From assembly GCA_964549615.1 (NCBI GenBank), contig CAZJVP010000090.1, positions 8,107 to 72,106 of the forward strand: DNA of 64,000 nt, written 5' to 3'. The notes beneath the pieces are model-generated. The model had not been told where the DNA came from and did no database searches. It saw only the letters and a list, made by a program, of their open reading frames with translations. Below, one piece after another: positions 1 to 64,000 of this stretch (position 1 is the first letter of the stretch; each line of letters begins with the position of its first letter). This DNA comes from an uncultured Thermococci archaeon. GTDB taxonomy: Archaea > CAYQAE01 > CAYVLA01. The position numbers and the translations under genes were made by a program.

Positions 1-801
1 CGTAGTTGGACACGCCATAGCTCCAGTAGCCGGGCCCTTCCTCGCACCCGCCGCCCTGGTCGAAGCTTCGCAGATAGCAGTTCATGGATCTGATGCACTT
101 CTCGATCATTGCTGCGAGCCTTCGGCGTTCCTGCATCTCCAGCAGGGCCGACCCGACGACCCCGCAGTTGCACACTGCCGTCCAGTTGTTCACATGCCCT
201 CTGCCTCCGCCGAACATCCACCAGAGATCGTCGTGCTCCAGGTAGGGCCGCCAGCATCTCCTGTCGATCTCGTACAGGATCCGCTGCCTGATCATTGGAT
301 CATGCTCGTCCAACCTGTCACCCATGATGTAAGCCGCCTCGGCAAGGGTTCTCGCAGTCTCAGCCGACACGAGGTCAACCCACGAGAAATCCCGGTACTC
401 GGGCAGCGATGTGCGGCTGTGGGCCGGTATCACCCAACTGCTTTCCTCACATATCGCCCATGCATGGTCCATGATGGCGTCCATGCAGCGTCCCTTGCGC
501 TCGATGCATTCCCCGATGACGAGCGATATCAGGCGCGAGCGCCTCGCATGGATGATCCCGTCGTGGGGAGACCTGTCTCCAGTCCTTGAGTAGTTGAGAT
601 AGAGCGAGGCCGGAACTGCAACGATAGGCTCCGCGAGTTCCTTGTCCAACTTCCCCAGCCATTCACCGACGGAGATTCCAAGCATCGGATTGCTGAGAAT
701 GCCTTGCCAACTACCCTCATCGCGGTACCTTGGCAGAGGAGCCCGCCCCGTCGTGTCCCTGAGGATCCGGTCGATCTCTGCGCGATCCAACTCCCTTATC
801 A
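1..801 (-). CDS. Partial CDS (runs off the left edge): heparinase II/III-like / alginate-lyase-like alpha/alpha-toroid polysaccharide lyase family protein
   Basis: Hand translation of the reverse strand gives an uninterrupted reading frame from an ATG at ~799-801 to position 1. The start reads MIRELDRAEIDRILRDTT and the frame continues ...WMFGGGRGHVNNWTAVCNCGVVGSALL...GPGYWSYGVSNY. The sequence looks protein-like and resembles N-terminal regions of heparinase II/III-type lyases; this is recalled similarity, not a search result. It is absent from the ORF track, probably because there is no in-window stop. Confidence 0.4.
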
Positions 802-937
802 TTGCCTCTCCCGCCGCGCAAGCACCTGCGGTCTTCGGCTTCGGCCGATTTAATGCCTACCCTATCGCTACTCTTTCCAGCGGCAACCAGATGTCAAAGA
901 TTTATCCAAACACGGCAACGGACCAGCCAGTGAGTCC

Positions 938-2182
938 TTGCGGGTCCCGCTCCTGGGCTTGCTGGCAATGATCGCCCTCGCCACCGCCCTACCCCTCGTG
1001 CCGGCAGGGCAATATCCGACCGGGAAGCAGCTCGTCCTCGACTTCCTCATGGTCGGTGATGTCGACGGATGGGTGAACCACCTCGGCGACGACGAGCCTG
1101 CCATCACCATGACCTTGGTCCCCTGCAGGGCATTCGCCCTGGCCATGCCCGATGCGGACCTCTACAGGCTGAGTAGGGTCTACTTCCCCCGGACCAAGGA
1201 ACGGCTGTCCGAATTCGAGGTGCTCTTCTTCAACCACCCCAGGCTGAGCTTCTTCACGTTCCTTCAGCAGGAAATGATGGTGAACTTCGTTGCGACCAAG
1301 GGGAAGGTGTCGATCGCCTATCCGCTCAGCCACTATGAGGACGTGCAGGTCCCTTGGCTGAACAGCCCGCTCTGCAAGGCCTTCCCGGTCGATGCGGAGA
1401 GGTTCTATGCGGCCAAGACCTTGGGCCTGCCCGACGAGTTCCCGGGCTTCGCTGGCCTTGAGCTGGAGCTGGGTCGGCCCCCCGTTTTCAGCGTCTTCCA
1501 GCCGGCTGGCCTGTTTGGCGCCAAGATCTACGAAAAGGCAAGGCCCGCCTATGCGAAGGAGGGTGCAACGGTCTGGCTCACCATGACCGGCGGTCCGGCC
1601 AACGTCCCCAAGGCCCCTGCCTTCATTTCATGGCCCTACGGATCCTCCATCGCCTGGGCCTTCGGCCTGCACCCGGGAAGCCGGCTCAAGCACTGGACCG
1701 AGAAAGGGGATTGGTGGGAGCTGGCCTTCCTGAACGTCTGCATCTATACGATGGGCGAGGAGACGCTGAACTTCGATGAGCTCGTTGAGATGCGCTTGGT
1801 CAAGAGCCAGTTCGCGTTCTACCGTGGGCTCTCATCCATGTTTCAGAGCATCGTTGACTTCGTATCCACGATGGGCGCGAACACCGCCTTGGCGGAGCGA
1901 CTGCAGCTGGAGGCGGACGCGAGAAGGGCCATGGCCGAAGCCTATTACCTCTCAAGGGAGTTCGACCTTGCGAGCGAGGAGATGGAGGAAGCCTTGGAGG
2001 TTGCGCACCGGGCGACCGACGAGGCAACAAGGGCAAAGGAGCGTGCCTTGACCTGGATCTACCTCTCCGAGTGGCTCGCAACCGCTGCGGCTTCCCTGGT
2101 CTCAGCGCTGGCGGTGTGGGGGTTGATGATCAGGAGAAGGCTGTACAGAGAGGTGGGCACGACCCAGGCCAGGCACCTCTAG
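938..2182 (+). CDS. Paralog family member 1: signal peptide, R-x-Y-x-P-R-T domain and conserved C-terminal helix-TM-RRRLYR anchor module; function unknown
   Basis: 414-aa ORF. N-terminal signal-like sequence MRVPLLGLLAMIALATALPLVPA. Contains RVYFPRTKE. The C-terminus ALTWIYLSEWLATAAASLVSALAVWGLMIRRRLYREVGTTQARHL matches six other ORFs in the window. Confidence 0.75.
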   Translation: MRVPLLGLLAMIALATALPLVPAGQYPTGKQLVLDFLMVGDVDGWVNHLGDDEPAITMTLVPCRAFALAMPDADLYRLSRVYFPRTKERLSEFEVLFFNHPRLSFFTFLQQEMMVNFVATKGKVSIAYPLSHYEDVQVPWLNSPLCKAFPVDAERFYAAKTLGLPDEFPGFAGLELELGRPPVFSVFQPAGLFGAKIYEKARPAYAKEGATVWLTMTGGPANVPKAPAFISWPYGSSIAWAFGLHPGSRLKHWTEKGDWWELAFLNVCIYTMGEETLNFDELVEMRLVKSQFAFYRGLSSMFQSIVDFVSTMGANTALAERLQLEADARRAMAEAYYLSREFDLASEEMEEALEVAHRATDEATRAKERALTWIYLSEWLATAAASLVSALAVWGLMIRRRLYREVGTTQARHL

Positions 2183-2248
2183 AGGGAGGGACACCGCAGG
2201 GCCCATTGGCTGCGCACGATCCTGTCACCTGGCCCGTGGCCCGGTTTG

Positions 2249-3481
2249 CTACCTCGTTCTGAACTGGGTGGATGCTACCTGCCTGTACATGCGGCGCCGC
2301 ACCATCAGGCTCCACAGCACGAAGCCGCAGACAAGAAAGGTCGCGGTCACGGAAAGCCACTCCGACACGTAGACCCATAGCAGCGCCTCGTTCTTCACGC
2401 TCTCAGCTACCGATTCAGCATGATCCATCAGTTCCAACGCCCGTGCGGCCCGCTCCAAGGCCGCCTCGAAGTCCTGCTCGAGATAGAGGGTTGCGGCCTC
2501 GGCCTTGACGGAGTCCGCGTTCTGGAGCGCAAGGTAAACCTTCTTTGGATTTGCCCCGAACTTGTCAACGAAGTCTATGAGGGACGCAATGATTATCCTC
2601 CGGTAGGCGAAGGTGGCCATCCTGGTCCTCACCGTGTGCACCAGATCCAGGTCTACGGGTATTGGCCTCTTGGCGCAGTAGAGCATCAGGTTTGTTGCGA
2701 AATCGGGGAGGTACTCCCAGGTCAGAAAGACCGCCCCTCCTCCTGGCGTCCAGTCGCCGGTCATAGCAAATACCGTTCCGTTGCGGTACTCCCATGTTGA
2801 AAAGAAGGGATTCTCGTAGCCTTTGTGGAATCCAGCATCTATGGTAACGATCGCCAGCACCTGTGCGCCGGCCCTTGCTCTGACGATGTTGGAGTCGTAC
2901 CTGACCAGAAACGGAAGGTCCGGCCGCCAGGGGAGGCTCCTCATGAAGACATGCTCAGTGTCCAAGATCGTAACCTTGCCGCCCAGATACGATCCAGCCT
3001 CGGTGTCCACGGGCAAGACCTCACCGACCGGCGTGACCCCCCAGTCCATGTTGCCAGCTACCCCGCCGAAGGTCTCGTATCCGCCTATCATGACGAGCCC
3101 CAACCCCTCGGCCGCAACGGCGTCCCTGAACCACACGCGGTGCGCGGCGGTAAAGCTGTCGACGTTGGAGTCGCTTATGATGATCACGTCGTAGCTCTGC
3201 ACAAGCGACTCGTACGTCCTGGGCATATAGACGCGGATCGCCCTAATAATATCCTGCGCCGAGATCCCGGCGTAGTGGGCCCTTGAAGCCTGGACCGGCG
3301 TTACCTCAAGGAACGGTTCGGCCTTCATGTGGATGTACGGAGTTTGGCCCGGGTAGGGATCGCCTGTGTAGAGCACCCTCACCTTGGATGGCGTTTGGCC
3401 CGTCGCGAAAGGCAGGAGCAGAGATATGAGAAACATCACGAAGAGGGATGAGGCAACGCGTAGCATCGGCGTCCACCTCAA
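2249..3481 (-). CDS. Paralog family member 2 (secreted, C-terminally anchored; predicted flavodoxin/GATase1-like fold)
   Basis: 410 aa. Signal peptide MRWTPMLRVASSLFVMFLISLLLPFATG. Motifs RVLYTGDPYPGQTPY, RVYMPRTYE, YDVIIISDSNV, GLGLVMIGGYETFGG. C-terminus ALLWVYVSEWLSVTATFLVCGFVLWSLMVRRRMYRQV. A TATA-like tatttaag lies ~50 nt upstream. Confidence 0.8.
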   Translation of the reverse strand: MRWTPMLRVASSLFVMFLISLLLPFATGQTPSKVRVLYTGDPYPGQTPYIHMKAEPFLEVTPVQASRAHYAGISAQDIIRAIRVYMPRTYESLVQSYDVIIISDSNVDSFTAAHRVWFRDAVAAEGLGLVMIGGYETFGGVAGNMDWGVTPVGEVLPVDTEAGSYLGGKVTILDTEHVFMRSLPWRPDLPFLVRYDSNIVRARAGAQVLAIVTIDAGFHKGYENPFFSTWEYRNGTVFAMTGDWTPGGGAVFLTWEYLPDFATNLMLYCAKRPIPVDLDLVHTVRTRMATFAYRRIIIASLIDFVDKFGANPKKVYLALQNADSVKAEAATLYLEQDFEAALERAARALELMDHAESVAESVKNEALLWVYVSEWLSVTATFLVCGFVLWSLMVRRRMYRQVASTQFRTR

Positions 3482-3767
3482 GAGGTTGGGCGAGAGCGCC
3501 TTGGGCGTGTGCCCTACTTAAATAGCTTCGCTCAGAAACTCAGAAACCAAGAAACCGGTTCTCCCCAAAGCCGGATGTGGAGGCGCGATGCAGGGGACTG
3601 GCAATTCGGTAACCATGGCAAGGGTACAGACGATGTCAAAGTCTTGGCTGCCTCGGTGCAGATCCTTCATCGTGCCCAGGGATACGAAATATCAAGACTG
3701 TGCTGGAAGCCCGCGTTCTCGCGGCCGCCAGCCGACGAAAGGTGAAGGTAGCCTATGCTACGATCTT

Positions 3768-4184
3768 TCACTTGGGGAGCCATCCTGAGGTTCTCAGGAT
3801 CTCCTGAACCTTGCTGAGAACGAAGACCGCATCGCGATGCGCCTGTCTTGCCTCGCGTTCCCCATACAGTTTCTCGCCGTAGAAGGCAGGACCCCTCTCC
3901 TCACAGAGACGAGTGCACACCCAAGCCATCCTGTCCAGCATTTCCCGATCCACCTCCCCGATCTTCTTCCGCACGGCGTCTGCGAAGACCCTGCCGACGT
4001 CGTGGATCTTCGGGTACTCAACGCCCAAAACAGCAAGTCCTCCCTTCAAAGCAAGCTCGGCAACCTCCTGGGCGCGTCTTACCGCCATGCTGAAATCGCC
4101 TTCTCGCAGTGCACCCTCAAGGTCCCGCTTACAAAGCCTCTCTGCGCTTAGAAGGAGGTCCTGTCCTTTCTTGCGGTTGTTCAT
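3768..4184 (-). CDS. HEPN-domain protein (toxin component of a HEPN/MNT pair)
   Basis: Alpha-helical protein carrying an R-x4-6-H-like motif (REARQAHRD). The start is taken at M18 of the track ORF (MNNRKKG); its ATG overlaps the TGA of the upstream MNT gene in an ATGA arrangement. Confidence 0.65.
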   Translation of the reverse strand: MNNRKKGQDLLLSAERLCKRDLEGALREGDFSMAVRRAQEVAELALKGGLAVLGVEYPKIHDVGRVFADAVRKKIGEVDREMLDRMAWVCTRLCEERGPAFYGEKLYGEREARQAHRDAVFVLSKVQEILRTSGWLPK

Positions 4185-4747
4185 AAGCTGAATACCTCGC
4201 CGGGCTTTAGGTCTGGTTTCAGATCCCAGTACCATGTCCCGTCGTCCAGCCAGACCCTCTTCGACCCTAGCTGCCTGAGACGTTGCTTCACCTCCTCAAG
4301 CCTTTGGGCGAAGAAACCGCCGCGATCGTGGAGTATCCTTGCGTCCTCCACCATGTCCAGGTAGATGTACCTGTTCTCCCTTGCCTCCTTCATCGACAGG
4401 ATGAGGTAACTGATTCTGGGTTCGGTGCCCAGACTTCTCATCGATCTCCTGAACACATCCTCTTCGCGGAGGCGGGACTGTACATCGAGAACCCGGTCCA
4501 AACGGCGGTGATAGTTCCTAGCCGGGTTCCTGATTATCAACAGAAGGTCGATGTCGCTCTCAGGCTTTGCCACGCCTCTAGCCACGGAGCCGTACAGGAC
4601 GACGGAGACCAGGGATTCCCCCAGTGTCTCTTTCAGCAACTCCACGAGCTTCTCTAAGAGCTCGCTGTAGAATTCAAACCCGAGCATCTGGCCGTTCCTC
4701 GTCCTCCTCAAGGTTGCGCACCGCTTTGCCGGACCATGCGCAGACAT
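4181..4747 (-). CDS. Minimal nucleotidyltransferase (MNT, Pol-beta superfamily); antitoxin partner of HEPN
   Basis: The motif LVSVVLYGSVARGVAKPESDIDLLLII is the classic GS...D.D nucleotidyltransferase signature. Start is ambiguous: TTG at 4777, ATG at 4747 or ATG at 4687. Confidence 0.7.
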   Translation of the reverse strand: MSAHGPAKRCATLRRTRNGQMLGFEFYSELLEKLVELLKETLGESLVSVVLYGSVARGVAKPESDIDLLLIIRNPARNYHRRLDRVLDVQSRLREEDVFRRSMRSLGTEPRISYLILSMKEARENRYIYLDMVEDARILHDRGGFFAQRLEEVKQRLRQLGSKRVWLDDGTWYWDLKPDLKPGEVFSL

Positions 4748-5133
4748 GACGATGTGACTATACCAGCGCGCAAACAACGGTGAAGGACCTCTTAAAGCTT
4801 AGCTTGGTTCGGTTCCTTGGGCGAGGGCACCAAGTGGCGTGGGGATCCAGTTGCGGAGAATACTGTCCACAAGTTCCGGGAGGACACCGTCTCTGCATGT
4901 CCAAGTCTCGCGCACGCTACACATTTGGCAAAGGATCTTGCGGGGGACACAAGGAAGCGCCTTTGGCATCCCAAGCGCTCGAATGCCTCAGAATGAGGTT
5001 GTCAGGCCGTTTGTCGTTTTCTGGGATTCACGTGTTCTGGCGTGGGACGTAGCAGGCAATGTGGTTTTCCGCGACCGTTCGTTGGCCCAGTGGGGACAGC
5101 CAGATGGGCAGCTGGGGTTCGAAAACCACTCGC

Positions 5134-7299
5134 TTACTGGTCAGTCGAATTCCCCCGCCAGATCAGCTTAGCAGGGATGGCGTAGAGCTCGTCCACCCCC
5201 TCACGAAGGTAGAACGGTAGTTTCTCCTTGAGCCCGATCTCGCTAGTGTCGATGTCCTTGAAGCCCAACTTCAAGGCCGGCGACCCCGGCCTGAGGTGGA
5301 AGTTCCCGTTGGCGGGATCCACGAACATCGGATCCGCCACTATGCTGTGCTGATCGTACTTCCTGTCGAGGATGGTCAGCCATCTCTCCCAAGACCCATC
5401 TGCCGGGCCGCCGCTCACGGTAAGCGGGCCGTTTGGCTTCCAGATGAGGTTGTAATCCGAAACCGCGACCCTGGTGTCGTTCCAGTTGATGAAACCGTAC
5501 ACATCGCCCTTGGCCCCCTGGATGTAGATGATGTTTCTCAGGTATTCATGGCCCTGTGCCAGCTCGCCCGCCATCTCCATGCTCCTGATGGCCGCGGCGT
5601 TGCCGGGTGCCACGACGAGTATGTTGTTCTCTATCCTGTTCCCAACACCTTTGGTGAAGATGCATTGGTCGCCCCCTATTCCCATGACGTTGTAGATGAT
5701 GTTGTTTGTAACGGTGAAGTAGTCCGCCCCGTCATCAAGGTAAATGCCGCTCTGCAGGGTAAGCCTGTAGTTACCAACGTCATGGATCAGGTTATGATCG
5801 TACGTGTTGTCCCGCCCCGGCCCCCAGCATTCCATTGCCCCGGTATCCTGGCTGTCCAGATTCACATCGTGTATGTGGTTGTAGGCTATGAGGTTGTTGT
5901 GGGAGTAGAGATAGTCGTAATGGTTCTCTCGGGTTGCGCCCTCGATTCGCTTGATGATCTCGGTTGAGATCAAGCCCTTGATGGTCGTGCCGTACCGGGG
6001 CATGTGGTGGATCTCGTTGTGCAGGATCTTGTTGTGGCCGCTCTGCGAGATCTCAACGCCGTAGCCGTGGCCGACTAGGCACCCGCAGTGGTGTATGTGG
6101 TTGTTTTCCACGACGTTGTCATGGTTCACATCCGGCCCGCCGCCCACCCAGTATCCGGTCAGGGAGACGCCGTGCTGCCCATTGAACCGGATCAGGTTGC
6201 CGTAGACCACGATCCCTTGGGCGTGGTACGCTATCATCACCCCGTTGAGCCCCCCATTCTCTATCCGGCAGTACTTGACCGAGCAGTTCTCGGCCCCGCT
6301 TATTTCGACCACGTGCTTATTGCAGATGCCGAGCAAGAGGCCCTCGAGATGGACGTTCCTGACGGGTCTCTCGCTGGATCCCTTGATGAGAACCACATTA
6401 TCGGCGGTCGAGACCACCATCGTCTGATCCCCAATGGGTTCGCGGCTTGGCCAGCAGTAGACGTAGCCCTTGCTCAAGCTTATCTGGGCCTCGCCCGGAT
6501 CGTCAAGAAACGCAAGCACGTTCCTGATGAAGTAGCGATTGCCCGGCGTCATGTCGTAGCCAGAGGCGGTTCCCATGGTGATGATCCTAGCCTCCGGGTC
6601 GACGTCGACTATGGGTTTCTCGGCCGAGAACCAGTCGTGCCCGGGCCAGATGAAAACCCTAGCGTCGGCGAAGTCCAAGCCGCTCGGTTCCAGGTCGGTG
6701 GGCTGGTAGTAGAAGGCCGTCTTTTCCTGTCCTGGGACCGGCCCGGCGATCTTGAAGTAGTCCCATTCGGGCTTGCGCGCCAGTTCCATCCTCCGCCCGT
6801 TCTCGAAAACTTGGAGGGGTTTCGTCCCGTTGGGTATCGGCGCTCGCCAGATCCCGTGCTGGTGTGGGGCCCAGTCGGTTAACCTCAGCCCTCCAACCAG
6901 GCTAGGCGTCTCCGCCGGGTACGCGGCGTACGTTATCGAATGCTCCTCGGTACCCGAATCCTCGGGTCCCAATGCGAATCCCTCCGGAAGGTAGTAGGTA
7001 CCCCCTCTGACCAAGACCCTTACGTCCTTGGTCAGGTTTTCGGCGACGATTCTCCGAACCTCATCGCGGGCCCTCTGAAGGGTGGCGAAAGGCCCATCCG
7101 TCCTCGCGCGGTTCGGTGAAGGAAGCGTGCCTGACCATGAATCATTGCCGTTCGTTGCCACGTAGAAAGTCAACTCCGCCTGTTCCCTGCGCCTCAAAAT
7201 CATCGACCCGAATGCCAGTGCAACCAGCGCGATTAGGATCACTCCGGCTACCTCCCTTCTGGGCAACAACGACGATCCCGCCCTGCTGAAGACCTGCAT
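5134..7299 (-). CDS. Right-handed parallel beta-helix (pectate-lyase-like) repeat protein, N-terminally membrane anchored/secreted
   Basis: 721 aa. N-terminal TM segment, then FYVATNGNDSWSGT...PFATLQRA, as typical for PbH1 proteins. Many repeats of the type NNIIYNV / HDNVVENNHIHHCG / NLIHDVG. Confidence 0.7.
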   Translation of the reverse strand: MQVFSRAGSSLLPRREVAGVILIALVALAFGSMILRRREQAELTFYVATNGNDSWSGTLPSPNRARTDGPFATLQRARDEVRRIVAENLTKDVRVLVRGGTYYLPEGFALGPEDSGTEEHSITYAAYPAETPSLVGGLRLTDWAPHQHGIWRAPIPNGTKPLQVFENGRRMELARKPEWDYFKIAGPVPGQEKTAFYYQPTDLEPSGLDFADARVFIWPGHDWFSAEKPIVDVDPEARIITMGTASGYDMTPGNRYFIRNVLAFLDDPGEAQISLSKGYVYCWPSREPIGDQTMVVSTADNVVLIKGSSERPVRNVHLEGLLLGICNKHVVEISGAENCSVKYCRIENGGLNGVMIAYHAQGIVVYGNLIRFNGQHGVSLTGYWVGGGPDVNHDNVVENNHIHHCGCLVGHGYGVEISQSGHNKILHNEIHHMPRYGTTIKGLISTEIIKRIEGATRENHYDYLYSHNNLIAYNHIHDVNLDSQDTGAMECWGPGRDNTYDHNLIHDVGNYRLTLQSGIYLDDGADYFTVTNNIIYNVMGIGGDQCIFTKGVGNRIENNILVVAPGNAAAIRSMEMAGELAQGHEYLRNIIYIQGAKGDVYGFINWNDTRVAVSDYNLIWKPNGPLTVSGGPADGSWERWLTILDRKYDQHSIVADPMFVDPANGNFHLRPGSPALKLGFKDIDTSEIGLKEKLPFYLREGVDELYAIPAKLIWRGNSTDQ

Positions 7300-7468
7300 G
7301 GTTCCTCGATCGCATTGAATACTGTGACGGTCGCCTGTACCGGTTGGGAAATGCCGCTAATCATCCGACGATAATCGATCTACCGGCCACCGCGTCGGGT
7401 CGGCTCTGAAGCTGGACCGAGCGACCGAGCGAGAAACACATTATAGGTTTGGCCAGCGCTGCTTCAAC

Positions 7469-7675
7469 GTGGACAGCAAGTTCGGGCCGGCCGTACCGAT
7501 TGCGATATCGATCATCGGGGGCATCGGCTGGGTCGTCTTCATACTCCTGCATGCGTTCTTCTGGTCCGAGGGTTTCACGCTCTTCCAGAACATCGTCATC
7601 GGGATCGTCTCGCTGCTGATCGTGATCGCCATCCTGGGAGTCACCTGGGTAGTTTGGGCCCTGAGAGCGGCATGA
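7469..7675 (+). CDS. Small two-TM membrane protein (hypothetical)
   Basis: 68 aa, very hydrophobic (IAISIIGGIGWVVFILL...IVIGIVSLLIVIAILGV). A TATA-like acattatagg lies ~30 nt upstream. Supported only by hydrophobicity and context. Confidence 0.3.
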   Translation: MDSKFGPAVPIAISIIGGIGWVVFILLHAFFWSEGFTLFQNIVIGIVSLLIVIAILGVTWVVWALRAA

Positions 7676-7707
7676 CCCTCCTCAGCCACCCGTGTCTCTA
7701 ATCCCCG

Positions 7708-9117
7708 TCAGTACGGAAGGGTCGACTGAACCAGAACCGCTTCGGGCGGGGAGCATATGTGCAGCTCCTGACCGAGGTCAACCTCGCCGGTCCAGACGGG
7801 ACGAGGAAAACCTTCCAGATCGACCATCGTGTCCTTGCTGTAGAGGAATGCCTTCGTGTGCTGCCTTCCCGCGTCCGGGAGCTTGACGTTTACGTCGACT
7901 GGCTTTGGTCCGCGGTTGACCAAGCAGATGGACCAGGCCCTGCACCCGAATCCGGACGGAATGCTTGCGACAAGCAGCCGCCAGTCCTGGGAAGGTTGTT
8001 GCGTTCGATACGTGGCACACCCCTTCGGGAAATACCTCGACAGAAGCGACCAAGCATGGAACCAAGGCCGCAGTTTGAGTCCCTTCTCCTTGTTCGTCCA
8101 CATGCCCCAGTAGAAGCCGGGGTGCGAGTTGTCGTCCAGCATCCAGGCTGAGACGGCGCTAGCGCCTGCGCGGGCCGCCTGGACCGCGTAATCGGCCATG
8201 AAGAGGCCGTAGTCGTAACTGTCTATTCTCCGGTTGCCATAGGGATGATCCGCCTCGTCGTTAAGGCCCGCCTCGCCCACGACGAAGGGCTTCCCGCCCG
8301 ACTCAGGGTCGTTGGCCCGGATATACTCCAACTGTTGGCGGAGGTACCCCTCCAGCAAACCTGGGCGGACGACGTCATCGCGCTCGTAGCGGTGGATCTC
8401 GTAGGCGCCGAGCAAGATCCGAAGCTGATCCACCGAGTTGCGGAGCCATTCATCGGCGTTGGAGTGGTCCGGCCCCATGAGAGTGACCCGTTCGTCCAGG
8501 TGCCTTTCGGCGAAAACGCGCGCGACGTTCTCCAAGCCCGTCTTCCACCTATCCCAGTCCCCCACCTCGTAGTTGGGCTCGTTGACGAGGATGAAGTACT
8601 TGATGCAGCTGTAACCCCTCTGGTTCACCAGGTAGTCCATGTACGTGCCGATCGCCTCCGCATAGACCGGATCCGCGACATCCTTGACCCCAGGAATCCT
8701 AAGCCACTCCGGCTCGCAACCCCAGTCCGTGAGGAGGACGGTGATGCCCTCTCGCTGGCAGAGGTCGAGCTGTCGGTACAGCCTCTTCATCTCGGGGGTT
8801 TCCCAATCGAACTTTCCCTGCCCAAGGTAGCACCACTTGGTCTGCATCATGGACCTGACCACGGGCAGCCTCATCCATCGGATGCGATCGGCGATCAGTT
8901 CGAAGTCCTCGTCCGTCACCCCATGCTCGTCGTAGCCCCTGGAGTCCCACTCTGCGCCGAAGCCCAGAAAACTATCGCGGGAGACCAACTCCAACGCGAT
9001 CGAAGCTGGCCCGGCCTTGCCGCGCCTGGATGTCAGGCCAACTGAGCAGAGCCACGCAAGCGCCAACCCGCATGCTAGGCCCGCGCCCCATGCCACCCGC
9101 CTCAGCGTCGCTTGCAA
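7708..9117 (-). CDS. Secreted glycoside hydrolase, GH5-like (clan GH-A)
   Basis: Signal/TM N-terminus MQATLRRVAWGAGLACGLALAWLCSV. ILVNEPNYE carries the NEP acid/base motif and FVVGEAG the nucleophile motif, both typical of GH5-type TIM barrels. Confidence 0.6.
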   Translation of the reverse strand: MQATLRRVAWGAGLACGLALAWLCSVGLTSRRGKAGPASIALELVSRDSFLGFGAEWDSRGYDEHGVTDEDFELIADRIRWMRLPVVRSMMQTKWCYLGQGKFDWETPEMKRLYRQLDLCQREGITVLLTDWGCEPEWLRIPGVKDVADPVYAEAIGTYMDYLVNQRGYSCIKYFILVNEPNYEVGDWDRWKTGLENVARVFAERHLDERVTLMGPDHSNADEWLRNSVDQLRILLGAYEIHRYERDDVVRPGLLEGYLRQQLEYIRANDPESGGKPFVVGEAGLNDEADHPYGNRRIDSYDYGLFMADYAVQAARAGASAVSAWMLDDNSHPGFYWGMWTNKEKGLKLRPWFHAWSLLSRYFPKGCATYRTQQPSQDWRLLVASIPSGFGCRAWSICLVNRGPKPVDVNVKLPDAGRQHTKAFLYSKDTMVDLEGFPRPVWTGEVDLGQELHICSPPEAVLVQSTLPY

Positions 9118-9175
9118 CCTTGTTTCCTCCGGTGGAGATCACGAGGGCTCAGAGAGCATTGGCCGCGTCAGGAGG

Positions 9176-10375
9176 CTAACGCGCTCTTGTCACCTTGACC
9201 TCTCTGTACAGCCGCCTCCTGATCATCAGGGTCCACAACAGAGCCCCGCAGATCATGGCGGTTGCGGTCACCGCGAACCACTCAACCACGTAGGTCCATA
9301 GCAGCGCCCGCTCCTTGAGCGCCATCAACTGATCCGACAACGATCTGAACATCTCCTCGGTTTCCTGCAGCCTCGATAGCGCGTCAGGGTAGGCCTGCTC
9401 GAGGTAGAGCTGCTCGGCGTTCCTCTCCACAAGGCCAATCTCTACAAGGCTTCTCTCGGCGGGAGAAATCCGAGCGCCGAACTTCTCAACAAACTCCATC
9501 AGGCTAATCGCAAGCGCCCGCCTCGTGAAGTAATTGTGGAACCTCGTTCGGATGTCGTGCATGAGATCGAGGTCCTCGGGGATCTTTGCGCCAGCGTTGA
9601 GGAAGTTCATGTTGACCACGTAATCCGGGTAGAATCGCCAGTCATACATTACTGAAGTGCCCCACGCTGGCGTCCAATCCGGCGTGTGGGCGAGACCCGA
9701 ACCTTCCCCGTACTGCCAGTAGACCAGGACGGGGTGCTTTGGCTCGGCCGCCATCTGCAGGAGAATCTTGGCTCCCTCCTTGGGCTCAACGACGTTCATC
9801 CCGCCGAACGGCGGCATCGTGTTCCACGGCAGCGACCTAACGAAGGGGTCATCCGGATAGTTGGCCACCACCTTGAAGCTGATCTCGTAAGTCTTTCCAT
9901 CAACGCACTCCACAGGCAACGCCTCCTCTACGGACGAACCCTTCCATGTGGGATAGCCTTTCCCCCCGAAGGCCTCGATTCCCCCGACCATCATGAGGCC
10001 CATCCCCGTCTTCTCGACGCCGCGCTTGAACCACTCCAGCTGATCGGCCCTGTACAGCCCCCGGTTGGTATCGCTGAGAATGATCAGATCGTAGGAAGTG
10101 GTGAGGTCATCGAAGGTTCTCGGCATGTAAACCCTCATGAACTGGCGCAGCTGGCGATCGTTGTAGGTGCCTATGTGGGCATAGGTCGCGGGGATGGGCG
10201 TCCCGGTGAAGGACGGCTCCTCCATCATGTAGGTGTAGGGGGTTGGACCCCATGCATCGCCGATGTAGAGGATCCTGATCCTGTTGGTTACCGGATCCCT
10301 GCGGACATCGCGGCCGCATGCTCCTGGGATCTGGGCAGTTATCAAAACCAGGACAACAGCGCATGCGGCTCTCAT
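9176..10375 (-). CDS. Paralog family member 3
   Basis: RIRILYIGDAWGPTPYTYM, RVYMPRTFDD, YDLIILSDTN, GMGLMMVGGIEAFGG. C-terminus ALLWTYVVEWFAVTATAMICGALLWTLMIRRRLYREVKVTRAR. Start chosen at M44 of the track ORF (MRAACAVVLVLITAQIPGACG, signal peptide) because a ttttttatc TATA element lies ~30 nt upstream. Confidence 0.8.
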   Translation of the reverse strand: MRAACAVVLVLITAQIPGACGRDVRRDPVTNRIRILYIGDAWGPTPYTYMMEEPSFTGTPIPATYAHIGTYNDRQLRQFMRVYMPRTFDDLTTSYDLIILSDTNRGLYRADQLEWFKRGVEKTGMGLMMVGGIEAFGGKGYPTWKGSSVEEALPVECVDGKTYEISFKVVANYPDDPFVRSLPWNTMPPFGGMNVVEPKEGAKILLQMAAEPKHPVLVYWQYGEGSGLAHTPDWTPAWGTSVMYDWRFYPDYVVNMNFLNAGAKIPEDLDLMHDIRTRFHNYFTRRALAISLMEFVEKFGARISPAERSLVEIGLVERNAEQLYLEQAYPDALSRLQETEEMFRSLSDQLMALKERALLWTYVVEWFAVTATAMICGALLWTLMIRRRLYREVKVTRAR

Positions 10376-10500
10376 TCTGTAAGTACCGTTTCGGGCCCAC
10401 GATAAAAAACCTACGTTCCTGCCTGGAACTGCCCACCCGGACATCGTCGCGGCCGGCCTGTTGTCCAGACGCCACATCACTCCCCAACCGATCGAGACCT

Positions 10501-11400
10501 TCAACCTCGCCGAAGTCCCAGCAGTCTTACAGCATTCTCACGTGCTATCTTCCTAAAGACCCTCCTATCGATGTCCCCCGAGTCCTTCAACTCGAGCAGG
10601 AGATCAACCAACGGGGTTGGATTGTCCGGCGCACAGATGTCCAGGCCGAAGAGGAGCCGGTCCTCGAACTCGTTGAGGAAGCGCACGGCATTCTCCTTGT
10701 CCCTAGCAAGGGCATTGTAGCCGCTCCGCGCCGATAGATCCCCGTAGAGGTTTGGGTAACGCCTCATCAACCTCTGCACCGCGCCCTCCTGCCTGACTGG
10801 GTAGCTGGGATATCCCTTCCTATCCTCAGGCTTTCTAAGTCTGGCGATCTCGGCCCAGAACGGGGGCCCGTGGCCGAGGAAGATGAGATTAGGGAATGCC
10901 CTCAGGCAATGCTCAAGCTGCGGAAGTCCCGGTTCGTCGTACAGGCCGTATGCACAACCTATCCGCGTTGCCATGTCGAATGTTAGAGGCAAGCCAACAT
11001 TTTCGACCCACCTGAAGAGATTCTGCACCATCGGGTGCAGGAAGGGCATGTTGGGCATGACCTCGCCAACCCCCTTGCAACCGCAATCGCGGTAGTGCCT
11101 GAGCAGCTCACCGAGGGGAGCATCCACGGAATTGGTCATGGCGCGAGGATCCAGGTTGCAGAACGGGATGAAACGCCCGCCGGATGTTTCGGCGATCTCG
11201 AGTACTTCTTCGTTGGATTGGGGGAGGTAGACCTCGGGGCTGACCAGGGGCAGAAGGACGGCGCGCTCCACACCGATCGCGTCGTAGCGTTCAACCAACT
11301 GGCTGGGCGTGCAGAAGTTGCGCGGCCCAACTCGCCTGTAGGCATGGGCGTGGATATCGATGAACACCATCGTCCTCCCTCGCAGGCCCTTGGCTAACAA
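10501..11400 (-). CDS. Amidohydrolase-2 family metal-dependent TIM-barrel hydrolase
   Basis: MVFIDIHAHAY... is a His-x-His metal-binding start typical of PF04909-like amidohydrolases. Likely cytoplasmic. Start may be M11. Confidence 0.6.
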   Translation of the reverse strand: MLAKGLRGRTMVFIDIHAHAYRRVGPRNFCTPSQLVERYDAIGVERAVLLPLVSPEVYLPQSNEEVLEIAETSGGRFIPFCNLDPRAMTNSVDAPLGELLRHYRDCGCKGVGEVMPNMPFLHPMVQNLFRWVENVGLPLTFDMATRIGCAYGLYDEPGLPQLEHCLRAFPNLIFLGHGPPFWAEIARLRKPEDRKGYPSYPVRQEGAVQRLMRRYPNLYGDLSARSGYNALARDKENAVRFLNEFEDRLLFGLDICAPDNPTPLVDLLLELKDSGDIDRRVFRKIARENAVRLLGLRRG

Positions 11401-11609
11401 CCTCTAATAGTTTTGGCCGGCAAGACCTGCCGAGGCCTTCTGCAAGACGCCCGTGAGCCGCAGAACGATAGCCCTCACCCCGGCCGATCACCATCGAAGC
11501 ATGAAAGTCGACGGTCACGGCGTTTCGTCCACGGGACGGAGAACAACGCAGCTGCGGCCTTGCATCAAGCATGAGACCCGGCCGTCACGCCAGCCGTACG
11601 CCTAGCACA

Positions 11610-12812
11610 TCACTCAACCGCCCTCGTCATCCCAACCTCCCTGTAGAGGGCTCTCCTCACCATCAGCCACCAGACAAGTGTCCCCGCCATGGTGGCGGTG
11701 GCCGACACAACGCACCACTCCGCCACGTGCACCCACAGCAGTGCCTCCTTCTTGACCTTCATCATCTCCGCCTCCAGCACCGGATACTGTTTCAGCACGT
11801 CCTCGAGCATGTCGGCCGCGGCCACCGGGTCGTTGTCCGTGACGTAGGCCTCCCGTGCTTCCTTAACCTTCTCCTCCAAGGCATCGAACTTGCGCTCGAC
11901 GACGTTCACCTTCCCGCCGAAGCTCTCTATGAACTCCAACGTCGAAGCCGTGATGATCTTCCTGATCCTGGTCTCAACGAAGAGCTTCCTGGCCCTGTGC
12001 GCTGCGTCAAGATCCCCCGGCACCGGCTCGTCCGCGACGAAGAGCACCTGGTTGTAGACGAGATCCGGCCCGTACTCCCAGACCCTCACCTCATTCCGCA
12101 TGTTGTCCCAGCCGTGGTCTATCTGGAGGGTGTTCCCCCTGCCGAACTTCCCGGTCACGACGGCCGGCGTGCCCCTTCCTCTCCACTCGGCATCCACGAC
12201 GCTCCCGGGCCTGGGAAACAGGTCACCTTGGTGGCCCGAGTTTATCGGTATCTCCTCGATGCCAGGCAGGTTGAAGATCGGATCCCTCCTTAGAATCTTG
12301 TAGTATGTCCTGCCCTTGTTCGCCGGGATGTCGGTGGATAAGTCCACCTCGGCCGGGAAGGCCTGGTAGAGGGTTGTCTTCATCCACATGTCCATGTAGT
12401 TGGAGCCGGCGCCCCAGTTGGCAAATTCGATGAGTCCTAAGCCCAGGCCAACCTCCTCGACGGCCCGCCTGAAGTTCTGTATGTGGGAGCCTTCAAGCGC
12501 CAACGGGCCGAAATCTTCGAACATCATCGCGTCGTATCCCTCCGCAAGGGCCTTGAAGGTTCGAGGGATGTAGAGGCGCGTGAGCCTCTTTGCCTCGGAA
12601 AGCTGGATGTGCTGGGTCGAGCAGGGCACTATGGCCAGGTCGAACCTCGGCTCCGCGGCCAGCCAGTCAAGGAAAACCGTATTCCAGAAGTAGTACTCGC
12701 CAAGGAAAAGGACCCTTATCCGGCCCGTTCCGGGTTCCACGCGACAATCAACCGGCGAGAAGTTCACGGTTGCAAGAAGCAGAAGGAGAATGGTGCCGGT
12801 CCGAGAAAGCAC
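11610..12812 (-). CDS. Paralog family member 4 (divergent subgroup)
   Basis: Signal peptide MLSRTGTILLLLLATVNFSPVDC. GRIRVLFLGE, RLYIPRTFK, YDAMMFEDF, GLGLGLIEF. C-terminus ALLWVHVAEWCVVSATATMAGTLVWWLMVRRALYREVGMTRAVE. Confidence 0.75.
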   Translation of the reverse strand: MLSRTGTILLLLLATVNFSPVDCRVEPGTGRIRVLFLGEYYFWNTVFLDWLAAEPRFDLAIVPCSTQHIQLSEAKRLTRLYIPRTFKALAEGYDAMMFEDFGPLALEGSHIQNFRRAVEEVGLGLGLIEFANWGAGSNYMDMWMKTTLYQAFPAEVDLSTDIPANKGRTYYKILRRDPIFNLPGIEEIPINSGHQGDLFPRPGSVVDAEWRGRGTPAVVTGKFGRGNTLQIDHGWDNMRNEVRVWEYGPDLVYNQVLFVADEPVPGDLDAAHRARKLFVETRIRKIITASTLEFIESFGGKVNVVERKFDALEEKVKEAREAYVTDNDPVAAADMLEDVLKQYPVLEAEMMKVKKEALLWVHVAEWCVVSATATMAGTLVWWLMVRRALYREVGMTRAVE

Positions 12813-13211
12813 GGGCGGGGCTTGAGGCAGAGTAATTTATGGATTTCTTCGCCCTTGCTCATCGGCGGGGAATCTGAAGTAAGCTCCCTTCACCTGACGG
12901 TGCCCACCAAGCACGCACCTCGGACCGATGATTGATCCGGACCCTTTACCCGCGGTCCCTAGAATACCTTACGATCGCTTTGCCACATCGCCCGAAAGGG
13001 CCGATTCGCCGGACGCTGAATCGTGGCAAAATCCATGGATCTTTCGCGGCAACGAGACATGGAGGCAACCTAGCGCCGACGGCGGAATTGGTTTCCCAGG
13101 TCGTACGGTGGATCACAGGCGCGGATCCGTTTGCACTCACCAAACAAAATAAATGGGATGATGCCTAGCGCGTAAGCGATCCTTCAGCTCACCCAACACC
13201 CGGAGATCACA

Positions 13212-14456
13212 ATGAATTCAGGCGGTTCGGCCCACCTCGCGACAGGAAGGGATCTTTCCCTAGCCTCCCGGTGCGGGCTAGCTCTCATCACATTCGCGCT
13301 CCTCGCATCACCGTTTGTCACCCATTCAAGGACTGACCCCGACACGGGAAGGATAAGGGTCATCTTCCTCGGCGAAGTCAAGCCTGCGCAGTTCCCTTTC
13401 CCCTCTTGGATAGAGGCCGAGCCCAAGTTCACGCTGCGGCGCGTTCCATGCGACATAGAATGGTTCTCGGAAACTGATGCCCGTAGGTTCGCCCGCCTAT
13501 ATCTACCGAGGACCTATAAGGACCTAGTAGACCACTACGATGCCATCATCTTCGAGGACTTCACGCTGAGAATCCTTCCGGAAGGGACCTTGGAGAGGTT
13601 CCAGAAGGCCATAGGCGAGGATGGCCTTGGAATCGCCTTGGTCGAATACGTCTACTGGTCCGGCAACCTGAACGAGATCGACAGGTGGATGCAGTCAAGC
13701 TTTTACGATGTGTTTGCTGCGGATGTGGTCTTCGGGAGCGCCACCGACGTTGGGCGAAGGTTCTACGAGGTGTTGAGAAAGGAGCCCATCTTCGGCGTAC
13801 CTGATATCTCAAAATGGGCTATGAACGGCGCAAGCCACGGAGACCTCAGGGCAAGGGAGGGCGCAACCGTGGAAGCAATCTGGAGCCAGAGGAAGACGGA
13901 GGCCGTCGTCACGCGCAGCTACGGCAAGGGCTCGGTCATACAGATATCCCACGGTTGGGACAACATCCCGTCCGAAACCGTCATCGGGTATGAGTACCTT
14001 CCGGACCTGATCTTCAACGAGCTCTTCTTCACGGCAAAGGTTGCCCCTCCCGAGGACCTTGCCATGGTCCACACGATCAGGGTCGATCTCATCCAGATTG
14101 CCCAGAGAAGGGAGTCTGCGGTCGCGCTTCTGGATTTCGTTGACAGGTTCGGAGCGAACACTGCAAGGTTGGAGAGAATGCTTGGAGACCTTGACGGTGT
14201 GGTCAAGCAGGCGGAGAAGGATTATATCCTGTCAAGGTATGCCGAAGCACAGGAAGCCCTCCAACGGGCGACCGAGGGATACGCCCGGTTCTCCGATTCC
14301 GCGGTTGACCTGAAGAACCGTGCCATGCTTTGGATCTATGTCATCGAATGGATCACCGTTGCGGCTACCCTCATGATCTGCTTGGAAGCCGTCTGGATCC
14401 TCATGGTAAGGAGAAGGCTCTACAGGGCGGTGCACGTAACAAGGGCGGTCGGCTAG
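13212..14456 (+). CDS. Paralog family member 5 (divergent subgroup, pairs with member 4)
   Basis: GRIRVIFLGE, RLYLPRTYK, YDAIIFEDF. C-terminus AMLWIYVIEWITVAATLMICLEAVWILMVRRRLYRAVHVTRAVG. Divergently transcribed from member 4, with a shared 400-bp intergenic region. Confidence 0.75.
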   Translation: MNSGGSAHLATGRDLSLASRCGLALITFALLASPFVTHSRTDPDTGRIRVIFLGEVKPAQFPFPSWIEAEPKFTLRRVPCDIEWFSETDARRFARLYLPRTYKDLVDHYDAIIFEDFTLRILPEGTLERFQKAIGEDGLGIALVEYVYWSGNLNEIDRWMQSSFYDVFAADVVFGSATDVGRRFYEVLRKEPIFGVPDISKWAMNGASHGDLRAREGATVEAIWSQRKTEAVVTRSYGKGSVIQISHGWDNIPSETVIGYEYLPDLIFNELFFTAKVAPPEDLAMVHTIRVDLIQIAQRRESAVALLDFVDRFGANTARLERMLGDLDGVVKQAEKDYILSRYAEAQEALQRATEGYARFSDSAVDLKNRAMLWIYVIEWITVAATLMICLEAVWILMVRRRLYRAVHVTRAVG

Positions 14457-14491
14457 GCCCGTCGCCTGCCGAGAGGAAGCGACCAAAGCAC

Positions 14492-16048
14492 TCAACGTCT
14501 CTGCGTCACGCGCCCTGATGGGTTCGTCTCTTGCGCTCCAAGGCCTTCCACAGGCGAGGCCTCGTCCAACCATCGGTTCAGTTTCGCCTCGTGCTCGGCC
14601 GACCATCCAACGTAGCAGTTGGCCATTATCTCCTCGTAGGTGGTTGCCGGATTGTCAGCGGTTCGGCTGTAGCTGGCGTCGGAAAACTCGCCTGCCACGG
14701 CCCTCCTGCGCCACTCCCTGAACGCCTGTCGATTGTAAAGCATGCAGCGGCGGTGAACCTCCTCATAGTCCACGATCGCCCTGAGCTCCCGATCCATGGT
14801 CTCGACGACATCCCTTTTCGCGCTGCTCATGTTCCGGATCTCATCCGGGTCCTCGGCCAGGTTGAAGAGCTGGGGCGGGTAGCCTGGATATGCCACGTAC
14901 TTCCAGTCGCCCTTGCGCAGCATGAACATGGTGGTGTTTGTGGACTCGCCCGTGTGCAAGGCAAGCGCCCAGTTGCGGCTCTTCAGGGTTTCGCCTCGAG
15001 CCAGTGGCAAGAGAGATTCGCCGTCCAGGTTGCCTGGCGTCGGGAGACCGGCCATCTCGGCCACCGTGGGGAATATGTCTATCAAGGATACGATGTTATC
15101 GATCGTCCGACCCTTTATGACGCCTGGCCCAACTATGACCAGCGGCACTCGGGAGGAGCCCTCGTACATGCTCATCTTGTACCAGCTTCGGTGCTCCAGC
15201 GCAAGCTCGCCGTGGTCGCTTGTGAAGATGAAGTAGGTGTTGTCCCACAGGCCCAAGTCGTCCATCATCGCGACCATGTCGCCCACCATGGCATCCGCCT
15301 CGGCGCACATCGCGTAGTATGCCGCGCGGAAAACCTTCACGATCTCAGGCGCGAACCCGTGCCTCCAATTCTTGTTGATCCGCTGATACTCCATCACAGG
15401 GTGAACTTCCTCGTCCGCCGGAGGAACCCTAACCTCGTCAAGGTCAACCCGCTCCATCCAGTACGAGGTCGTGCGGTACGGTGGATGGACGGCGGACGTT
15501 GAGATGTAGAGGAAGAAAGGTTCCTCTCGACCCGCGTGAGCGGAGAGAAAATCCTTGGCCCTGGCGACCTTCTGCCAGTCTGCCTTCCAGGCGTTCCTCT
15601 CCTTCGTCGCGATGGAAAGATCCTGGTCTCCCCGACCGTAGACCGGCAGGCGGATGTCAGCCGGACCGGTCCACGCCGTGACGCGGGCGACGTGGCTGTG
15701 GCCGCCCGACCTATAGTCGCTCTTGCCCAGCCCTATGTCTCTATAGTCCTCCGCTGCGAAGCGGTAGCCCGCTTCGTGAAGCAGGTCCATCAGCGTCCTC
15801 TCGCCCGGCTCAAGCCCCTTATGGTTGTTCCAACTCTCGCAGTGATGGGTGTAGCGACCGGACCACATATTGGCCCGGGACGGGCAGCATAGGGGATGGC
15901 TACAGTAGGTGTGACGGAACAGCACGCCCCTGGAGGCAAGGGCATCGATGTTTGGGGTGGCACGACGCATGGCGGGATGTCCCATGCATCCAAGCGCCCG
16001 GCCGTCCCAGCTCTCTGCATGGAAGAACACGAAGTTCGGCCTCGGCAT
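14492..16048 (-). CDS. Cys-type sulfatase (formylglycine-dependent arylsulfatase family), apparently cytoplasmic
   Basis: The sulfatase signature C-x-P-x-R is present as LCCPSRANMWSGRY. Start chosen at M89 of the track ORF (MPRPNFVFFHAESWDG), which has the typical sulfatase N-terminus. A TATA-like element ~25 nt upstream suggests a leaderless mRNA. No signal peptide. Confidence 0.8.
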   Translation of the reverse strand: MPRPNFVFFHAESWDGRALGCMGHPAMRRATPNIDALASRGVLFRHTYCSHPLCCPSRANMWSGRYTHHCESWNNHKGLEPGERTLMDLLHEAGYRFAAEDYRDIGLGKSDYRSGGHSHVARVTAWTGPADIRLPVYGRGDQDLSIATKERNAWKADWQKVARAKDFLSAHAGREEPFFLYISTSAVHPPYRTTSYWMERVDLDEVRVPPADEEVHPVMEYQRINKNWRHGFAPEIVKVFRAAYYAMCAEADAMVGDMVAMMDDLGLWDNTYFIFTSDHGELALEHRSWYKMSMYEGSSRVPLVIVGPGVIKGRTIDNIVSLIDIFPTVAEMAGLPTPGNLDGESLLPLARGETLKSRNWALALHTGESTNTTMFMLRKGDWKYVAYPGYPPQLFNLAEDPDEIRNMSSAKRDVVETMDRELRAIVDYEEVHRRCMLYNRQAFREWRRRAVAGEFSDASYSRTADNPATTYEEIMANCYVGWSAEHEAKLNRWLDEASPVEGLGAQETNPSGRVTQRR

Positions 16049-16294
16049 CGGCTGCTGGGATTCCCTAGGGTGAAAAAATGTATGGTTCCACCCACGGCAA
16101 TGGCTCTTGGTTCCGCGGGAAAATGCTCGCATGAGGAAGCTCAAGAGTTCCGTGTCGCGCGTTGGTTGGCTCGCCGGCCTAGGGGAGGAGTGACCGGACT
16201 TTGCTCGCTCCGCCCAGCGGGTGCATCGGCCCCCGTCTTCCCGGGAAAGAGGAAAGAGGCCAAAGTTAAAAGGCACTTCGTCGTATGGTGGAGC

Positions 16295-17557
16295 ATGGCG
16301 CACAAGATGCAAGCTGCGCCTCCCCGGGCTATGAGGCAGGCCCTACGTCGAGTTGCGTTGTGCCTGCTGTTTCTAACAGTCCCAACGGCCTGGAGCCTGG
16401 AGGACGGCAGAATCGGGATGCTTTACGTGGGGTGCGTGGCGCGCTCCATGCCGTACTGGCTGATGAGGTCGGATCCACTCTTCCGAACAACCTTCGTCCA
16501 GGCGACGATCCGCGACTTCATGCTCTTCGGACCGATGCCGGCGCCGACCATTGAGGATCTGAACAGGCTGGTCAGGCTGTACATGCCCAGGACTTACGAC
16601 GACGTCGTGGCGAACTATGACGTCATCGTGTTCTTCGAGGCCAACGTCCAAGCTGTTGCGAATCACATAGACAAACTAGCCCGGGCCGTCTCCGAGGGAG
16701 GGCTCGGCATGGTTATGACCGGGGGCTGGCAGTCGTTCGGGGGCGCCACCGGCTACCCGCCGTGGGGCGTGACGGCGATCGGCCCGCTCCTCCCAACCGA
16801 GGACGTCGTTGGAGCTTGGCACGACTCCCCCCAGCACCGCATCATCATAGACAAACCGGACAATGAGTTCATCAGAAGCCTGCCCTGGGACCTCAGCGAC
16901 CCAGCCCTGTACGGCTCGGTATGGGACCACAACCTTCTCAAGGTGAGGCCAGGGGCCGAGCAGCTTGCGCACGTCGTCTCGCCCGGATGCGATGCCCCAC
17001 TGATGGTCACATGGAGGCTTGAGGGCGGCCCCAGGACCTTCTCCCTAGCGAGCGAGGGCGGCTGGCGGCTGTTCTCCATGGCGAAGTGGAGGTACGACTA
17101 CGATTTCTGCAGCAATCTGATGATCTACCTCGACGACCGGCCAGTCCCGCAGGACATCGCGCTCGTCCAAGCCGTCAGACACAAGATCTTCGAGGTGGCG
17201 ACCAGACGATCCATGATAGTGTCCCTGCTTGATTTTTGCGAGTCGTTTGGGGCGAACACGCAGAAGATTACGAGCAAGCTGATGGAGATCGACCGGGTGG
17301 CCGTCGAGGCCCTACCTCAGTATCTCCACCTCAACTTCGAGGGCGCGCTAGAGACCTACAAGACGGCGGCCAGGATGATCGAGAACCTTGAGGGCGAAGC
17401 CATGAAGCTTAAGGACAGGGCCCTCATGTGGATCTACGTCATCGAGTGGTTGGCCGTCACGGGCACCATGCTGGTATGCGGCATAGCGCTGTGGTCGCTG
17501 ATGGTTCGCCGAAGGCTGTACCGGCAGGTTCGATATACAAGGCTTGCAGCACGCTGA
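16295..17557 (+). CDS. Paralog family member 6
   Basis: The track ORF starting at 15896 is trimmed to MAHKMQAAPPRAMRQALRRVALCLLFLTVPTAWS (signal). RLYMPRTYDD, YDVIVFFEANV, GLGMVMTGGWQSFGG. C-terminus ALMWIYVIEWLAVTGTMLVCGIALWSLMVRRRLYRQVRYTRLAAR. TATA-like aaagttaaaagg ~25 nt upstream. Confidence 0.75.
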   Translation: MAHKMQAAPPRAMRQALRRVALCLLFLTVPTAWSLEDGRIGMLYVGCVARSMPYWLMRSDPLFRTTFVQATIRDFMLFGPMPAPTIEDLNRLVRLYMPRTYDDVVANYDVIVFFEANVQAVANHIDKLARAVSEGGLGMVMTGGWQSFGGATGYPPWGVTAIGPLLPTEDVVGAWHDSPQHRIIIDKPDNEFIRSLPWDLSDPALYGSVWDHNLLKVRPGAEQLAHVVSPGCDAPLMVTWRLEGGPRTFSLASEGGWRLFSMAKWRYDYDFCSNLMIYLDDRPVPQDIALVQAVRHKIFEVATRRSMIVSLLDFCESFGANTQKITSKLMEIDRVAVEALPQYLHLNFEGALETYKTAARMIENLEGEAMKLKDRALMWIYVIEWLAVTGTMLVCGIALWSLMVRRRLYRQVRYTRLAAR

Positions 17558-17627
17558 GGATCTCGCCCGGACAGGCGCACAAGCCCAACTCCGCCGCGGC
17601 CGCAAGGCTAGGCGCAATGCACGGCCG

Positions 17628-18494
17628 TCAGCGGACAACCGAAAAGAAGTGCGTAAAGAAAGCGTCGGGATCGACCTCCACGGCAACCTCGTGCCTTGGG
17701 GCCGACCCCCCACGTACGAAGGTCGTTAATCCCCGAAGCTCCTCCCTCTCGAGTTCCACCTGGACCGTGCCGGTCTCGAATCTGCAGATCCCATCATGGA
17801 ATATCGTTGCGGCCGCGAGCGGGTCGTGGAACGTGATTGCCTTGTTTTCCGCAAACCAGACCTCCGCGAAATCCAGCACGGGCCCCAATGCCCTAGAGCG
17901 AAACCTCCTTCTGGCCTCCTCCGCCTCCATGGTGACCTTCGTTGTCACATCGAGGCCCACGGAGCGATGCATCCTTAGCCTCGCGCCATACACGATCGAC
18001 GAAGCCTCAGGATCGCAGCCTGCGTTCCACTCAATGCGCCTCTCCCCGAAGAGGCCGCACATGCTCACCACCCCCCTCAGCAGGAAGGGTATCTCGGGAT
18101 CGCGGCGGAACAGGGCACCGACGTTTGTGAGGGGCCCGATCGTGACCAAGATCACCTCCTCCGGATGCTCGTGGACGGTTCGTCTCACAAAACCGACGGC
18201 CCGCCCCCGTGGGAAGCCCTGAGCATGATCCCAGCCCTCCAGGGCTGCGGCCTGCGGTGCTTTCGTCTGTTTTTGAGGAACGGCAAGGGGGACCTCGAAG
18301 CCGGGGAAGATCGGGACATCCCTGCCGAAGGCCCTGCATATGGCGCTTGCAAGCATCGCCCTCTTCTCTGCCTCTCCCGTCACGGTCGTTATCCCCAGCA
18401 GGTCGCATTCCGGCTGTGAGAGAAGATACGCTAGACAGACCGCATCGTCGATGTCGGATCCGATGTCTGTGTCGAGCAGGATCTTGACCGCCAT
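17628..18494 (-). CDS. Inosine-uridine preferring nucleoside hydrolase (IU-NH family)
   Basis: N-terminal DTDIGSDIDDAVCLAYLL fingerprint (DxDxxxDD). Divergent from the nucleoside ABC transporter operon. Confidence 0.8.
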   Translation of the reverse strand: MAVKILLDTDIGSDIDDAVCLAYLLSQPECDLLGITTVTGEAEKRAMLASAICRAFGRDVPIFPGFEVPLAVPQKQTKAPQAAALEGWDHAQGFPRGRAVGFVRRTVHEHPEEVILVTIGPLTNVGALFRRDPEIPFLLRGVVSMCGLFGERRIEWNAGCDPEASSIVYGARLRMHRSVGLDVTTKVTMEAEEARRRFRSRALGPVLDFAEVWFAENKAITFHDPLAAATIFHDGICRFETGTVQVELEREELRGLTTFVRGGSAPRHEVAVEVDPDAFFTHFFSVVR

Positions 18495-18624
18495 GTAGGC
18501 TTTCCTTATCAACGGATGGTTGGTCCATGGGTTTGCGGTAGCCTGAAATATTGCATTCTAGCGAAGCCTGGGGATCTTGTTGGGCGATGACCGGTCAGCC
18601 TGGAGACACCCGGACGATCGTGGA

Positions 18625-18698
18625 CGTTGGATGGGCGCAGACAGATGGACACATGGGCTCGGCAGATAGATGGTAGATGGGGTAGATGGTAGATGGGG
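18625..18698. repeat. Array of AGATGG hexamer repeats, including a perfect tandem (tagatggtagatgggg x2), in the divergent promoter region; candidate transcription-factor binding array
   Basis: Read directly: cagacAGATGGacacatgggctcggcAGATAGATGGtAGATGGggtAGATGGtAGATGGgg, followed by the TATA-like cttttat at ~18704. Confidence 0.5.
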
Positions 18699-18745
18699 AA
18701 AGTCTTTTATCCCGACCACATGACGCCGCGACCGGGCCAGGGCCC

Positions 18746-20359
18746 ATGCCACGGGAGGGTTTCGTTGCGGAGGCCAAGCGGAAGCTGCTAGTTGCCCTCA
18801 GGATGCTGGGCGGCGAGAGACCTGCCAAGGCTTTCCCTGGCACCGAAAAGAAGATTGGGGAGATTATTCTTGAGGCCCGGGGCATCCGCAAGGTCTTCCC
18901 GGGCGTAATCGCCAACGACGGGGTCGACCTCGTCGTCAGGGCAGGCGAGATACACGCCCTGCTAGGTGAGAACGGGGCGGGCAAGACGACCCTAGTCAAG
19001 ATCCTCTACGGCGTCTACTCGCCGGACGAGGGGGAGATAAGACTAGGGGGCCGGCCGGTGAAGATCGGGTCACCCAGGGATGCAAGGGACCTCGGCATAG
19101 GAATGGTTCACCAGCATTTCATGCTCTCCGAGCCCAACACGGTTGCGGAGAACGTGGCGCTTGGCCTGCCGGAGGGACGAATCCTCCTTCCCGAGGAGGA
19201 AGTCAAGAGGCGGATCAAGGATTTCTCGGGCGTGTACGGACTGAGCGTCGACCCACAGGCGAAGGTCTGGCAGCTATCCGCCGGGGAGAAGCAAAAGATC
19301 GAAATACTCAAGGCCCTCATGGCAGGCGCAAGGCTGCTCATCCTGGACGAGCCGACGGCCGTTCTCACGCCTCTCGAGACCGAGGAGCTTTTCTCCGCGC
19401 TCAGGCTGATGGCCAAACAGGGCAAGGCGGTCATCTTCATAACGCACAAGCTCGACGAGGTACTGTCCGTGGCGGACTGCGTCACCGTCCTCAGGAAGGG
19501 CAAGGTCGTGGGCCACGTCAGGACACCGGACACTGATCGCACGCAGTTGGCCAACATGATGGTTGGCGCTGAGATCGCGCCCTCGAAGAGGCCGCCTGCC
19601 ACCACGGGAGAGGTGGTGCTTGAAGTCATCGGACTGTCGGTAGTGGGCGATCGAGGGAACCAGGCATGTCGAGACCTGACCTTCAGCGTACGGGCTGGAG
19701 AGATACTGGGGATCGCAGGAGTGGCTGGAAATGGCCAGCGAGAGCTCGTGGAGGCGCTGGCCGGGATCAGAAGCGTAGCATCGGGCTCCGTGAGGATCCT
19801 AGGTCGGGACGTCACCAACCAGGGGCCCAGGACCATCGCGAACCTTGGCGTGGCTTACATTCCAGAGGACAGGATAGGCATGGGAATCGTTCCCGACATG
19901 ACCGTCAAGGAGAATCTAATTCTACGGAAGTACTGGCAGCCCGAGTTCTCGAGCGGAATGGTCCTGGATCGGAGCGCCATTGAGGGCTACGCTCGCGAGA
20001 TGATACAAGCCTACGACATCATGACGCCAAGCCCGGACACCGTTGCCCGAAAGCTTTCGGGCGGAAACATACAGAGGCTGATCCTTGCTAGGGAAACCTC
20101 CGGCCGCCCCAGGCTCATCATAGCCTCCCATCCGACCTCCGGGCTCGACGTCAAGGCCACCAGCGACATCCGGGCCAGACTGCTCCAAGCGGCGAGCGAC
20201 GGTTCGGCCATATTGTTGGACTCCGAGGACCTGGAGGAGATATTCGAACTCAGCGACAGGATCGCGGTCATCGTCAGAGGAGAGTTCGTGGGCATCGTCC
20301 CCAGGTCGGAGGCGACCGTCGAGAAGATAGGCCTGATGATGGGAGGGGCGAAGGCGTGA
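18746..20359 (+). CDS. ABC transporter ATP-binding protein with two fused ABC domains (BMP-family/nucleoside or sugar type)
   Basis: Two Walker A motifs (GENGAGKTT and a second P-loop), signature LSAGEKQK/LSGGNIQR, and Walker B ILDEPT. The track start 18686 lies inside the repeat array; the ATG at 18746 follows the TATA element, and 18803 is an alternative. Confidence 0.8.
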   Translation: MPREGFVAEAKRKLLVALRMLGGERPAKAFPGTEKKIGEIILEARGIRKVFPGVIANDGVDLVVRAGEIHALLGENGAGKTTLVKILYGVYSPDEGEIRLGGRPVKIGSPRDARDLGIGMVHQHFMLSEPNTVAENVALGLPEGRILLPEEEVKRRIKDFSGVYGLSVDPQAKVWQLSAGEKQKIEILKALMAGARLLILDEPTAVLTPLETEELFSALRLMAKQGKAVIFITHKLDEVLSVADCVTVLRKGKVVGHVRTPDTDRTQLANMMVGAEIAPSKRPPATTGEVVLEVIGLSVVGDRGNQACRDLTFSVRAGEILGIAGVAGNGQRELVEALAGIRSVASGSVRILGRDVTNQGPRTIANLGVAYIPEDRIGMGIVPDMTVKENLILRKYWQPEFSSGMVLDRSAIEGYAREMIQAYDIMTPSPDTVARKLSGGNIQRLILARETSGRPRLIIASHPTSGLDVKATSDIRARLLQAASDGSAILLDSEDLEEIFELSDRIAVIVRGEFVGIVPRSEATVEKIGLMMGGAKA

Positions 20360-21453
20360 ACCCGCTTGCGGGAATCCGACGCGGAATCCCAAGGATCTCG
20401 GTGCAGAAGAGGCGGGAGCCCCTCACCTCGAGGCAGGGTTTCGTGCTCATGCTCTCGGCCGTTGCCGCGGGCATCCTGCTTGGGGGACTGATGTTCAGCC
20501 TCGTGGGCGTGAGTCCCCTATACGCCTACGGCAAGATCCTTCAGGGATCCTTTGGCAGCCCCCAGGGCTGGAAGGAGATAGGGAGGAAGTGTATCCCGTT
20601 GATGATGGCCGGCGTGGGCCTCGTGATAGCGTTCAGGGCGGTCTTCTGGAACATAGGAGCCGAGGGCCAAATGCTCGTCGGAGCCGTCGGTGCGACTTGG
20701 ATCGCCCTGAGCTTCAAGGACGCGCCATCCTGGCTCCTGTTGCCGAGCATGTTCGCGATCGGCCTTGCCTTCGGCGCCCTTTTTTGCATAATCCCGGCCG
20801 TCCTGCGGTCCAAGTTCAACGTGAACGAAGTCATAACCACCCTCATGCTCAACTACATCGCGATGCAACTCGTGTCCTACCTGATCGACGGGCCGTGGAA
20901 GGGCAAGACCCAGCATGGATACCCGTACACCGACCCGTTCGTGGAGGCCGCCCGCATCCCTCGGATCCCCGGCACATACATCCACTATCCGACCCTCATC
21001 ATGGCCGTCGTCGCGTGTATCGTGCTATACCATTTCCTAGAGAGGACGAAGGCAGGCTACGAAATCAAGGTTACCGGTTACACTTCACGGGCGGCACAGT
21101 ACGCAGGGATAAGCTACACGAGAACCTTGCTGATAGTAGGCCTCATCAGCGGCGGGCTGGCCGGCGCAGCGGGGGTCGGGGAGGTCGCCGGCGTCCACGG
21201 CAGGTTGATGTACCCGTACTACATCTCCGGCGGATACGGATTCACTGCCATCATCGTTGCCTGGCTAGCAAGGCTCCATCCCGCCGGGGTGATCGTCTCA
21301 AGCATGTTCGTGTCAGCCATCTTGGTGGGCGGCGACGCGATGCGCCTGAGGGTTCCGCTCGCATCGGTGAACATCTTCACGGGGCTTATCCTTCTGATGC
21401 TCGTCAGCACCGAGATCCTACGCACGCATTCCATCAAAGTGACCTGGGGGTGA
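20356..21453 (+). CDS. ABC transporter permease (BMP-family system)
   Basis: Polytopic membrane protein. Its GTG start overlaps the ATPase stop codon. Confidence 0.75.
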   Translation: MNPLAGIRRGIPRISVQKRREPLTSRQGFVLMLSAVAAGILLGGLMFSLVGVSPLYAYGKILQGSFGSPQGWKEIGRKCIPLMMAGVGLVIAFRAVFWNIGAEGQMLVGAVGATWIALSFKDAPSWLLLPSMFAIGLAFGALFCIIPAVLRSKFNVNEVITTLMLNYIAMQLVSYLIDGPWKGKTQHGYPYTDPFVEAARIPRIPGTYIHYPTLIMAVVACIVLYHFLERTKAGYEIKVTGYTSRAAQYAGISYTRTLLIVGLISGGLAGAAGVGEVAGVHGRLMYPYYISGGYGFTAIIVAWLARLHPAGVIVSSMFVSAILVGGDAMRLRVPLASVNIFTGLILLMLVSTEILRTHSIKVTWG

Positions 21454-21480
21454 AACGGCACGACACTCCTTGATCAGGCG

Positions 21481-22389
21481 TTGTTCATTCTTCACAGGAC
21501 GGTTGCCTTCGGGACGCCGCTTCTGCTGGCCACGCTGGGCGAGATCGTCGCAGAGCGGTCCGGGGTTCTCAACCTAGGGGTGGAGGGGATGATGTCCGTG
21601 GGAGCGATAACCGCCTTCGCCACATCGATCGTCACGGGCAACCCTTGGGCCGGCGTGCTCGTCGGTGCCATCTGCGTCGGCTTCCTCTCGCTGCTCCACT
21701 CCTTCGCCAGCATCAACCTGAGGGCCAACCAGGTGGTCTCGGGCCTCGCGCTGACCATGCTCGGCCTTGGGATCAGCGGCCTTCTCGGGAAGCGCTACGT
21801 GGGTATGCCGCCCGGCGGCACCATAAAAGCCATGAGGCTACCCGTCCTCAGCAGGATCCCGATCCTGGGCGATATCTTCTTCAATCAGGATGCGCTGGTG
21901 TATCTCTCGATCGCGCTCGCACTGCTCATCTGGTTTGTCCTCTCCAAGACTAGGATCGGCCTCAACATAAGGGTGGTCGGGGAGAATCCGGCGGCCGCGG
22001 ATGTGTCGGGAATCAGCGTCTATGGCATTCGCCACCTGTGCGTCTTCGTCGGAGGGCTTCTCGCTGGGGTTGCGGGGGCCTACCTTTCCCTGGTCTACAT
22101 ACCTTCGTGGACCGAGGGGATGACGGGTGGCCGCGGGTGGATAGTCATCGGGCTCACGATCTTCGCCTTCTGGAGCCCCCTGCGGGCCATCGTTTGCTCC
22201 TACATCTTCGGGCTCTTCTACGTTCTTCCTTACAGCCTGCAGCCCCTGGGAATACACGTGAGCATCCTGCAGTCGATGCCCTATATCGTCACCATTCTTT
22301 CCCTTGTGGCAATATCGAGAGAGTCGTTGAGGAAACGCATGGGCGCACCGCAGGCCCTCTCCAAGGCCTACGTCCGTGAGGAGATCTGA
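21481..22389 (+). CDS. ABC transporter permease, second subunit
   Basis: Polytopic membrane protein following the first permease in the operon. Confidence 0.75.
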   Translation: MFILHRTVAFGTPLLLATLGEIVAERSGVLNLGVEGMMSVGAITAFATSIVTGNPWAGVLVGAICVGFLSLLHSFASINLRANQVVSGLALTMLGLGISGLLGKRYVGMPPGGTIKAMRLPVLSRIPILGDIFFNQDALVYLSIALALLIWFVLSKTRIGLNIRVVGENPAAADVSGISVYGIRHLCVFVGGLLAGVAGAYLSLVYIPSWTEGMTGGRGWIVIGLTIFAFWSPLRAIVCSYIFGLFYVLPYSLQPLGIHVSILQSMPYIVTILSLVAISRESLRKRMGAPQALSKAYVREEI

Positions 22390-22626
22390 CCTCATTCGCC
22401 GCCTGAAAGGGTGGCAAGCCAGAAGCAACGGAACGAGTGCGGGGCCCCACTTCCCCAAGCCCTCTTCGCGGGCCTTCTCTTAGCGACTGGTCCGTGCCCG
22501 TCGTTGTCAATATCGTCCTTGACCTCAAGGTCCTGGGGGGTAGGGAGGGGAATGTGACGCCGGAAATCTTTTTCAACCGGGAAACGACTCAATCGGACGG
22601 CGCTAAGCGCCCCAGGAGAGGGTTTA

Positions 22627-23823
22627 GTGGGTGAAAAGCTCAACTATGTGATAGTGGCCGTCGTCGTGGCCGTGATCGCCGTGGTAGCTACCTACTACCT
22701 CGCGCCTGGGAAAGCTGCCAAGAACGTCACCGAGATGAAGAAGGTCAAGGCTGGCTTCATCTACGTTGGACCGATCGGAGACCTGGGATGGACGAACGCG
22801 CACGACAGGGCAAGGAGAATCGTCGACGAGAAATTCGACTGGCTCGAAACGGTGTACATCGAATCGGTGCCAATCGACCAGACGGGGGCGATGATCGACA
22901 GGCTGATCAACGACGAGAAGTGCGACATCATCTTCACCACGAGCTTCGACTTCATGGAGCCAACCGTCGAAGCTGCAAAGAACCACCCTTCAACGGTGTT
23001 CATGCACTGTTCCGGCTACAAGACTGCGGAGAACCTTGGAGTCTACTTCGCCGACTTCTACCAGCTCTACTACCTCAATGGTCTGATGGCAGGGGCACTC
23101 ACCAAGACAGGCAAACTGGGCTACGTCGGTGCACACCCGATTCCCGAGGTGCTGCGCCACATCAACGCGTTCGCCATTGGAGCCAAGGAGGTCAACCCCA
23201 ACGCCAAGGTCTACGTGCGCTGGATCAACAACTGGTACGATCCGACGAAGGCCAAGGAGGCGGCGAACGCCCTAGTGGGTGAGGGCTGCGACGTCCTTGC
23301 CTTCACGGAGGACTCGGCAACCGTGGTTCAGGAGGCTGAGAGGTTCACCAACGAGGGCAAGCAGGTGTACTCCTTCAGCCACTACAGCCCGATGGGGAAC
23401 TTCGGAAACAACTCGTGCGTCAGCGGCCAGCTGGTCCACTGGGAGGACCTCTACGAGATCATATTGCAGCGGTTCTACACGGGTACGTGGGACAACCGTG
23501 CCTACGACTACCTGCTCTCAGAGGGAGGCGTCGAACTCGGTGCTAGGTTCGGGGAACCCATCAATCCCAAGTTCATCCCCGACCTCAAGGCAAAGAAAGT
23601 GAACGACCGACTGCTTGGCGAGATAAGCGTCTATGACCTTGTCATGAAGAGAATCGAGCAGATGAAACAGACCTCGGTCGCCTTCGATCCTTTCACAGGG
23701 CCCATCTACGACCAGAACGGGAACCTCAAGTTCAGGGATGGCGAGAGGGCTAGCTATGCCGCCCTCTACGGAGCCGACATGAACTGGTTCGTCGACAACG
23801 TCGTGGGCAGCCCAAGCGGCTAG
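22627..23823 (+). CDS. BMP-family (PnrA/Med-like) substrate-binding protein, N-terminally TM-anchored
   Basis: TM anchor, then GFIYVGPIGDLGWTNAHD... typical of basic-membrane-protein nucleoside-binding proteins. Last gene of the operon. Confidence 0.8.
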   Translation: MGEKLNYVIVAVVVAVIAVVATYYLAPGKAAKNVTEMKKVKAGFIYVGPIGDLGWTNAHDRARRIVDEKFDWLETVYIESVPIDQTGAMIDRLINDEKCDIIFTTSFDFMEPTVEAAKNHPSTVFMHCSGYKTAENLGVYFADFYQLYYLNGLMAGALTKTGKLGYVGAHPIPEVLRHINAFAIGAKEVNPNAKVYVRWINNWYDPTKAKEAANALVGEGCDVLAFTEDSATVVQEAERFTNEGKQVYSFSHYSPMGNFGNNSCVSGQLVHWEDLYEIILQRFYTGTWDNRAYDYLLSEGGVELGARFGEPINPKFIPDLKAKKVNDRLLGEISVYDLVMKRIEQMKQTSVAFDPFTGPIYDQNGNLKFRDGERASYAALYGADMNWFVDNVVGSPSG

Positions 23824-23847
23824 AGCTTTCCCAGAAAGAACATAGGC

Positions 23848-23880
23848 TGGGCGGCCAAGACCGCCCCTCTTTTTTTCGTT
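23848..23880 (+). terminator. Hairpin plus oligo-T terminator after the ABC operon
   Basis: gggcggccaagaccgccc stem-loop immediately followed by ctcttttttt. Confidence 0.45.
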
Positions 23881-24102
23881 TCCCCTATGCCCATCCGCAT
23901 GGAGCTGCGGCGTCAAGGAATCGGCCGGCTTTTTCCCTCATCGGCGATCGATCGCGATCAGCCACGCGTCCCGCGGCTTGAACCGCAGGCCAAACCGGCA
24001 AGGATCCCGACCAGGGCTGGGCCGCCGAAGGCAGGCCCGCGAGCGATGCGCAGCACGTGACCCTGAGGCGCGTGGGATACAATTTTCAGGCCTGCCCAAA
24101 AC

Positions 24103-24417
24103 GTGGAAGCGTTGCCCGAGCAGGACGCAGCGAACCGGATCGAGGCGGCCATCCGAAGGGAGAGGCGGCCCTTGAGGCTGTCTGAACTCAGGAAGTTGCT
24201 GGGACTGGACCGTTCCGAGTCCGGTCGCCTACTCCGAATACTAAGGGAGGACGGCAGGTTCTATAGGGTCGGGTCCTCCTGGCACGCAAGGGGAGCCCCT
24301 CTCAAGATCACGGTCAGGTTCTGCCCGAACTGCGGCTGGAAGGCGGTCAAGTATGGAGGGGGCTTCTATCGCTGCCCGAACTGCCAGATCAGGTTCCACT
24401 TCACATGGCTGGCTTGA
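24103..24417 (+). CDS. Small putative DNA-binding protein with C-terminal zinc ribbon
   Basis: 104 aa. Basic/helical N-terminal half, then C-terminal CPNCGW...CPNC, a four-Cys ribbon. Confidence 0.4.
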   Translation: MEALPEQDAANRIEAAIRRERRPLRLSELRKLLGLDRSESGRLLRILREDGRFYRVGSSWHARGAPLKITVRFCPNCGWKAVKYGGGFYRCPNCQIRFHFTWLA

Positions 24418-24425
24418 TGGCCGGC

Positions 24426-25022
24426 TCAGCTCCCGGCCCCGTAAACGATGAAGAGGAAAGTCTCCACGCCGGCGGCCACGATGAGGAGCAGCAACACGAT
24501 CAAGAATGAGCCCAGGACCTTTCTCAGGTCAGACACAAGGATTCTGGTCGGCGCCTCGCCCTCGCCCTTCATCCAGTACCGTACGACGAGGAAGGCATCG
24601 CTTCCCAGAAGGAACCCGAACGATCCCGCCAAGAAGGTCGCTGGGAGTTCGAATGCGCCGTGGGGAAGGATGGCAGTCAGAAAGTTGAGAACCGGCTTCT
24701 CCGATCTGGCAAGGACGATGCCCAATGGCAGCCCGTTCACCAGTAATATGAAGGCGGGGGGTATCCCGAAAACGATGCCCCCGAAGGCCATCAGCACGCA
24801 TATCGAGAGATTGTGAACCAGTATCTTTGAGAAGATCCTGCCCGGCCCCCGTGTGTTTTCGAAGTCCGCCTGCATCCTCTCCGCCACGATATGGTGAAGC
24901 CTGTCAGCGAGGGCGGGCTTCAAAGTGTCGATCATGACCCCCGCGACAAACCCGACCAGGTATAGGCCGATCGCTGCGAGGATCATTTTCTTCCTCAGGG
25001 CGGTCTTTCTTCCCACAGACAT
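24426..25022 (-). CDS. SpoIIM/DUF95-family integral membrane protein
   Basis: Multi-TM protein with a DUF95-like pattern (...IVFGIPPAFILLVNGLPLGIVLA...). The start is probably the ATG at 25022 or 24986 rather than the TTG at 25067. Confidence 0.5.
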   Translation of the reverse strand: MSVGRKTALRKKMILAAIGLYLVGFVAGVMIDTLKPALADRLHHIVAERMQADFENTRGPGRIFSKILVHNLSICVLMAFGGIVFGIPPAFILLVNGLPLGIVLARSEKPVLNFLTAILPHGAFELPATFLAGSFGFLLGSDAFLVVRYWMKGEGEAPTRILVSDLRKVLGSFLIVLLLLIVAAGVETFLFIVYGAGS

Positions 25023-25041
25023 TCCAATGGTCGCCAGATTT

Positions 25042-25076
25042 TGAAATAGATATTCCCAACGATGCAATCTATTTCA
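25042..25076. promoter_or_regulatory. Inverted repeat TGAAATAGAT-N15-ATCTATTTCA in an AT-rich promoter region
   Basis: Perfect 10-bp arms read directly. Lies immediately upstream of the DUF95 gene start and ~70 nt upstream of the BRE/TATA element (aaaaaagctatttata, 25133-25149) that faces the RNase P RNA candidate. Confidence 0.35.
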
Positions 25077-25169
25077 GAATTCCCACAATCTATTCTTTGG
25101 GAATGTCGCGAGGAAATCGCAACCGTCTGAGCAAAAAAGCTATTTATACCCGCCACGGATAACTATAAT

Positions 25170-25640
25170 GCTACACGTCATTGGGTCCCACGGAGAGTAA
25201 CTGGTGAATCCCGAGCGATGATCCGTCGGACAACCCCGCGTAGCAACAGGGAACGCTGACACGACCCTCCGCGAGGACACCTGGGCAGAGGGAGGATCGA
25301 CCGCACGAGGAAGCCCGGGGGTTAGTGCCGAGGGGTACAGGCGCTCCCACGCCGGGGAGGCGGCGTAGCAAGAGGTGTATAGGGAGGTTCGCAAGAGTCA
25401 AGGTAATCTCGACTCGGATCACTTATCGAATCGGGTAAGGGAGGATGAAATCGAACTCAAGATAACCTTGGGGCGCAAGAGGGACATCGAAGGGATCGGT
25501 GCCGCTGATCTTTGGCCGTACTCCGCATATCTTCACGGATGGAATGGTTGGGTAGTCACAGGACACGTGGCCTGCGCTTAGGACGCTCATCGATATCGAT
25601 GCTACGGGGACTCGTGAGCGCGCACATCCGGGCGGGGATC
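25170..25640 (+). ncRNA. rnpB: Candidate RNase P RNA (archaeal type A-like); boundaries approximate
   Basis: ~580-nt gap with no coding capacity, preceded by a BRE/TATA element. Segments resemble RNase P conserved regions in the correct 5' to 3' order. GAGGAAGCCCGGGGG resembles CR-I GAGGAAAGUCCGGGCUCC. GGGUAAGGGAGGAUGAAAUCG resembles GGUAAGGGUGAAA. GGAUGGAAUGGUUG resembles GAUGAAUGAUUG. CACAGGACACGUGGCCUGCGCUUA resembles CR-V ACAGAAnCCGGCUUA. A P4 pairing GCCCGG/CUGCGC is possible. All comparisons are by eye from memory of consensus sequences. Confidence 0.5.
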
Positions 25641-25727
25641 ATGCGGCAATTCCTGAGATCTCCCGAGCAGCGCTGAGAAAGCCTCCTTCTGTCGTTTCGT
25701 CTCCGAGCCGGGATTACGATATGGGAA

Positions 25728-26906
25728 GTGGTGATAATGGCGATGGAAAAACGCAAGGAAGGCGAAGGGCAACCTGAAACGACCACCACGAAGTATGAGA
25801 TTTACGCTCAGATCGAAACCGACGGGGTCGTTGAGAAGCCCGATGTCATAGGCGCCATCTTCGGCCAAACGGAAGGCCTTCTCGGGGACGACCTGGACCT
25901 CAGGGAGCTCCTCAAGACTGGGCGCATCGGGAGGATAGAGGCGGAAATAACCTCAAGGGGCGGGAAGTCGACGGGCATCATACGACTGCCCAGCAGCTTG
26001 GACAAGATAGAAACTGCAATACTGGCGGCGTCCCTCGAAACCGTGGACAGGGTTGGCCCGTGCGAGGCCCGGATAAACGTCCTTCGCATCGAGGACGTGA
26101 GGGCCGCCAAGAGGAGGGTGCTCGTGGAACGTGCCAAGGCGATACTGAGCAACCTCTTCGAGGACGTTGCGATAGACACCAGCGAGATCAGCAGCGAGAT
26201 AAAGCAATCCTTCAAGGTCGGGGAGATCACCAAGTATGGACCTGAGAACCTTCCCGCTGGGCCGAGCGTGGAGGAGTCGGACTCGCTCATAATTGTGGAG
26301 GGAAGGGCAGACGTCCTAAACCTTCTGAAGAGCGGGATCAAGAACTGCATCGCGGTCGAGGGCACCAACATACCGAAGACGGTCGCGGAGCTTTCCAAGA
26401 AGAAGACCACGATAGCCTTCGTAGACGGGGACAGGGGAGGCGAGCTGATCCTGAGGGAGCTATTGCAGGTCGGCCACGTTGACTACATCGCACAGGCCCC
26501 GCCGGGCAAGAGCGTCGAGGACATGACGCGCAAGGAGATAATCACCGCCCTGAAGAACAGGATCACCGTCGACCAGTATATGTCCCAGCGGGAGAAGAAG
26601 AGGATTGATCAGAGCCCGGAGATGCAGAAGTTCAGGGAACTGCTCCGGTCGATTCAAGGGACCAGGAAGTCCAAGCTTCTGGACGGCGAGCTGAACCCGA
26701 TCGGAGAGGTGGACGTCTCGAACCTGATTGACAGCTTCAAGGGTTCGCAGGGAGTGGTCGCGGTGGTGTTGGATGGGATCATCACGCAGAGGCTCATAGA
26801 TGTGGCTGCGGATGCCAACGTTCGCTACCTGGTCGGGGTCAAGATCGGCAACGTGACGAAGAAGCCGCCCAACCTGAGGATCCTGTCCCAGCGGGACCTT
26901 TCCTAG
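25728..26906 (+). CDS. dnaG: Archaeal DnaG-type DNA primase (TOPRIM domain)
   Basis: TOPRIM motifs IIVEGRADVLNLLKSGIKNCIAVEGTN and AFVDGDRGGELI. Overall archaeal DnaG architecture. Confidence 0.85.
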   Translation: MVIMAMEKRKEGEGQPETTTTKYEIYAQIETDGVVEKPDVIGAIFGQTEGLLGDDLDLRELLKTGRIGRIEAEITSRGGKSTGIIRLPSSLDKIETAILAASLETVDRVGPCEARINVLRIEDVRAAKRRVLVERAKAILSNLFEDVAIDTSEISSEIKQSFKVGEITKYGPENLPAGPSVEESDSLIIVEGRADVLNLLKSGIKNCIAVEGTNIPKTVAELSKKKTTIAFVDGDRGGELILRELLQVGHVDYIAQAPPGKSVEDMTRKEIITALKNRITVDQYMSQREKKRIDQSPEMQKFRELLRSIQGTRKSKLLDGELNPIGEVDVSNLIDSFKGSQGVVAVVLDGIITQRLIDVAADANVRYLVGVKIGNVTKKPPNLRILSQRDLS

Positions 26907-27054
26907 GTTCCTGAGGCGCGCCGGGAGCGGGAAAGCCGGCTGAACCGCTGAAAATATTTATAATGCGCGGTGGGCTATTTGCTGCAGGGGCCGCTGCTGC
27001 TGGAGCTACAATCCGCGATTCCGGCCGGCGGCATCCGGGTTGATTCTCATGCCC

Positions 27055-27753
27055 ATGAGGCCATTCAGGTGTTATCGCAGGCTCGAGCCTAGGCCGTATG
27101 CCAGACGGGATTTCGTCAAGGGGGTGCCTGGCTCCAAGATCGTGACCTTCGACATGGGAGGAAGGATCGAGAAGTTTCCGGTTAAGGTCACGCTGTACGC
27201 GGCTGAAGGCGTGCAGATTCGCCATAATGCGCTCGAGGCCTCCAGAGTCATGGCGAACAGGTATCTTCTCAAGGCTCTCGGGAAGTACGACTATCATCTC
27301 AAGGTTCAAACAGTGCCTCACCACATCCTAAGGGAGAACGCCATGGCAACCGGCGCGGGGGCCGACAGGTATCAGACCGGCATGCGCGAATCCTTCGGGC
27401 GGCCCATTGGCTACGCCGCGCGGGTCAAGCGGGGACAGCCGATCATGACGGTATGGGTGTACTCCGGAAGGGAAAAGGAAGCCCGGGAAGCACTGCGCAG
27501 GGCGAAGATGAAGCTCCCAATGAAGTGCCGCATGGGGGTCGAGTACGTCCAGGTCGACACTTCGAGGCTGGCGAGGATAGCCGAGCTGGAGCGCTTGGAG
27601 AGCGAGCGGGAGGCCAGGCGGGCTGCCGAGGAGGCGGCAAAGGCAGAGGCCGCTGCGAAGATGGCCGTTGAGGCGGCAGAGGGCGGAAAGGTCGAGGAAA
27701 ACAAGGAGGCCGAGGCGGGGAAACGCGCGAGAGCGTCCAAGGAAGAAGCCTAG
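27055..27753 (+). CDS. rpl10e: 50S ribosomal protein L10e (uL16) with an unusual ~55-aa Glu/Ala/Lys-rich C-terminal extension
   Basis: MRPFRCYRRLEPRPYARRDFVKGVPGSKIVTFDMG is the canonical L10e N-terminus. The tail ELERLESEREARRAAEEAAKAEAAAKMAVEAAEGGKVEENKEAEAGKRARASKEEA is beyond the normal length. Confidence 0.85.
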   Translation: MRPFRCYRRLEPRPYARRDFVKGVPGSKIVTFDMGGRIEKFPVKVTLYAAEGVQIRHNALEASRVMANRYLLKALGKYDYHLKVQTVPHHILRENAMATGAGADRYQTGMRESFGRPIGYAARVKRGQPIMTVWVYSGREKEAREALRRAKMKLPMKCRMGVEYVQVDTSRLARIAELERLESEREARRAAEEAAKAEAAAKMAVEAAEGGKVEENKEAEAGKRARASKEEA

Positions 27754-28679
27754 GGAGCCGGGCTTGAGTTCTGCTTCTTGAAAACGATCTGCCTAGCCCT
27801 TTTCATGACCTCCTCAAACACCGCCGCCACGGTCTGCTCCACGGTAATGCTTTCGATGATGATGGTTCCCTCCTCCTTTGCCCTAGAGATGAGGTACTCC
27901 TGTATCGTCCTTATCTTGGGGAACTCGTCAAGATAGCTCTGCACCGGCCTCTTGGTCACGAGCGATTCCGAGCGCATGAACATCCTACTGCGGTGCTGCT
28001 CCTCGTCGCTAGCAGTTAGCACAACCAACACCACGTTGGGTCTATCCATTATCTCGCGCCTGAGGAAGCCTGGGACGAGGTGGACGCCTTCCAGGATCAG
28101 GCTCAAACCCTCCCTCAGCGCCCTCTCTATGACCGCCTCCACCCCCACCAGCACGTACTTGGCGTGCTCCTCAAACCCTGTTATGGTTCGGTCCTCCCCA
28201 GGCGCAATGGGCGTCCTTATTGCCTTCCAGGCCGTGTAGGAAGAAAGGTGCAGGGTGGGCATTAGCTCCGGCGAGATGATCTTTCTCATGACCTCCCTGA
28301 CGGCATCGGTGCCTATGACGTGCATGATGCCGAGCCGCGCGGCCAACTGGGCGGCCGTCGTCGATTTCCCGACGCCGGTCGCGCCGCTGATGAGGATCAC
28401 CATGGGCTCGCGCCCGTGCTGCACCTGCCTCCAGGTGATGTATCTCTCCGCCCCCTCCTCCCCTACCAAGGCCAGGATGTTCTGTCGCGCTAGCTCCCTG
28501 ATCTCGGTCCTTCTCACCCGGGTCCGCCCCTCGCTGATCAGGTGCGCCTCTATGTTTCTGGCGATTCTGTTAGCCGCTTCCGGATCTATGCCGGCGGCGG
28601 TGAGCGATTGGGCGAGGATTCCCTTAGAGAAAGGAGCTACATGTCCTGCCGATTCGACGAGTATGATAGGGGTTCCCAA
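27750..28679 (-). CDS. 2-phosphoglycerate kinase (ATP-cone-like N-terminus + P-loop kinase)
   Basis: The N-terminus MGTPIILVESAGHVAPFSKGILAQSL and P-loop ISGATGVGKST match 2PGK of methanogens and other archaea. Confidence 0.7.
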   Translation of the reverse strand: MGTPIILVESAGHVAPFSKGILAQSLTAAGIDPEAANRIARNIEAHLISEGRTRVRRTEIRELARQNILALVGEEGAERYITWRQVQHGREPMVILISGATGVGKSTTAAQLAARLGIMHVIGTDAVREVMRKIISPELMPTLHLSSYTAWKAIRTPIAPGEDRTITGFEEHAKYVLVGVEAVIERALREGLSLILEGVHLVPGFLRREIMDRPNVVLVVLTASDEEQHRSRMFMRSESLVTKRPVQSYLDEFPKIRTIQEYLISRAKEEGTIIIESITVEQTVAAVFEEVMKRARQIVFKKQNSSPAP

Positions 28680-28754
28680 GTTACATCCTCTTGGCCGGTA
28701 GGCGCAGGACCGTACGTATCTGCTTGCGGGAATATAAAGGGTTGGGTCCCTGAC

Positions 28755-29963
28755 CTAGACCCTCATTGCGTCGATGGCGGGCATCGGCTCCCCGCCAAGG
28801 TAACTGATCAGGGCCCCGCCAGCGAGGCTCACGTAGGAGAACTGTTCGTACGTGAAGCCAAGCTTTTGTATCGAATCCACCGTGCTGCCGCCGCCCAGCA
28901 GGGAGAATGCCTTCGACTTTGTCATCGCCGCGTATATCTCCTTCGTGCCCAGGTTGAACTGGGGGTCCTCGTACACCCCCGCCGGCCCGTTCATCACGAT
29001 CGTCTTCGCCTTCATTATCAAGTCGGTGTAGAGCTTTATCGTCTTTGACCCAATGTCGAATATCTCCAGATCGGTCGGAAGGCTCGATACATCGATGTCC
29101 ACCCTCTTGCCTTCCCTTGAGGCCGCCACGTCGACAGGCGTCACGATCTTCTTGCCGTGTCCTGCAATCAGATCCTTGGCCTTTGGGACGAAGCCCAGGA
29201 AGCCCTTTGCGGCGAAGAACTTCTGATCCTTTGGGCCGGTGTCGACTCCTTTGGCAAGGAGGAATATCCTGCCTATCACGCCGCACGTCAAGACGGTGTC
29301 TATGCTGCCCCTCTCAAGCCCGTGCGCCATCACCTTGAATGCCTCGTCAGGCTTCAGGCCTCCCAGGATGTAAAGGCAAGGCTTCTCGGGGTTCTCCATT
29401 GCCTTTGACAGGGACGAGATCTCTCTCTCCATCGTCCTTCCCAGAGCCTTAGGAAGCTTGACGGCAAAGCCCACGAGCGATGCTTGCGACCTGTGAGCGG
29501 CGGAGAAGGCGTCGTTGACGAAGAGGTCGATCAACGGGGAGAGCTTCCTCACCAGGAAGCTCTCGGCGTGCTGCTCGGGAGTCCGATTGAGCGTCTCCTC
29601 CGCAAGGAACCTGACGTTCTCCAGCAGGAGGATCTCGCCGCTCTTGAGTTCGTTGATCGCCTTCCTTGCGGCGGGCCCGAACACATCGTCTATGAACTTC
29701 ACCTTCCTGCCGGTACATTCCGAGAGCAGCTTGGCATGGTGCTGCAGGGAAGTGAAGTCCTCATCGCCCGCCCTGCCCTGGTGGGCCATCACCACGGTCT
29801 TCGCGCCCTTCTTGGAGAGTTCCTTCAGCGTCTCTGCTGCCGCCTGTATCCGCTCGCTCATCTGAGGAACGCCCTCATCATCAAGGGTCGTGTTGATGTC
29901 GATTCTCACAAGCACCGTCTTCTTGGAGACATCGTAGTCATCGAGGGTCTTGAATCCTTTCAA
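28755..29963 (-). CDS. pgk: Phosphoglycerate kinase
   Basis: 402 aa. N-terminus KKTVLVRIDINTTLDD and the overall PGK signature. Adjacent to 2PGK. Confidence 0.9.
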   Translation of the reverse strand: MKGFKTLDDYDVSKKTVLVRIDINTTLDDEGVPQMSERIQAAAETLKELSKKGAKTVVMAHQGRAGDEDFTSLQHHAKLLSECTGRKVKFIDDVFGPAARKAINELKSGEILLLENVRFLAEETLNRTPEQHAESFLVRKLSPLIDLFVNDAFSAAHRSQASLVGFAVKLPKALGRTMEREISSLSKAMENPEKPCLYILGGLKPDEAFKVMAHGLERGSIDTVLTCGVIGRIFLLAKGVDTGPKDQKFFAAKGFLGFVPKAKDLIAGHGKKIVTPVDVAASREGKRVDIDVSSLPTDLEIFDIGSKTIKLYTDLIMKAKTIVMNGPAGVYEDPQFNLGTKEIYAAMTKSKAFSLLGGGSTVDSIQKLGFTYEQFSYVSLAGGALISYLGGEPMPAIDAMRV

Positions 29964-30064
29964 GCCAATCCACCTTGCCGCTGGACGCCCAAAATTAGCT
30001 GTTGGAGAGGACGAGTTGGGCGCTCGAATTACATATAAATAGTTTGCAGGTCGGGCCGGTCGAG

Positions 30065-30562
30065 ATGATGGTGGGCCTGATCAGCGACACCCACGACAAC
30101 CTCCCGATGGTCGACAAGGCGCTGCGCCTCTTCAAGAGCGAAGGGGTGGAATGCGTGCTTCATGCCGGGGATTGGGTTGCTCCTTTCACGGCGAAGAAGT
30201 TCGGCCAGTACGCGGGAAAGCTCTTCGGAAGCTACGGCAACAACGATGGAGAGGTTCTCGGGCTCTCGAAGGTCTTCAGGGAAATGGATGCCGTGGTCAG
30301 AGGGGAGCTCACGGAGCTTGAGCTTGACGGCGATCGGGTGGCCGTCATACATGGAACCTACCCGGCCCTCGTGGATGCCGTGGTTGGCTCCGGGAGATTC
30401 TCCACGGTGGTATCCGGGCACTCCCACATGCCTGTCATCGAGAGAAAGGGCGACGTGCTGTGGGTCAACCCAGGGGAGGCATGTGGCTACCTCTACGGCC
30501 GCCCAACGGTCGCGTTGCTGGATACGGCTGATCGCAAAGCGAAGATTTGCGACCTGCAATGA
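30065..30562 (+). CDS. MJ0936/YfcE-family metallophosphoesterase
   Basis: MMVGLISDTHDN...HAGD...GNND... is the calcineurin-like phosphoesterase motif set. Start trimmed to M22 of the track ORF. Confidence 0.7.
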   Translation: MMVGLISDTHDNLPMVDKALRLFKSEGVECVLHAGDWVAPFTAKKFGQYAGKLFGSYGNNDGEVLGLSKVFREMDAVVRGELTELELDGDRVAVIHGTYPALVDAVVGSGRFSTVVSGHSHMPVIERKGDVLWVNPGEACGYLYGRPTVALLDTADRKAKICDLQ

Positions 30563-30581
30563 GGCTCCGGTCTGTTCGTGG

Positions 30582-31955
30582 CGGGGCACCATGGAGAAAA
30601 AGGAGATAGTGAACAAGTTCCTGGATAAGGGGATACTCCTCCAGCCAGAGGCCCTTGAGAAGGCCTTGAGGCTGCCGCCCGAAGTATTGGACGGCGTAAT
30701 CTCGGATCTCGTAGCACGCGGGATCGAGGTTGCGCGGGAGGCGGACTTGGAGCCAACCATGCTGCCCAGGCCCGAAGCCTCGGCGGCCGAGATCGAGATC
30801 CTCCAGGAGGTCAGTGGAACCTACTCTGATTCACGGATAGACTACCTGAAGCACTTCCAGAATAGATTCGATCGACTGGCGTCCTTGGTGAGGAAAAGAT
30901 CCGGCTTCGAGGCGAGCCGAAGCATCGCCGAGATCAGATCGGGCGGTCCCGGGAGCGTGACCACCGTAGGGATGATATGCGACCGAGCTTTCACGTCGGC
31001 TGGACACATGGCCCTCATGGTGGAGGACGGCACGGGCCGCATGAGGGTGCTTGTACCGAGTAACCAGCCTGCGATGCAGACGGCCAGGACCCTGGTGCTG
31101 GATGAGGTGATCGGGATCAAGGGAAGCTATGAGCCGGGAAAGAAGATCCTTGTTGCGAGGGAGATAACATCGCCAGATATCGAAGAACAGAACGGGCCCC
31201 TAGCCGCGCAAAGGGTCTACGCCGTCTTCTTGTCCGACATCCACTTTGGCAGCGAGGACTTCATGTCCGAGGCATTTTCCGCATTCGTGAACTGGCTGGC
31301 CGGGGGCTCCGCCGACGCCGATCTCAGGCAGATTGCCGCGTTGACCCGCTACGTGGTCATCTGCGGCGACCTCATCCAAGGGGGTTCGGATATTCTGGAC
31401 AAGTACGCGCGTTTGGCCTCCGTCCTCCGTGCAATACCGCAAAACGTCCTGATACTGGCAATACCCGGGGAGCAGGATGCCGCGGGCATGCTCGAGCCGC
31501 AACAAGGATTCCTCGAGGAAGCACTGAAGGCCTTCTCGGGGCTCAAGAACTTCCGCCACGCGAGCAACCCGTGTATGGCCCGTCTTGCCGGGGTGCCGGT
31601 GTTGCTCTACCACGGAAGATCGCTGGAGGACTGGGCATCGGCCCTGGGGATCCACCAGCCGTGTGAGCTGCTGAGGCAGATGATGGTGAAGAGGCACATG
31701 GCCCCGATTTATGGATCAGCGGTGCCGCTGGCACCCGTGGGTAGGGATCCCTTCCTGATCGGGGAGGTCCCCCGCATCTTTCAGGCGGGCCACACACATA
31801 GGAAATGCTCATCGAGTTACAAGGGAGTTCTGCTCCTCAGCTCTCCTTCCTGGAAGGCGTCCGACAGGGAGGCGGGAGCCGGCACGGTGTACCTGGTGGA
31901 TCTCTCCAACCTGGAAAGCAGGGAGATCAGTTTCGTCGGAGAACGGCGCTCGTGA
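30582..31955 (+). CDS. DNA polymerase II (PolD) small subunit DP1
   Basis: The track ORF 30162-31955 is trimmed to MEKKEIVNKFLDKGILLQPEAL (typical DP1 N-terminus). OB-fold region, then the Mre11-like phosphodiesterase domain (VFLSDIHFGSEDF, VICGDLIQG). Confidence 0.85.
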   Translation, partial: RGTMEKKEIVNKFLDKGILLQPEALEKALRLPPEVLDGVISDLVARGIEVAREADLEPTMLPRPEASAAEIEILQEVSGTYSDSRIDYLKHFQNRFDRLASLVRKRSGFEASRSIAEIRSGGPGSVTTVGMICDRAFTSAGHMALMVEDGTGRMRVLVPSNQPAMQTARTLVLDEVIGIKGSYEPGKKILVAREITSPDIEEQNGPLAAQRVYAVFLSDIHFGSEDFMSEAFSAFVNWLAGGSADADLRQIAALTRYVVICGDLIQGGSDILDKYARLASVLRAIPQNVLILAIPGEQDAAGMLEPQQGFLEEALKAFSGLKNFRHASNPCMARLAGVPVLLYHGRSLEDWASALGIHQPCELLRQMMVKRHMAPIYGSAVPLAPVGRDPFLIGEVPRIFQAGHTHRKCSSSYKGVLLLSSPSWKASDREAGAGTVYLVDLSNLESREISFVGERRS

Positions 31956-33243
31956 TTTCCTCTACCTTCGCTCTCTCTTCTCTTCCGGTCGTCATGTCTC
32001 GAAGCGTTACCAGCCCTTCCTTGAGGTCCTGTCTGCCGACGATTATGGCGTACTTGTGGCCGGCCCTGTTTGCTGACTCTAGGCTTTTCCCAAGCTTCCT
32101 TCCCGTGACGTCCACCACAGCGGCCACCCCGGATCGTCTCAGGCGCGAAGCGATGGCCATCGCGTCGGGCATCTCTTCCTCCGATACCGGGCAGACACAT
32201 GCAGTCGGAACGAATGCCAAATCCTTAGGAAGAAGGCCCTTGGATTCGAGGGAGATTATAAGCCGCGCGGTGCCTCCGGCGCAACCGACCGCTGGGCAAT
32301 CGCGGCCGTATATTCCGACGAGTCCATCGAACCTCCCGCCGCCGAAAACCGCTCCCAGATCCCTGTCCCCTGTGTCGAAGCACTCGAAGACGAAGCCGGT
32401 GTAGTAGTCGAGCCCCCTGACCAAGCTCAGATCGAAGACGATCCTGTCCAATCCCATCGATCTTTCAAGGATCCTGCCTATCCGCTCCATCCTATCGATG
32501 GCCGGACAGTTCTTGATCTTTGGGTGGCTCCTCAGGAGCTCGCAGACCTGGAATAACCCTCCCCTCACCGAACAGAACTCAAAGACCTCGTCAACCGCGG
32601 AAGTGCTCAGGCCCAGCTCCTTCAGCTGCCTGCGCATCTCATCCTGGGAGATCTTACCCTTCTTGTCCATAATCCTCAAGACCTCGGCTCTATCTATCCC
32701 TTGGTCCAATGTGCGCAGGAAAGCATCAAGGATCTGCCTGTCGTTGACCAAGATCTCGTAGCTCGACAACCCCAACGACTCCATGAGTCGACAGCCCAGC
32801 TCCACGACTTCCGCGTCAGCCGCAGGGTTCTGCGTCCCAAAAATCTCCACGTCCCACTGCTCCACGGATCGATATCGGCCATACTGCGGTTCATCGTAGC
32901 GCCATACGTTGGAGATCGCCGCAAGCCGGATCGGCTTGGGCCAGTCCGGGTTGCTCGCAACCATCCTTGCCATGCCCACTGTTAGATCGAAGCGCAGCGC
33001 GAGGCGTCGCCCACCCTTGTCCTCGAAGGCGTATATCTCCTTCTCTATCGCCGGACCTGCCTTCGCGAATATCGTCTCTATCTTCTCTATGTGCGTGGGC
33101 TCGACGAGGCTGTAGCCGAAGAGCCTCAGCATGCGCCTCAGCCTGTCGTACACGTAGTCCCTCTTTGCCATTGCCTCGGGAGTGATATCCCTCATTCCCC
33201 TTGGCGGTGTGAACTTGGCTTTTCTGTCCTTCTTCGTCGGCAC
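31927..33243 (-). CDS. hisS: Histidyl-tRNA synthetase
   Basis: FTPPRGMRDITPE, class II aaRS motifs and a C-terminal anticodon-binding domain. Its 3' end overlaps the PolD gene by 29 nt (convergent). Confidence 0.9.
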   Translation of the reverse strand: MPTKKDRKAKFTPPRGMRDITPEAMAKRDYVYDRLRRMLRLFGYSLVEPTHIEKIETIFAKAGPAIEKEIYAFEDKGGRRLALRFDLTVGMARMVASNPDWPKPIRLAAISNVWRYDEPQYGRYRSVEQWDVEIFGTQNPAADAEVVELGCRLMESLGLSSYEILVNDRQILDAFLRTLDQGIDRAEVLRIMDKKGKISQDEMRRQLKELGLSTSAVDEVFEFCSVRGGLFQVCELLRSHPKIKNCPAIDRMERIGRILERSMGLDRIVFDLSLVRGLDYYTGFVFECFDTGDRDLGAVFGGGRFDGLVGIYGRDCPAVGCAGGTARLIISLESKGLLPKDLAFVPTACVCPVSEEEMPDAMAIASRLRRSGVAAVVDVTGRKLGKSLESANRAGHKYAIIVGRQDLKEGLVTLRDMTTGREERAKVEEITSAVLRRN

Positions 33244-33356
33244 GCCCAGTCAACTCCAGGCAGAGGGCACGCAGCGATTAGGGAAGAGTCAACCGGCCCG
33301 TTTGATATCTGTTTCTCGCAACGGCCACGATCGGGGGTGACCGACGGCCGGGTTCA

Positions 33357-34568
33357 TCAGGGTCTGAACCACGAGATCTCGTAATAATCGTTCTCTCTTC
33401 CTTCGAGCTTTATCTTTCTCGTCAGATAGTAGCTTATGTCGGTCTCCCTGTCGACCACGGCGATGAGGAGCCGCAAACCCTTCCTCTCGGCCTCCCTGAG
33501 CGCGCTGCCGAACTCTAGCCCGCTCATGCGGAGGGTCTCGGGAATCGTGATGCACAAGAATGTGGGCTGGTTCTTGCCAGGCTCCTCAACCCCGTCTTTC
33601 GTTCTGTGGTAGAGGAGGAGATCGGCCCTCTCCGTCTCATCGTAGTCGTCCTTCGACATCCCGGGGACGCCGAGTATGAAGGTCTTCCGCACGCTCTGGG
33701 AGAGCCGAATGATCCTGCCCCACTCGCTCATGAGCATGCTGTAGGATTTGGGGAAGACGTGCAGGATGTGCTTGGAATGCACCCACTTATCTTTTCCAGT
33801 GCCGGCCCCCGGGAAGTAGATCCTGAAATGCGCGCCGAACTTGAAGCCGGTCTTCACGATGTAACCTGACATCCTCCAGTCCTCGTAGACCTCCAAGAGA
33901 TCCGCCATCCCCGGATGCCTGATCAAGGCGAATTCCAGCAAGGCCTGGCAGGATATCTGTTCGCCGCTTGAAGCATCCACGACCTTGACGGAGTTGGGGT
34001 ACTGCCTTGCGAGGTGAAGGGTCTCGATGAGGTCAAGCGAGAGGTTCTTCCCCGCCTTTTCCTGCTTGTACTTGCCGAGCTGTCCGATCCAGCTCTCATA
34101 GTACAGCTTCTCCGCTGCGTCCTGATCGAAGATCATCGACATTTCGGCCTCGCGAAAGAAGTAGCAGGTGACTTGGGGGATTTCCGGCAGCCTAACTCTC
34201 TCGGTCGGGTATGAGATCGATTCGGACTTTCGGCAGCTGAGCTTCTTGGGGGCCCTATCCATCTCGACCGGGTAGACCCCCCTGTCCCTCCAATCACGGT
34301 AGACGATATACTTCGGCAGAATCTCCGGATCACGCCGTACCTCTTCGAGCAGGAGTTCGCCGAACGAGATCTCCCTTCCTGCCTCGATCAGCCTGAAGTT
34401 CCTGCGCTCAATGAGGTACAGCACCTCTATGGGGGAGAGGCGACCCTTCTCGTCGCCGAAGTGCTTCTCCCTGAGCAGCGTGGCGCCCTCGCCGGGCTGA
34501 GGAACCGTCACCCCCTTTGACCTGATGAGGATCGCTTCCGGCTCGCTCGCCTCGCACTCACCGCTCAT
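33357..34568 (-). CDS. endA: tRNA-splicing endonuclease, two-repeat (duplicated-domain) form
   Basis: The N-terminus ILIRSKGVTVPQ...LSPIEVLYLIERRNFRL is EndA-like. A second catalytic-like repeat is ...HILHVFPKSYSMLMSEW. 403 aa exceeds single-domain forms. Confidence 0.55.
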   Translation of the reverse strand: MSGECEASEPEAILIRSKGVTVPQPGEGATLLREKHFGDEKGRLSPIEVLYLIERRNFRLIEAGREISFGELLLEEVRRDPEILPKYIVYRDWRDRGVYPVEMDRAPKKLSCRKSESISYPTERVRLPEIPQVTCYFFREAEMSMIFDQDAAEKLYYESWIGQLGKYKQEKAGKNLSLDLIETLHLARQYPNSVKVVDASSGEQISCQALLEFALIRHPGMADLLEVYEDWRMSGYIVKTGFKFGAHFRIYFPGAGTGKDKWVHSKHILHVFPKSYSMLMSEWGRIIRLSQSVRKTFILGVPGMSKDDYDETERADLLLYHRTKDGVEEPGKNQPTFLCITIPETLRMSGLEFGSALREAERKGLRLLIAVVDRETDISYYLTRKIKLEGRENDYYEISWFRP

Positions 34569-34622
34569 AGTTCAGGCAAAAAATTTATGTTGCGCTTTAA
34601 AGATATCCCTTCGGGCTAAGCG

Positions 34623-35171
34623 TTGGTTCCCAAGAAACGTGACGGCAGCGCCACCGCGCAAACCCTCGTGGCGAAGCGAACCCTCGATCCGATGGATGCG
34701 CTGACTGAGGAGAACCGCATGGTTCTAACCTTCTTTGCCTCGGAGATCGCGAGGTTCCTCGAGGCGGGAATCAACAGGCGGTTGGAAGATATCGAGTACC
34801 GGATCCGAGAGATGCCGCTGAGGAACGTGGCAAGCGAGGACGCGAAGGTCGTCAGGGAGATACTCCGGCTCTTCTCCAGATACAAGCTGTTCAGGATCCT
34901 GCGGGCCCTCGCCGCGTTCGCATCGGAGGACCGCGAGTTCACGAAGAACAGCCTGATACGTGTCGCCGGCGTGGGTCAAGGATTCCGCCGGGATGGGCTG
35001 GACAGGCTCATCGACGTCCTATGTTCCAGGGGGCTTCTTCTCGAAGTTGGAAAACGGGGAAGGGGCATCGTGTTCTGCGCAACCGGCATCGGAAAGGAAT
35101 TCCTGCGCCTCTACGTTCCGAAGACCACCCCTCAATCGAGTCCTTTGCCCGACGACGGGGGACGGGGATAA
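34623..35171 (+). CDS. Hypothetical protein (possible helical regulator)
   Basis: 182 aa, helical, no recognised motif. A bidirectional AT-rich promoter (aaaaaatttat / tttaaag) lies between this gene and endA. Confidence 0.3.
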   Translation: MVPKKRDGSATAQTLVAKRTLDPMDALTEENRMVLTFFASEIARFLEAGINRRLEDIEYRIREMPLRNVASEDAKVVREILRLFSRYKLFRILRALAAFASEDREFTKNSLIRVAGVGQGFRRDGLDRLIDVLCSRGLLLEVGKRGRGIVFCATGIGKEFLRLYVPKTTPQSSPLPDDGGRG

Positions 35172-35830
35172 TGAGGATAGCTTTGGTGGGAGGCACGGGG
35201 GCCCTCGGCACGGGACTCGCCGCAAGATGGGGCGAGAAACACGATGTTCTGCTGGGTTCCAGGAGCTACGACCGAGCAAAGATGGCAAGCGACAAGGTGA
35301 GATCGATGATGGCCGATCAGAATATCAAGGTCAATGTGGAACCGCAAGAGAACTACCACGCACTCGTCAAGTCCGAGGTCGTCGTCCTATGCATCGCATA
35401 CGAGCAGGCCTTGGCCACGGTCAGGCAGTTGATGGCCGGGTTCAAGGACCAGGTGGTCATATCTCCGCTGAGCCCCATGATGCCGACCAACGATGCTTTT
35501 CAGTACGTCAGGCCCGTGGAGGGGTCGGCCGCGATGCAGCTACGCCGGCTTCTTCCGCGGGATGTCGAGCTTGTCTCAGCCTTCCAAGGACTTCCGGCAT
35601 CCAAACTGCTCGACGTGCGGAGGACCATCAATTTCGACGTCCCCGTGTTCACGGACTCCGGGGCAGCGCGCAAGAAGGCCTTCGACCTTATCAGGGACAT
35701 CAAGTATCTCAGGCCGTTGAACGGAGGGCCGCTGGAGTTGGCCCACCTGGGGGAGATGATGGGCCCGCTTTGGAGAAGCATAGGTTCCCTCAACAAGATG
35801 AAGGACCCGTCGTTTAAGTTCCTGGAGTAA
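35171..35830 (+). CDS. F420-dependent NADP oxidoreductase (Fno)-like Rossmann protein
   Basis: MRIALVGGTGALGTGLAARW is a dinucleotide-binding N-terminus and the ~219-aa length is typical of Fno/NpdG. Start trimmed from the track ORF. Confidence 0.55.
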   Translation: MRIALVGGTGALGTGLAARWGEKHDVLLGSRSYDRAKMASDKVRSMMADQNIKVNVEPQENYHALVKSEVVVLCIAYEQALATVRQLMAGFKDQVVISPLSPMMPTNDAFQYVRPVEGSAAMQLRRLLPRDVELVSAFQGLPASKLLDVRRTINFDVPVFTDSGAARKKAFDLIRDIKYLRPLNGGPLELAHLGEMMGPLWRSIGSLNKMKDPSFKFLE

Positions 35831-35890
35831 GGAGAGTCTCCAGAATACATTTAACGCAACCGCCAACCGACGCACTTCGAAGGGACCAAG

Positions 35891-37111
35891 TTGATCAAGG
35901 TCGCCAAGTTCGGCGGCACGAGCATAGGGACGCCCGCCAGGCTTCGCCGCGCGGCAAGATCGATCCAGAAGCAGGTGGCAAGGGGCGACCAACTCGTTGT
36001 GGTTGTCTCGGCAATGGGACAAACGACAGACCAGCTCCTACGCCTGGTCGGGGATCTGAAGGTCAACCTTCCCGACATGGCCATCGACGAGATCCTGTCG
36101 ATGGGGGAGAGGCTGAGCGCGAGGCTGCTCTGGGCCCTGCTGGACGCGGCCGGCGTGAATTCGGTTTTCCTCGATCCCTCCATGCCGGAATGGCCAATAG
36201 TCACCGACAGCAACTTCCGCAAGGCAAAGGTCGATCTCAAACGCACCCTGCAGAGGTGCAAACGCTACCTTCTTCCCCTCGTCAGGAGCGGGTGCGTTCC
36301 GGTCATCTGCGGGTTTCTCGGCAGGGATCGGGAGGGCAGGACCACGACGCTGGGTAGGGGCGCGAGCGATCGCACGGCATTCCTGCTGGGGTACTGTCTG
36401 AATGCTGACGAGGTCATCATCGTCACCGACGTGGACGGCGTCATGTCGGCCGATCCGAGGATCGTAAGGGATGCAAGGTTGATCAGGTCAATCAAGTTCG
36501 AAGAACTCTGGAACCTGAGCGTGGGGGGCGCGCAGGTCCTGGAGTGGGGTGCCCTCAGCTTCAAACTGCCCAATCAGAGGGCAAAGATCATACACTACAG
36601 AAGAGGCGATCTGGATTCAGGAGGAACTGAGATATTGGGTTCGCCAAGTTCGGATCTGCGCGTGTCGCTCCACGACCGCCCCGTGACCTCGGTCACGGTC
36701 GTCGGCGAGCGCATGAGCCAAGTACCCGGCCTGCTTGCCCGCTTCTCCGAGGCACTGGCCACCGCCGATATCAACGTCGTCGGCGTGAGCACCGGCAGTT
36801 GGTCGATCAGCTTCTTCGTCGAAAGCGATCGGAGCGAGTCAGCGGTGAAAGCGCTGCACAGCGTGATCTCGGGCCCTGCAAAGGCGGTGACGAGCGGCGA
36901 GCGGTGCGCCATGATAACCATCGCGGGCGGCAAGCTCATCTATACGCCGGGGATCATCGCGAGGGCACTTCTCCCGCTCGCGCAGAGCAACGTGAACGTC
37001 GTTGAGGTTTCGACGAGCAAGGCGGAGATCACCGTTTTCGTGAAATGGGCTGACCGGAATACAGCCCTTCGGCTCGTCGAAGATTCCTGTTCCAAGGTCG
37101 ATCTTTCCTAG
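35891..37111 (+). CDS. Aspartate kinase with two C-terminal ACT domains
   Basis: KFGGTS, VVVSAMG.TTD and GRGASDRTA amino-acid-kinase motifs. TTG start. Confidence 0.8.
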   Translation: MIKVAKFGGTSIGTPARLRRAARSIQKQVARGDQLVVVVSAMGQTTDQLLRLVGDLKVNLPDMAIDEILSMGERLSARLLWALLDAAGVNSVFLDPSMPEWPIVTDSNFRKAKVDLKRTLQRCKRYLLPLVRSGCVPVICGFLGRDREGRTTTLGRGASDRTAFLLGYCLNADEVIIVTDVDGVMSADPRIVRDARLIRSIKFEELWNLSVGGAQVLEWGALSFKLPNQRAKIIHYRRGDLDSGGTEILGSPSSDLRVSLHDRPVTSVTVVGERMSQVPGLLARFSEALATADINVVGVSTGSWSISFFVESDRSESAVKALHSVISGPAKAVTSGERCAMITIAGGKLIYTPGIIARALLPLAQSNVNVVEVSTSKAEITVFVKWADRNTALRLVEDSCSKVDLS

Positions 37112-37132
37112 GAAGTCGGCGCCCGCCGGACT

Positions 37133-38374
37133 TCACAGGCGCCTCGTCTGGATCGAGTCCTCACGAAAGCTGGTTCTACCCACGTCCCTATACAGGGCAC
37201 GTTGAAACATGAGAGTCCAGACCGCCACGCCCACGACAAGCGAGACCCCCGTCACAGCCAGCCATTCGGAGACGTACACCCAAAGAAGCGCGTCCCTCTT
37301 AACCTGCTCGGCCACCGCCTCAGCCTCGGCCATCAGGTCGAGCGCTGACTTCGCCTCTCCCAAGGCCTGGGCGAACTCCTGCTGAAGATACAGGTCGGCG
37401 GCCTTCCTCTGCGCCTCCTCGCATTGCCGCAGGACGACGAGAACCCTTCTCGGGTTCGCGCCGAAGCCCTCAACGAAGTCCAAGAGACCGGCGACCAGCA
37501 TCCTTCGAAACCCCAAGCTTGCAAAGGCCGCCCTGACATCGTGAACCATCCTATAGTCCTGCGGCACGGCCCTCTTCGAGCAGTACAGCATTAGGTTGGT
37601 GACGAAGTCAGGGAGGAACTCCCACTGCAGGAAGAGAACGCCTCCTCCCGGCGTCCAGTCGCCGGTCATGGCGAAGACCCGGCCATTCCCATCGTAGTCC
37701 CACACGGAGAAGAAGGGATTCTGCCAGCCGACGTAGCGACCCCGGTCGATCGTGCTGATGGCTAGGACATCGCTTCCATCTTTCGGCATGACGACGTTGC
37801 AGGCATAGTTCTGCAGGAACGGAAGATCCGGGCGCCACGGCAGGCTCCCGATGAACTCGTTCCCCATGTCAACGATCCTTGTAGGACCACCCTCGTAGAC
37901 CCCCCTGATGGTTGCCACGGGCAGCACATCCCCCACGGGGGTTGGCCCCCACTCCGGGTGCTGTCCGTTTGTGCCGTAGGTCTCGTGCCCCCCGACCATG
38001 ACAAGGCCCATGCCGGACTCGGACACCGCCCTCTTGAACCAGACCAGTTGGTCCCCAGAGAAGCTGGCAACATTGGAATCGCTTATGATCAGCACGTCGT
38101 ACGTCCCTACGAGTTCCTCGTAGGAACGGGGCATGTAGACCCGAATGGCTCGCAGGATGTCCTTCTGCGAAATGCCGGCATAGTGGTCACGGGAGGCTTG
38201 GACGGGCGTGACGGCCAGAAACGGTTCAACCCTCATGTGGATGTACGGAGTTTGCCCAGGGTACGGGTCTCCCGTATAGAGAACTCTGACCTTGGACGGA
38301 TCTTGAGCGGCTGCTACGCCCCAGGTCAAGGCGCAGACGGCGATGAGGCCGTTCAGAAGCGCGAAGCGACCCAT
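37133..38374 (-). CDS. Paralog family member 7 (closest to member 2)
   Basis: Signal MGRFALLNGLIAVCALTWGVAAA. KVRVLYTGDPYPGQTPYIHM, RVYMPRSYEE, YDVLIISDSNV, GMGLVMVGGHETYG. C-terminus ALLWVYVSEWLAVTGVSLVVGVAVWTLMFQRALYRDV. About 65% identical to member 2 by eye. Confidence 0.8.
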   Translation of the reverse strand: MGRFALLNGLIAVCALTWGVAAAQDPSKVRVLYTGDPYPGQTPYIHMRVEPFLAVTPVQASRDHYAGISQKDILRAIRVYMPRSYEELVGTYDVLIISDSNVASFSGDQLVWFKRAVSESGMGLVMVGGHETYGTNGQHPEWGPTPVGDVLPVATIRGVYEGGPTRIVDMGNEFIGSLPWRPDLPFLQNYACNVVMPKDGSDVLAISTIDRGRYVGWQNPFFSVWDYDGNGRVFAMTGDWTPGGGVLFLQWEFLPDFVTNLMLYCSKRAVPQDYRMVHDVRAAFASLGFRRMLVAGLLDFVEGFGANPRRVLVVLRQCEEAQRKAADLYLQQEFAQALGEAKSALDLMAEAEAVAEQVKRDALLWVYVSEWLAVTGVSLVVGVAVWTLMFQRALYRDVGRTSFREDSIQTRRL

Positions 38375-38459
38375 TAGGACCCCTAGCCAAGCAAGAAGTG
38401 CTCGCCGCCACGGGCTTAAATGTGGCCCACCGGCGCTCCCGGCCGGTGGGCTTGAGAAC

Positions 38460-40703
38460 CTACAGGTAGGAACCGGGCTCCTCCCTCGTCGGCTTCTCCT
38501 TCTTCGCGATCTCCATCGCCGACCGCCTGAACCTCTTCGAGAGGGCCATATAGCTCTCGAGCTCCTCCGGCGACATGGGCTGAATCTTGGACATCGCCTT
38601 CTCGAAGTGCTCCGCCGTCACCACCGCCTTGGACAGCCCATCCTTGTCCATCTTGCCCCCGGAGGAAACGTACTGCCTGATCGCCAGCATCACGGCTTCG
38701 TTGCAGATGGCCGCGATGTCCGCGCCGGTGTAGTTCTCGGTCTTCCTAGCCAGCTGCTTGAGGTCGACATCCGGCGCGAGCGGTTTGCCCCTCGTGTGGA
38801 TCTTGAATATCTCCAGCCTCGCTTCCTCGTCCGGCGGCGGAATGTAGATTGCCCGGTCGAACCTGCCCGGCCTGAGCAGGGCTGGATCGATTATGTCAGG
38901 ACGGTTGCTGGCCGCAATCACGGTGACGTCGTTCAGGTCCTCCAATCCGTCTATCTCGGTCAGGAACTGGCTTATCACCCGCTCCGTCACGTTGGAGTCA
39001 CCGAACATGCGCCCGCGCACGGGCACGATCGAGTCTATCTCGTCGAAGAATATGATGCACGGAGCTGCCATCTTTGCTTTCCTGAACGTCTCCCTCACCG
39101 CCTTCTCGCTTTCGCCCACCCACTTGGACAGGAACTCCGGCCCCTTCACGCTTATGAAGTTGGCCTCGCTTTCCGTCGCCACCGCCTTGGCCAACAGGGT
39201 CTTACCCGTCCCGGGCGGGCCGTAGAGCAGGATCCCCTTGGGCGGCCTTGCATTCATGTGCGAGAACAAGTCGCGGTACTTGAGCGGCCACTCCACCGAT
39301 TCCCTCAACTCCTGCTTCGCCTCCGCGAGGCCGCCGATGTCCGACCAGTGGACGTTGGGGCTCTCCACCAGGACTTCCCTCAGAGCCGACGGCTCCATCT
39401 CCCTGAGGGCACAGAAGAAGTCCTCCTTGGTCACCCTCAGGCTGTCAAGGACCTCGGCCGGGATGCTCTCGGCCTCTAGGTCGATCTTCGGCAGTGCCCT
39501 CCGGATCGCCCTCATCGCGGCCTCCTTGGCGAGCGCCGCCAGGTCGGCACCAGTGAAGCCGTGGGTGACGTCAGCCAGCGCCTGAAGGTCGACCCCGTCC
39601 AGCGGCATCCCCCTGGTGTGTATCATGAGTATCTCGTGCCTGCCGCTTCTATCGGGTATCCCTATCTCTATCTCCCTGTCAAACCTCCCGGGCCTTCTCA
39701 GTGCGGGGTCTAGGGCATTCGGCCTGTTGGTAGCACCTATGACGACCACTTTGCCCCGCGCCTCAAGGCCGTCCATGAGGGCCAAAAGCTGGGCCACGAC
39801 CCGCCTCTCGACCTCCCCCGTCACCTCCTCTCGCTTGGGCGCGATGGAGTCTATCTCGTCGATGAAAACGATGCTGGGGGCGTTCTCTTGGGCCTGTTTG
39901 AAGATCTCCCTCAGGTTCTCCTCGCTTTGGCCGTAGTATTTGCTCATTATCTCCGGTCCGCTCAGGCTGTAGAAGTTAGAGCTCGTTTCCCCCGCGACGG
40001 CCTTGGCCAGGAGGGTCTTCCCGGTGCCGGGCGGTCCGTGAAGGAGCACTCCCTTGGGCGCCTCGACCCCGAGCTTTTCGAAGAGCTCCGGATGCCGCAG
40101 GGGTAGCTCTATCATTTCCCTCACCTTCTGGATCTCGTCGCCGAGCCCCCCGATGTCCTCGTAGGTCACCCTAGGCACTCCGGCGAGGACCTGCGGAGCC
40201 GGCTTCTCGCTTATCGTGACCGTGGTGTTATCCGTGATCATCACGGCCGGTCCCGCAGGCTTGGTCGATACGACGGCTAGGTTGATCTTGTTGCCCATTA
40301 TTGCAAGCTCTATGATATCCCCCTTGGTCACGACCCTCCCTTCCAAGAGCCTCGCAATGTAGGGCTCTGCATTGCGAATGCGAAGAGGCTCGGTCGGGGC
40401 AAACCCGATGGACTCGGCCTCATGTGCCTCCGCAAGCTTGACAGTGACCTTCTCGTCTATGGACACCCCGGCATTTCGACGCGTAACCGCATCGATCCTA
40501 ACCGTGCCCGTGCTGACATCCTCCAGATAGCCGGGCCAGGATATTGCATAGGTCGTCCTCTTCCCCTGGATGGACACCACGTCCCCCGACGTGAGTTTGA
40601 GTCTCTCCGCGATCTGCGGGTCGATCCTCGCTATACCCTTGCCGACGTCTCTCTGTCGAGCATCGGCAACCCTAAGAACTGCCGAATTCTGCGGCTGCGC
40701 CAT
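38460..40703 (-). CDS. CDC48/VCP-like AAA+ ATPase (two AAA domains)
   Basis: N-domain plus D1 ([15 protein letters not shown]) and D2 ([15 protein letters not shown]) Walker A motifs, with second-region-of-homology motifs. Confidence 0.9.
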
Positions 40704-40704
40704 T

Positions 40705-41322
40705 TCACAATTCCTCCTCCGAAATCACGTTCATTTCCCGGAGCCTCGTTAGCACGTTCCTGACCATCTCCTCTCTCAGACCGAGACTCCTCGAGACATC
40801 TGAAAGCGTGAAGTGCTCATGAGCCAGGATGTAGTGTAGCACCTCTCTCTCCTCGTAGTCGCTGAACAGATTCTGCACGATCTGTCTCGCCCTCCACAAG
40901 TGCTCTTCCTTGTCCCGTATGAGGTCCAGCATCTGCTTGTCCACCATCGAGATCTGCCGGTTTATCTCGGTCAGGCTCTCCCGAAGCTTCATGAGGTCCT
41001 GCGGATTTGCGTTCTGAGCAGGCCGGGCTTCGTTATCCTTGTGCTCGTCTGAAAGCTCTCCGATCCTTGCCTCGAAAAGGCTGGGCGTCATGTCCAACCG
41101 CAAAGATATTCGCTTGGCCGCCACGTAGCACTTGCGGGCCGGGCCCATCTTGCTCTCCGTTCTCGTACAGCGGACGATCCCGTGCTTCTCGAGGAGGTCG
41201 AGGTGCTTCATCACGGCCTGCACGCTGAGCCTGAGCTCTTTGGCGAGTTGGAGTGGATAGTGCGGCTCTACAGCGAGCCTCCAGAGTATCCTCCTCCGCG
41301 TCGGGTTCTCCAACAACATCAA
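40705..41322 (-). CDS. Winged-helix (ArsR-like) transcription regulator; candidate Phr/HSR1-type heat-shock regulator
   Basis: N-terminal wHTH ([44 protein letters not shown]). Sits between hsp20 and cdc48; its stop is 2 nt from the cdc48 start. Confidence 0.6.
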
Positions 41323-41401
41323 AAGGTCGTCAAGCTCGGGCAGAAGAGATACCTCCTCGAGAAAAAGGAGAGGCCCCTTCGCGTGAAGGGGCGAATCGAG
41401 A

Positions 41402-42040
41402 CTACTCGATCTCGATCTTCTTGCCCTTCCTGGCGGGGCCGGACTTCTCTAGGACCACCTCAAGAACTCCGTTGTTGTACTTGGCCTTCGCGGATTCCGG
41501 CTTCACTGTAACCGGGAGGTCTATGTCCTTGTAGTACTTCCTCTTCTCTGTGTCAACCCTGATGCCCAGGCTGTTCTCGGTGGTTTCCAGATTGATGTCG
41601 CTCTTATCGACCCCGGGCAGCTCTGCCGTCACTATGACTTGCTTATCGGTCTCTTGCACGTCAACCAACGGCTCCCTCCCGCCTGGCAGGCCCTCTCTCA
41701 TCCCAGATGCGATCCCCCTTATGTTGCCGAATTCCTCGATGTGGGGAATCCCATCCGGGCCCATACGCATCGACCATCCATAGACGTAGGGCCCGCCCTC
41801 CTCGGGCGACTTCAACTCGCCCCTTCGAGCCTTCTCGAAGAGACGGTTCATCTCCTCCCTCATCTGCCTCATGCTCTCGTCGAACTCTCTGAAGAAATCG
41901 CTCCTGTCAAAGAAGCTCCTGCCAAAGAACTCATCCTCTATCCAATCAAACGGGTCCCGCCTTCGGGGCCTTCTTGTCCACCAAGACATCCCCATCACCT
42001 CTCCTTCTTTTTTTGAGGTCGTGCTTGACGGTTGGCCCAA
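41402..42040 (-). CDS. Hsp20/alpha-crystallin small heat shock protein
   Basis: ACD domain ...VIVTAELPGVDKSDINLE...AKYNNGVLEVVLEK. Start may be the downstream M16. Confidence 0.85.
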   Translation of the reverse strand: MGQPSSTTSKKEGEVMGMSWWTRRPRRRDPFDWIEDEFFGRSFFDRSDFFREFDESMRQMREEMNRLFEKARRGELKSPEEGGPYVYGWSMRMGPDGIPHIEEFGNIRGIASGMREGLPGGREPLVDVQETDKQVIVTAELPGVDKSDINLETTENSLGIRVDTEKRKYYKDIDLPVTVKPESAKAKYNNGVLEVVLEKSGPARKGKKIEIE

Positions 42041-42065
42041 GCGGCCGCAGGCAATGCAGCCCCCT

Positions 42066-42090
42066 GGTTATCAACCTGAAGTTAATAACT
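42066..42090 (-). promoter_or_regulatory. Candidate Phr/HSR1-type operator (AAC-N5-GTT) between the TATA box and the hsp20 start
   Basis: ggttatCAACctgaaGTTaataact was read directly. A TATA element (ttttatatta on the minus strand, 42098-42108) lies just upstream. Confidence 0.45.
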
Positions 42091-42192
42091 GCCGAGGTAA
42101 TATAAAAACTTAACGCTTCAGCGCCTTCGGAGCCAATCTGCTGCAAATACCGGCATAGCAACCGCTTTATCCGGGCCGTCCAACGCCCGGGC

Positions 42193-43068
42193 GTGGGTTT
42201 CCCACGCGAGCGCCCGGCCATCAAGCCATCCGTGGCCCTGTCCATCAGCGTCGCCTCGGCATCGACGGCCGCAATACTCATCCGTCTTACGTCCGCACGC
42301 CCGCTCGCGATCGCGGCCCTCAGGATGAGCTTCGCAGCGCTGTTGTTGCTTCCCTTCCTTGGAGTCGAAGGTGTTCGCCGGTTGACCATGCTCGATCGGA
42401 GGGACGCGAGAGCACTTCTGGCCATAGGGTTCTGCCTGGCCATGCACTTTGCTCTCTGGGTCACCTCGTTGCGATACACGTCGGTTGCGGCATCTGTTCT
42501 CATGGTTTCGACGTCGCCCATCTTCGTCGCGCTCTTTGGTAGAATGCTTCTGCGCGAGAGAATTGCCTCGATGGCGGCAGTGGGAATAGCGCTGGCGATC
42601 GCGGGAATGGCGTCGATCGTCCTATCCCGCGGCGCGCTGCCGGGAGATCTTCGGGGCACAACGATGTCCATCCTCGCGGCAGTAGCGGTGTCCGGGTACC
42701 TCATCGGGGGAAGGAGGCTTCGGCAGAGGGTCGCACTGGTCACCTACGCCTTCTGCGTCTACGCCGCGGCCGCCATGGTCCTCCTCATCATGGCCGCCTT
42801 CACCGGGGCAAAGCTCGTTGGCCTGCGGCCCAGGGATTATGCAATGCTCATCCTGCTGGGCATCGTCCCAAGCCATCTCGGCCACACGCTCTACAACTAC
42901 CTGCTGAGGTATCTCGACGCAAAGGTAATCGCCGTGTCGACTCTGGGGGAGCCGCTTCTCTCCTCGCTGCTCGCCTACGCGATCTTGGGCGAGTCGCCGG
43001 GGGCCGCGATGTTCCTCGGGGCACCGTTGGTTCTTCTTGGCATCTACCTCACGGCAAAGGCAAGCTAG
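42193..43068 (+). CDS. EamA/DMT-family transporter
   Basis: Ten predicted TM helices in two internally repeated halves. Confidence 0.65.
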   Translation: MGFPRERPAIKPSVALSISVASASTAAILIRLTSARPLAIAALRMSFAALLLLPFLGVEGVRRLTMLDRRDARALLAIGFCLAMHFALWVTSLRYTSVAASVLMVSTSPIFVALFGRMLLRERIASMAAVGIALAIAGMASIVLSRGALPGDLRGTTMSILAAVAVSGYLIGGRRLRQRVALVTYAFCVYAAAAMVLLIMAAFTGAKLVGLRPRDYAMLILLGIVPSHLGHTLYNYLLRYLDAKVIAVSTLGEPLLSSLLAYAILGESPGAAMFLGAPLVLLGIYLTAKAS

Positions 43069-43091
43069 GGGCGTCGAGCTGCCCTTTGCTT

Positions 43092-45218
43092 TCACGCATC
43101 TTTCCCAACCTCGGCAAGGATCGGGTCAAGCGGACGAAGGATGAGCTCCCCATCGCTTGCCTGTTCGGACAGGAGATCGTGGATCGTGACGGCAGGGCCC
43201 TCGGGAAGCGTCCACCTGACCGTCAGATCGCGCCGAAGCAGGTTGACTGCGTTAAGCAGCCATCGGTCGCCCAGACGGACGTCGAGCCACTCGACGCCCC
43301 ATGCGATCTCACCGGATGAATCTGCGGGGAAGATCGCAGGCCGCCCCAAATGTCTAAGCAGAAACGAGCGCAGCTTCCGAGGATCCAGCCCGGCCTTAAT
43401 CGTCGGAGCCCTGGCGAGGGCTGAGGCAACGCTTGCTGGAAGCGGCCTGTCATGCTCGTCGAACTCTGGGGCGTCACCTACGACGATCAGCTTGCCTCCC
43501 CTCCTGGTGAACTCGGCAAGCGTCTTGCCGACCTCGCCCTCGACGTGATGCGCGTTCGTCACGATCAGAACCGGAAGCATCCCCGGTCCCGGAACCGCCC
43601 CGGCTGCGACGAAGCCTATCCTTCTTCCGGTGAAGTTGAGTGCCTCGTAGACCTTCTTCAGCTCGGTGAGATGGGCATCGTCGTAAACGATCGACGCGAT
43701 CGAGTACACGAGTCCGACGGCCGGCCGCACCCCTTGAAGGGCGGTTACCTCTTCCGAGAACCGCATGAGGTCCAGAGAAGTCTCGCCAACCGCCCGAACG
43801 CATAGGGGCCGGTGCATTATGCTCCCGGCAAAATCGCTTGCCTCATCGTAGGTCCTCTCCCAGACCCATATGGTCGTCGCGCACTGCCCGTGGATGGCGC
43901 CCTGCCAGAGGGCGGTCCTGACGTGCTTCCAAGGGATCCTTTCCCGTTCCCTATCCTTGATGATGTGGTTCTCGCTGTTGAATACGGGCCTGTTGGCAAA
44001 GGAGCGAAGAAGGTCGTAGAACATGTTCTGCGTGAGCCATTCCTGGGCATACTCATCCCCTTCATGTCTGTACATGCACCAGCAGTCGTTGCCATTGACC
44101 TGTAAGAGTTGGCAGAACAGCCGAGGGTCAACGCCGTTAGCGATCGCCCGACGGTCGAAGATGGTGGGCATGATCTTGGCGTGGACGGCTATCTCGGGCG
44201 CAATACCATGCACGATCTGGGCCATCCAACGATGCCAGTCTGCGAACCGTTCCTGGTTGAACACACACCACTCATAGTACAGCGGGGTTGGCTGGACGCA
44301 ACGCCAGTCCGGGATCGGGAACGCTTCGAAGCTTGGGGCGTCCGTGCGAAGCTTCTCCCTTGCCTCCTTTAGGTTTCCTCCGAAGGCTTTCTGCAGGTGC
44401 GCGGCCCAAAGGGATCTTGTGTACCGATCTTCCGCGCATGTTCGGTAGATGGGCTCGTTCGTAAGGCAGATGCTGTGAAGGGCCGGCTTGTCCTTCACCC
44501 TCGAAATGACCAACCTGATGTGCCGAGCAATCACGTCGCGGGCCTCGGGCGCATCTATGCAGAACTTGATGAATCCCCCTTCGCACCTTGACAGATGTGG
44601 GTATTGCCTGAACGCCCATTCCGGGAAGTAGTGAGGAGACAAGAGGAGGCATATCGAGACGTTGTGCTCGGCCGCGCGGTCAAAAGTCTCAAGGACCCCC
44701 TCAAGCCTTCGGGTCTCCATTTCCTTCGGCCCGACGACGGTCGAGCTGGGGCCGATCTCGATCTGGATGACGTTGACCCCGTACTCATCGAACTTGGGAA
44801 GATCCCTCCTCACCTGATCGAAATGTCCGTATCCCGTGAATATGATCGGGGAGATCTCGTTGCTGCCGTCCGGCCACCTACGCATAGCCTGGAAATGCCC
44901 GTCCCGAACCGCGATCTTGGAGGTCCGGAACTTGGGAACCGTTGGAGGAGTTGAGCGCCCGTCAAGAAAGGCGCGGATCTGGGACCTTGCATCGGCCAAG
45001 ATCCAAAAGAGCTCTTCGGCTGTTGTCTGGGCCCTAGAGAACTCGCCGTGAGAGAGGTCCTGAAGCCCGTATGGGATGAAGTCCTTCAGGACCCTCAGAG
45101 CTAGCTTCTGGTAGGCAAGGTTGAGGCCATTTTGCTCAAGGTGGGCGAGCTCGCGCTCCAGATCGTTTGTCTCCCTTTGCAGGCGGGCGAACTGTTCGGG
45201 TAGATCTCCTGTCGCCAT
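43092..45218 (-). CDS. GH42-like glycoside hydrolase (TIM barrel + trimerisation-like domain), cytoplasmic
   Basis: ICLTNEP acid/base-type motif, a W/Y-rich barrel and a C-terminal LIVTNAHHV...LIVVGDAPEFDE flavodoxin-like domain. No signal peptide. Confidence 0.5.
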   Translation of the reverse strand: MATGDLPEQFARLQRETNDLERELAHLEQNGLNLAYQKLALRVLKDFIPYGLQDLSHGEFSRAQTTAEELFWILADARSQIRAFLDGRSTPPTVPKFRTSKIAVRDGHFQAMRRWPDGSNEISPIIFTGYGHFDQVRRDLPKFDEYGVNVIQIEIGPSSTVVGPKEMETRRLEGVLETFDRAAEHNVSICLLLSPHYFPEWAFRQYPHLSRCEGGFIKFCIDAPEARDVIARHIRLVISRVKDKPALHSICLTNEPIYRTCAEDRYTRSLWAAHLQKAFGGNLKEAREKLRTDAPSFEAFPIPDWRCVQPTPLYYEWCVFNQERFADWHRWMAQIVHGIAPEIAVHAKIMPTIFDRRAIANGVDPRLFCQLLQVNGNDCWCMYRHEGDEYAQEWLTQNMFYDLLRSFANRPVFNSENHIIKDRERERIPWKHVRTALWQGAIHGQCATTIWVWERTYDEASDFAGSIMHRPLCVRAVGETSLDLMRFSEEVTALQGVRPAVGLVYSIASIVYDDAHLTELKKVYEALNFTGRRIGFVAAGAVPGPGMLPVLIVTNAHHVEGEVGKTLAEFTRRGGKLIVVGDAPEFDEHDRPLPASVASALARAPTIKAGLDPRKLRSFLLRHLGRPAIFPADSSGEIAWGVEWLDVRLGDRWLLNAVNLLRRDLTVRWTLPEGPAVTIHDLLSEQASDGELILRPLDPILAEVGKDA

Positions 45219-45235
45219 GGTTTTCGGGTCAACCC

Positions 45236-46840
45236 TTAGGGCCTGTTATATTGATTTGGCAAACCGGTAGGGGGATCGCAGTTCTGGGCCCCTTCCTTGT
45301 CGCAGAGACCTCTCGCATATATGCGAACATCCCTCAGAGATCCCTTGAAGTAGTCGTGCTCCCCGAATCCTATCATCAAGGGTCTAGAGTTGGTTACGTT
45401 CACCCTCCGGCTCCCGAGCTTCTCACGGGCGACGGTCCTTCCGTTCACCAGCAGGCAGAGCTCCCGCGACCGTCTTACGGCAACGATGTGCTGCCAACCG
45501 GCCTTAAGCTCCCAGTCGTGCGTCACGCAGCACCCGGCAGTCAGGGAGTGAACATGGCCGGAGGGGAGGGTCCCGCAGAACAATTTCCCTCTGAACACCG
45601 CCATCGACCATGCCCTCCTGTATTTGACGCCCGGCGTGGCATCCAGCTGGCCCACGTCCACCCAATCGCGCCCGCCGTCGTACCTGTAGACGCGGGCCGA
45701 GGGCAGGGTCCCTGCGTATAGCTTCCCGTTGAAAACAGCCATCCCCATGACCTCCATTTCCTCGCCCAGCCTGCCGCAGTCCTGCCATCCATCCCCGGAC
45801 ATTCTGAACACCCTCCCGGAGGGCCAGGTGCCCACGCAAAGGCTTCCGCGGTGTATGGCAAACGAATAGGTCTGAGTGTTCCCAGGAGGAGTCCCGCAAT
45901 CGGACCAAGAGGAGCCACCCTCGTAGCGGTAGACGCCGCCTCGCTCGGCGTCCCAACCTGACCCGTATAGGTGTCCGCGGTACACGGTGAGCGCTTCGAC
46001 CCGACCGCCGGGGTTCCCGCAGTCCGTCCACTCCCTTGCTGCCTCATACCTGAACAGGCCGGCAGGAGCGTACATGGACGAGGCGTAGAGCCTGCCGGAG
46101 AACACGGCGAGCCCACCGATCGCCTCGCCCCGGCCGACCTTGCCACAGTCGGTCCAACTCCTTCCGCCCTCGTAGCGAAAGACCCTTCCCCCGGGCGTCA
46201 TATTCTCTGACTCAGGCAATGCCGACCCGGATGAGCGGTAGTGGGACGCAGCAGCATACAGCTTCCCATCGTACACGGCCAAAGATGTGATGGCGTTGCT
46301 CGGATGAGGGCTTCCGCAGTCGATCCAGGTCGTCCTGCCGGCGTAGCGATAGACGTGTCCGCGTTGCTCCTCACCGATCTCGAACGTGCCGGCGTACAGC
46401 CCGCCCCGGTACACGCACAGGGACCAGACTAGGACGGCTTGGCCTGGACGCCCGCAGTCAGCCCACTTCGGTGCTAGACCGGCATCGACTCCGAAGAAGA
46501 GGTTCCTGTAGTTTGGCTGGGACGAGACCACGCCATGGAGGTTCAGAATCGAAATGTTGAATCCCGTCCGCGACTCGGGGTCGTACTTGGTAAGGATGTC
46601 CCCCAACGCGTCATCCAGCTTGGCGTCGGTATGAACCCAAGCGGCGATGGAGAACTCGCCTTCACCCAGGTGCAGGAACGCGTCATCCGGAACCTCGACG
46701 TAGGAGTCGACGCCGGTGAACCTGGCGCCACTAGGAGCCAATTCGACCCCACGGCAAACCCCGTGGTTATCATTACCTGAGGAATCCTTGCAATCGCCCT
46801 GCAGCCTCCACCGGCCAACCATATCGTCTTCCAAGTCCAT
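45236..46840 (-). CDS. LamG (concanavalin-like) - 7/8-bladed beta-propeller - LamG multidomain protein
   Basis: N-terminal LamG-like (FTGVDSYVEVPDDAFLHLGEGEFSIAAWV). About 8 repeats of LYAGT...RVYRYEGG.SW.DCG. C-terminal LamG-like (LLVNGRTV...VRIYARGL). Confidence 0.6.
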   Translation of the reverse strand: MDLEDDMVGRWRLQGDCKDSSGNDNHGVCRGVELAPSGARFTGVDSYVEVPDDAFLHLGEGEFSIAAWVHTDAKLDDALGDILTKYDPESRTGFNISILNLHGVVSSQPNYRNLFFGVDAGLAPKWADCGRPGQAVLVWSLCVYRGGLYAGTFEIGEEQRGHVYRYAGRTTWIDCGSPHPSNAITSLAVYDGKLYAAASHYRSSGSALPESENMTPGGRVFRYEGGRSWTDCGKVGRGEAIGGLAVFSGRLYASSMYAPAGLFRYEAAREWTDCGNPGGRVEALTVYRGHLYGSGWDAERGGVYRYEGGSSWSDCGTPPGNTQTYSFAIHRGSLCVGTWPSGRVFRMSGDGWQDCGRLGEEMEVMGMAVFNGKLYAGTLPSARVYRYDGGRDWVDVGQLDATPGVKYRRAWSMAVFRGKLFCGTLPSGHVHSLTAGCCVTHDWELKAGWQHIVAVRRSRELCLLVNGRTVAREKLGSRRVNVTNSRPLMIGFGEHDYFKGSLRDVRIYARGLCDKEGAQNCDPPTGLPNQYNRP

Positions 46841-46974
46841 CGCAGCTCACCCGGTATTGCCCCCGGCTTCTTCCATCGAGGAACTCTGCGCGAACGATGA
46901 ACACAGCCTTTCGGGATGGCCATGCCGACGCGGCCAACCCTGATCCCCACCTCGGACGAAACGCGGGATCATGC

Positions 46975-47616
46975 CTAGAACACTTGAACGTTGACCAAGG
47001 TCGGCAACTTGCGCTTGAGCCTCTGGACTTCATAACCATAAAGGTAGCTGCGCGGTTCTATCTCCAAGATGCCGAAGATGATCTTGGACTGCTTCCTTTC
47101 CATTTCGCCTCCCGCGTCCACCCCGATCAGTTGGTAGAAATCCGATCCTAGTTGCTGGGCTGGCGCTAGGTAGATGGGAAGCGAGAGGCCTTGAAGTTCA
47201 TCCTTGCCCAGGAGTGCCACCACCTTGTCGAGATCCCTTCGATCGACCGCGAACTCGGTTCCGTCCCTGGATGTGAAATGAGGCTTTGGCTCGCCGAGGA
47301 GAACCAAGATCGGCTTGGCCAACGGCATCGAAAGCCTTGAGCGACGCCTCTCAAACTCGATGGCCTTCTGGAGCTTCTCGAATCCTTCGCCCACATCGAT
47401 CGCTCGTCTCCGGCAAAGATAACTTTCGCTCAAGCGCGGCCAAGCTCGGCGACATCCATTCCGGCATCTGACCCGGCTTCCTTCCGCCTCATAACCAAGG
47501 TGGCGCAGTGACGGACGCGGCAAGGGCGGGCAGACATCGCAGGCCTTCCCAGGGACACGAGGCGCGAGGTCGATGGCGGCAGCGTGCCCGCCACGATGTG
47601 GCCGATTGGAGCACAT
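46975..47616 (-). CDS. Hypothetical protein (true start probably internal, near 47328)
   Basis: The C-terminal ~117 aa look like a folded protein. The N-terminal ~95 aa of the track ORF are Arg/Cys-rich and may not be translated. Confidence 0.3.
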   Translation of the reverse strand: MCSNRPHRGGHAAAIDLAPRVPGKACDVCPPLPRPSLRHLGYEAEGSRVRCRNGCRRAWPRLSESYLCRRRAIDVGEGFEKLQKAIEFERRRSRLSMPLAKPILVLLGEPKPHFTSRDGTEFAVDRRDLDKVVALLGKDELQGLSLPIYLAPAQQLGSDFYQLIGVDAGGEMERKQSKIIFGILEIEPRSYLYGYEVQRLKRKLPTLVNVQVF

Positions 47617-47654
47617 TATTCTTTAACGCATCCGCTCTGCTGTAGCTGAGGCCA

Positions 47655-48389
47655 ATGCGCGGAAGACTGAGACTTGGGGACTACCTCGCGCCTACAACGG
47701 TTGACTGGCCGGGAAAATGCGCGATGATAGTGTGGTTTGCCGGCTGCAACTTCAGGTGCCCCTACTGCCAGAATGCGAGCATCGTCCCCCCGGGGTCGGG
47801 TAGGGATTGTCCAATTGACGAGCTTAAGTCCGCGATAGACGAAAACGTGATCTGGATCGACGGCGTGGTCTTCTCAGGCGGCGAGCCTACGCTGCAGGAA
47901 CGGGCCCTCATGGAGCTCTCAGCCCACGTGAAGGAGAAAAAAAGGGGCGTTTTGGTGGACACCAATGGGTCAAGGCCTACAGTGTTGGAGACGATGCTGA
48001 ACGAGGGCTTGGTAGACCACGTGAGCCTGGATCTGAAGGCGTCCCCGGAGAGGTACCCGCAGGTGACGGGCGCAGTCGAGGGTGCGGCTGCGAGGGTCCT
48101 GGAATCGCTCGAGCTGTCGCTCGAATCGAAGGCCGTCACCGAGGTCCGGACGACGGTGGTTCCCGGGCTGGTGGGCGCGAAGGACATAGAGTCGATCGCA
48201 AAGCTGGCGAAGGAGTGCGACGTGTACTACCTCCAACAGTTCCGTCCCGAGGGCGACCTACTCGACAAGTCCCTCGTGTCGGTGAGACCTCCCACGCACA
48301 GGGAGCTGGTCCGGCTCGGAGCGATCGCCAAGAGGTACGTCGCCAAGGTGGGCGTCAAGACCAGGGAGTTCGGGGTGCAGTACATCTAG
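47655..48389 (+). CDS. Radical SAM activating enzyme (NrdG/PflA-like)
   Basis: CNFRCPYCQN is a CxxxCxxC cluster with the aromatic residue typical of glycyl-radical activases; GGEPTLQ follows. Confidence 0.7.
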   Translation: MRGRLRLGDYLAPTTVDWPGKCAMIVWFAGCNFRCPYCQNASIVPPGSGRDCPIDELKSAIDENVIWIDGVVFSGGEPTLQERALMELSAHVKEKKRGVLVDTNGSRPTVLETMLNEGLVDHVSLDLKASPERYPQVTGAVEGAAARVLESLELSLESKAVTEVRTTVVPGLVGAKDIESIAKLAKECDVYYLQQFRPEGDLLDKSLVSVRPPTHRELVRLGAIAKRYVAKVGVKTREFGVQYI

Positions 48390-48453
48390 GCTTCCAAGGG
48401 CCACAGCAGGCCCATGCCAAACGCTTTTCTGTAACCAGCGATTTCCCTTACCC

Positions 48454-49500
48454 ATGCCGAGGCTGAGAACAAATGAGGTCGTATTCCCGATCAGCGAGTC
48501 GAATCCCAGGAATGGGGAGGGGGACATCGCAGAGCTCAAGGACGGGCGGCTCCTCCTGGCGTACACGGAGTTCTACGGGGGCAGCGCGGACGGTTCGGCG
48601 GCAAGGATTTCGGGCAGGATCTCGGAGGACGGGGGATTCACCTGGGGCCCACCCTTCGTGCTTCAGCCCAACGTCGGAAGGCTGAACGTCATGTCCGTCA
48701 GCTTGGAGCGTCTGAGCTCGGGCGACCTCGGCTTCCTCTACCTTGTGAAAAATGGTCCTGACGACTGCAAGGCCTACCTCCGGAAGTCAAGCGACGACGG
48801 CGCCAACTGGTCCGAGCCCGTCTGTGCCACCCCTGAGAGGGGATACCACGTGGTGAACAACGACAGGCTGGTGGAGCTGTCGGGGGGCCGGCTCATCGTC
48901 CCGGCGTGCAGCTTCCCCGAGGGAATCCAAGTGTGGCGGAACTGGGCCACGGTTTTCTACTCGGACGATGGCGGCCACAGTTGGCAGAGATCGGTCTCGG
49001 AGCTGGCCGTTGAGGGATCCAAGTCGGGCATGCAGGAACCCGGGGTGGTCGAGCTGAAGGACGGGAGCCTGCTCATGTTCATGAGGTGCGACCTCGGGTA
49101 CATCTACCAGTCCAGATCCTTCGACGGCGGGCTGACGTGGTCTGAGCCCCGTCCCACCCAACTCCGCGCGCCGGTCTCCCCGAGTACCCTGAAGAGGATT
49201 CCATCGACAGGCGACCTTCTAGTGATCTGGAACAACCGGGAGAACGCCCCAGAATCGGAGCCATTCTCCCGCAGGACGCCCTTGACCTCGGCCATCTCCC
49301 AGGACGAGGGCGCGAGCTGGGGTCATTTCCGGGATGTTGAATCGGACCGAACCAGAACCTACTGCTACACGAGCGTCACCTTCGTTGGTGAGAGGGCCCT
49401 CCTATCGTACTACATCTCTGAAAGGCTGCCGCAGGGCGAGAGGGTCCTAGCATCGCTCAAGGTGAAGATCTTGGATCAGAGCTGGTTTTACGGCAGCTGA
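48454..49500 (+). CDS. BNR/Asp-box repeat beta-propeller, sialidase (GH33)-like, cytoplasmic
   Basis: Asp-boxes SEDGGFTWGP, SDDGANWSE, SDDGGHSWQ, SFDGGLTWSE, SQDEGASWG. No signal peptide. Confidence 0.7.
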   Translation: MPRLRTNEVVFPISESNPRNGEGDIAELKDGRLLLAYTEFYGGSADGSAARISGRISEDGGFTWGPPFVLQPNVGRLNVMSVSLERLSSGDLGFLYLVKNGPDDCKAYLRKSSDDGANWSEPVCATPERGYHVVNNDRLVELSGGRLIVPACSFPEGIQVWRNWATVFYSDDGGHSWQRSVSELAVEGSKSGMQEPGVVELKDGSLLMFMRCDLGYIYQSRSFDGGLTWSEPRPTQLRAPVSPSTLKRIPSTGDLLVIWNNRENAPESEPFSRRTPLTSAISQDEGASWGHFRDVESDRTRTYCYTSVTFVGERALLSYYISERLPQGERVLASLKVKILDQSWFYGS

Positions 49501-49550
49501 GGCCATGCCCGCCTTGGCGCAGTTGGCACTGCATGATCGGACATGCACGG

Positions 49551-50690
49551 TCAGAGTAATCTCTCGTAGTCCCGGAGACGATGGAAGGTAATGTAGTTCG
49601 CATCGTGGAAGTTGTGCGCAACCTCGAAGGCTGTTCTGACGAGGATGAGGATGTCGCTTCCGTCGAAGACCCAGTCGGGGTACTGGAAGCCGATCTTGCA
49701 CCCTTTGCCTACCCTCCTTTCGTCTTCCTGGACATACAGCAACACGGCTCGGCGTTTCCAAGAGACCAGATCCTGGGACGAGGAGAGAACAAGCACGTTG
49801 CGTTGCCACGGGTTCCGACGCACGAACACCTCGTTGGAGATCATCAGGTAACTACCGGTCGTCGCGTCAAACCTTATGACGAACTTTGACATACCTCCCG
49901 GAAGATCCACGAACCCCGTCCGCGGGCCGAAGCTGAGAGTCGCCCCGTCCTCGGAGACCTTGGTCACGGCCGCCTTGTTCGCGACGGGGACGGAGTTGAC
50001 TCTCATCACGTTCCAGATCTGGTCATCGGGGGCCCGGACCACATTCCCCTCAAGCCACCCGGCCCTGCAGGGGCTAAACTCGGGAGGATCGCCGTCGCGG
50101 TCGTACGGAAGCTTGTTGGTCATCTTCCATGACGAAGCCCGGAGCAGGTCGGACTCGGCATCGGCCGAGATGACGGCGGCGTGGAAGCCGGGCCAACGGC
50201 CAAGCACGTTGTCCTCGAAGGCCCGCCAGATCCGTCCGCGATGCTCGAGCACGGGCACAGGAGCGCAGTGGTAGTTCGGCGCCTTCCGCCCCGGTCCGCC
50301 CCGGAACAGGAGACCCGAGCTTTCATCCACCGAGTCGGTCCAATTCCAACCCCCGTCCTTTGACCGGCGGATCACTATGTCGCCGTCATGGGCGGAACAC
50401 CCCAAGAGGTAGTTGCAGCCCCGGTAGGTGAAGAGCGAGGACCAGAACGCTCTCCTTATCTCGACGACGGGATTCCATGTTAGTCCGCCGTCCTCCGAGC
50501 GGCAGATCCTCGAGACGAACTCCCTGCGGAACCGGTCCCTCGGGCTGCAAGGGCCGAAGAAGTCATGTGAGGCGATGATGTCGCCATCCTCTGCCAAGGC
50601 TAGGCTGGGGCTTCCGAGGTAGACCCGTGAATCGGCAGGGCTGTACGCGACGACGTGCTCCAGCGGGTTCTCAAACACGGGTTTGAACAC
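49551..50690 (-). CDS. Second BNR/Asp-box sialidase-like beta-propeller protein
   Basis: Asp-boxes SEDGGLTWNP, SKDGGWNWTD, VSEDGATLS. Convergent with the previous gene. Confidence 0.65.
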   Translation of the reverse strand: MFKPVFENPLEHVVAYSPADSRVYLGSPSLALAEDGDIIASHDFFGPCSPRDRFRREFVSRICRSEDGGLTWNPVVEIRRAFWSSLFTYRGCNYLLGCSAHDGDIVIRRSKDGGWNWTDSVDESSGLLFRGGPGRKAPNYHCAPVPVLEHRGRIWRAFEDNVLGRWPGFHAAVISADAESDLLRASSWKMTNKLPYDRDGDPPEFSPCRAGWLEGNVVRAPDDQIWNVMRVNSVPVANKAAVTKVSEDGATLSFGPRTGFVDLPGGMSKFVIRFDATTGSYLMISNEVFVRRNPWQRNVLVLSSSQDLVSWKRRAVLLYVQEDERRVGKGCKIGFQYPDWVFDGSDILILVRTAFEVAHNFHDANYITFHRLRDYERLL

Positions 50691-51046
50691 TCACGGAACC
50701 TGCCCTGCATTCGGTCAACTTATCCTGAGAGGCGCGAGGGCGACTAGGGCGAATAAAGATTTGTTTCTTGCTCCGGGTCGGGTCCGCACGATACTAGGCA
50801 AGATATAGTTGGTCCTGCAGCCCTCAGAGAGTCCCCCTGTCCGAGCTTTGGAGAATAACCTCCTGGACGTCGCTTCCATCTTCATCCACCTGCTCCCTAA
50901 ATGCGGGTTTCAGCTTATCCGGCTTATAGGCGGAGCTCTTACTGACAAGCGTTACCGGTCGGAGGTCGGAAGCGTCTCAGGCGCATGCCGGGACATCCGG
51001 GTGGAGCTGTTCGACAGCCGCCGGTTCGAGGGAAGATATGTAAGAG

Positions 51047-53377
51047 GTGCGCGAGGGGCTCATCAGAGGAAGCATGTTCACGGTCCAGAACGAATACCTC
51101 TCTTTGGCCTTCGACGAAGACGGCGGACTTCGCCGAATCACCAACCTCCTCATCCCGGACGAATGTCTGAAGGGAGGCTTGCCTGGGTCAATGCCCTTCC
51201 GCGTATACGCCGATCCGGTCAAGGAGTTCGAGATCTCGATGAACGACCGGTACCAACTTCTCTTCGAGGATCCATCCAAGACGAGCCGTGCGATCATCCA
51301 GCCGGGTAACTCCCGATTGGTGCACTGCCGCGGAAAACGCGGGCTGTCTCTGGAATACGAGTCGGAAGGGCTTCTCGCAACGTTGCAAGCGGTGCCCGGC
51401 AGAAACAGGCCGTCATGCGATCTTGGCCTCACGCTCGAGAATCGCGGCACGGAAACGAGGGAACTCATGGTGAGCTTTCCGTACCTTGACGGCGTGCGGC
51501 CCGGGCCCGATCCCCCAAGGAACCTCGCCACCGCAATGGATCAGGCCGGGGTCGTGGTGCCAGCATGGGCACGTCCTGGCGGCGTGTTGGGCGAGGGGAA
51601 CCAGATGTCGATGCAGTGGCACACAATCTGGGATCCGCTGACTCGTAGCGCCTTAGGCATCATTATCATGGATCCGGACGTCCGCCCCAAGCGGCTCATC
51701 CTGAAGGAGCCCAGCATCGAGATCAACTACTTTCCCCCGTTTAGCCTCGGACCAGGGCAGTCGCTCAGCCTGCCGCGCGTCAGGATCTTGGCATACAAAG
51801 GTGACTGGCGTCGCGCGGCACGGGCCTATCGCCGGTGGTTTGGGCGGGCCTTCGCCTGCGCTGAACCGCCCACATGGTTCCGCCGCTCGGACGGCTGCAC
51901 GGGAAGGCACTTCAAGAAAGGCGGCCCAGGCATCGAGCCGGACTACCCAGGACAGTTCGCACTCGAAAGCTTCCGGGAGCTACCGCTCGTGCACCTGAAG
52001 GTTCCGGTGGACATCACGGAGTATGCGTTCTTCAGCCGGGGTTCCATGCTACATGGCGTCCACACCGACGGCGACAACGTCGTGCGCGAGGACATGGGAG
52101 GAGCTCAAGCAATGCGGGAAGGCATTGCCGCCGTACACCGCCTCGGACTTCATGTCATGCTCTATGTCGAGGGCTACATCGTACATGGCGAGAGCGACCT
52201 CGCGAAGTCTGGCCGAGTCCAAAGATGGGCCGTTATGCACAGAGACGGGAGCATTGACGGGCCGTATACCAGGCAAGGGTTCCTTCACATGTGCCCCGGC
52301 TGCAACGAGTGGCAGGACCATCTTGCGCAAACGGTTTCGCGGTTGCTGCGGGAGACGGGTGCTGACGGCGTGCGCCTAGACTCGCTCGGGTTCTACTATC
52401 TGCCTTGCTACAATCCCGCACACTCACATGAGACGCCCTTCGGCTACAACGGGTGGATCAAGCAGCTTCTTGCCAAGGTGCGGAAGGCCGCGCTTGAGGT
52501 GAACCCGGATGCCCTTCTGACCACCGAGGGGCCGGCGGATTGGTACAGCCAGTGGTTCCACGGGGCCCTCACCGCAAGATGCCCCCGAGAGCTTCCCCTC
52601 ATGAGGCTCGCCGCTGGGCCCTATCGTCCCTACGCTTACAGTGCCACGGGTGCCGTTTGGGGCTCGATATCCGGTTTCGCGGGTGGCGGTTGCAGCGGAC
52701 CGGAACTCGCGCAGCTCGACGCCAACTGGCTCTGCGCCCGCTTCCCGGTGCACGAAGCCCTCGTGTGGGGCGATGTGTGCGATGATCCGATGACCTCGGA
52801 TCCGCACGTGGTCGCAAGGCTGTTCAGAGGGAAAGGGTACTGGGCGCTCGTGGCGGTGCGGCCCGAGTGCAAAGACCCATTTCTGTGGCCTCCGGGCACG
52901 GGCCTTTCACGCGAACACCCTCGCTACACGATCACGATCACCGGCCTCACCACGGGGCCCGAGGACGCCGTGGTCTGCAACATAGAGACGCTCGAATGGT
53001 CCGCGGTGGACCTCGAAGCCCGAGACGGAGGCGTAACCCTGAGCTTGGACGCAAACTGGGCCTTGGACGCAAACTGGGCCTTGGTTATCCTGCGGGAGCG
53101 CGGAGGCCCCGGTGTCGCGGGGATGGGGGCCCTTCCAGCACTTCGTCCCAGTCAGTCTGCCGAGATCGAGGTCCTCGCGCTCGCCTCAGGAGCTAGACGG
53201 CAAACCTGCGGCCGGGTCTCGGTCACGGCCCCGGGGCTGGAGGTAAGGCCGGCCAGGACGACCATGCCGGGGCACGCGACGATAACCGTGCCTTCGAACG
53301 CCCCGCCCGGCAACTACGCCGTCATGCTGCGCGGGAAGGGGATTCTTGGCGCTAAGAGGTTTCTCGTGGTTCGGTGA
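51047..53377 (+). CDS. Large putative glycoside-hydrolase-like TIM-barrel protein (GH13/GH114-like D-G-x-R-x-D motif) with C-terminal beta-rich domain
   Basis: HVMLYVEGY..., GADGVRLDSLGF (nucleophile-like motif of alpha-amylase-type/GHL barrels) and ...TTEGPADWY. Contains an in-frame 18-bp tandem duplication. Start may be M11 (51077). Confidence 0.45.
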   Translation: MREGLIRGSMFTVQNEYLSLAFDEDGGLRRITNLLIPDECLKGGLPGSMPFRVYADPVKEFEISMNDRYQLLFEDPSKTSRAIIQPGNSRLVHCRGKRGLSLEYESEGLLATLQAVPGRNRPSCDLGLTLENRGTETRELMVSFPYLDGVRPGPDPPRNLATAMDQAGVVVPAWARPGGVLGEGNQMSMQWHTIWDPLTRSALGIIIMDPDVRPKRLILKEPSIEINYFPPFSLGPGQSLSLPRVRILAYKGDWRRAARAYRRWFGRAFACAEPPTWFRRSDGCTGRHFKKGGPGIEPDYPGQFALESFRELPLVHLKVPVDITEYAFFSRGSMLHGVHTDGDNVVREDMGGAQAMREGIAAVHRLGLHVMLYVEGYIVHGESDLAKSGRVQRWAVMHRDGSIDGPYTRQGFLHMCPGCNEWQDHLAQTVSRLLRETGADGVRLDSLGFYYLPCYNPAHSHETPFGYNGWIKQLLAKVRKAALEVNPDALLTTEGPADWYSQWFHGALTARCPRELPLMRLAAGPYRPYAYSATGAVWGSISGFAGGGCSGPELAQLDANWLCARFPVHEALVWGDVCDDPMTSDPHVVARLFRGKGYWALVAVRPECKDPFLWPPGTGLSREHPRYTITITGLTTGPEDAVVCNIETLEWSAVDLEARDGGVTLSLDANWALDANWALVILRERGGPGVAGMGALPALRPSQSAEIEVLALASGARRQTCGRVSVTAPGLEVRPARTTMPGHATITVPSNAPPGNYAVMLRGKGILGAKRFLVVR
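53045..53084 (+). repeat. Perfect 18-bp tandem duplication (ttggacgcaaactgggcc x2, plus partial third copy) inside the coding sequence, giving LDANWA-LDANWA
   Basis: Read directly from the sequence at 53041-53090. Confidence 0.8.
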
Positions 53378-54732
53378 TCGAGGACAGTTCAAATCCAGCT
53401 CGACACATCTATAAGTCGAGGCTCTTGCCAACCTTCCCCTTGCCTTCGGATGACGATCTTGTCTCAGAACGTGAAACGAGACGTTCCTTCGTGCTCGGCG
53501 TCGTGAACGGTGCGCTGTTCAACCTCGGATCAACGTTCATCGAGCCCACCACCGTCCTAGCGCTCTTCATAGCCGCGGTCACTGGCTCAGATGCCTTCGT
53601 CGGTCTCATCGCGGCCGTCTCATCCCTGGGTGCATTGCTTCCGCAGATAATCATGGCAAGCAGGGCGGCAGGCGCGAGCAGGAAGATGACGTACTATCAC
53701 CTCTCTTTCGCGATAAGGGCCTTTGCGTTGCTCGGCATGGTGCTCGCCGTCGGACTAGCAAGCGGGCTTGGAGTCTTGGTCGCAACGGTCGTCATACTGA
53801 CTTTCGCGATCTACAGCCTCGGGGGAGGGTTGGCCTACATTCCGTTCATGGAGATCGTCGGCAACACCCTGCGGCCCAGCCAGCGGAGTAGTTTCTTTGC
53901 CTATAGGTCATTCTTCGGAGGGATACTGGCCATGGCGGGAGGATACGTGGTCAAGATGATACTCTCCTCCCCGGCAATTGCATTCCCCCAGAACTACCTG
54001 CTTCTCTTCACGGTCGGATCGATCTTTGCATTCGTCGCCATGCTTTCCTTCGCACTCGTTCATGAGCCCGTTGTTCTGCAGGCGTCCCGGCGCGTTCCGC
54101 TGAGGGAAACATTGAGGGGTGCGAGAGCGATCGTCATTGAGGACGGCGTGTACAGGAGGTATCTGGCGGTCAGGTGCGTGTTAACCATCGCCGGAATCTC
54201 CGGGCCCTTCTACGTCCTGCATGCCATCAGGGGACTCGGCCTCAACGAATCGACGGTGGGGGTCCTCATAATGTCGATGACCGCCGGGGGAGTGATTTCG
54301 AACCTTGCTTGGGGCAGAATAGGCGACACCAAGGGGACCAAAGTTGTGATGCTCGCGGGGGCCGTCCTGCTGGCCTCGGCCCCCCTCACCGCACTGCTGT
54401 CGCAATACCTGGGGGCAGCCGCTAGCTCCGTGATGACCTTCCTTCTCCTAGGACTCGCGAACGCAGGCATCTACATCGGCGTCACGAACTACCTCCTGGA
54501 TCACTCCGATCCGGCCAGACGCCCCGTCTATATGGGTTTGACCCAGTTGGTCGTTGGGCTGTTCGGCGTGGCGCCATTGATCGGGGGTTTCGTATCGCAG
54601 GCAATGGGATATGAAGCCCTTTTCGCGGTCTCCATCGCCAGCGCCTTGACTGCAGCCCTGATGACGCTGTCTTTGCCCGAGCCGCGGAGGATCGCGGAGA
54701 CCAGGTTCAGAACCCAGGTCAAGTACTTCTGA
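53374..54732 (+). CDS. MFS transporter
   Basis: 12-TM topology with two 6-TM halves and a central loop. Its ATG overlaps the stop of the upstream gene. Confidence 0.7.
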   Translation: MIEDSSNPARHIYKSRLLPTFPLPSDDDLVSERETRRSFVLGVVNGALFNLGSTFIEPTTVLALFIAAVTGSDAFVGLIAAVSSLGALLPQIIMASRAAGASRKMTYYHLSFAIRAFALLGMVLAVGLASGLGVLVATVVILTFAIYSLGGGLAYIPFMEIVGNTLRPSQRSSFFAYRSFFGGILAMAGGYVVKMILSSPAIAFPQNYLLLFTVGSIFAFVAMLSFALVHEPVVLQASRRVPLRETLRGARAIVIEDGVYRRYLAVRCVLTIAGISGPFYVLHAIRGLGLNESTVGVLIMSMTAGGVISNLAWGRIGDTKGTKVVMLAGAVLLASAPLTALLSQYLGAAASSVMTFLLLGLANAGIYIGVTNYLLDHSDPARRPVYMGLTQLVVGLFGVAPLIGGFVSQAMGYEALFAVSIASALTAALMTLSLPEPRRIAETRFRTQVKYF

Positions 54733-54885
54733 CCGGACCGCGAGCTCCGGCTGCGTTCCGCAGCTACGGGATGGCCGGGGACAGGCAGTGCGGTCGTCTA
54801 GGAACACAGTTAAAAGGGGGCCCGCTCGGGGGCCTGCGTGCTTGGGTGCTTTTTTCCTAGGCACAAGATAGGAGAGTAAAAAATA

Positions 54886-55056
54886 ATGAGTTCCGAAAGG
54901 AGACCCAGCTTCGACAGGGGCCCCAGAGAGATGCACAAGGCAACCTGTTCTGACTGTGGAAAGGAGTGCGAAGTTCCGTTCAAGCCGACGGAAGGTCGTC
55001 CCGTCTACTGCCAGGACTGCTACCAGAAGCGCAGGGGCCCGAGACGAAGGTACTAG
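54886..55056 (+). CDS. 56-aa zinc-ribbon protein (CSDCG...CQDC), missing from the ORF track (<60 aa)
   Basis: MSSERRPSFDRGPREMHKATCSDCGKECEVPFKPTEGRPVYCQDCYQKRRGPRRRY. Preceded by ttttttcctaggcacaagataGGAGAgtaaaaaataATG, i.e. an AT-rich promoter and an SD-like GGAGA. Confidence 0.5.
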   Translation: MSSERRPSFDRGPREMHKATCSDCGKECEVPFKPTEGRPVYCQDCYQKRRGPRRRY

Positions 55057-55429
55057 GGATCTATAAAACACACTGGACACGGCGATCTCACCTTCCTGAT
55101 CTTGCCTTAAGGTCCTGCAAGGAAAGCAGGTCCATGCGACAGCTCTGGCGCAACGTCAGGGATCAATGGTTCGCTGGGCTCTCGACTTCCGCTGGACGGA
55201 AAGCCGCAAGTCGCTTGCGGTAGGGACTCGCCGTAACTTTTTCTACCGTCACCATTAGACCTAGGACTAGGCTTTCGAGGACCGGCCGGTCCCGCCAAGC
55301 CAAACAGGACCTCGAACTGGCCAACTTTGACGATCTGGACGGCCGCAAGAGAAACGCAAGCGGTGCCAACTGCCAACCGGCCATAAACTTAAGAAAGTTG
55401 AGACCAACCGGGGCGCGGAGACTTGCTGT

Positions 55430-55777
55430 ATGGTTTACTGCACTAAGTGCGGCGCGAAGAACGACGAGCGCGCCCAAGTTTGCGCGAGTTGCGGCCAGAG
55501 CCTTTACCCGGCTCGGGGGCGACCTGCTGCTAGGCACGACGAGGAGTGTTTCGGGCCACGGCGGGAGATGGAAGAGGAATGCTTCGGAGTGCCCCGAGGG
55601 GGAGCTGTTTTCGCCATACTCATGGGCTTGGCGGTGATCGTGATCGGGGTCGCCTACCTTTTGGGTCAGTACTACGGTTGGTCCATAGATGTGTGGAAGA
55701 GCCTGGGCCCCTCGATCCTCATAGTCATCGGCATACTCATCGTGGTAGGTGCCCTCTACCGGGCTAGAGAGCGCTGA
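55430..55777 (+). CDS. Zinc-ribbon (CTKCG...CASCG) membrane protein
   Basis: N-terminal 4-Cys ribbon, then two TM helices. Confidence 0.45.
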   Translation: MVYCTKCGAKNDERAQVCASCGQSLYPARGRPAARHDEECFGPRREMEEECFGVPRGGAVFAILMGLAVIVIGVAYLLGQYYGWSIDVWKSLGPSILIVIGILIVVGALYRARER

Positions 55778-56483
55778 GGTACCGCCTTCCGCCACAGGGC
55801 GCAGTGCAGGCTCCACAGGTACGTTCGTGGTCCCAGCCGGCAAGGGCGATCCTGGTCATTATCCAGAACCCGATCAACACCAAGAGGAAAAGGTCAAGTC
55901 CCAGGCTCTGGCCCATCTCATCGGCCTTGGCGAGGACTAGGAAGGCCCCGAACGCAAACCACGCATTTGCGGGGAGGCGGGCCCTTCGGCCAAGTTTGAG
56001 CGGCCAGAACTGAAGCAGGCCGACCGCTACCCCGAGCGCACCCAGCCAGAACGGAAGAAGGCTTCCGCGCCAAACGTGGAGGTCGCCAAAAAAGTAGAGA
56101 ATTGCCCCACCGAATGCCGCAATGCCGCCGCCGGACAGGCCCACGCAGCCAGCGCAGAAGACCCTGCCCCGGATCGATATCACGTGCCTCTGGAAGGGAC
56201 TGCATGCGGGATGATGGCCCATTATCCCAAAACCCCATCCCACCTCGCTGCTTCGAGCGGTCGGGCTCCCAGCTTGCCCGAAGCCCATCATTCTGGAACA
56301 TTGTCTGGGGCGCAATGCCGCGACCGTTCCCAGAAGGCACACGGCCGAGAAGGTCAGGCCGATCAGGGTTTTCCTTTGGATATCGTCCGTGGGCGCTGGC
56401 GAGCCGACGACGGCGCATGCCGAGACGGCTAGGCCAAACAGGGACACGGCGACCAGAAATCTGCTCAGAGCGACGTTCGACAT
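55764..56483 (-). CDS. DUF2085-like polytopic membrane protein with Cys/His motifs
   Basis: HHPACSPFQRH...RVFCAGCVGL pattern and several TM helices. Confidence 0.45.
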   Translation of the reverse strand: MSNVALSRFLVAVSLFGLAVSACAVVGSPAPTDDIQRKTLIGLTFSAVCLLGTVAALRPRQCSRMMGFGQAGSPTARSSEVGWGFGIMGHHPACSPFQRHVISIRGRVFCAGCVGLSGGGIAAFGGAILYFFGDLHVWRGSLLPFWLGALGVAVGLLQFWPLKLGRRARLPANAWFAFGAFLVLAKADEMGQSLGLDLFLLVLIGFWIMTRIALAGWDHERTCGACTAPCGGRRYLSAL

Positions 56484-56493
56484 GGGGCACAGC

Positions 56494-57921
56494 TCACGTG
56501 AAAAGGCTTCTCAGTTCCCCCAGGAGCCCCTGCCCAGCGAGGTACCTGTAGGTGCGTCTCTTGATCTTGTTTCGGGAGAAAAGGCCCTTCACCCTTCTCG
56601 GAAGCGAGCCATAGTAGCTTCGATAGCAATCGTATAGCTCCCGTTGGACCTCGTTCCGGGTCAGCGCCTCGGTGGGCATTATGGCGTGTACCATATCGTA
56701 TTTCGCCCAGTTCTCCTCCTCTATCCAGCCGTTTCGTTTGGCAGTTTCGTAAAGCTGGGTTCCGGGGAATGGGGTGAGTATCATGAAGATGGCGAGATCG
56801 GGATCGGCATCCTGGACGAAGCCGATCAGCCTCGAAATGGTCTGCGAGGTGTCCTTCCTTTCCCCGATGATGAACGTGGCCTGGGCGAATATGTCGCTCC
56901 TCTTCAACAGATCCATGGCCTTCAGCCCATCGTCGGGTCGTATCCCCTTTCCGAACGACTCAAGGGTCCGCGGGTTCCCGCTCTCAAGCCCGGCCAGCAC
57001 CCACATGTTGCCTGCCCTTCGCATCGCAGGCAAAAGGTCGTGGTGCCTGACGACGTCATCCGCCCGGGCCTGCACAAACCACATGATCTCATCCGAGAGG
57101 CCTCGCCGGGTTATCTCGCTGCAAAGCTCCCTTGTCCGCTCCCCCAAGCCAAAGTTGTCGTCGACGAGCCAGATGAATTTCGTTCCGAAGTTGTTGAGGC
57201 AGTACTCCATCTCGTCCGCAATGCGTTTCGGCGATTTCGCCCGGTGCGCCCCCGCCCAGTGTCGCCACTGTGAGCAGAAGGTGCATCGATGTAGGCATCC
57301 CCTCGAACCCTCGATCAGGGCATAGCCCGCACCCGAGCCCACCATCATCCTGAAGTGGTATTTGTGCACGACGTCCCGGACGAAGTGATACCCGGGCAGT
57401 GGGAGCCCGTCCAGGTCTTGGATCAGCTCCCTGCCAGGGTTGTGAACGATGGCTCCATCATGTCGGAACGAGATGCCGCGGATTCCGGCAAGCGACGACC
57501 GATCGTCCAGGGCCCGTGCGAGTTCCAACAGGGTCCTTTCTCCCTCCCCCCTGACGATGACGTCTATCTCGGGGTAGGCCTGCAGGCTCTCATGGGACAA
57601 TGCCGTGAAGTGCTGGCCGCCCGCCACGGTTAGGATATCGGGGTTGACGCTCTTGGCGAGCTCCAAGGTTCGCAGGACGGTGTACACGTTGCATGTGGAA
57701 AGACAGCTGGGAGCCACCAGGTCGGGTCGGAAAGCTTCGATCCGTGCCTCGAGGCCTTTCCAGTCGAGTTGCTCCGCCTGGCAGTCGACCACCGCGATCT
57801 CGGCCTCCCTCATGTAGGCCTCCAGGTAGGCCGCCAGCTGGAGAATCCCAAGGGGCGGAGGAAGGTACTCGCCCATCACGAACCATGTCTCCCTCGGCGG
57901 CTCCACGAAAAGAATTCGCAT
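56494..57921 (-). CDS. B12-binding-domain radical SAM protein
   Basis: N-terminal cobalamin-binding Rossmann domain (MRILFVEPP...), then the CLHRCTFCSQW radical-SAM cluster. Confidence 0.8.
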   Translation of the reverse strand: MRILFVEPPRETWFVMGEYLPPPLGILQLAAYLEAYMREAEIAVVDCQAEQLDWKGLEARIEAFRPDLVAPSCLSTCNVYTVLRTLELAKSVNPDILTVAGGQHFTALSHESLQAYPEIDVIVRGEGERTLLELARALDDRSSLAGIRGISFRHDGAIVHNPGRELIQDLDGLPLPGYHFVRDVVHKYHFRMMVGSGAGYALIEGSRGCLHRCTFCSQWRHWAGAHRAKSPKRIADEMEYCLNNFGTKFIWLVDDNFGLGERTRELCSEITRRGLSDEIMWFVQARADDVVRHHDLLPAMRRAGNMWVLAGLESGNPRTLESFGKGIRPDDGLKAMDLLKRSDIFAQATFIIGERKDTSQTISRLIGFVQDADPDLAIFMILTPFPGTQLYETAKRNGWIEEENWAKYDMVHAIMPTEALTRNEVQRELYDCYRSYYGSLPRRVKGLFSRNKIKRRTYRYLAGQGLLGELRSLFT

Positions 57922-58112
57922 CGGCCTAATCCTTCCCCATCGGGCCCTCTTTCCGCACCGAGGTCAAAAAGGATATGGTCTTGTGTTTCGGAGGTAGCTG
58001 GCAACCTTCGCCGAAGCTCCCCCCAGGCCTCCCGCCCTTGGTCCCTTCCCACCCGTCTTCTCCCTTTCCGGAATCCTTTTATGCCACCGGCGAAGCGGGC
58101 TAGCACGGTGGT

Positions 58113-58487
58113 GTGTTGGCTAACGAGGACCAGATCCTGGAGGAGCTGAAGCAGATCAGAACGCTCTTGACGCCGAAGCCTGCGCCCCCCGCGGCCCCGC
58201 CGAAGGGGATGTGGGCTGAATTCATCGACTTCCTCTCCAAGTACAAGGTCATGGGGTTGGCGGTCGCGTTCATCATGGGCTTATACCTAGGTGCCCTGGT
58301 CAAGGCGCTCGTTGATGACTTCATAATGCCCATAATCGAGTACGCGGTGCCGGATGTGAGCTGGGAGGAGTTCCTCATCGGCAAGTTCCGCGTGGGCCAC
58401 TTCGTCGGCGCGCTCATCACCTTCGTGATAGTTGCGTTCGTGATATTCCTGCTTGTGAGGTTGGTCAGAAGGTGGGGCATAGAGTAG
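58113..58487 (+). CDS. mscL: Large-conductance mechanosensitive channel MscL (with N-terminal extension)
   Basis: WAEFIDFLSKYKVMGLAVAFIMGLYLGALVKALVDDFIMPII matches the MscL TM1/TM2 consensus. Confidence 0.75.
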   Translation: MLANEDQILEELKQIRTLLTPKPAPPAAPPKGMWAEFIDFLSKYKVMGLAVAFIMGLYLGALVKALVDDFIMPIIEYAVPDVSWEEFLIGKFRVGHFVGALITFVIVAFVIFLLVRLVRRWGIE

Positions 58488-58537
58488 TCCGGCCCCAAAC
58501 CTCAAGCCGATCCTGACGAGCCCCGGTCCCTCTGGGC

Positions 58538-60964
58538 CTACAAAGTCCAACATAGCTCCCAGCGGGTTCGGGGGCCCTTGGACACAACGGGGATCGCGAG
58601 CGATCCGTTGGCCCCAGGAAGCGGGTGAACTAGCTGCTCGTCCACCTTGGCCGTGGCGCGCGCGTTCGGGGGCCCAACTACCACGATGTAGCCCTGCTGG
58701 CCAGCTGGCCTGTTCAACTCCCCCGTGAGGGTCCCAGAGGAATCCCAGACCACGTTGCTCAGCTCGACGCCCCCGCTTTGATGGAACGTGGTCCCTACCA
58801 CCCAGGGATGCACTCTGGCCTTCCGCATGATCAAGAGCTTGACGGCCGGGCCGAAGTAGCTGATCTTCAAAGTACCCTTGGCCGCTGCGACTACGAGGGA
58901 CTGCGCATCGCCAGGATGGACATAGCCGTTGACGCCCTCCTTCCTCGAGCAGACATCGCCCAGGAACTGTCCGGACCAGAACTCGTAGGCCCAGTACCTT
59001 CCACGCGCTTCAAGCCCGACGCGCCGCAAAGGCAGGTGGAAGGTGGTGATGCTGGGTCTGCCCTCGGAGTCCAGAGGCGCATCGTAGCTGAAGAGGGCGA
59101 TCAGGTGCCACTCATCCCAGCTTGACGAAACGGGCAGATGCCAGATCCTAGATCCGATCTGAACCGGTGACTCCACGCTCGTGGCCGGCTGTCCTCGGCA
59201 CGAGGCCTCGTACTCCAGGTGCGAAACGCGGACGGGCTCGAAGAGATCCACCGGACGCGCCGCGATGCCGAGGGGCGGAAGGGCGGCCAACAGTATTTGC
59301 CAGCGGTCCTCTGGCAGAAGGGTAAGGTCGTCCCCGATGTCCACCTGGCCGCCGCTCATGAAGGTCGCGGTCGCCCTCAGGCGGGCCTCCTCGATCGTGC
59401 CTGGCGGGCCGACGCATAGGCAAGAGGGCTGTATGATTCCCCACCTGCGATGCTTGAAGAGGTGCCCTGCCAAGTTAAGGCCGTAGTTCTGCCGGTGATG
59501 CTGCCAGCCGACGTACCCCGTGTTGCCCGTGTCGTTACAGGCGTAAAGAAGAGGGAAGCTTCCTGTGCCAGGTAGCTCCGGCCCGGAACAGTTGAGCAGG
59601 AGTGCCTCGGGGTCAACCGCCTGCATCTCCTCCCTCATTATGCGCATCCCAACTCGCGATGCCTCGCTTCCCCCTCCCGCCACAATGCTTGAGTCCCATC
59701 TATCGCGGAGGGCTCCATCGCTGGCCACCCCGAGGAAGTCAGCCTTGAGATACCGAACTCCCCTGTTTGCCAAGCCGCGGATCTTCTCCCTCAACCACCT
59801 CTGCGCATCCGGGTTTGTCAGGTCCAAGGCAAAGATCCTTCCATGGGGTTCCCAGAACCACTCACCCCTGGAGAGGGGCTTCTCCCCCTTCCCGCCGAGC
59901 AGCCAGTCAGGGTGTTCCCGGAAGATGGGATCAAACTCACTGATGCTGAAGGGCGCGGTCCAAACACCAAGCTTGAGGCCAAGCTCACGCAGGCGATCCG
60001 CCAGCCAAGCGAGGCCGTGAGGGAATTGGTCGTTCTCCTCAAACGCGCAGGGGAGATGGCCTCTCTGCCACCCGAGGTCCAGCTGCATTATGCTTAGGCC
60101 GAGCGGTTTGAGCCTTTCTGCCGCGATCTTTGCGTTCGCGAGGACACGCTGCTCGCTCACACCGAGGCGATGAGGATACCAGCTGCACCAGGAAACGGGG
60201 ATGTCTGAGATCGGCCTGACTTTGTGGCGACGTCCAACGACATCCGCATAACGCTCGAGCAGTCTCCAGGGATCCCGCCCCGCCAGCAGCACGACCTCCT
60301 CAAGGGTTATCCTCTCCCTCGGCTGTACGAGCAGGTCGCCGCCGTCAAAACCTATCGACCACGAATGCGGCTGGTATCCCAGCCGCTCTTCGGTGACGAT
60401 CTGCCCCCTCCATCTTTCCTCGGTCAGAAAGCCGACGCACAAGGCCGTCCCCGAATCAAGGTCAAAGCTCAGCCAGCAGGTGTCGGATGAGTGACGGGAA
60501 GGCCTAGCATCCTTGCCGCCCGCCGTCGCGGAGCCCAACCACCTGACCCTGGCCCAGTAGTTCCCCTGTTCATAGATGCGCGTCGAACGCGGACTCCGCG
60601 AGAGCCTGACCCGCATCTTGTCCCCGAGAACCGGGCCCAGGATCTGAACGTGATTCAGACGAAGACCTCGCCCCGACAGGTTTGTGAGTTCGCTACGCAG
60701 CAAGAAACCAGCATTCTCGACAGCCGAGAACTCCTGCACGAGGCGTACCCTTGCGGGCGCGAACTCGGTTTGCACTGCAATGCCCAGGCATGCGTCATCA
60801 CGTTCCGTGATACGGTCGGTGACAGCAAGCCTGCGGCCGTCCACAATCAGACCTGGAGCCAGCGGCCCGACCCTGAGGCTCGCGCTCAGAGGTGAACTGA
60901 TTACGATGCCGCTACGCTTGGACCGGCAGGTCAACCTGAGCCCTCCATGCGCGACGTCTAACAC
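58538..60964 (-). CDS. GH36-like (clan GH-D) alpha-galactosidase-type glycoside hydrolase, cytoplasmic
   Basis: 808 aa. TIM barrel with GVRYLKADF (the K-x-D nucleophile motif of GH27/36) and N/C beta-sandwich domains. No signal peptide. Confidence 0.5.
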   Translation of the reverse strand: MLDVAHGGLRLTCRSKRSGIVISSPLSASLRVGPLAPGLIVDGRRLAVTDRITERDDACLGIAVQTEFAPARVRLVQEFSAVENAGFLLRSELTNLSGRGLRLNHVQILGPVLGDKMRVRLSRSPRSTRIYEQGNYWARVRWLGSATAGGKDARPSRHSSDTCWLSFDLDSGTALCVGFLTEERWRGQIVTEERLGYQPHSWSIGFDGGDLLVQPRERITLEEVVLLAGRDPWRLLERYADVVGRRHKVRPISDIPVSWCSWYPHRLGVSEQRVLANAKIAAERLKPLGLSIMQLDLGWQRGHLPCAFEENDQFPHGLAWLADRLRELGLKLGVWTAPFSISEFDPIFREHPDWLLGGKGEKPLSRGEWFWEPHGRIFALDLTNPDAQRWLREKIRGLANRGVRYLKADFLGVASDGALRDRWDSSIVAGGGSEASRVGMRIMREEMQAVDPEALLLNCSGPELPGTGSFPLLYACNDTGNTGYVGWQHHRQNYGLNLAGHLFKHRRWGIIQPSCLCVGPPGTIEEARLRATATFMSGGQVDIGDDLTLLPEDRWQILLAALPPLGIAARPVDLFEPVRVSHLEYEASCRGQPATSVESPVQIGSRIWHLPVSSSWDEWHLIALFSYDAPLDSEGRPSITTFHLPLRRVGLEARGRYWAYEFWSGQFLGDVCSRKEGVNGYVHPGDAQSLVVAAAKGTLKISYFGPAVKLLIMRKARVHPWVVGTTFHQSGGVELSNVVWDSSGTLTGELNRPAGQQGYIVVVGPPNARATAKVDEQLVHPLPGANGSLAIPVVSKGPRTRWELCWTL

Positions 60965-61230
60965 CTATCTCACCACACCTGATGCGGAACCGACGACTGA
61001 TCCGACCTGACGGGCTTCGCGTCGACGCAGACCTTGAAGGATTTATCGGGGACGTCCGGGAACATCCCGAGCCCTGGATGCATCGCAAGATGGAGCAAGA
61101 AAGCCTTTTCTGCGGCCGCGAAGGAAGCATCGAGCTTGGAAGCCAGGAAGTCGGCCGCATCGGCCCAGCTTCCTAGAGCATCTCCTTCAGAATAGAAGAT
61201 GGTGAGAACCGTCAAGGATGCTGGTTCAGG

Positions 61231-62469
61231 ATGATCTCCGTACTGGTCCTCTTGGTCGTGTTCGCGCTGATTGCAGCAAGGCGAGTAGGCAGCGTCAGGC
61301 TTCAGATATGGCAGGTTATGCTGTTGGGCGCCGTGGCGGTTCTGGCGACAGGCCAGATCTCTCCTGAGGCTGCCGTGCGGGCCATAAACCTGGATGTGAT
61401 GTTCTTCCTCTTCGGGATGTTCGTAGTCGGGGAAGCGCTCGAAGAGAGCGGATACCTCTCCCATCTTTCCCACAGGATGTTCAGGAAAGCGAAATCCTTC
61501 GACGCCCTGATCCTCATAATCCTGTTCGGCATGGGGATCCCTTCCGCGTTCCTGATGAACGATACGTTGGCAATAATCGGAACGCCGGTGGTCCTCTCGC
61601 TCGCAATCAGGAATCGCATGCGGCCCCAGGTCCTGCTTCTTGCCCTTGCCTTCTCGGTGACGACAGGCAGCGCGATGAGCCCCATAGGCAACCCGCAGAA
61701 CCTCCTGATCGCCATCGGGGCAAGGGTCGCCAATCCCTTCGTGACCTTCTTCAGATTCCTGGCCATGCCAACGATGGTCAACCTTCTTGTGGCCTACCTC
61801 ATGCTGCGGCTCTTCTACGGCAAGCACCTTCGGGGCAAGCCGGTTGAAAGCTTCCCTGAGCCGATGAGGGATCCCGGGCTCGCCAAGCTTTCCCAAGTCT
61901 CCCTGATCTTGCTTGTGGTCCTGACAGGAGCCAAGATCGCGACGGCACTCCTGAACGTTGATATCGACTACAGGCTGACCTACATAGCGATTGCCTCGGC
62001 GGCCCCTATCATCCTGCTGAGCCCTTCCAGACTGAGGCTGGTGAGGAACATCGACTGGCACACGCTGATCTTCTTCGCCTCGATGTTCGTCCTGATGGAG
62101 AGCGTGTGGGACTCTGGCTTCTTCCAAAACCTCATCGGCGCGCTGAACGTAGACCTCAGCTCGGTGGGCATGATCCTAATCGTCAGCGTCCTGCTGAGCC
62201 AGTTCATCTCGAACGTGCCGCTCGTCGCGCTGTATCTGCCATTGCTCATCGAGTCCGGAGTCTCAACGAAGGCGACCATGGCCTTGGCTGCTGGGAGCAC
62301 CATCGCGGGCAATCTCGCGATCCTGGGCGCCGCCAGCAACGTGATCATAATACAGAACGCGGAGAAGAGATCCGGCGAGACCGTGTCGTTTTTCGAGTTT
62401 GTGAGGATCGGACTGCCCCTAACTGCGGTCAACGTCCTCGTCTACTGGATGTTCTTTGCGGCCAGCTGA
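61231..62469 (+). CDS. ArsB/NhaD/CitMHS-superfamily anion permease
   Basis: 412 aa, ~12 TM helices with an internal repeat, typical of the ArsB-like fold. Confidence 0.7.
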   Translation: MISVLVLLVVFALIAARRVGSVRLQIWQVMLLGAVAVLATGQISPEAAVRAINLDVMFFLFGMFVVGEALEESGYLSHLSHRMFRKAKSFDALILIILFGMGIPSAFLMNDTLAIIGTPVVLSLAIRNRMRPQVLLLALAFSVTTGSAMSPIGNPQNLLIAIGARVANPFVTFFRFLAMPTMVNLLVAYLMLRLFYGKHLRGKPVESFPEPMRDPGLAKLSQVSLILLVVLTGAKIATALLNVDIDYRLTYIAIASAAPIILLSPSRLRLVRNIDWHTLIFFASMFVLMESVWDSGFFQNLIGALNVDLSSVGMILIVSVLLSQFISNVPLVALYLPLLIESGVSTKATMALAAGSTIAGNLAILGAASNVIIIQNAEKRSGETVSFFEFVRIGLPLTAVNVLVYWMFFAAS

Positions 62470-62630
62470 TCGGCTCCAGCACCCCGCAGAGACCGGGTGA
62501 GACCCCAACATCCTTCCGAGAGTGCGAAGCTGGGATTCGAGGGTCTGAGGCGAAGCACGTTGCGATCCAGATGTGCCCGTCCGTCAACGCATTTTTATGG
62601 CACGGTTTGACCGACAAGCTCGGAGGCAAG

Positions 62631-63275
62631 ATGATGGTTCACATCCAACCACCCCTCACTGTGCCCAAGGACGCCATCGTCCTGTTCAATGGCAAGGACC
62701 TTCGAAACTGGCGCACTCGAAAGGGCGAACCGGCTGGCTGGGAGGTCTCGAAGGGGGTAATGACGGTCGTGAAAGGGACGGGCGACATCGCCACCGACAT
62801 GAAGTTCACCGACTTCTTCCTCCACCTAGAGTGGATGGAGCCCGACATGCCGGAGGCGAAGGGGCAGGCCAAGGGGAACAGCGGCGTGTACCTTCAGGGA
62901 CGCTACGAGATCCAGGTCCTGGACTCCTACGGCATCGAGATCCCTGGAAAGGGGGATTGCGGCGCGATATATGACCAGTTTGCGCCGCTTGTCAACGCAT
63001 GCAAGCCGCCGCTTCAGTGGCAAACCTATGATGTGGCGTTCCGTGCACCACGGTTTGACGATTCGGGAAAAGTCCTGAGCCAGGCGCGGGTGACGGTCTT
63101 CCAGAACGGCATACTGATACACAACAACGTCGAGGTGCTCGGCCCCACGGGCGGCGCCATGGACACCAACATCGCCGAGCCGGGACCGCTCCTGCTCCAG
63201 GACCACGGGAACCCGGTTAAGTATCGCAACATCTGGATCGTACCGCTTCCCTTGAAGGGATCAGACAAGTACTGA
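62631..63275 (+). CDS. DUF1080 (3-keto-disaccharide hydrolase-like, concanavalin fold) protein
   Basis: ...LFNGKDLRNW...MKFTDFFLHLEW...NSGVYLQGRYEIQVLDSYG...VKYRNIWIVPL is the classic DUF1080 motif order. Start trimmed to the ATG at 62631. Confidence 0.65.
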   Translation: MMVHIQPPLTVPKDAIVLFNGKDLRNWRTRKGEPAGWEVSKGVMTVVKGTGDIATDMKFTDFFLHLEWMEPDMPEAKGQAKGNSGVYLQGRYEIQVLDSYGIEIPGKGDCGAIYDQFAPLVNACKPPLQWQTYDVAFRAPRFDDSGKVLSQARVTVFQNGILIHNNVEVLGPTGGAMDTNIAEPGPLLLQDHGNPVKYRNIWIVPLPLKGSDKY

Positions 63276-63499
63276 ATCACCTGCCGTCTGGTCCACATCA
63301 ACCGGCTCCGATCCGGCGCCGGGCCTTGCAATCCCCCGTACGCCGGCCCAGTCAGCGTGGATCGGCGCGGGAAGAAGACCGCCTCTCCATCCTCTCATCC
63401 AGCCGAGTGCCATCGAGAAGCTCCTCCGCGTTCCCCCGTGTGAGATAACCGTTTTATCGCCAAACTGACCATTTGCCTGCCGTGGAGTCCCCTCGGCGA

Positions 63500-64000
63500 A
63501 TGGCGCTTGACAAGCAGCTGAGGAGGCAATCGCTGTGGCTCCGGGATTCCTACATCTGGCTGCTCAGCGCGAAGGTCGCCCAAGGGAGAAGCGGGATGTC
63601 CGCACTCGACGTCGGGTGCGGCCCGGGCTTCGTCATGGAGATTCTGGGAAAGTTGTTCGCCGTCACCGGAGTCGATACGGATGAAGATATGGTCAGGGCA
63701 TGCAGGGCGAAGGACCTGAGCGTTCAGAAGGCCTCCGCGTACCGGCTGCCGTACCGGGATTGTTCCTTCGACATCGTCTACTGCTCATTCCTGCTGCTAT
63801 GGCTCAAGGAGCCTTCGAAGGCACTGGAGGAGATGTCACGGGTTTCGAAGGCGCACGTGCTGTGCCTAGGGGAGCCCGATCTTGGGGCGCGCATCGATCA
63901 TCCCGAAAGCCTCGCAGGGCTGGGTCCCCTGCTTGTGGAAGGGATGAGGAAGCAAGGCGCAGATCCGTTCATGGGCAGGAAGCTCAGGCAGCTCTTCAAG
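63500..64000 (+). CDS. Class I SAM-dependent methyltransferase (partial, continues beyond the window)
   Basis: VGCGPGF (motif I), then DIVYCSFLLLWL. Confidence 0.6.
   Translation, partial: MALDKQLRRQSLWLRDSYIWLLSAKVAQGRSGMSALDVGCGPGFVMEILGKLFAVTGVDTDEDMVRACRAKDLSVQKASAYRLPYRDCSFDIVYCSFLLLWLKEPSKALEEMSRVSKAHVLCLGEPDLGARIDHPESLAGLGPLLVEGMRKQGADPFMGRKLRQLFK

Follow-up and report, generated by a model that had tools for sequence, protein, structure and literature searches.

Is a stretch of archaeal DNA in which glycan-processing enzymes alternate with repeated surface proteins a polysaccharide utilisation locus (PUL), or a looser arrangement? The question is raised by positions 1–17.6 kb of the window—the whole 64,000-nucleotide stretch of DNA analysed here—where six diverged anchored paralogs are interleaved with five enzyme genes. 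The enzymes and paralogs that a preliminary description had placed in this region exist, at or near where it put them, as judged by ORF, Pfam and structure matches. That observation is confirmed; its interpretation, a PUL-like extracellular island in which the paralogs take part in polysaccharide processing, is partly supported. The genes form a loose set, most of them transcribed independently, and the locus is neither a SusC/D-type PUL nor an operon. The reading preferred here, in which we place about even confidence, is that of a chromosomal neighbourhood where bacterial-type genes for catabolism of acidic or sulfated glycans lie among expanded copies of a lineage-specific surface protein.

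The DNA of the 1–17.6 kb region is archaeal. The host had been taken to be an archaeon, and this is confirmed by genes in the window for the PolD small subunit, a tRNA-intron endonuclease, a DnaG-type Toprim protein, L10e and CDC48. GC content is uniform (0.57–0.62). The locus was also assembled independently, from a JGI metagenome (L001, 99.6–100% identical), and the closest genomes are MAGs deposited as Candidatus Hadarchaeota or Theionarchaea. The host is described as an uncultured sediment-type archaeon. Pfam scans took in the long ORFs treated as genes over 1–54.7 kb of the window.

The first enzyme gene (1–801, minus strand) runs off the left window edge and encodes the first 267 residues of a PL33-like polysaccharide lyase; the complete gene, L001:12168–14012, encodes 614 aa, of which residues 1–267 lie inside the window. 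The call of a lyase fragment is borne out by matches over residues 9–596 of 614 to the PL33 structures 8r73, 8r75, 8r6z and 8r70 (E 1.7e-68 to 3e-64). In the alignment all four catalytic residues of BtPL33HA, N238, Y291, H444 and Y470 (PMC11848413), are conserved, as N206, Y259, H407 and Y433, the Y291 column being pinned by the chain of the Y291A mutant. With near full-length homology and the N/Y/H/Y residues kept, as in BtPL33HA and its relatives, the predicted protein is PL33-like. In the published tree, PL33_1 is mainly from Bacteroidota, Proteobacteria and Actinobacteria and PL33_2 from Bacillota, unlike which the window lyase is archaeal; characterised members cleave hyaluronan, heparosan, chondroitin sulfate or gellan (PMC11848413).

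The gene at 14492–16048 (minus strand) matches PF00884 at 1.3e-44 and SGSH_C at 5e-16. Its motif, C54-C-P-S-R58 as read off the sequence, fits C/S-x-P-x-R, and domain and motif together place the predicted enzyme among the S1 formylglycine-dependent, here Cys-type, sulfatases. Carbohydrate is only a candidate substrate, because its nearest solved relatives are choline sulfatases (1e-38), followed by GalNAc-6-sulfatase (6e-34) and carrageenan sulfatases; its NCBIfam matches all fall under the family cut-offs. Among the ORFs scanned over 1–54.7 kb, none encodes a sulfatase-maturating enzyme (anSME or FGE); the radical-SAM gene at 47655–48389 was considered for this role and rejected as NrdG-like. 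An Amidohydro_2 metal-dependent hydrolase (PF04909 at 1.5e-13) is encoded at 10501–11400 (minus strand), with its true start likely at 11370, and has no sequence relative in the PDB.

The gene at 7708–9117 (minus strand) encodes a TIM barrel with a C-terminal beta-sandwich, N-terminally anchored or secreted. The label GH5-like, given to it earlier, does not hold: PF00150 is silent, and a precomputed match to it exists in only some homologues; no Pfam family matches even at E<=5, and PDB sequence searches, profile search included, found no match. Its AF2 model (pLDDT 92.8) finds GH30, GH39, GH79 and GH51 structures in Foldseek at E 1e-20 to 1e-17, at only 11–15% identity to any solved structure, and its fold is nearer to GH30/39/79 than to classic GH5. 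In clan GH-A the acid/base and nucleophile glutamates lie on strands 4 and 7; N179-E180-P181, H242/Y244 and E282 are invariant in the window protein and 41 homologues. The modelled fold, the N-E-P acid/base and the nucleophile Glu mark it as a clan GH-A glycosidase, sharing these residues and a (beta/alpha)8 barrel with beta-sandwich side domain with the two-domain enzymes of the clan (GH30 xylanases, glucocerebrosidase, GH39, GH79 beta-glucuronidase, heparanase). Unlike them it has no Pfam or PDB sequence match, and is probably either a family that Pfam and the PDB do not cover or a very far-removed GH5/GH30 branch.

The gene at 5134–7299 (minus strand) encodes an N-terminally anchored parallel beta-helix protein (PF13229, Beta_helix, at 3e-15), a probable ecto-glycanase. 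It matches the undescribed PDB entry 9rx2 over its full length (6e-70) and, in its N-terminal part only (residues 45–200), the GH141 enzyme BT_1002 (5mqp; E 3.5e-13). Homologues at 45–60% identity occur in Planctomycetota, Phycisphaerae and Kiritimatiellae; some of the bacterial ones carry the extra domains PF03422, PF16990 and PF03781, the first two of which we take to be CBM families. Four of the five enzymes belong to, or stand close to, carbohydrate-active or sulfatase families, as had been proposed. Absent from the preliminary list was a HEPN and MNT-type nucleotidyltransferase pair (3768–4777, minus strand; HEPN 3768–4235, PF05168 at 1.3e-14; nucleotidyltransferase 4181–4777, PF01909 at 4.8e-10), which is toxin-antitoxin-like and outside glycan metabolism; it is missing from the syntenic place in L047/L006, a related MAG.

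Where would these enzymes act? The beta-helix and GH-A proteins carry a single N-terminal hydrophobic anchor (located by hydropathy) and therefore face outward. Hydropathy revealed no hydrophobic segment or signal peptide in the lyase—a difference from BtPL33HA and its relatives—no hydrophobic N-terminus in the sulfatase and no hydrophobic segment in the amidohydrolase; these three, without an export signal, therefore act in the cytoplasm. The term 'extracellular' thus fits two of the five enzymes. In the proposed scheme, the two ecto-enzymes would cut, on the outside, a polymer that is sulfated or contains uronic acid; the oligosaccharides would enter the cell through a transporter encoded elsewhere and would be desulfated and cleaved inside. 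The same enzymes might instead remodel the sulfated or uronic-acid-containing glycans of the cell's own surface, with the paralogs as structural proteins of the envelope. Some archaea are known to have S-layer glycans that are sulfated and rich in uronic acids, and the paralogs, as type-I surface proteins, are abundant and conserved in both stalk and anchor. However, a cytoplasmic lyase and sulfatase fit catabolism of imported fragments better, and the GH-A and beta-helix proteins have their closest homologues in bacteria of the PVC group (Planctomycetota, Verrucomicrobia) and Hydrogenedentes, which are read as polysaccharide degraders; turnover of the envelope is quite improbable.

The organisation of the genes can be set against known systems. 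The PL33-like lyase, GH-A glycosidase and beta-helix protein are CAZymes co-localised within 9 kb. A CAZyme gene cluster with its transporter is not present: Pfam detected no glycan transporter and no regulator domain in 1–17.6 kb, and the one transporter nearby, an ABC system of the Bmp/PnrA type (18686–23823), adjoins an inosine-uridine nucleoside hydrolase. Nor did Pfam find susC (TonB-dependent transporter) or susD over 1–54.7 kb, an absence expected because the host is an archaeon without an outer membrane. What the locus shares with Bacteroidota SusC/SusD PULs and the CAZyme/sulfatase clusters of PVC bacteria is the grouping of lyase, glycosidase and sulfatase genes, the mixture of surface-exposed and intracellular steps, and diversified multi-copy surface proteins among the enzymes; its GH-A and beta-helix genes share 45–60% identity with counterparts in Planctomycetota, Verrucomicrobia and Hydrogenedentes. 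Unlike SusC/SusD PULs, it has no SusC/SusD pair, transporter or sensor-regulator, its promoters are mostly separate, and its repeated surface protein has an unrelated, PF07090-type fold.

Promoter-like elements support this distinction between the locus and a PUL. Intergenic DNA has a 14-fold higher density of TATA-like hexamers than coding DNA (6.45/kb versus 0.47/kb). As had been suggested for several genes, such elements stand at leaderless distance, 28–34 nt upstream of four candidate starts: those of paralog 4 (CATAAATTA, 28 nt), the sulfatase (30 nt), paralog 3 (TTTTTTATC, 31–34 nt upstream of 10375) and paralog 6 (at 16266, 29 nt upstream of 16295). Five further starts have one 37–63 nt upstream (paralog 1, at 901, 37 nt; paralog 5, at 13149, 63 nt), and none was found for the beta-helix, GH-A and amidohydrolase genes. 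No upstream motif is shared in 1–17.6 kb. With separate TATA-like elements and neither shared motif, regulator nor glycan transporter, the description 'PUL-like' is not upheld. The only likely operon consists of paralog 3 and the GH-A gene, which are probably co-transcribed, since the 58-nt gap between them contains an SD-like GGAGG but lacks a TATA-like motif.

The paralogs themselves number seven in the window. Three exceed the Pfam cut-off for PF07090 and the other four align as homologues. PF07090 matches are seen in paralog 2 (2249–3481, minus strand; 2.2e-16; the database protein P0001 begins at 3466), paralog 3 (9176–10504, minus; 2e-18) and, outside the island, paralog 7 (37133–38374, minus; 1.3e-6), which is 59% identical to paralog 2. 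Alignment with other paralogs identifies paralog 1 (938–2182, plus; the most divergent copy, with TM-like segments by hydropathy at residues 3–21 and 380–398), paralog 4 (11610–12812, minus), paralog 5 (13212–14456, plus) and paralog 6 (approximately 16295–17557, plus). The ORF of paralog 6 opens at 15896, its true start likely being the Met at 16295; that of paralog 3 is likely the Met at 10375, and the orthologous pair in L028 (amidohydrolase then paralog) has a gap of 113 nt. The common architecture comprises a signal peptide, a GATase1-like ectodomain (PF07090), a stalk of three helices and a C-terminal TM that is conserved and followed by an RRRLYREV tail.

Profile and fold both place the family in PF07090 (GATase1_like), which has no characterised member. 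The ectodomain matches the orphan structures of PF07090 at E 1.7e-19 to 3.9e-16 by profile, and the AF2 model of paralog 2 (pLDDT 93.9) finds 2gk3, 3rht and 3soz in Foldseek at about 1e-11 to 1e-10, followed by GH42 middle domains. These orphans (2gk3 STM3548, 3soz STM1381 and 3rht of Planctomyces limnophilus) have a homologous ectodomain and are about 250 aa long, both Salmonella entries being titled cytoplasmic proteins; unlike them, the archaeal paralogs have a signal peptide, stalk, conserved TM and tail, and occur in tens of copies per genome. A class I glutamine amidotransferase was rejected: across 82 sequences there is no conserved Cys-His-Glu triad, no Cys or His of the ectodomain is invariant or nearly so, and the GGxESFGG segment, presumably at the usual nucleophile position of such enzymes, varies among the paralogs. 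Conservation is concentrated in stalk and anchor, while ectodomains within this genome are 22–59% identical. Orthologues in other MAGs are 56–76% identical per copy (paralog 6 in L035, 76%), except for paralogs 4 (44%) and 5 (39%). The C-terminal module occurs solely in this fixed architecture (435 clusters among 1.84e9 representatives), and the family seems confined to this archaeal lineage; three MAGs contain at least 76, 51 and 26 members. The paralogs would most likely be non-catalytic surface modules, specific for a substrate or partner, whose task is to bind glycans or to dock enzymes; glycan capture is a plausible role for them.

A closer tie to catalysis can be envisaged, in which the paralogs act in trans as subunits for anchoring or oligomerisation and give secreted glycosidases a separate GATase1-like domain. 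Enzymes of the GH42, GH164 and Op5Man5 types carry such a domain between TIM barrel and beta-sandwich; Foldseek sets the paralog ectodomain beside this accessory domain of GH42, GH164, GH112 and Op5Man5 enzymes (1e-5 to 1e-3), and paralog 3 lies just upstream of, and may be co-transcribed with, a TIM-barrel and beta-sandwich glycosidase without one. Yet only one of the seven window paralogs adjoins a TIM-barrel enzyme, and in L021 and L046 the paralog 3 orthologues stand beside other genes, so we consider split enzymes very doubtful. Unlikely, if somewhat less so, is the broader proposal that the anchored PF07090 family fulfils in archaea the function of SusD-like surface glycan-binding proteins and marks PUL equivalents, with paralog 3 and the GH-A protein a split GH42-type architecture. 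If true, the family, specific to this lineage and present in at least 76 copies per genome, would consist of surface modules, each specific for a substrate, that capture glycans or dock ecto-enzymes.

Whether paralogs and glycan enzymes belong together at all was assessed in 75 related loci with 686 neighbourhood genes. Many paralogs and many CAZyme or sulfatase genes could interleave by chance, the paralogs having a general surface role. Such juxtaposition is favoured by the high copy number, with 59 of 154 copies adjoining another copy, by the independent promoters, and by the diversity of paralog neighbours, most of which are not glycan-linked (URO-D-like, GNAT, M19 dipeptidase, aldo-keto reductase, AFOR) or have no Pfam match. 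Paralog 7 lies between housekeeping genes (aspartate kinase and CDC48), and a second CAZyme cluster at 43–55 kb contains no paralog. Against chance, 13 of the 16 sulfatases among the 686 genes are no more than two genes away from a paralog (p=0.0065), and glycan-related families are about 3-fold commoner among immediate neighbours (n=135: Sulfatase 4, GH38 3, lambda-carrageenase-like propeller 3, RGL11_C 2) than among genes at least five genes away (n=150: Sulfatase 2, BNR 2). The association is statistical only and modest. Chance juxtaposition, though less probable than the preferred neighbourhood of glycan catabolism genes, is the strongest of its rivals.

Synteny bears on the same choice. 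The GH-A gene is found in none of the 75 loci, nor beside paralog 3 orthologues, but sub-blocks of the island recur in a related MAG. L028 has the amidohydrolase and paralog pair, and L071 a sulfatase orthologue among six paralogs. In L047 and L006, the order beta-helix, paralog, paralog 2 orthologue, paralog, PL33 is kept at 64–74% protein identity, which argues against chance.

In anoxic sediments, the breakdown of acidic and sulfated polysaccharides is generally attributed to Bacteroidota and PVC bacteria (Planctomycetota, Verrucomicrobia and their relatives). Literature searches turned up no account of a comparable archaeal lyase/sulfatase locus, and nothing on loci combining a sulfatase and a lyase in Theionarchaea or Hadarchaeota. 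The stretch at 1–17600 brings together, in one archaeal locus, a PL33-like lyase with conserved catalytic residues, an S1 sulfatase and two predicted ecto-glycanases. It is best read as a loose glycan-catabolic neighbourhood set among arrayed copies of a surface-protein family specific to the lineage. The preliminary description had claimed a PUL-like island with five enzyme genes. All five are present, most with the identity claimed, and they are co-located, but the defining tests of a SusC/D-type PUL came out negative. A standard CAZyme gene cluster, moreover, has a transporter or regulator, whereas neither a regulator nor a glycan transporter was found in 1–17.6 kb. Directly abutting the island on its downstream side (17628–23823) are a gene for inosine-uridine nucleoside hydrolase and those for the ATPase, two permeases and binding protein of an ABC transporter of the Bmp/PnrA type; this unit serves to salvage nucleosides rather than to take up glycans.

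The window is archaeal DNA of even composition. GC content stays within 0.57–0.62, and an archaeal marker set lies at 25–41 kb—DnaG-type Toprim protein, ribosomal protein L10e, PolD small subunit, tRNA-intron endonuclease and CDC48—together with HisRS, a 2-phosphoglycerate-kinase-like protein and phosphoglycerate kinase. An independent assembly of the same locus from JGI metagenome 3300022548 (L001) shows 99.6–100% protein identity, and the locus is also present on a 124.5-kb NCBI contig; the locus is therefore not a chimera. Three MAGs deposited under the name Candidatus Hadarchaeota archaeon are the closest genomes, and some protein homologues are labelled Theionarchaea archaeon; both groups fall in the kingdom Methanobacteriati. 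Origin as a mobile island is not supported, given the uniform GC, no tRNA genes, no integrase and only a HEPN/MNT pair present. This toxin–antitoxin-like pair of a HEPN protein and an MNT-type nucleotidyltransferase (3768–4777, minus strand) is inserted between the anchored paralog par2 and the beta-helix gene, and is missing from the syntenic position in a related MAG. An Rfam search of the window found no family, and repeated DNA in 1–18.6 kb consists solely of the conserved anchor-coding segments of the paralogs.

The PL33-like lyase fragment (1–801, minus strand) encodes the first 267 residues of a 614-residue protein. The full protein matches PL33 structures 8r73, 8r75, 8r6z and 8r70 nearly end to end (E 1.7e-68 to 3e-64). 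The catalytic residues of BtPL33HA are N238, Y291, H444 and Y470 (PMC11848413). All four are conserved in the lyase, where N206, Y259, H407 and Y433 align to them, the Y291 column being fixed by a Y291A mutant chain. The N-terminus reads MIRELDRAEID, and a hydropathy scan found no hydrophobic segment in the protein.

The beta-helix protein (5134–7299, minus strand; Pfam Beta_helix 3e-15) is encoded by an ORF of 721 residues, the database entry having a different start, and contains a single N-terminal hydrophobic segment. Along its length it matches PDB 9rx2 (6e-70), which is titled ‘parallel beta-helix repeat protein’ and undescribed; a match to the GH141 enzyme BT_1002 (3.5e-13) covers the N-terminal part. 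Homologues with 45–60% identity occur in Planctomycetota, Phycisphaerae, Sedimentisphaerales and Kiritimatiellae. Some carry extra domains: PF03422 or PF16990, both of which we take to be CBM families, or PF03781, one bearer of which is named a formylglycine-generating enzyme by one source.

The product of 7708–9117 (minus strand) has no match in Pfam or NCBIfam, lenient thresholds included, and none among PDB sequences, whether searched singly or as a 41-sequence profile. Across 41 homologues N179-E180-P181, H242/Y244 and E282 are invariant. The AF2 model (pLDDT 92.8) combines a TIM barrel and a C-terminal beta-sandwich, its best structural matches being GH30, GH39, GH79 and GH51 (E 1e-20 to 1e-17, 11–15% identity). 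The invariant N-E-P and E282 and this fold mark the protein as a clan GH-A retaining glycosidase; of the searches made, the one with the structure model was alone in placing it. Its earlier designation as a GH5-like hydrolase is loose, PF00150 matching some homologues only. The closest named homologues (53–56% identity) belong to Hydrogenedentes and an unclassified bacterium, and remoter ones (46–50%) to Verrucomicrobia, Planctomycetota and Armatimonadota. Because the closest homologues of both ecto-glycanases are bacterial, from PVC bacteria and Hydrogenedentes, a bacterial origin is suggested for the two genes.

The amidohydrolase (10501–11400, minus strand; Pfam Amidohydro_2 1.5e-13) has no solved relative among PDB sequences and is predicted to be cytoplasmic. 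The sulfatase (14492–16048, minus strand; Pfam Sulfatase 1.3e-44) has the Cys-type motif C54-C-P-S-R58 and belongs to class S1. The solved proteins nearest to it are choline sulfatases (1e-38), followed by GalNAc-6-sulfatase and carrageenan sulfatases. No signal peptide was found in it, no matter which start is taken. By topology, then, no more than two enzymes of the five are outward-facing: the claim of extracellular processing holds for the beta-helix and GH-A proteins but not for the lyase and sulfatase, which have no signal peptide or hydrophobic segment, or for the amidohydrolase. On the favoured reading, the polymer is cleaved extracellularly and finishing steps take place in the cytoplasm. 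Elsewhere in the window, a radical-SAM protein (47655–48389, plus strand) has as its top match NrdG2, the activase of anaerobic ribonucleotide reductase, with 188 bits where the cut-off is 131, and is therefore not a sulfatase-maturating enzyme. A second glycan-related cluster, at 43092–54732, has no paralog inside. Its products include two sialidase-like BNR_2 proteins, a protein weakly resembling GH42 and one with a LamG domain; a signal-like start was seen neither in the GH42-like protein nor in the one BNR protein inspected. The cluster also has a gene for a DUF6259/GH66-like protein, which shares 4 nt with the gene of an MFS transporter.

The anchored paralogs number seven in the window, with mutual identities of 22–59%. 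Six lie within 17.6 kb (par1–par6, at 938–2182, 2249–3481, 9176–10504, 11610–12812, 13212–14456 and 16295–17557) and par7 lies at 37133–38374. In the AF2 model of par2 (pLDDT 93.9, pTM 0.88), a signal helix at the N-terminus is followed by an alpha/beta domain (34–270), three long helices (278–395), the last containing the TM segment, and a basic tail, RRRLYREV. The positive-inside rule predicts that the alpha/beta domain is extracellular. This domain is a member of PF07090, on whose function nothing was found in the literature, and matches 2gk3, 3soz and 3rht, structures without assigned function. Remoter fold matches are to the accessory GATase1-like domain of GH42 beta-galactosidases, GH164 mannosidase and GH112 phosphorylase, and the same remote match occurs in a beta-1,2-glucosyltransferase and the mannosidase Op5Man5. 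Identity as amidotransferases was rejected, there being no conserved Cys-His-Glu triad; invariant residues are concentrated in an RxYxPR motif, at W147 and in the stalk and anchor.

The paralog family is lineage-specific. A profile of the C-terminal 136 residues, run against 1.84 billion representative proteins, found only 435 clusters, and all full-length hits were 381–468 residues long with the module at the C-terminus. Use of stalk and TM segment as a generic anchor for varied ectodomains was rejected because the anchor occurs in this one fixed architecture and so is specific to it. Scanning a single genome for each species confirmed 190 copies, the best 80 of the 190 all coming from three MAGs. 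Counting the fetched loci alone, these MAGs have no fewer than 76, 51 and 26 distinct copies, arrayed at up to seven per 21 kb. Orthologues in other MAGs reach 76% identity for par6, 70% for par2, 61% for par3 and 56% for par1. Most window paralogs are closer to such an orthologue than to any paralog of their own genome; the family therefore diversified long ago, and its copies have persisted.

Intergenic DNA contains TATA-like hexamers at 14 times the density of coding DNA. One lies 28–34 nt upstream of par4, the sulfatase gene and internal Met starts of par3 (10375) and par6 (16295), a spacing compatible with leaderless mRNAs, as had been proposed. For par1, par2, par5 and the genes of the PL33 lyase and nucleoside hydrolase the distance is 37–63 nt, and for the GH-A gene no such element was found. 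Since the GH-A gene instead has GGAGG 8–13 nt ahead of its start and follows par3 by 58 nt, the two are probably co-transcribed. Most genes have a TATA-like element of their own, and the par3/GH-A pair is the one likely operon. No k-mer was common to 14 upstream regions. The longest ORFs of par3 (9176–10504) and par6 (15896–17557) over-extend upstream: Met codons 10375 and 16295 are followed by signal-peptide-like sequence and preceded by TATA-like elements at 29–34 nt. With par3 starting at 10375, its apparent 4-nt overlap with the amidohydrolase gene is probably an annotation artefact.

Linkage of the island genes in relatives is partial. Two contigs of one MAG (L047 and L006) together carry a beta-helix gene (74%), a paralog, a par2 orthologue (70–74%), a paralog and a PL33 gene (64%). 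Locus L028 has an amidohydrolase gene (36%) followed by a par3-like paralog, and locus L071 a sulfatase orthologue (70–73%) amid six paralogs. The GH-A gene, however, has no counterpart in 75 related loci. Using gene calls made in this analysis, Pfam matches among immediate paralog neighbours (n=135) included Sulfatase (4), GH38 (3), a lambda-carrageenase-like propeller (3), RGL11_C (2) and Amidohydro_2 (2). Genes at least five genes from a paralog (n=150), still less than 10 kb from one, gave Sulfatase (2), BNR_2 (2) and mostly housekeeping families. De novo clustering found 16 sulfatases outside the window, spread over 13 of the 75 loci; of these 16 sulfatases, 13 are no more than two genes away from a paralog (p=0.0065, hypergeometric test).

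The association of paralogs with sulfatase and glycan genes is thus real but modest. That the paralogs capture glycans or dock enzymes is the most attractive hypothesis, drawing on topology, distant fold resemblance and this neighbourhood enrichment. A serious rival is that paralogs and glycan enzymes, both plentiful in the genome, lie together by chance: sulfatase proximity favours the part in polysaccharide capture or processing first proposed for the family, but the majority of paralog neighbours are unannotated or unrelated to glycans. If the paralogs bind glycans or scaffold enzymes, they would define a polymer-capture organisation in cells without an outer membrane and offer a sequence marker by which archaeal MAGs could be searched for such loci. 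Should the association be a coincidence, the locus would still usefully, if unremarkably, document that an archaeon carries CAZyme genes of bacterial type.

Two further multi-copy families were seen in the fetched loci. URO-D-like genes (PF01208) have 17 copies (L071:17993–19084 and 16 genes in 16 other loci), not significantly closer to paralogs than expected. The other, part of a recurring pair with no homologue of either gene in the window, is a protein of ~260–350 residues with an N-terminal anchor and no Pfam match, 12 of whose 18 copies are immediately beside a paralog (p=9e-4). Its partner (~310–370 residues) has a signal peptide, alpha/beta domain, coiled coil and C-terminal TM segment, the pair occurring at L014:6717–7565 with 7562–8554, L013:9591–10535 with 8599–9594 and L004:15484–16323 with 14520–15443.

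Follow-up and report, generated by a model that had tools for sequence, protein, structure and literature searches.

The closest described relatives of the proteins considered here belong to Pfam family PF07090 (GATase1_like, once DUF1355), a widely distributed domain whose structure has been solved but to which no function has been assigned. Three members have been solved, namely STM3548 (2GK3), STM1381 (3SOZ) and the Planctomyces limnophilus protein 3RHT; these are stand-alone proteins of ~ 250 aa, named as cytoplasmic, which lack signal peptide, stalk and TM helix alike. Bacterial homologs encoded on plasmids carry the annotation 'glutamine amidotransferase', and the only operon that was inspected serves sugar catabolism. 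A text search of the literature on PF07090/DUF1355 turned up almost nothing, and nothing relevant. Structural relatives of the head domain described below also occur in OST48/Wbp1, IFT52 and GldG, which carry GIFT domains (proposed sugar-binding or scaffolding modules); Wbp1 is among the non-catalytic subunits of OST. The identity between the head and OST48/Wbp1 or other GIFT proteins is only 6-12%, and the likeness is an architectural analogy rather than membership; moreover, OST48 is single-copy and has a second lumenal domain at the position of the three-helix stalk of the archaeal family. ThuA-like proteins (1T0B, 4E5V) and the middle domain of GH42 beta-galactosidases show no sequence-level similarity, stand in another domain context and have no membrane anchor. 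With respect to overall layout, SlaB of the Sulfolobales and tetrabrachion resemble the arrangement predicted for the archaeal family: a head outside the cell, preceded by a Sec signal, is borne on a stalk (helical or coiled-coil) and held by one TM anchor at the C-terminus. Their head folds are unrelated, however, and they are single-copy S-layer components, as opposed to 40-plus paralogs. At the C-terminus, the likeness is to the PGF-CTERM/ArtA, PEP-CTERM/exosortase, GlyGly-CTERM/rhombosortase and LPXTG systems, in which a motif, a TM helix and a basic cluster also occupy the extreme end of the protein.

In the window, i.e., the whole stretch of 64,000 nt that was analyzed, a six-frame scan for the motif W.[YH][VL].EW ... 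RR.LYR identified exactly seven paralogs and no other ORFs (Table 1). All seven ORFs of the sequence-only reading were recovered with their shared architecture and positions, with the correction that the seventh lies on the minus strand. The longest ORFs of members 3 and 6 extend to 10504 and 15896, respectively, and the database gene call for member 3 (P0294, 442 aa) takes the 10504 start; the shorter starts of the earlier reading lead to canonical signal peptides. Each protein consists of a Sec-type signal peptide, an alpha/beta head of ~ 240 aa, a three-helix stalk, one TM helix and an Arg-rich tail. In member 2, the signal peptide spans aa 1 to ~ 28, the head aa 31-270 and the stalk helices aa 278-307, 313-334 and 338-403, with the TM segment inside the last one. 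The AF2 models of members 2 (pLDDT 91.5, pTM 0.84) and 1 (pLDDT 91.2, pTM 0.82) present these elements in an identical order. The globular domain is thus smaller than the ~ 300 aa proposed earlier, and what had been taken for a ~ 60-aa helical linker is a region of ~ 125 aa in three helices, the last of which continues unbroken through the membrane in the models. An N-terminal Sec-type hydrophobic segment was found in 92 of 95 family members; no consistent lipobox was present across the same set, as only 46 of them have a Cys close to where this hydrophobic region ends, in an inconsistent context.

Table 1 Family members and their C-terminal modules in the 64,000-nt window
Feature	Position	Strand	Remarks
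Member 1	938..2182	+	414 aa, TTG start; most divergent subgroup; no Pfam match, same fold and architecture
Member 2	2249..3481	-	410 aa
Member 3	9176..10375	-	399 aa from ATG; PF07090 E 1.5e-18
Member 4	11610..12812	-	400 aa, GTG start; subgroup 4/5
Member 5	13212..14456	+	414 aa; subgroup 4/5
Member 6	16295..17557	+	420 aa from this ATG; PF07090 E 7e-4, under gathering cutoff
Member 7	37133..38374	-	413 aa; 59% identity with member 2; PF07090 E 1.3e-6
C-terminal module, member 1	2027..2179	+	juxtamembrane W.Y..EW, TM helix, RRRLYR tail
C-terminal module, member 2	2252..2404	-	
C-terminal module, member 3	9179..9325	-	
C-terminal module, member 4	11613..11762	-	
C-terminal module, member 5	14304..14453	+	
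C-terminal module, member 6	17402..17554	+	
C-terminal module, member 7	37136..37309	-	FQRALYR variant, longer tail

The family had not been recognized as a characterized one; its head in fact belongs to PF07090, whose three relatives with solved structures are themselves still without an assigned function. Members 2, 3 and 7 exceeded the gathering threshold of 27 bits (60.6, 67.8 and 28.6 bits, respectively), member 6 fell under it with 19.7 bits, and members 1, 4 and 5 gave no match. The predicted fold is closer to the solved PF07090 structures than to other GATase1-like families. Head-only hhalign comparisons against subgroup 2/3/6/7 connected both subgroup 4/5 (probability 100%, E 8e-52) and subgroup 1 (99.9%, E 4e-32). 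Pairwise identities bear out the proposed division into {2,7,3,6}, {4,5} and {1}: among the seven, heads share 17-41% identity, with the closest pair (2/7) at 67%, and C-terminal modules share 43-65%. The motif R-[VL]-Y-x-P-R-[TS] is, as had been noticed, present in all seven members, and its R, Y, P and R are each at least 80% conserved in the 95-member alignment. The archaeal family goes beyond its PF07090 relatives in having a Sec signal, a three-helix stalk and a conserved anchor, and in its dozens of copies, so that a domain known from its structures appears here in a new context: exported, stalked and membrane-anchored.

These data raise a key question: are the heads extracellular enzymes (amidases, hydrolases or glycan-modifying enzymes) with a non-canonical active site, the family being an enzyme repertoire, or do they act without catalysis? 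The GATase1-like fold is mainly enzymatic, the invariant R..Y.PR motif together with conserved D260, E55 and Trp residues could form a site (with conserved R83, Y85, R88, D260 and E55 as candidate non-canonical residues), and a bacterial PF07090 gene shares a carbohydrate-catabolic operon with genes for a LacI regulator, a PfkB kinase and an ABC transporter. However, the Cys-His-Glu triad of class I glutamine amidotransferases is absent: across the 95 members, no Cys or His reaches 40% in the head, the nucleophile-elbow positions after beta4 are variable (G/R/S/V), and no Ser is conserved as a nucleophile either. Furthermore, no enzymatic activity is known for any PF07090 protein (those with solved structures bear generic names such as 'putative cytoplasmic protein'), and OST48/Wbp1, IFT52 and the GH42-type glycosidases use the fold as a GIFT or middle (Glyco_hydro_42M) domain, not as the named catalytic one. 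Pfam gave no sequence-level match to PF03345 (DDOST_48kD) in the seven members. We consider an enzymatic role unlikely; the family instead offers a handle on the role of PF07090/GIFT-like heads, pointing to binding or scaffolding rather than amidotransfer.

Another important question is how the copies arose. The six copies within 17 kb, previously described as a local amplification, are a slice of a genome-wide expansion. We identified 152 motif-bearing stretches in three 'Candidatus Hadarchaeota' MAGs, and the loci examined contained at least 48, at least 42 and at least 12 family copies, the two larger numbers coming from two related MAGs. This large family is confined to one group of uncultured archaea, and some of its loci hold frameshifted or decayed copies (pseudogenes). 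Neighboring copies in the window are only 28-38% identical and are thus not recent tandem duplicates, and orthologs between genomes share 50-84% identity. An alternative is a variable coat on the cell surface, unconnected with substrate capture, whose diversification would serve cell-cell recognition or escape from viruses or predators. Dozens of diverse ectodomains joined to one constant anchor would fit such a coat, as would the pseudogenes, which mark birth-and-death evolution; the structural matches of the stalk also include stalked surface proteins of parasites that are built as three-helix bundles. However, an A/T-rich promoter-like element can be seen by eye upstream of each copy, and this feature, together with the conservation of orthologs, suggests that the copies have stable functions, each maintained on its own, and do not vary rapidly. 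Machinery for switching or recombination is likewise not evident, and we regard a variable coat as quite unlikely. The expansion is seen in each of two related uncultured genomes rich in sulfatase and glycosidase genes, and the family is likely to be a major cell-surface component in this lineage.

The C-terminal module has the signature K..AL.W.Y..EW - TM - W.LM.RRRLYR.V..TR, with ~ 19 hydrophobic residues following W.Y..EW and the RRR cluster located 10-20 residues before the C-terminal end. Its extreme C-terminal position, its tripartite organization (motif, hydrophobic helix, basic cluster) and its conservation far above that of the remaining protein make it tempting to see a newly found sorting signal, cut by a dedicated archaeosortase-, exosortase- or rhombosortase-like enzyme before attachment of the protein to lipid or cell wall. 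The distribution of the module corrects this notion. The sequence-only reading, which had taken the module to point to a dedicated anchoring or sorting signal, had itself named a failure of the motif to recur outside the family as grounds for refutation, and this is the outcome observed. Among 108 ORFs carrying it (78 related loci and the window), 105 also have the head, and the remaining three are either fragments or copies split by a frameshift. When 1.84 billion representative proteins were searched exhaustively with the profile, only 419 carriers were found; in the best 150 of these, every full-length protein is 381-468 aa long with the module at its extreme C-terminus. Conversely, 62 of 64 proteins retrieved with a head-plus-stalk query bear the module, and the other two are truncated. 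A further homolog search with the module profile gave only fragments of 34-104 aa, which are uninformative on architecture. Wherever the architecture was checked, the module is therefore restricted to this ~ 400-aa protein: the anchor belongs to this family alone and is not a general sorting signal. Known sorting signals, by contrast, are found on many unrelated proteins of a genome.

Other features also stand against cleavage and sorting. In agreement with the earlier view that the module is not a PGF-CTERM, no NCBIfam C-terminal sorting-domain model (PGF-CTERM, PEF-CTERM, VPXXXP-CTERM, GlyGly-CTERM and the like) matched any of the seven members at E<=1. The module differs from LPXTG, PEP, PGF and GlyGly motifs in its turn-free signature: W.Y..EW contains no Pro/Gly turn and is predicted to lie midway in one continuous 65-residue helix, and ~ 12 conserved residues follow the Arg cluster. 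Pfam scans of the ~ 40 larger window ORFs detected no exosortase/archaeosortase or rhomboid family. A true sorting signal thus appears improbable. Weak Pfam and NCBIfam matches of the stalk and TM region to Alanine_zipper, CcmD, EzrA and others (E 0.007-0.5) were judged compositional.

As had been claimed, the C-terminal end is much more conserved than the head: in the 95-member alignment, the mean frequency of the commonest residue is 0.66 in the module versus 0.37 in the head, a roughly twofold difference. W0 and R27 are present in 100% of members, W6 and M24 in 99% and E5 in 95%, and conservation peaks at the two membrane interfaces and one Gly. Since pS is similar in the module and the head (0.67 vs 0.63, minimum 0.54) and pN is lower in the module (0.32 vs 0.52), it is the protein that is under selection. 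An end common to many clustered paralogs might have suggested that the 3' ends were homogenized by gene conversion or concerted evolution or were duplicated recently, as in the recombination cassettes that variable surface-protein families elsewhere use, but this has practically no chance of being correct and is ruled out for the window copies by saturated synonymous sites, a module nucleotide identity of 67% at most and the low identity of adjacent copies. The conservation of the module reflects purifying selection, and the family is a clean example in which selection is much stronger on the anchor than on the domain that it carries. One conserved face of the helix serving as a packing interface is unsupported, as one-face periodicity in the module (near 100 degrees) was not significant: 486 of 5000 shuffles attained the observed value.

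Taken as a whole, the explanation that we consider reasonably probable is that exported PF07090 heads are set on a stalk and a family-private anchor held by purifying selection and form a ligand-binding or scaffolding repertoire. Each gene would encode a Sec-exported, type-I single-pass membrane protein of an archaeon related to the 'Candidatus Hadarchaeota' MAGs. Following the signal peptide, an extracellular, non-catalytic (GATase1-like, GIFT-like) head would be carried on an antiparallel three-helix stalk whose third helix is predicted to cross the membrane, and the short Arg-rich cytoplasmic tail would both stop transfer and act as the positive-inside determinant. The three parts (head, stalk and anchor) are inherited as a single unit; the heads have diverged to 20-40% identity over dozens of paralogs per genome, and purifying selection has kept the anchor near-constant mainly at the interfaces, with W.Y..EW predicted outside and W.LM.RRRLYR inside. 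The module may serve as a private anchoring and positioning element and probably also in docking, through self-association or a shared membrane partner, and the family as a repertoire of alternative surface heads on one base. The near-invariant cytoplasmic Y and T..R of the module are not accounted for by this explanation.

A more specific and tentative possibility is that the module is a plug by which more than 40 alternative extracellular heads per cell dock into one shared membrane partner or a homo-oligomeric array, in loose analogy with the docking of OST48 into the OST complex or with interchangeable specificity subunits. If true, the archaeal surface would carry a modular repertoire of receptors or substrate-capturing proteins for which no counterpart has been described.

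The most likely role of the heads would be to bind or scaffold substrates outside the cell, for instance glycans, a ligand class proposed because the neighboring genes are rich in sulfatases and glycosidases; the proteins themselves are most likely non-catalytic, type-I anchored surface proteins of a glycan-degrading archaeon, in which diverse heads share a common anchor. Glycan-related genes in the window include sulfatase, beta-helix, GH42-like, BNR, GH66-like, melibiase-like and 3-keto-disaccharide hydrolase genes. In the related loci, a Pfam histogram of 121 immediate neighbors was heterogeneous, with sulfatases as the commonest family (5/121), and an all-against-all comparison of 436 non-family neighbor ORFs revealed no constant partner gene, the largest cluster comprising 11 ORFs in 10 loci. 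A literature search for Hadarchaeota and sulfatase gave nothing relevant. Member 4 is 99.75% identical over 400 aa to the database protein P0001, which is located on a JGI contig and is followed there by the same amidohydrolase and by a PF07090 gene.

All seven open reading frames of the sequence-only reading are present in the window (members 1-7, in order along the contig); member 7 (37133-38374) lies on the minus strand, and the plus-strand translation there contains many stops. MAFFT aligned all seven end to end, with invariant C-terminal residues W...EW...W.LM..R..YR.V..T, and pairwise identities bore out the proposed subgroups ({2,7,3,6}, {4,5} and {1}). In a six-frame regular-expression scan of the 64 kb, the C-terminal motif pair occurred exactly seven times, only on member ORFs.

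Members 2, 3 and 7 pass the Pfam gathering cutoff for PF07090 (GATase1_like), member 6 scores below it, and the Pfam search returned no match for members 1, 4 and 5. The seven-member profile matched solved PF07090-type structures (3soz, 2e-14; 2gk3, 3e-14; 3rht, 5e-10), and when profiles of the head alone, stripped of signal peptide, stalk and anchor, were compared with one another, the subgroups that Pfam missed joined the one that it recognised (E 4e-32 and 8e-52). AlphaFold2 models of member 2 (pLDDT 91.5, pTM 0.84) and of member 1, the most divergent (pLDDT 91.2, pTM 0.82), have an identical order of elements: an N-terminal hydrophobic helix, an alpha/beta domain (~residues 31-270), helices of ~30 and ~22 residues, and a third of ~65 residues, unbroken across the hydrophobic segment. 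Together, these results show that the head is common to all seven members. The GATase1-like fold suspected earlier thus stands, but not the impression of an unrecognised family: the head is a known Pfam family, whose function is not established.

Is the head an enzyme? Bacterial PF07090 homologs encoded on plasmids carry the annotation "glutamine amidotransferase", among them a stand-alone protein of ~257 aa (Roseomonas plasmid NZ_CP061178.1, 42351-43124). The operon of this one inspected locus is sugar-catabolic, and its LacI regulator, BtpA/SgcQ protein, PfkB sugar kinase and ABC transporter hint that the role of the cytoplasmic PF07090 branch is related to carbohydrates. In the alignment of 95 members, the classical Cys-His-Glu triad is absent from the head, no Cys or His is ≥ 40% conserved, and the nucleophile-elbow position is variable; a non-canonical extracellular enzyme is therefore unlikely, although it is the alternative that survives best. 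GIFT-domain relatives (Wbp1/OST48, IFT52, GldG) are seen as sugar-binding or scaffolding modules, and Wbp1 is among the OST subunits that are not catalytic (PMC7226087).

We favor, with some reserve, type I anchored, non-catalytic surface proteins in which diversified PF07090 heads, presumably glycan-binding, stand on a three-helix stalk, and a conserved, family-private anchor would set the position of the protein within the membrane and probably dock it. Architecture, fold, the missing catalytic triad, mode of selection, exclusivity of the module and copy number are demonstrated; topology, docking and binding of glycans are inferences. A Sec-type N-terminal hydrophobic segment occurs in 92 of the 95 members, among which no consistent lipobox was found; this segment and the Arg cluster following the TM helix suggest type I topology, with the head outside and a tail of ~12-20 residues inside. 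A purely variable coat is likewise unlikely, slightly more so than an enzyme. Head identity between members is 17-41% (67% for pair 2/7), the R..Y.PR motif of the head is invariant in all seven, as claimed earlier, and identity over the last ~46 aligned columns is 43-65%.

Another important question is whether the C-terminal module is a dedicated sorting signal, as the sequence-only reading proposed from its strong conservation. Across 78 related loci and the window, the module occurs on 108 ORFs, the head on 110 and both on 105; each ORF with only one of the two is a remnant, is interrupted by a frameshift or runs off the end of its locus. Among the best 150 of 419 global hits, every full-length protein measures 381-468 aa and ends in the module, and a head-plus-stalk query returned 64 proteins, 62 with the module and two truncated. 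Curated C-terminal sorting models did not match any of the seven members. Sortase-type motifs typically contain a Pro/Gly turn, whereas the module signature has no such turn and sits within a continuous predicted helix in both models. Given this helix, the missing turn, the absence of curated matches and the lack of recurrence outside the family, the check that the sequence-only reading itself had set, the module belongs to the protein as a built-in element private to this family, and a processed sorting signal is improbable.

The stronger conservation of the C-terminus is real and selective: synonymous differences are equally saturated in module and head (pS 0.67 and 0.63), while non-synonymous differences are smaller in the module (pN 0.32 versus 0.52), which excludes recency and leaves gene conversion effectively refuted. 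Along the module, the best-conserved positions are those of the outer interface (K-6, A-3, L-2, W0, Y2, E5, W6), Gly17, and those of the inner interface with the tail (W21, L23, M24, R26-R28, Y30, R31, T36, R37); the TM core varies more. Testing for helical periodicity on one face gave no significant result.

Back-translated module patterns matched 163 stretches in 185,579 species-representative genomes, 152 of them encoding a relative. The 78 loci retained all come from three 'Candidatus Hadarchaeota' MAGs, which carry at least 48, 42 and 12 module-bearing ORFs, counted on retained loci alone. When 1.84 billion representative proteins were searched exhaustively by HMMER with a profile of the module, only 419 hits reached E ≤ 1e-3, 381 of them at ≤ 1e-10. 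The family is sharply bounded and lineage-restricted. It evolves by birth and death, since some copies are frameshifted, decayed or remnant; some remnants (62-96 aa) keep the module alone, and database proteins include short module-only ORFs on long contigs. Such copies could be either pseudogenes or artefacts of assembly. PolD small subunit, tRNA-splicing endonuclease, CDC48 and DnaG genes mark the window as archaeal; its copies are at most 56% identical to those of the MAGs, so its organism is related to them and outside the representative set.

Our literature searches turned up no earlier description of the signal-head-stalk-anchor architecture, of the strict co-inheritance of its parts or of its amplification to dozens of copies in a lineage of uncultured archaea. 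The family is solid and biologically suggestive, with a predicted function, and is not the new sorting system proposed earlier.

Features of the window and decayed family copies in loci (L numbers) from related MAGs
Feature	Locus	Position	Strand
Glycan-degradation genes	window	5134-7299	-
Glycan-degradation genes	window	14492-16312	-
Glycan-degradation genes	window	43092-46840	-
Glycan-degradation genes	window	48454-54732	
Glycan-degradation genes	window	58538-63275	
469-aa ORF, no Pfam match, N-terminal hydrophobic segment	window	7708-9117	-
HEPN-domain ORF	window	3768-4235	-
Nucleotidyltransferase-domain ORF, adjacent	window	4181-4777	-
Nucleoside-salvage cluster, directly downstream of member 6	window	17628-23823	
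tRNA-intron endonuclease, 403 aa, one N-domain and one catalytic domain detected	window	33357-34568	-
Decayed, frameshift-split or remnant copy	L034	4952-5771	-
Decayed, frameshift-split or remnant copy	L003	2974-4228	+
Decayed, frameshift-split or remnant copy	L002	2794-4185	+
Decayed, frameshift-split or remnant copy	L053	5762-5947	-
Decayed, frameshift-split or remnant copy	L017	4472-4759	-

No constant partner gene was found next to family members. Genes for glycan degradation abound around them. The window has sulfatase, right-handed beta-helix protein, GH42-like, LamG, two BNR/sialidase-like, DUF6259/GH66-like with an MFS transporter, melibiase-like and 3-keto-disaccharide hydrolase (DUF1080) genes. 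This density is unusual for an archaeon, and the repertoire is reminiscent of Planctomycetes and Verrucomicrobia. In related loci, sulfatases make up 5 of 121 neighbors, beside GFO/IDH/MocA oxidoreductases, xylose-isomerase-like TIM barrels, DUF4838 and FG-GAP. By eye, the 469-aa ORF shows a clan GH-A-like acid/base motif, LVNEPN, and later VVGEAG, and may be an unannotated glycoside hydrolase.

Between members 2 and 3, the HEPN and nucleotidyltransferase ORFs look like a HEPN/MNT-type toxin-antitoxin pair. The nucleoside-salvage cluster comprises an inosine-uridine nucleoside hydrolase, an ABC ATPase, two permeases and a Bmp/PnrA-type binding protein. The tRNA-intron endonuclease is about twice the size expected for a single-unit archaeal enzyme and may therefore be a duplicated or fused form. 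By eye, all seven starts have a TATA-like A/T-rich element of their own (e.g., TTTATCC, TATTTAAG, TTTTTTATC, ATAAATTA) 30-60 nt upstream, in DNA of otherwise ~60% GC; this suggests independent transcription of each copy and fits both separate archaeal promoters and the shorter starts chosen for members 3 and 6.

Follow-up and report, generated by a model that had tools for sequence, protein, structure and literature searches.

A likely Phr/HSR1-type heat-shock transcription unit, predicted to be autoregulated, from an uncultured archaeal relative of Hadarchaeota

Introduction

To our knowledge, Phr and HSR1 are the only archaeal heat-shock regulators to have been studied experimentally, and both come from hyperthermophiles. 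The Phr site is 29 bp long and spans the transcription start, where the bound protein blocks RNA polymerase; the HSR1 site, CTAAC-N5-GTTAG, lies upstream of the regulator's own operon (PMC9133787). Both proteins were assigned to arCOG01684 (PMC5852551), and each regulon includes an sHSP and an AAA+ ATPase (PMC10653856).

A 64-kb stretch of DNA (the window) from an uncultured archaeon with kinship to Hadarchaeota was analysed computationally. A first-pass annotation had proposed that it carries a heat-shock operon of hsp20, a winged-helix regulator gene and cdc48, controlled through an AAC-N5-GTT operator of Phr/HSR1 type. This interpretation was supported overall by sequence comparison, with amendments to the extent of the cluster, the operator and the kinship of the regulator. 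The locus is an expected further member of the known archaeal heat-shock control system, and the existing picture is confirmed and extended, not overturned. It is likely to constitute a negatively autoregulated, Phr/HSR1-type stress (heat-shock/proteostasis) transcription unit.

Results

Gene content and layout

The three genes form a contiguous trio, all on the minus strand behind a single operator (Table 1). Pfam and NCBIfam matches confirmed the identities given by the first-pass annotation. The range assigned there, 40705-42110, takes in hsp20 and the regulator gene; the cluster itself reaches 38460. The hsp20 product matched Pfam HSP20 and the NCBIfam archaeal Hsp20 equivalog (184 bits, cut-off 140), and gene calls of both 195 and 197 aa are found in identical contigs. 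The regulator is an ArsR-type wHTH protein (HTH_20 match, E 2e-13). In a start-codon comparison, the position homologous to the starts of relatives is a CTG (41343-41341, 212 aa) preceded at 7 nt by the Shine-Dalgarno sequence GGAGGT (41356-41351). The cdc48 product comprises CDC48_N, CDC48_2 and two AAA domains (TIGR01243, 1106 bits, cut-off 803). Its gene starts 1 nt past the regulator's stop codon, and this 1-nt junction is kept in every close locus. The transcription unit probably ends at the hairpin just beyond cdc48. The gene order differs from that of Archaeoglobus, as had been remarked; hsp20 typically stands first in the Hadarchaeota-like clade, and Thermoplasmata relatives have the Archaeoglobus-like order regulator-cdc48-hsp20.

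Table 1. Features of the locus, in order of transcription (positions in the 64-kb window)
Feature	Positions	Strand	Details
BRE-like element	42109-42116	-	GCGTTAAG; adjoins the TATA box on its upstream side; putative function
TATA box	42101-42108	-	TTTTTATA; A/T run goes on to 42098
Operator	42067-42089	-	GTTATTAAC-TTCAG-GTTGATAAC; 23-bp palindrome GTTn3AACn5GTTn3AAC; predicted repressor site
hsp20 5' leader	41996-42066	-	Shine-Dalgarno GGAGAGGTGA at 42004-41995
hsp20	41402-41995	-	197 aa; alternative start 41989 gives 195 aa
Terminator-like element	41362-41392	-	hairpin GCCCCTTC-ACGC-GAAGGGGC (41392-41373), then T5 (41366-41362)
Regulator gene	40705-41319, up to 41343	-	called ATG start, 204 aa (also given as 41322)
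cdc48 (VAT-type double AAA+ ATPase)	38460-40703	-	747 aa
3' hairpin	38426-38450	-	perfect 9-bp hairpin CCCACCGGC...GCCGGTGGG, just past the cdc48 stop; read in the window alone

Promoter and operator in the window

The string quoted by the first-pass annotation, ggttatCAACctgaaGTTaataact, is the exact plus strand of 42066-42090, and the TATA box that it had placed at 42098-42108 was found as described, reading TTTTTATATTA on the minus strand (42108-42098). The site had been said to lie directly between the TATA box and the hsp20 start codon. It does abut the TATA box, the palindrome beginning 11 nt past TTTTTATA, but the start codon follows 71 nt further downstream of the operator. With the TATA box 11 nt upstream and the usual TATA centre at -26/-27, transcription is predicted to start at approximately 42078, in the central spacer of the palindrome. 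The operator would thus overlap the transcription start, judged by the usual archaeal TATA-to-start distance; an overlap of this kind had been anticipated and is reported for Phr (PMC9133787).

The AAC-N5-GTT core is present as claimed. The bare core occurs 12 times in the 64-kb window against 6.7 +/- 2.6 expected, a count reached by 5 of 100 shuffles, and it proves nothing by itself. The operator is the full 23-bp palindrome, which has one match in the window against 0.02 expected. A weight matrix derived from 107 sites, all of them in other genomes, gave the operator 29.7 bits; the next best position in the 64 kb scored 5.8 and the highest in 50 shuffles 16.4. No second regulon site was found in the 64 kb by matrix scan or mismatch searches, and the other 11 cores are at chance level.

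A promoter shared bidirectionally with the divergent EamA gene was considered and rejected because EamA has its own CTTTAT box, approximately 28 nt ahead of the EamA start codon both in the window and at loci L090 and L091. A sigma-70 promoter scan returned one match, which is at chance level and irrelevant to an archaeon.

Conservation of the operator and of gene linkage

The comparison set consisted of 80 related loci from Hadarchaeota, Thermoplasmata and Methanomassiliicoccales; a metagenome scan yielded just three additional close loci. In 71 of the 80, an AAC-N5-GTT core stood no more than 170 nt upstream of the gene that opens the cluster, against 3.6 in shuffles, although the loci are phylogenetically non-independent and such counts are inflated. 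Core density over the 80 loci was 5.6/kb upstream of the first gene and 0.21/kb elsewhere. Flanking positions that had not been selected for were also kept among the 107 sites (G at -6 in 79, T at -5 in 86, A at +15 in 83), and exact matches to the SurR-type motif stand at the promoters of 49/80 loci.

Within the close clade (11 loci), the BRE/TATA region and the operator are kept at fixed spacing, while the intervening 11-12 nt and the 5'UTR vary. TTTTTAT lies at a constant distance from the operator in all 11. The BRE-like element reads GCGTTAAG, GGTTAGG or AGTTAGG, with variable neighbouring bases. Relative to AAC, the TATA-like 8-mer starts most often at -24 in the family and at -25 in the window; beyond the close clade the TATA-to-site distance varies. 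This fixed layout, together with the enrichment upstream of first genes, upholds the earlier operator prediction.

The regulator gene is linked on the same strand to cdc48 and/or hsp20 in 53/80 loci, or 45 of the 58 with enough flank. Loci with separate promoters have additional sites before hsp20 or cdc48. In regulator-first relatives the operator is always present at the regulator's own promoter, which points to autoregulation as the family rule. The regulator family occurs in hot-habitat lineages and also in gut and rumen mesophiles, including gut Methanomassiliicoccales.

Homology and structure of the regulator

Among all solved structures the best match to the regulator was Phr (2p4w; phmmer E 2.2e-13), and the family profile matched Phr at E 1.3e-25, so that the kinship supposed by the first-pass annotation stands as regards Phr. 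A Foldseek search with the regulator model likewise put 2p4w first (E 1.4e-9, TM 0.48). The match to NCBIfam Phr_regulator (NF053602; E 7e-14) covered residues 2-139 only and scored 51.8 bits, against a curated cut-off of 320. The best NCBIfam match was SurR (NF047699) at 62.8 bits, far under its cut-off of 250. With both scores so low, the regulator is an orthologue of neither protein.

SurR (PF0095) aligned over its full length (residues 3-194 against 8-202; E 2e-12, profile 3e-24), with an hhalign probability of 98.6% over 187 columns. As SurR is thus as close as Phr, the family is better described as Phr/HSR1/SurR-like than as Phr orthologues, and to this extent the original assignment was modified. 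The best 120 matches listed in the family profile search were all Thermoplasmata-type proteins. The structure model (pLDDT 89.5) comprises a wHTH (1-88), a 46-residue helix (106-151) and a C-terminal three-helix HTH (155-195); this winged-helix-like C-terminal domain matched SurR, TrmB and TFIIE-alpha profiles. The CxxC switch of SurR (C23/C26) is absent: the segment reads A-V-E-P in the window protein and has no cysteine across the whole family. Here L-T-C-M-E-C-Y-F of SurR aligns with L-A-V-E-P-H-Y-P, and the family consensus is ExHYPLQL.

The hsp20 leader and transcript ends

The leader of hsp20 varies among relatives in both length and sequence. In the window it folds stably compared with shuffles (z -2.6), with ACCUC paired to the Shine-Dalgarno sequence, but this fold is not conserved. 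An RNA thermometer in the leader was considered and dropped, since leader length changes from relative to relative and no anti-SD is conserved.

Directly past hsp20, all 10 close loci carry a GC hairpin of 6-8 bp, and 9 of the 10 a run of five or more T, each locus sequence having been folded singly because the loops differ by indels. This element probably limits read-through into the regulator gene and cdc48 by partial termination. The operon of the first-pass annotation was borne out as a contiguous trio behind a single operator; given the conserved hairpin and T-run, it is probably an attenuated one.

Discussion

Proposed mechanism

One promoter, composed of the BRE-like element and the TATA box (42116-42101), would drive hsp20, with transcription predicted to start in the middle of the palindrome (42089-42067). 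The regulator, encoded one gene downstream of hsp20, would most likely bind the palindrome as a dimer and, once bound at the start, would prevent recruitment of RNA polymerase to the TBP/TFB complex, as shown for Phr. Inactivation of the repressor (by heat, on the analogy with Phr and HSR1) would permit strong hsp20 transcription. Most transcripts would be stopped past hsp20 by the GC hairpin and T5, and the fraction that reads through would provide the regulator and, by translational coupling, Cdc48, so that repression is restored. SurR is just as similar and recognises the same motif, yet it regulates in response to redox state and not to heat, and for this reason sequence alone leaves the signal unfixed. 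The occurrence of the family in gut and rumen mesophiles means that simple thermal inactivation of the hyperthermophile kind is not assured.

Alternative readings

The repressor model may hold with a different signal, namely the protein-folding state, relayed by titration or unfolding that involves Hsp20 or the co-translated Cdc48; HrcA-GroEL and HspR-DnaK offer bacterial parallels. We consider this unlikely. It would suit the 1-nt gap between the regulator gene and cdc48 in every close locus, and the retention of the module both in hot-habitat lineages and in the mesophilic Methanomassiliicoccales of the gut argues for a sensor untied to one temperature. Tight gene spacing is, however, common in archaeal operons, and for Phr and HSR1 a loss of repression or of binding at high temperature is reported, without mention of a partner being required (PMC9133787). 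Alternatively, the regulator might be a SurR-like redox/sulfur switch that leaves the same motif on oxidation, in which case oxidative or sulfur stress would be what the cluster responds to. The full-length similarity to SurR, C-terminal winged helix included, its place as best NCBIfam match, the exact agreement of the operator with the long SurR motif (PMC12162507) and the retention of the wing cysteines C51 and C64 in the close clade are all compatible with such a switch. It is nevertheless very improbable: the CxxC is missing throughout the family, the linked genes encode a chaperone and an unfoldase and not hydrogenase or sulfur functions, and C64 is unconserved in Thermoplasmata members that keep the same operator and context.

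Shared control of the three genes could also be questioned. If they were adjacent only, hsp20 would be monocistronic, the regulator gene and cdc48 would be transcribed from a promoter of their own that escaped recognition, and the hsp20 operator would not mediate autoregulation. The conserved terminator-like element straight past hsp20 is consistent with this, as is P. furiosus, where hsp20 has its primary stop right past the gene and separate starts serve the individual genes (PMC10746257). Yet neither a TATA-like box nor a second copy of the operator lies within the 58-82 nt that separate hsp20 from the regulator gene, be it in the window or in its close relatives, and regulator-first relatives always carry the operator at the regulator promoter; we therefore hold mere adjacency to be improbable. 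Lastly, the palindrome could act as an RNA hairpin in the hsp20 leader, or be bound by a factor other than the adjacent regulator. The 23-mer, if transcribed, could make a 9-bp hairpin, and the stability of the window leader points the same way, but the predicted start inside the palindrome leaves the left arm out of the transcript. Conservation, moreover, is of sequence (AAC, GTT and the outer GT/AC) and not of pairing: the arms outside the core are complementary in about half of the 107 sites, with no consistent covariation. No Rfam family was matched by the leader or palindrome, and in 71 of the 80 loci the motif accompanies the regulator gene, lying before it. This last reading is accordingly hard to credit.

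Implications

For the proposed negatively autoregulated heat-shock unit, the locus and its 80+ relatives supply a clear candidate operator, GTTn3AACn5GTTn3AAC, and a predicted regulon of hsp20, cdc48 and the regulator gene itself. Coverage spans Hadarchaeota, Thermoplasmata and Methanomassiliicoccales, gut mesophiles included. A single pattern of DNA recognition is common to the heat-shock regulators and to SurR, the sulfur regulator, which should help the annotation of 'ArsR family' genes across many archaeal genomes, and the cultivable Methanomassiliicoccales are a place to study signal sensing.

A wider joint reading, which we regard as rather doubtful, is that the Hadarchaeota and Thermoplasmata proteins represent the ancestral form of Phr, HSR1 and SurR: a two-winged-helix repressor acting on GTTn3AACn5GTT(n3AAC) at the hsp20/cdc48 start site, with Thermococcales SurR later turning that DNA code to redox control and the sensor a Cdc48/Hsp20 feedback. 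On that joint reading, retention of the module in mesophilic gut methanogens would mean that the sensor is not thermal unfolding of the repressor. If true, such feedback, by way of Hsp20 or of the unfoldase Cdc48 that is co-translated with the regulator, would amount to a chaperone-titration circuit, of a kind not known to have been described in archaea.

Comparison with described systems

Phr (PF1790; P. furiosus/Thermococcales) resembles the window regulator in having an ArsR-type winged helix at the N terminus with a long helix behind it, in its palindromic site over the start just downstream of TATA (here predicted), and in an autoregulated regulon with hsp20 and an AAA+ Cdc48/VAT ATPase (PMC9133787, PMC10653856); a primary stop straight past hsp20 is likewise part of that system (PMC10746257). 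Identity is only approximately 25-30%, however, and the alignment ends at about residue 150, whereas the window protein carries an additional C-terminal three-helix winged-helix-like domain. Pyrococcus phr stands apart from hsp20 and the AAA+ gene, with a site of its own for each target, and the published Phr site is TTTA / TGGTAA / AAAA, not GTTn3AAC.

HSR1 (AF1298; Archaeoglobus fulgidus), compared by its published description, has the AAC-N5-GTT core within its operator CTAAC-N5-GTTAG. Its gene is clustered with hsp20 and autoregulated (PMC9133787), its regulon pairs an sHSP with an AAA+ ATPase (PMC10653856), and the regulator-cdc48-hsp20 order is matched by Thermoplasmata relatives of the window protein. 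The window differs in its order, hsp20-regulator-cdc48 with one operator before hsp20, and in the operator flanks, where the family consensus is W-Y-AAC and the HSR1 site has C-T-AAC.

SurR (PF0095; Thermococcales) shares the whole architecture of wHTH, long helix and C-terminal wHTH (PMC12162507), and its motif, GTTn3AAC / GTTn3AACn5GTT (PMC12162507, PMC6316755), is matched by the window operator on both strands; SurR acts as a repressor where its site lies downstream of TATA. The window regulator is without the CxxC redox switch, and where SurR targets hydrogenase and sulfur-reduction genes, the neighbours in the window are hsp20 and cdc48.

The gene cluster and its borders

Three open reading frames, encoding Hsp20, a winged-helix regulator and Cdc48, are arranged in tandem on the minus strand (see table). 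A single nucleotide separates the regulator stop codon from the first codon of cdc48. Matches to TrmB and TFIIE-alpha, weaker than that to HTH_20, were obtained at regulator residues 147-203. In relatives the regulator begins with ATG, GTG or TTG; the window codon at this position is CTG (41343-41341, minus strand), which is preceded at 7 nt by a strong Shine-Dalgarno sequence, GGAGGT (41356-41351, minus strand), and is found in two independent JGI assemblies. The conserved PELDDLL is still encoded upstream of ATG 41319. Translation begins either at the CTG or at this ATG, 8 codons on.

Directly past the cdc48 stop codon, a perfect 9-bp hairpin, CCCACCGGC-cgggagc-GCCGGTGGG, probably marks the 3' end of the transcription unit. 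Relatives carry a KTI12-like kinase gene between cdc48 and a GATase1-like gene; the window has no KTI12-like gene.

Features of the window locus, and overlapping operators in related loci from the genome scan
Feature	Position	Strand	Evidence or description
TATA 8-mer	42108-42101	-	sequence
operator	42067-42089		23-bp palindrome upstream of hsp20
hsp20	41402-41995	-	Pfam HSP20; NCBIfam 'archaeal heat shock protein Hsp20' equivalog 184 bits, cut-off 140
hairpin after hsp20	41392-41373		GC hairpin
T5 run	41366-41362
regulator, ~205 aa	40705-41319/41322	-	winged helix; HTH_20 E 2e-13
cdc48	38460-40703	-	CDC48_N, CDC48_2, two AAA domains; TIGR01243 1106 bits
hairpin after cdc48	38426-38450	-	perfect 9-bp hairpin
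EamA-family transporter gene	42193-43068	+	divergent from hsp20
overlapping operators, locus L010	5852-5876
overlapping operators, locus L014
overlapping operators, locus L018
overlapping operators, locus L073	4932-4962
overlapping operators, locus L079	1820-1850

Promoter and operator

The minus-strand sequence that precedes hsp20 is GCGTTAAG-TTTTTATA-TTACCTCGGCA-GTTATTAAC-TTCAG-GTTGATAAC. The first-pass annotation had described an hsp20-regulator-cdc48 cluster with a TATA box and an AAC-N5-GTT site, and all of these were confirmed in the window. Its operator string and coordinates matched the window sequence exactly, but the site extends beyond the 11-bp core to a 23-bp palindrome, GTTn3AACn5GTTn3AAC. 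The bare core occurred 12 times in the window (6.7 +/- 2.6 expected), no more than chance; the palindrome occurred once (0.02 expected). Scored with a weight matrix built from sites in other genomes only, the operator reached 29.7 bits against 5.8 for the runner-up position in 64 kb and a maximum of 16.4 over 50 shuffled windows, so the window holds exactly one such site. The usual archaeal TATA-to-start distance would place the transcription start near 42078, within the operator's central spacer.

Conservation of the operator

A scan of species-representative genomes yielded 80 related loci. Of these, 71 carried AAC-N5-GTT in the 170 nt that precede the first gene of the cluster; the same count on composition-matched shuffles gave a mean of 3.6 and a maximum of 9. 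Core density was 5.6/kb upstream of the first cluster gene versus 0.21/kb elsewhere, and 688 kb contained 219 cores, of which 110 lay <260 nt upstream of an hsp20, regulator or cdc48 type gene. Loci with separate promoters had additional sites ahead of hsp20 or cdc48. Flank positions that had played no part in site selection were conserved symmetrically (G at -6, 79/107; T at -5, 86/107; A at +15, 83/107), and the family operator consensus was GTWnWYAAC-N5-GTTRWnWAC. Across 11 loci of the close clade (the Hadarchaeota-like loci nearest to that of the window), a BRE-like block, TTTTTAT and the operator were conserved at fixed spacing amid variable sequence, namely the 11-12 nt between BRE/TATA and operator and the 5' leader. 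This pattern reads as a classical phylogenetic footprint.

Some Thermoplasmata promoters carried overlapping operator pairs offset by 14 bp (AAC-N5-GTT-N3-AAC-N5-GTT). Being a palindrome in its own right, the unit GTTn3AAC permits such overlap, and the arrangement suggests putative binding of more than one dimer side by side.

The regulator

Alignment to Phr had been proposed as a check. P. furiosus Phr (2p4w) was the best sequence match among all solved structures (E 2.2e-13, regulator residues 3-151), closely followed by PF0095, which is SurR (2quf/2qlz; E 1.8e-12, residues 3-194). A profile from 29 family members gave 1.3e-25 and 3.2e-24, respectively, and Foldseek returned the same ranking. 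NCBIfam SurR matched over the full length at 62.8 bits and Phr_regulator over residues 2-139 at 51.8 bits; the narrow cut-offs of these models, 250 and 320 respectively, are far above both scores. Phr and SurR matched each other at 39 bits over the N-terminal 86 residues only, more weakly than either matched the window regulator. In the AlphaFold model (mean pLDDT 89.5) the N-terminal part folds as a winged helix, residues 106-151 form a helix of 46 residues, and residues 155-195 make up a C-terminal three-helix HTH. At the CxxC redox switch of SurR the aligned regulator residues are A-V-E-P, with no CxxC, and an invariant ExHYPLQL motif stands in its place throughout the family. Homology, architecture and the missing CxxC together assign the regulator to the Phr/SurR group of ArsR-like regulators, with a SurR-like architecture and without the SurR sensor. 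Phr homology and the conserved upstream core likewise support the Phr/HSR1-type interpretation first offered.

C51 and C64 (~41169-41167 and ~41130-41128), one on either wing strand, are conserved across Hadarchaeota-like members (VRC...RKCY); C64 is absent from Thermoplasmata members. A clade-specific thiol sensitivity is possible.

The hsp20 leader and the hsp20-regulator junction

The GC hairpin lies 10-16 nt past the hsp20 stop codon and is followed by T5. A comparable hairpin was present after hsp20 in 10/10 close loci, with a T-run >=5 in 9/10, and no TATA-like box or second operator was found between hsp20 and the regulator. In P. furiosus, hsp20 transcripts end mainly just behind the gene (PMC10746257). 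Partial termination is the most economical explanation and would yield much hsp20 and, through read-through, less regulator and Cdc48.

The predicted hsp20 leader (41996-42078, minus strand) folds at -40.3 kcal/mol, more stably than shuffles (z -2.6), with a 5-bp helix pairing ACCUC with the Shine-Dalgarno GAGGU. This pairing is not conserved in relatives, so the leader is probably not an RNA thermometer.

Relatives and gene order

The closest relatives (52-54% regulator identity) were MAGs labelled Candidatus Hadarchaeota; the remaining loci were from Thermoplasmata and Methanomassiliicoccales, gut and rumen lineages included. The regulator had cdc48 and/or hsp20 as a same-strand neighbour in 53/80 loci, or 45/58 with enough flank. 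The order hsp20-reg-cdc48 characterised the Hadarchaeota-like clade and the window, and recurred in 9/9 additional close-clade contigs. Elsewhere the orders were reg-cdc48-hsp20, reg-hsp20-cdc48-hsp20 and reg-cdc48. The hsp20-first order is clade-specific.

Pairing of the EamA gene with hsp20 is syntenic in the close clade (loci L081, L090, L091, L092). Within 42160-42192 the EamA gene has its own CTTTAT box, ~28 nt before the start codon, which suggests a leaderless transcript and no TATA shared with hsp20. Many Methanomassiliicoccales loci (L004, L016, L030-L033, L045-L049 etc.) have ~500-1000 nt between regulator and hsp20, with a stretch of 0.4-1 kb from the regulator to a second operator-bearing promoter that serves hsp20-cdc48-hsp20. 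An archaeal regulator-cdc48 locus of near-identical layout to Methanomethylophilaceae locus L070 is present on contigs L042 and L058, which come from bins of Acutalibacteraceae and Faecalibacterium; these are probably archaeal contigs misbinned in bacterial gut MAGs.

Proposed mechanism and comparison with known systems

The regulator would act as a dimeric repressor sitting on the start-site palindrome; heat or proteotoxic stress would cause derepression, and read-through expression of the regulator would provide feedback. Operator binding, transcription start, signal and attenuation are all what we infer from the locus. Since mesophiles carry the module too, the signal may or may not be heat itself. 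The earlier reading is refined by the larger operator, the equal closeness of SurR, a putative internal terminator after hsp20 and the clade-specific gene order. The locus adds a new member, from a little-studied phylum, to a known regulatory system that earlier work had already inferred to be widespread.

The literature assigns Phr and HSR1 to arCOG01684, reportedly ancestral, present in most euryarchaea and linked with CDC48 and HSP20 (PMC5852551); each of the two regulons includes an sHSP together with an AAA+ ATPase (PMC10653856). Phr binds a stretch of 29 bp spanning the start site and keeps RNA polymerase from joining TBP/TFB (PMC9133787). The HSR1 site upstream of its own operon is CTAAC-N5-GTTAG (PMC9133787), and the window operator fits this core. 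It also fits the longer of the SurR motifs, GTTn3AAC and GTTn3AACn5GTT, for which a site downstream of TATA means repression (PMC12162507, PMC6316755). SurR resembles the window regulator in architecture but differs in its CxxC sensor, and SurR and Phr are equally close relatives of it.
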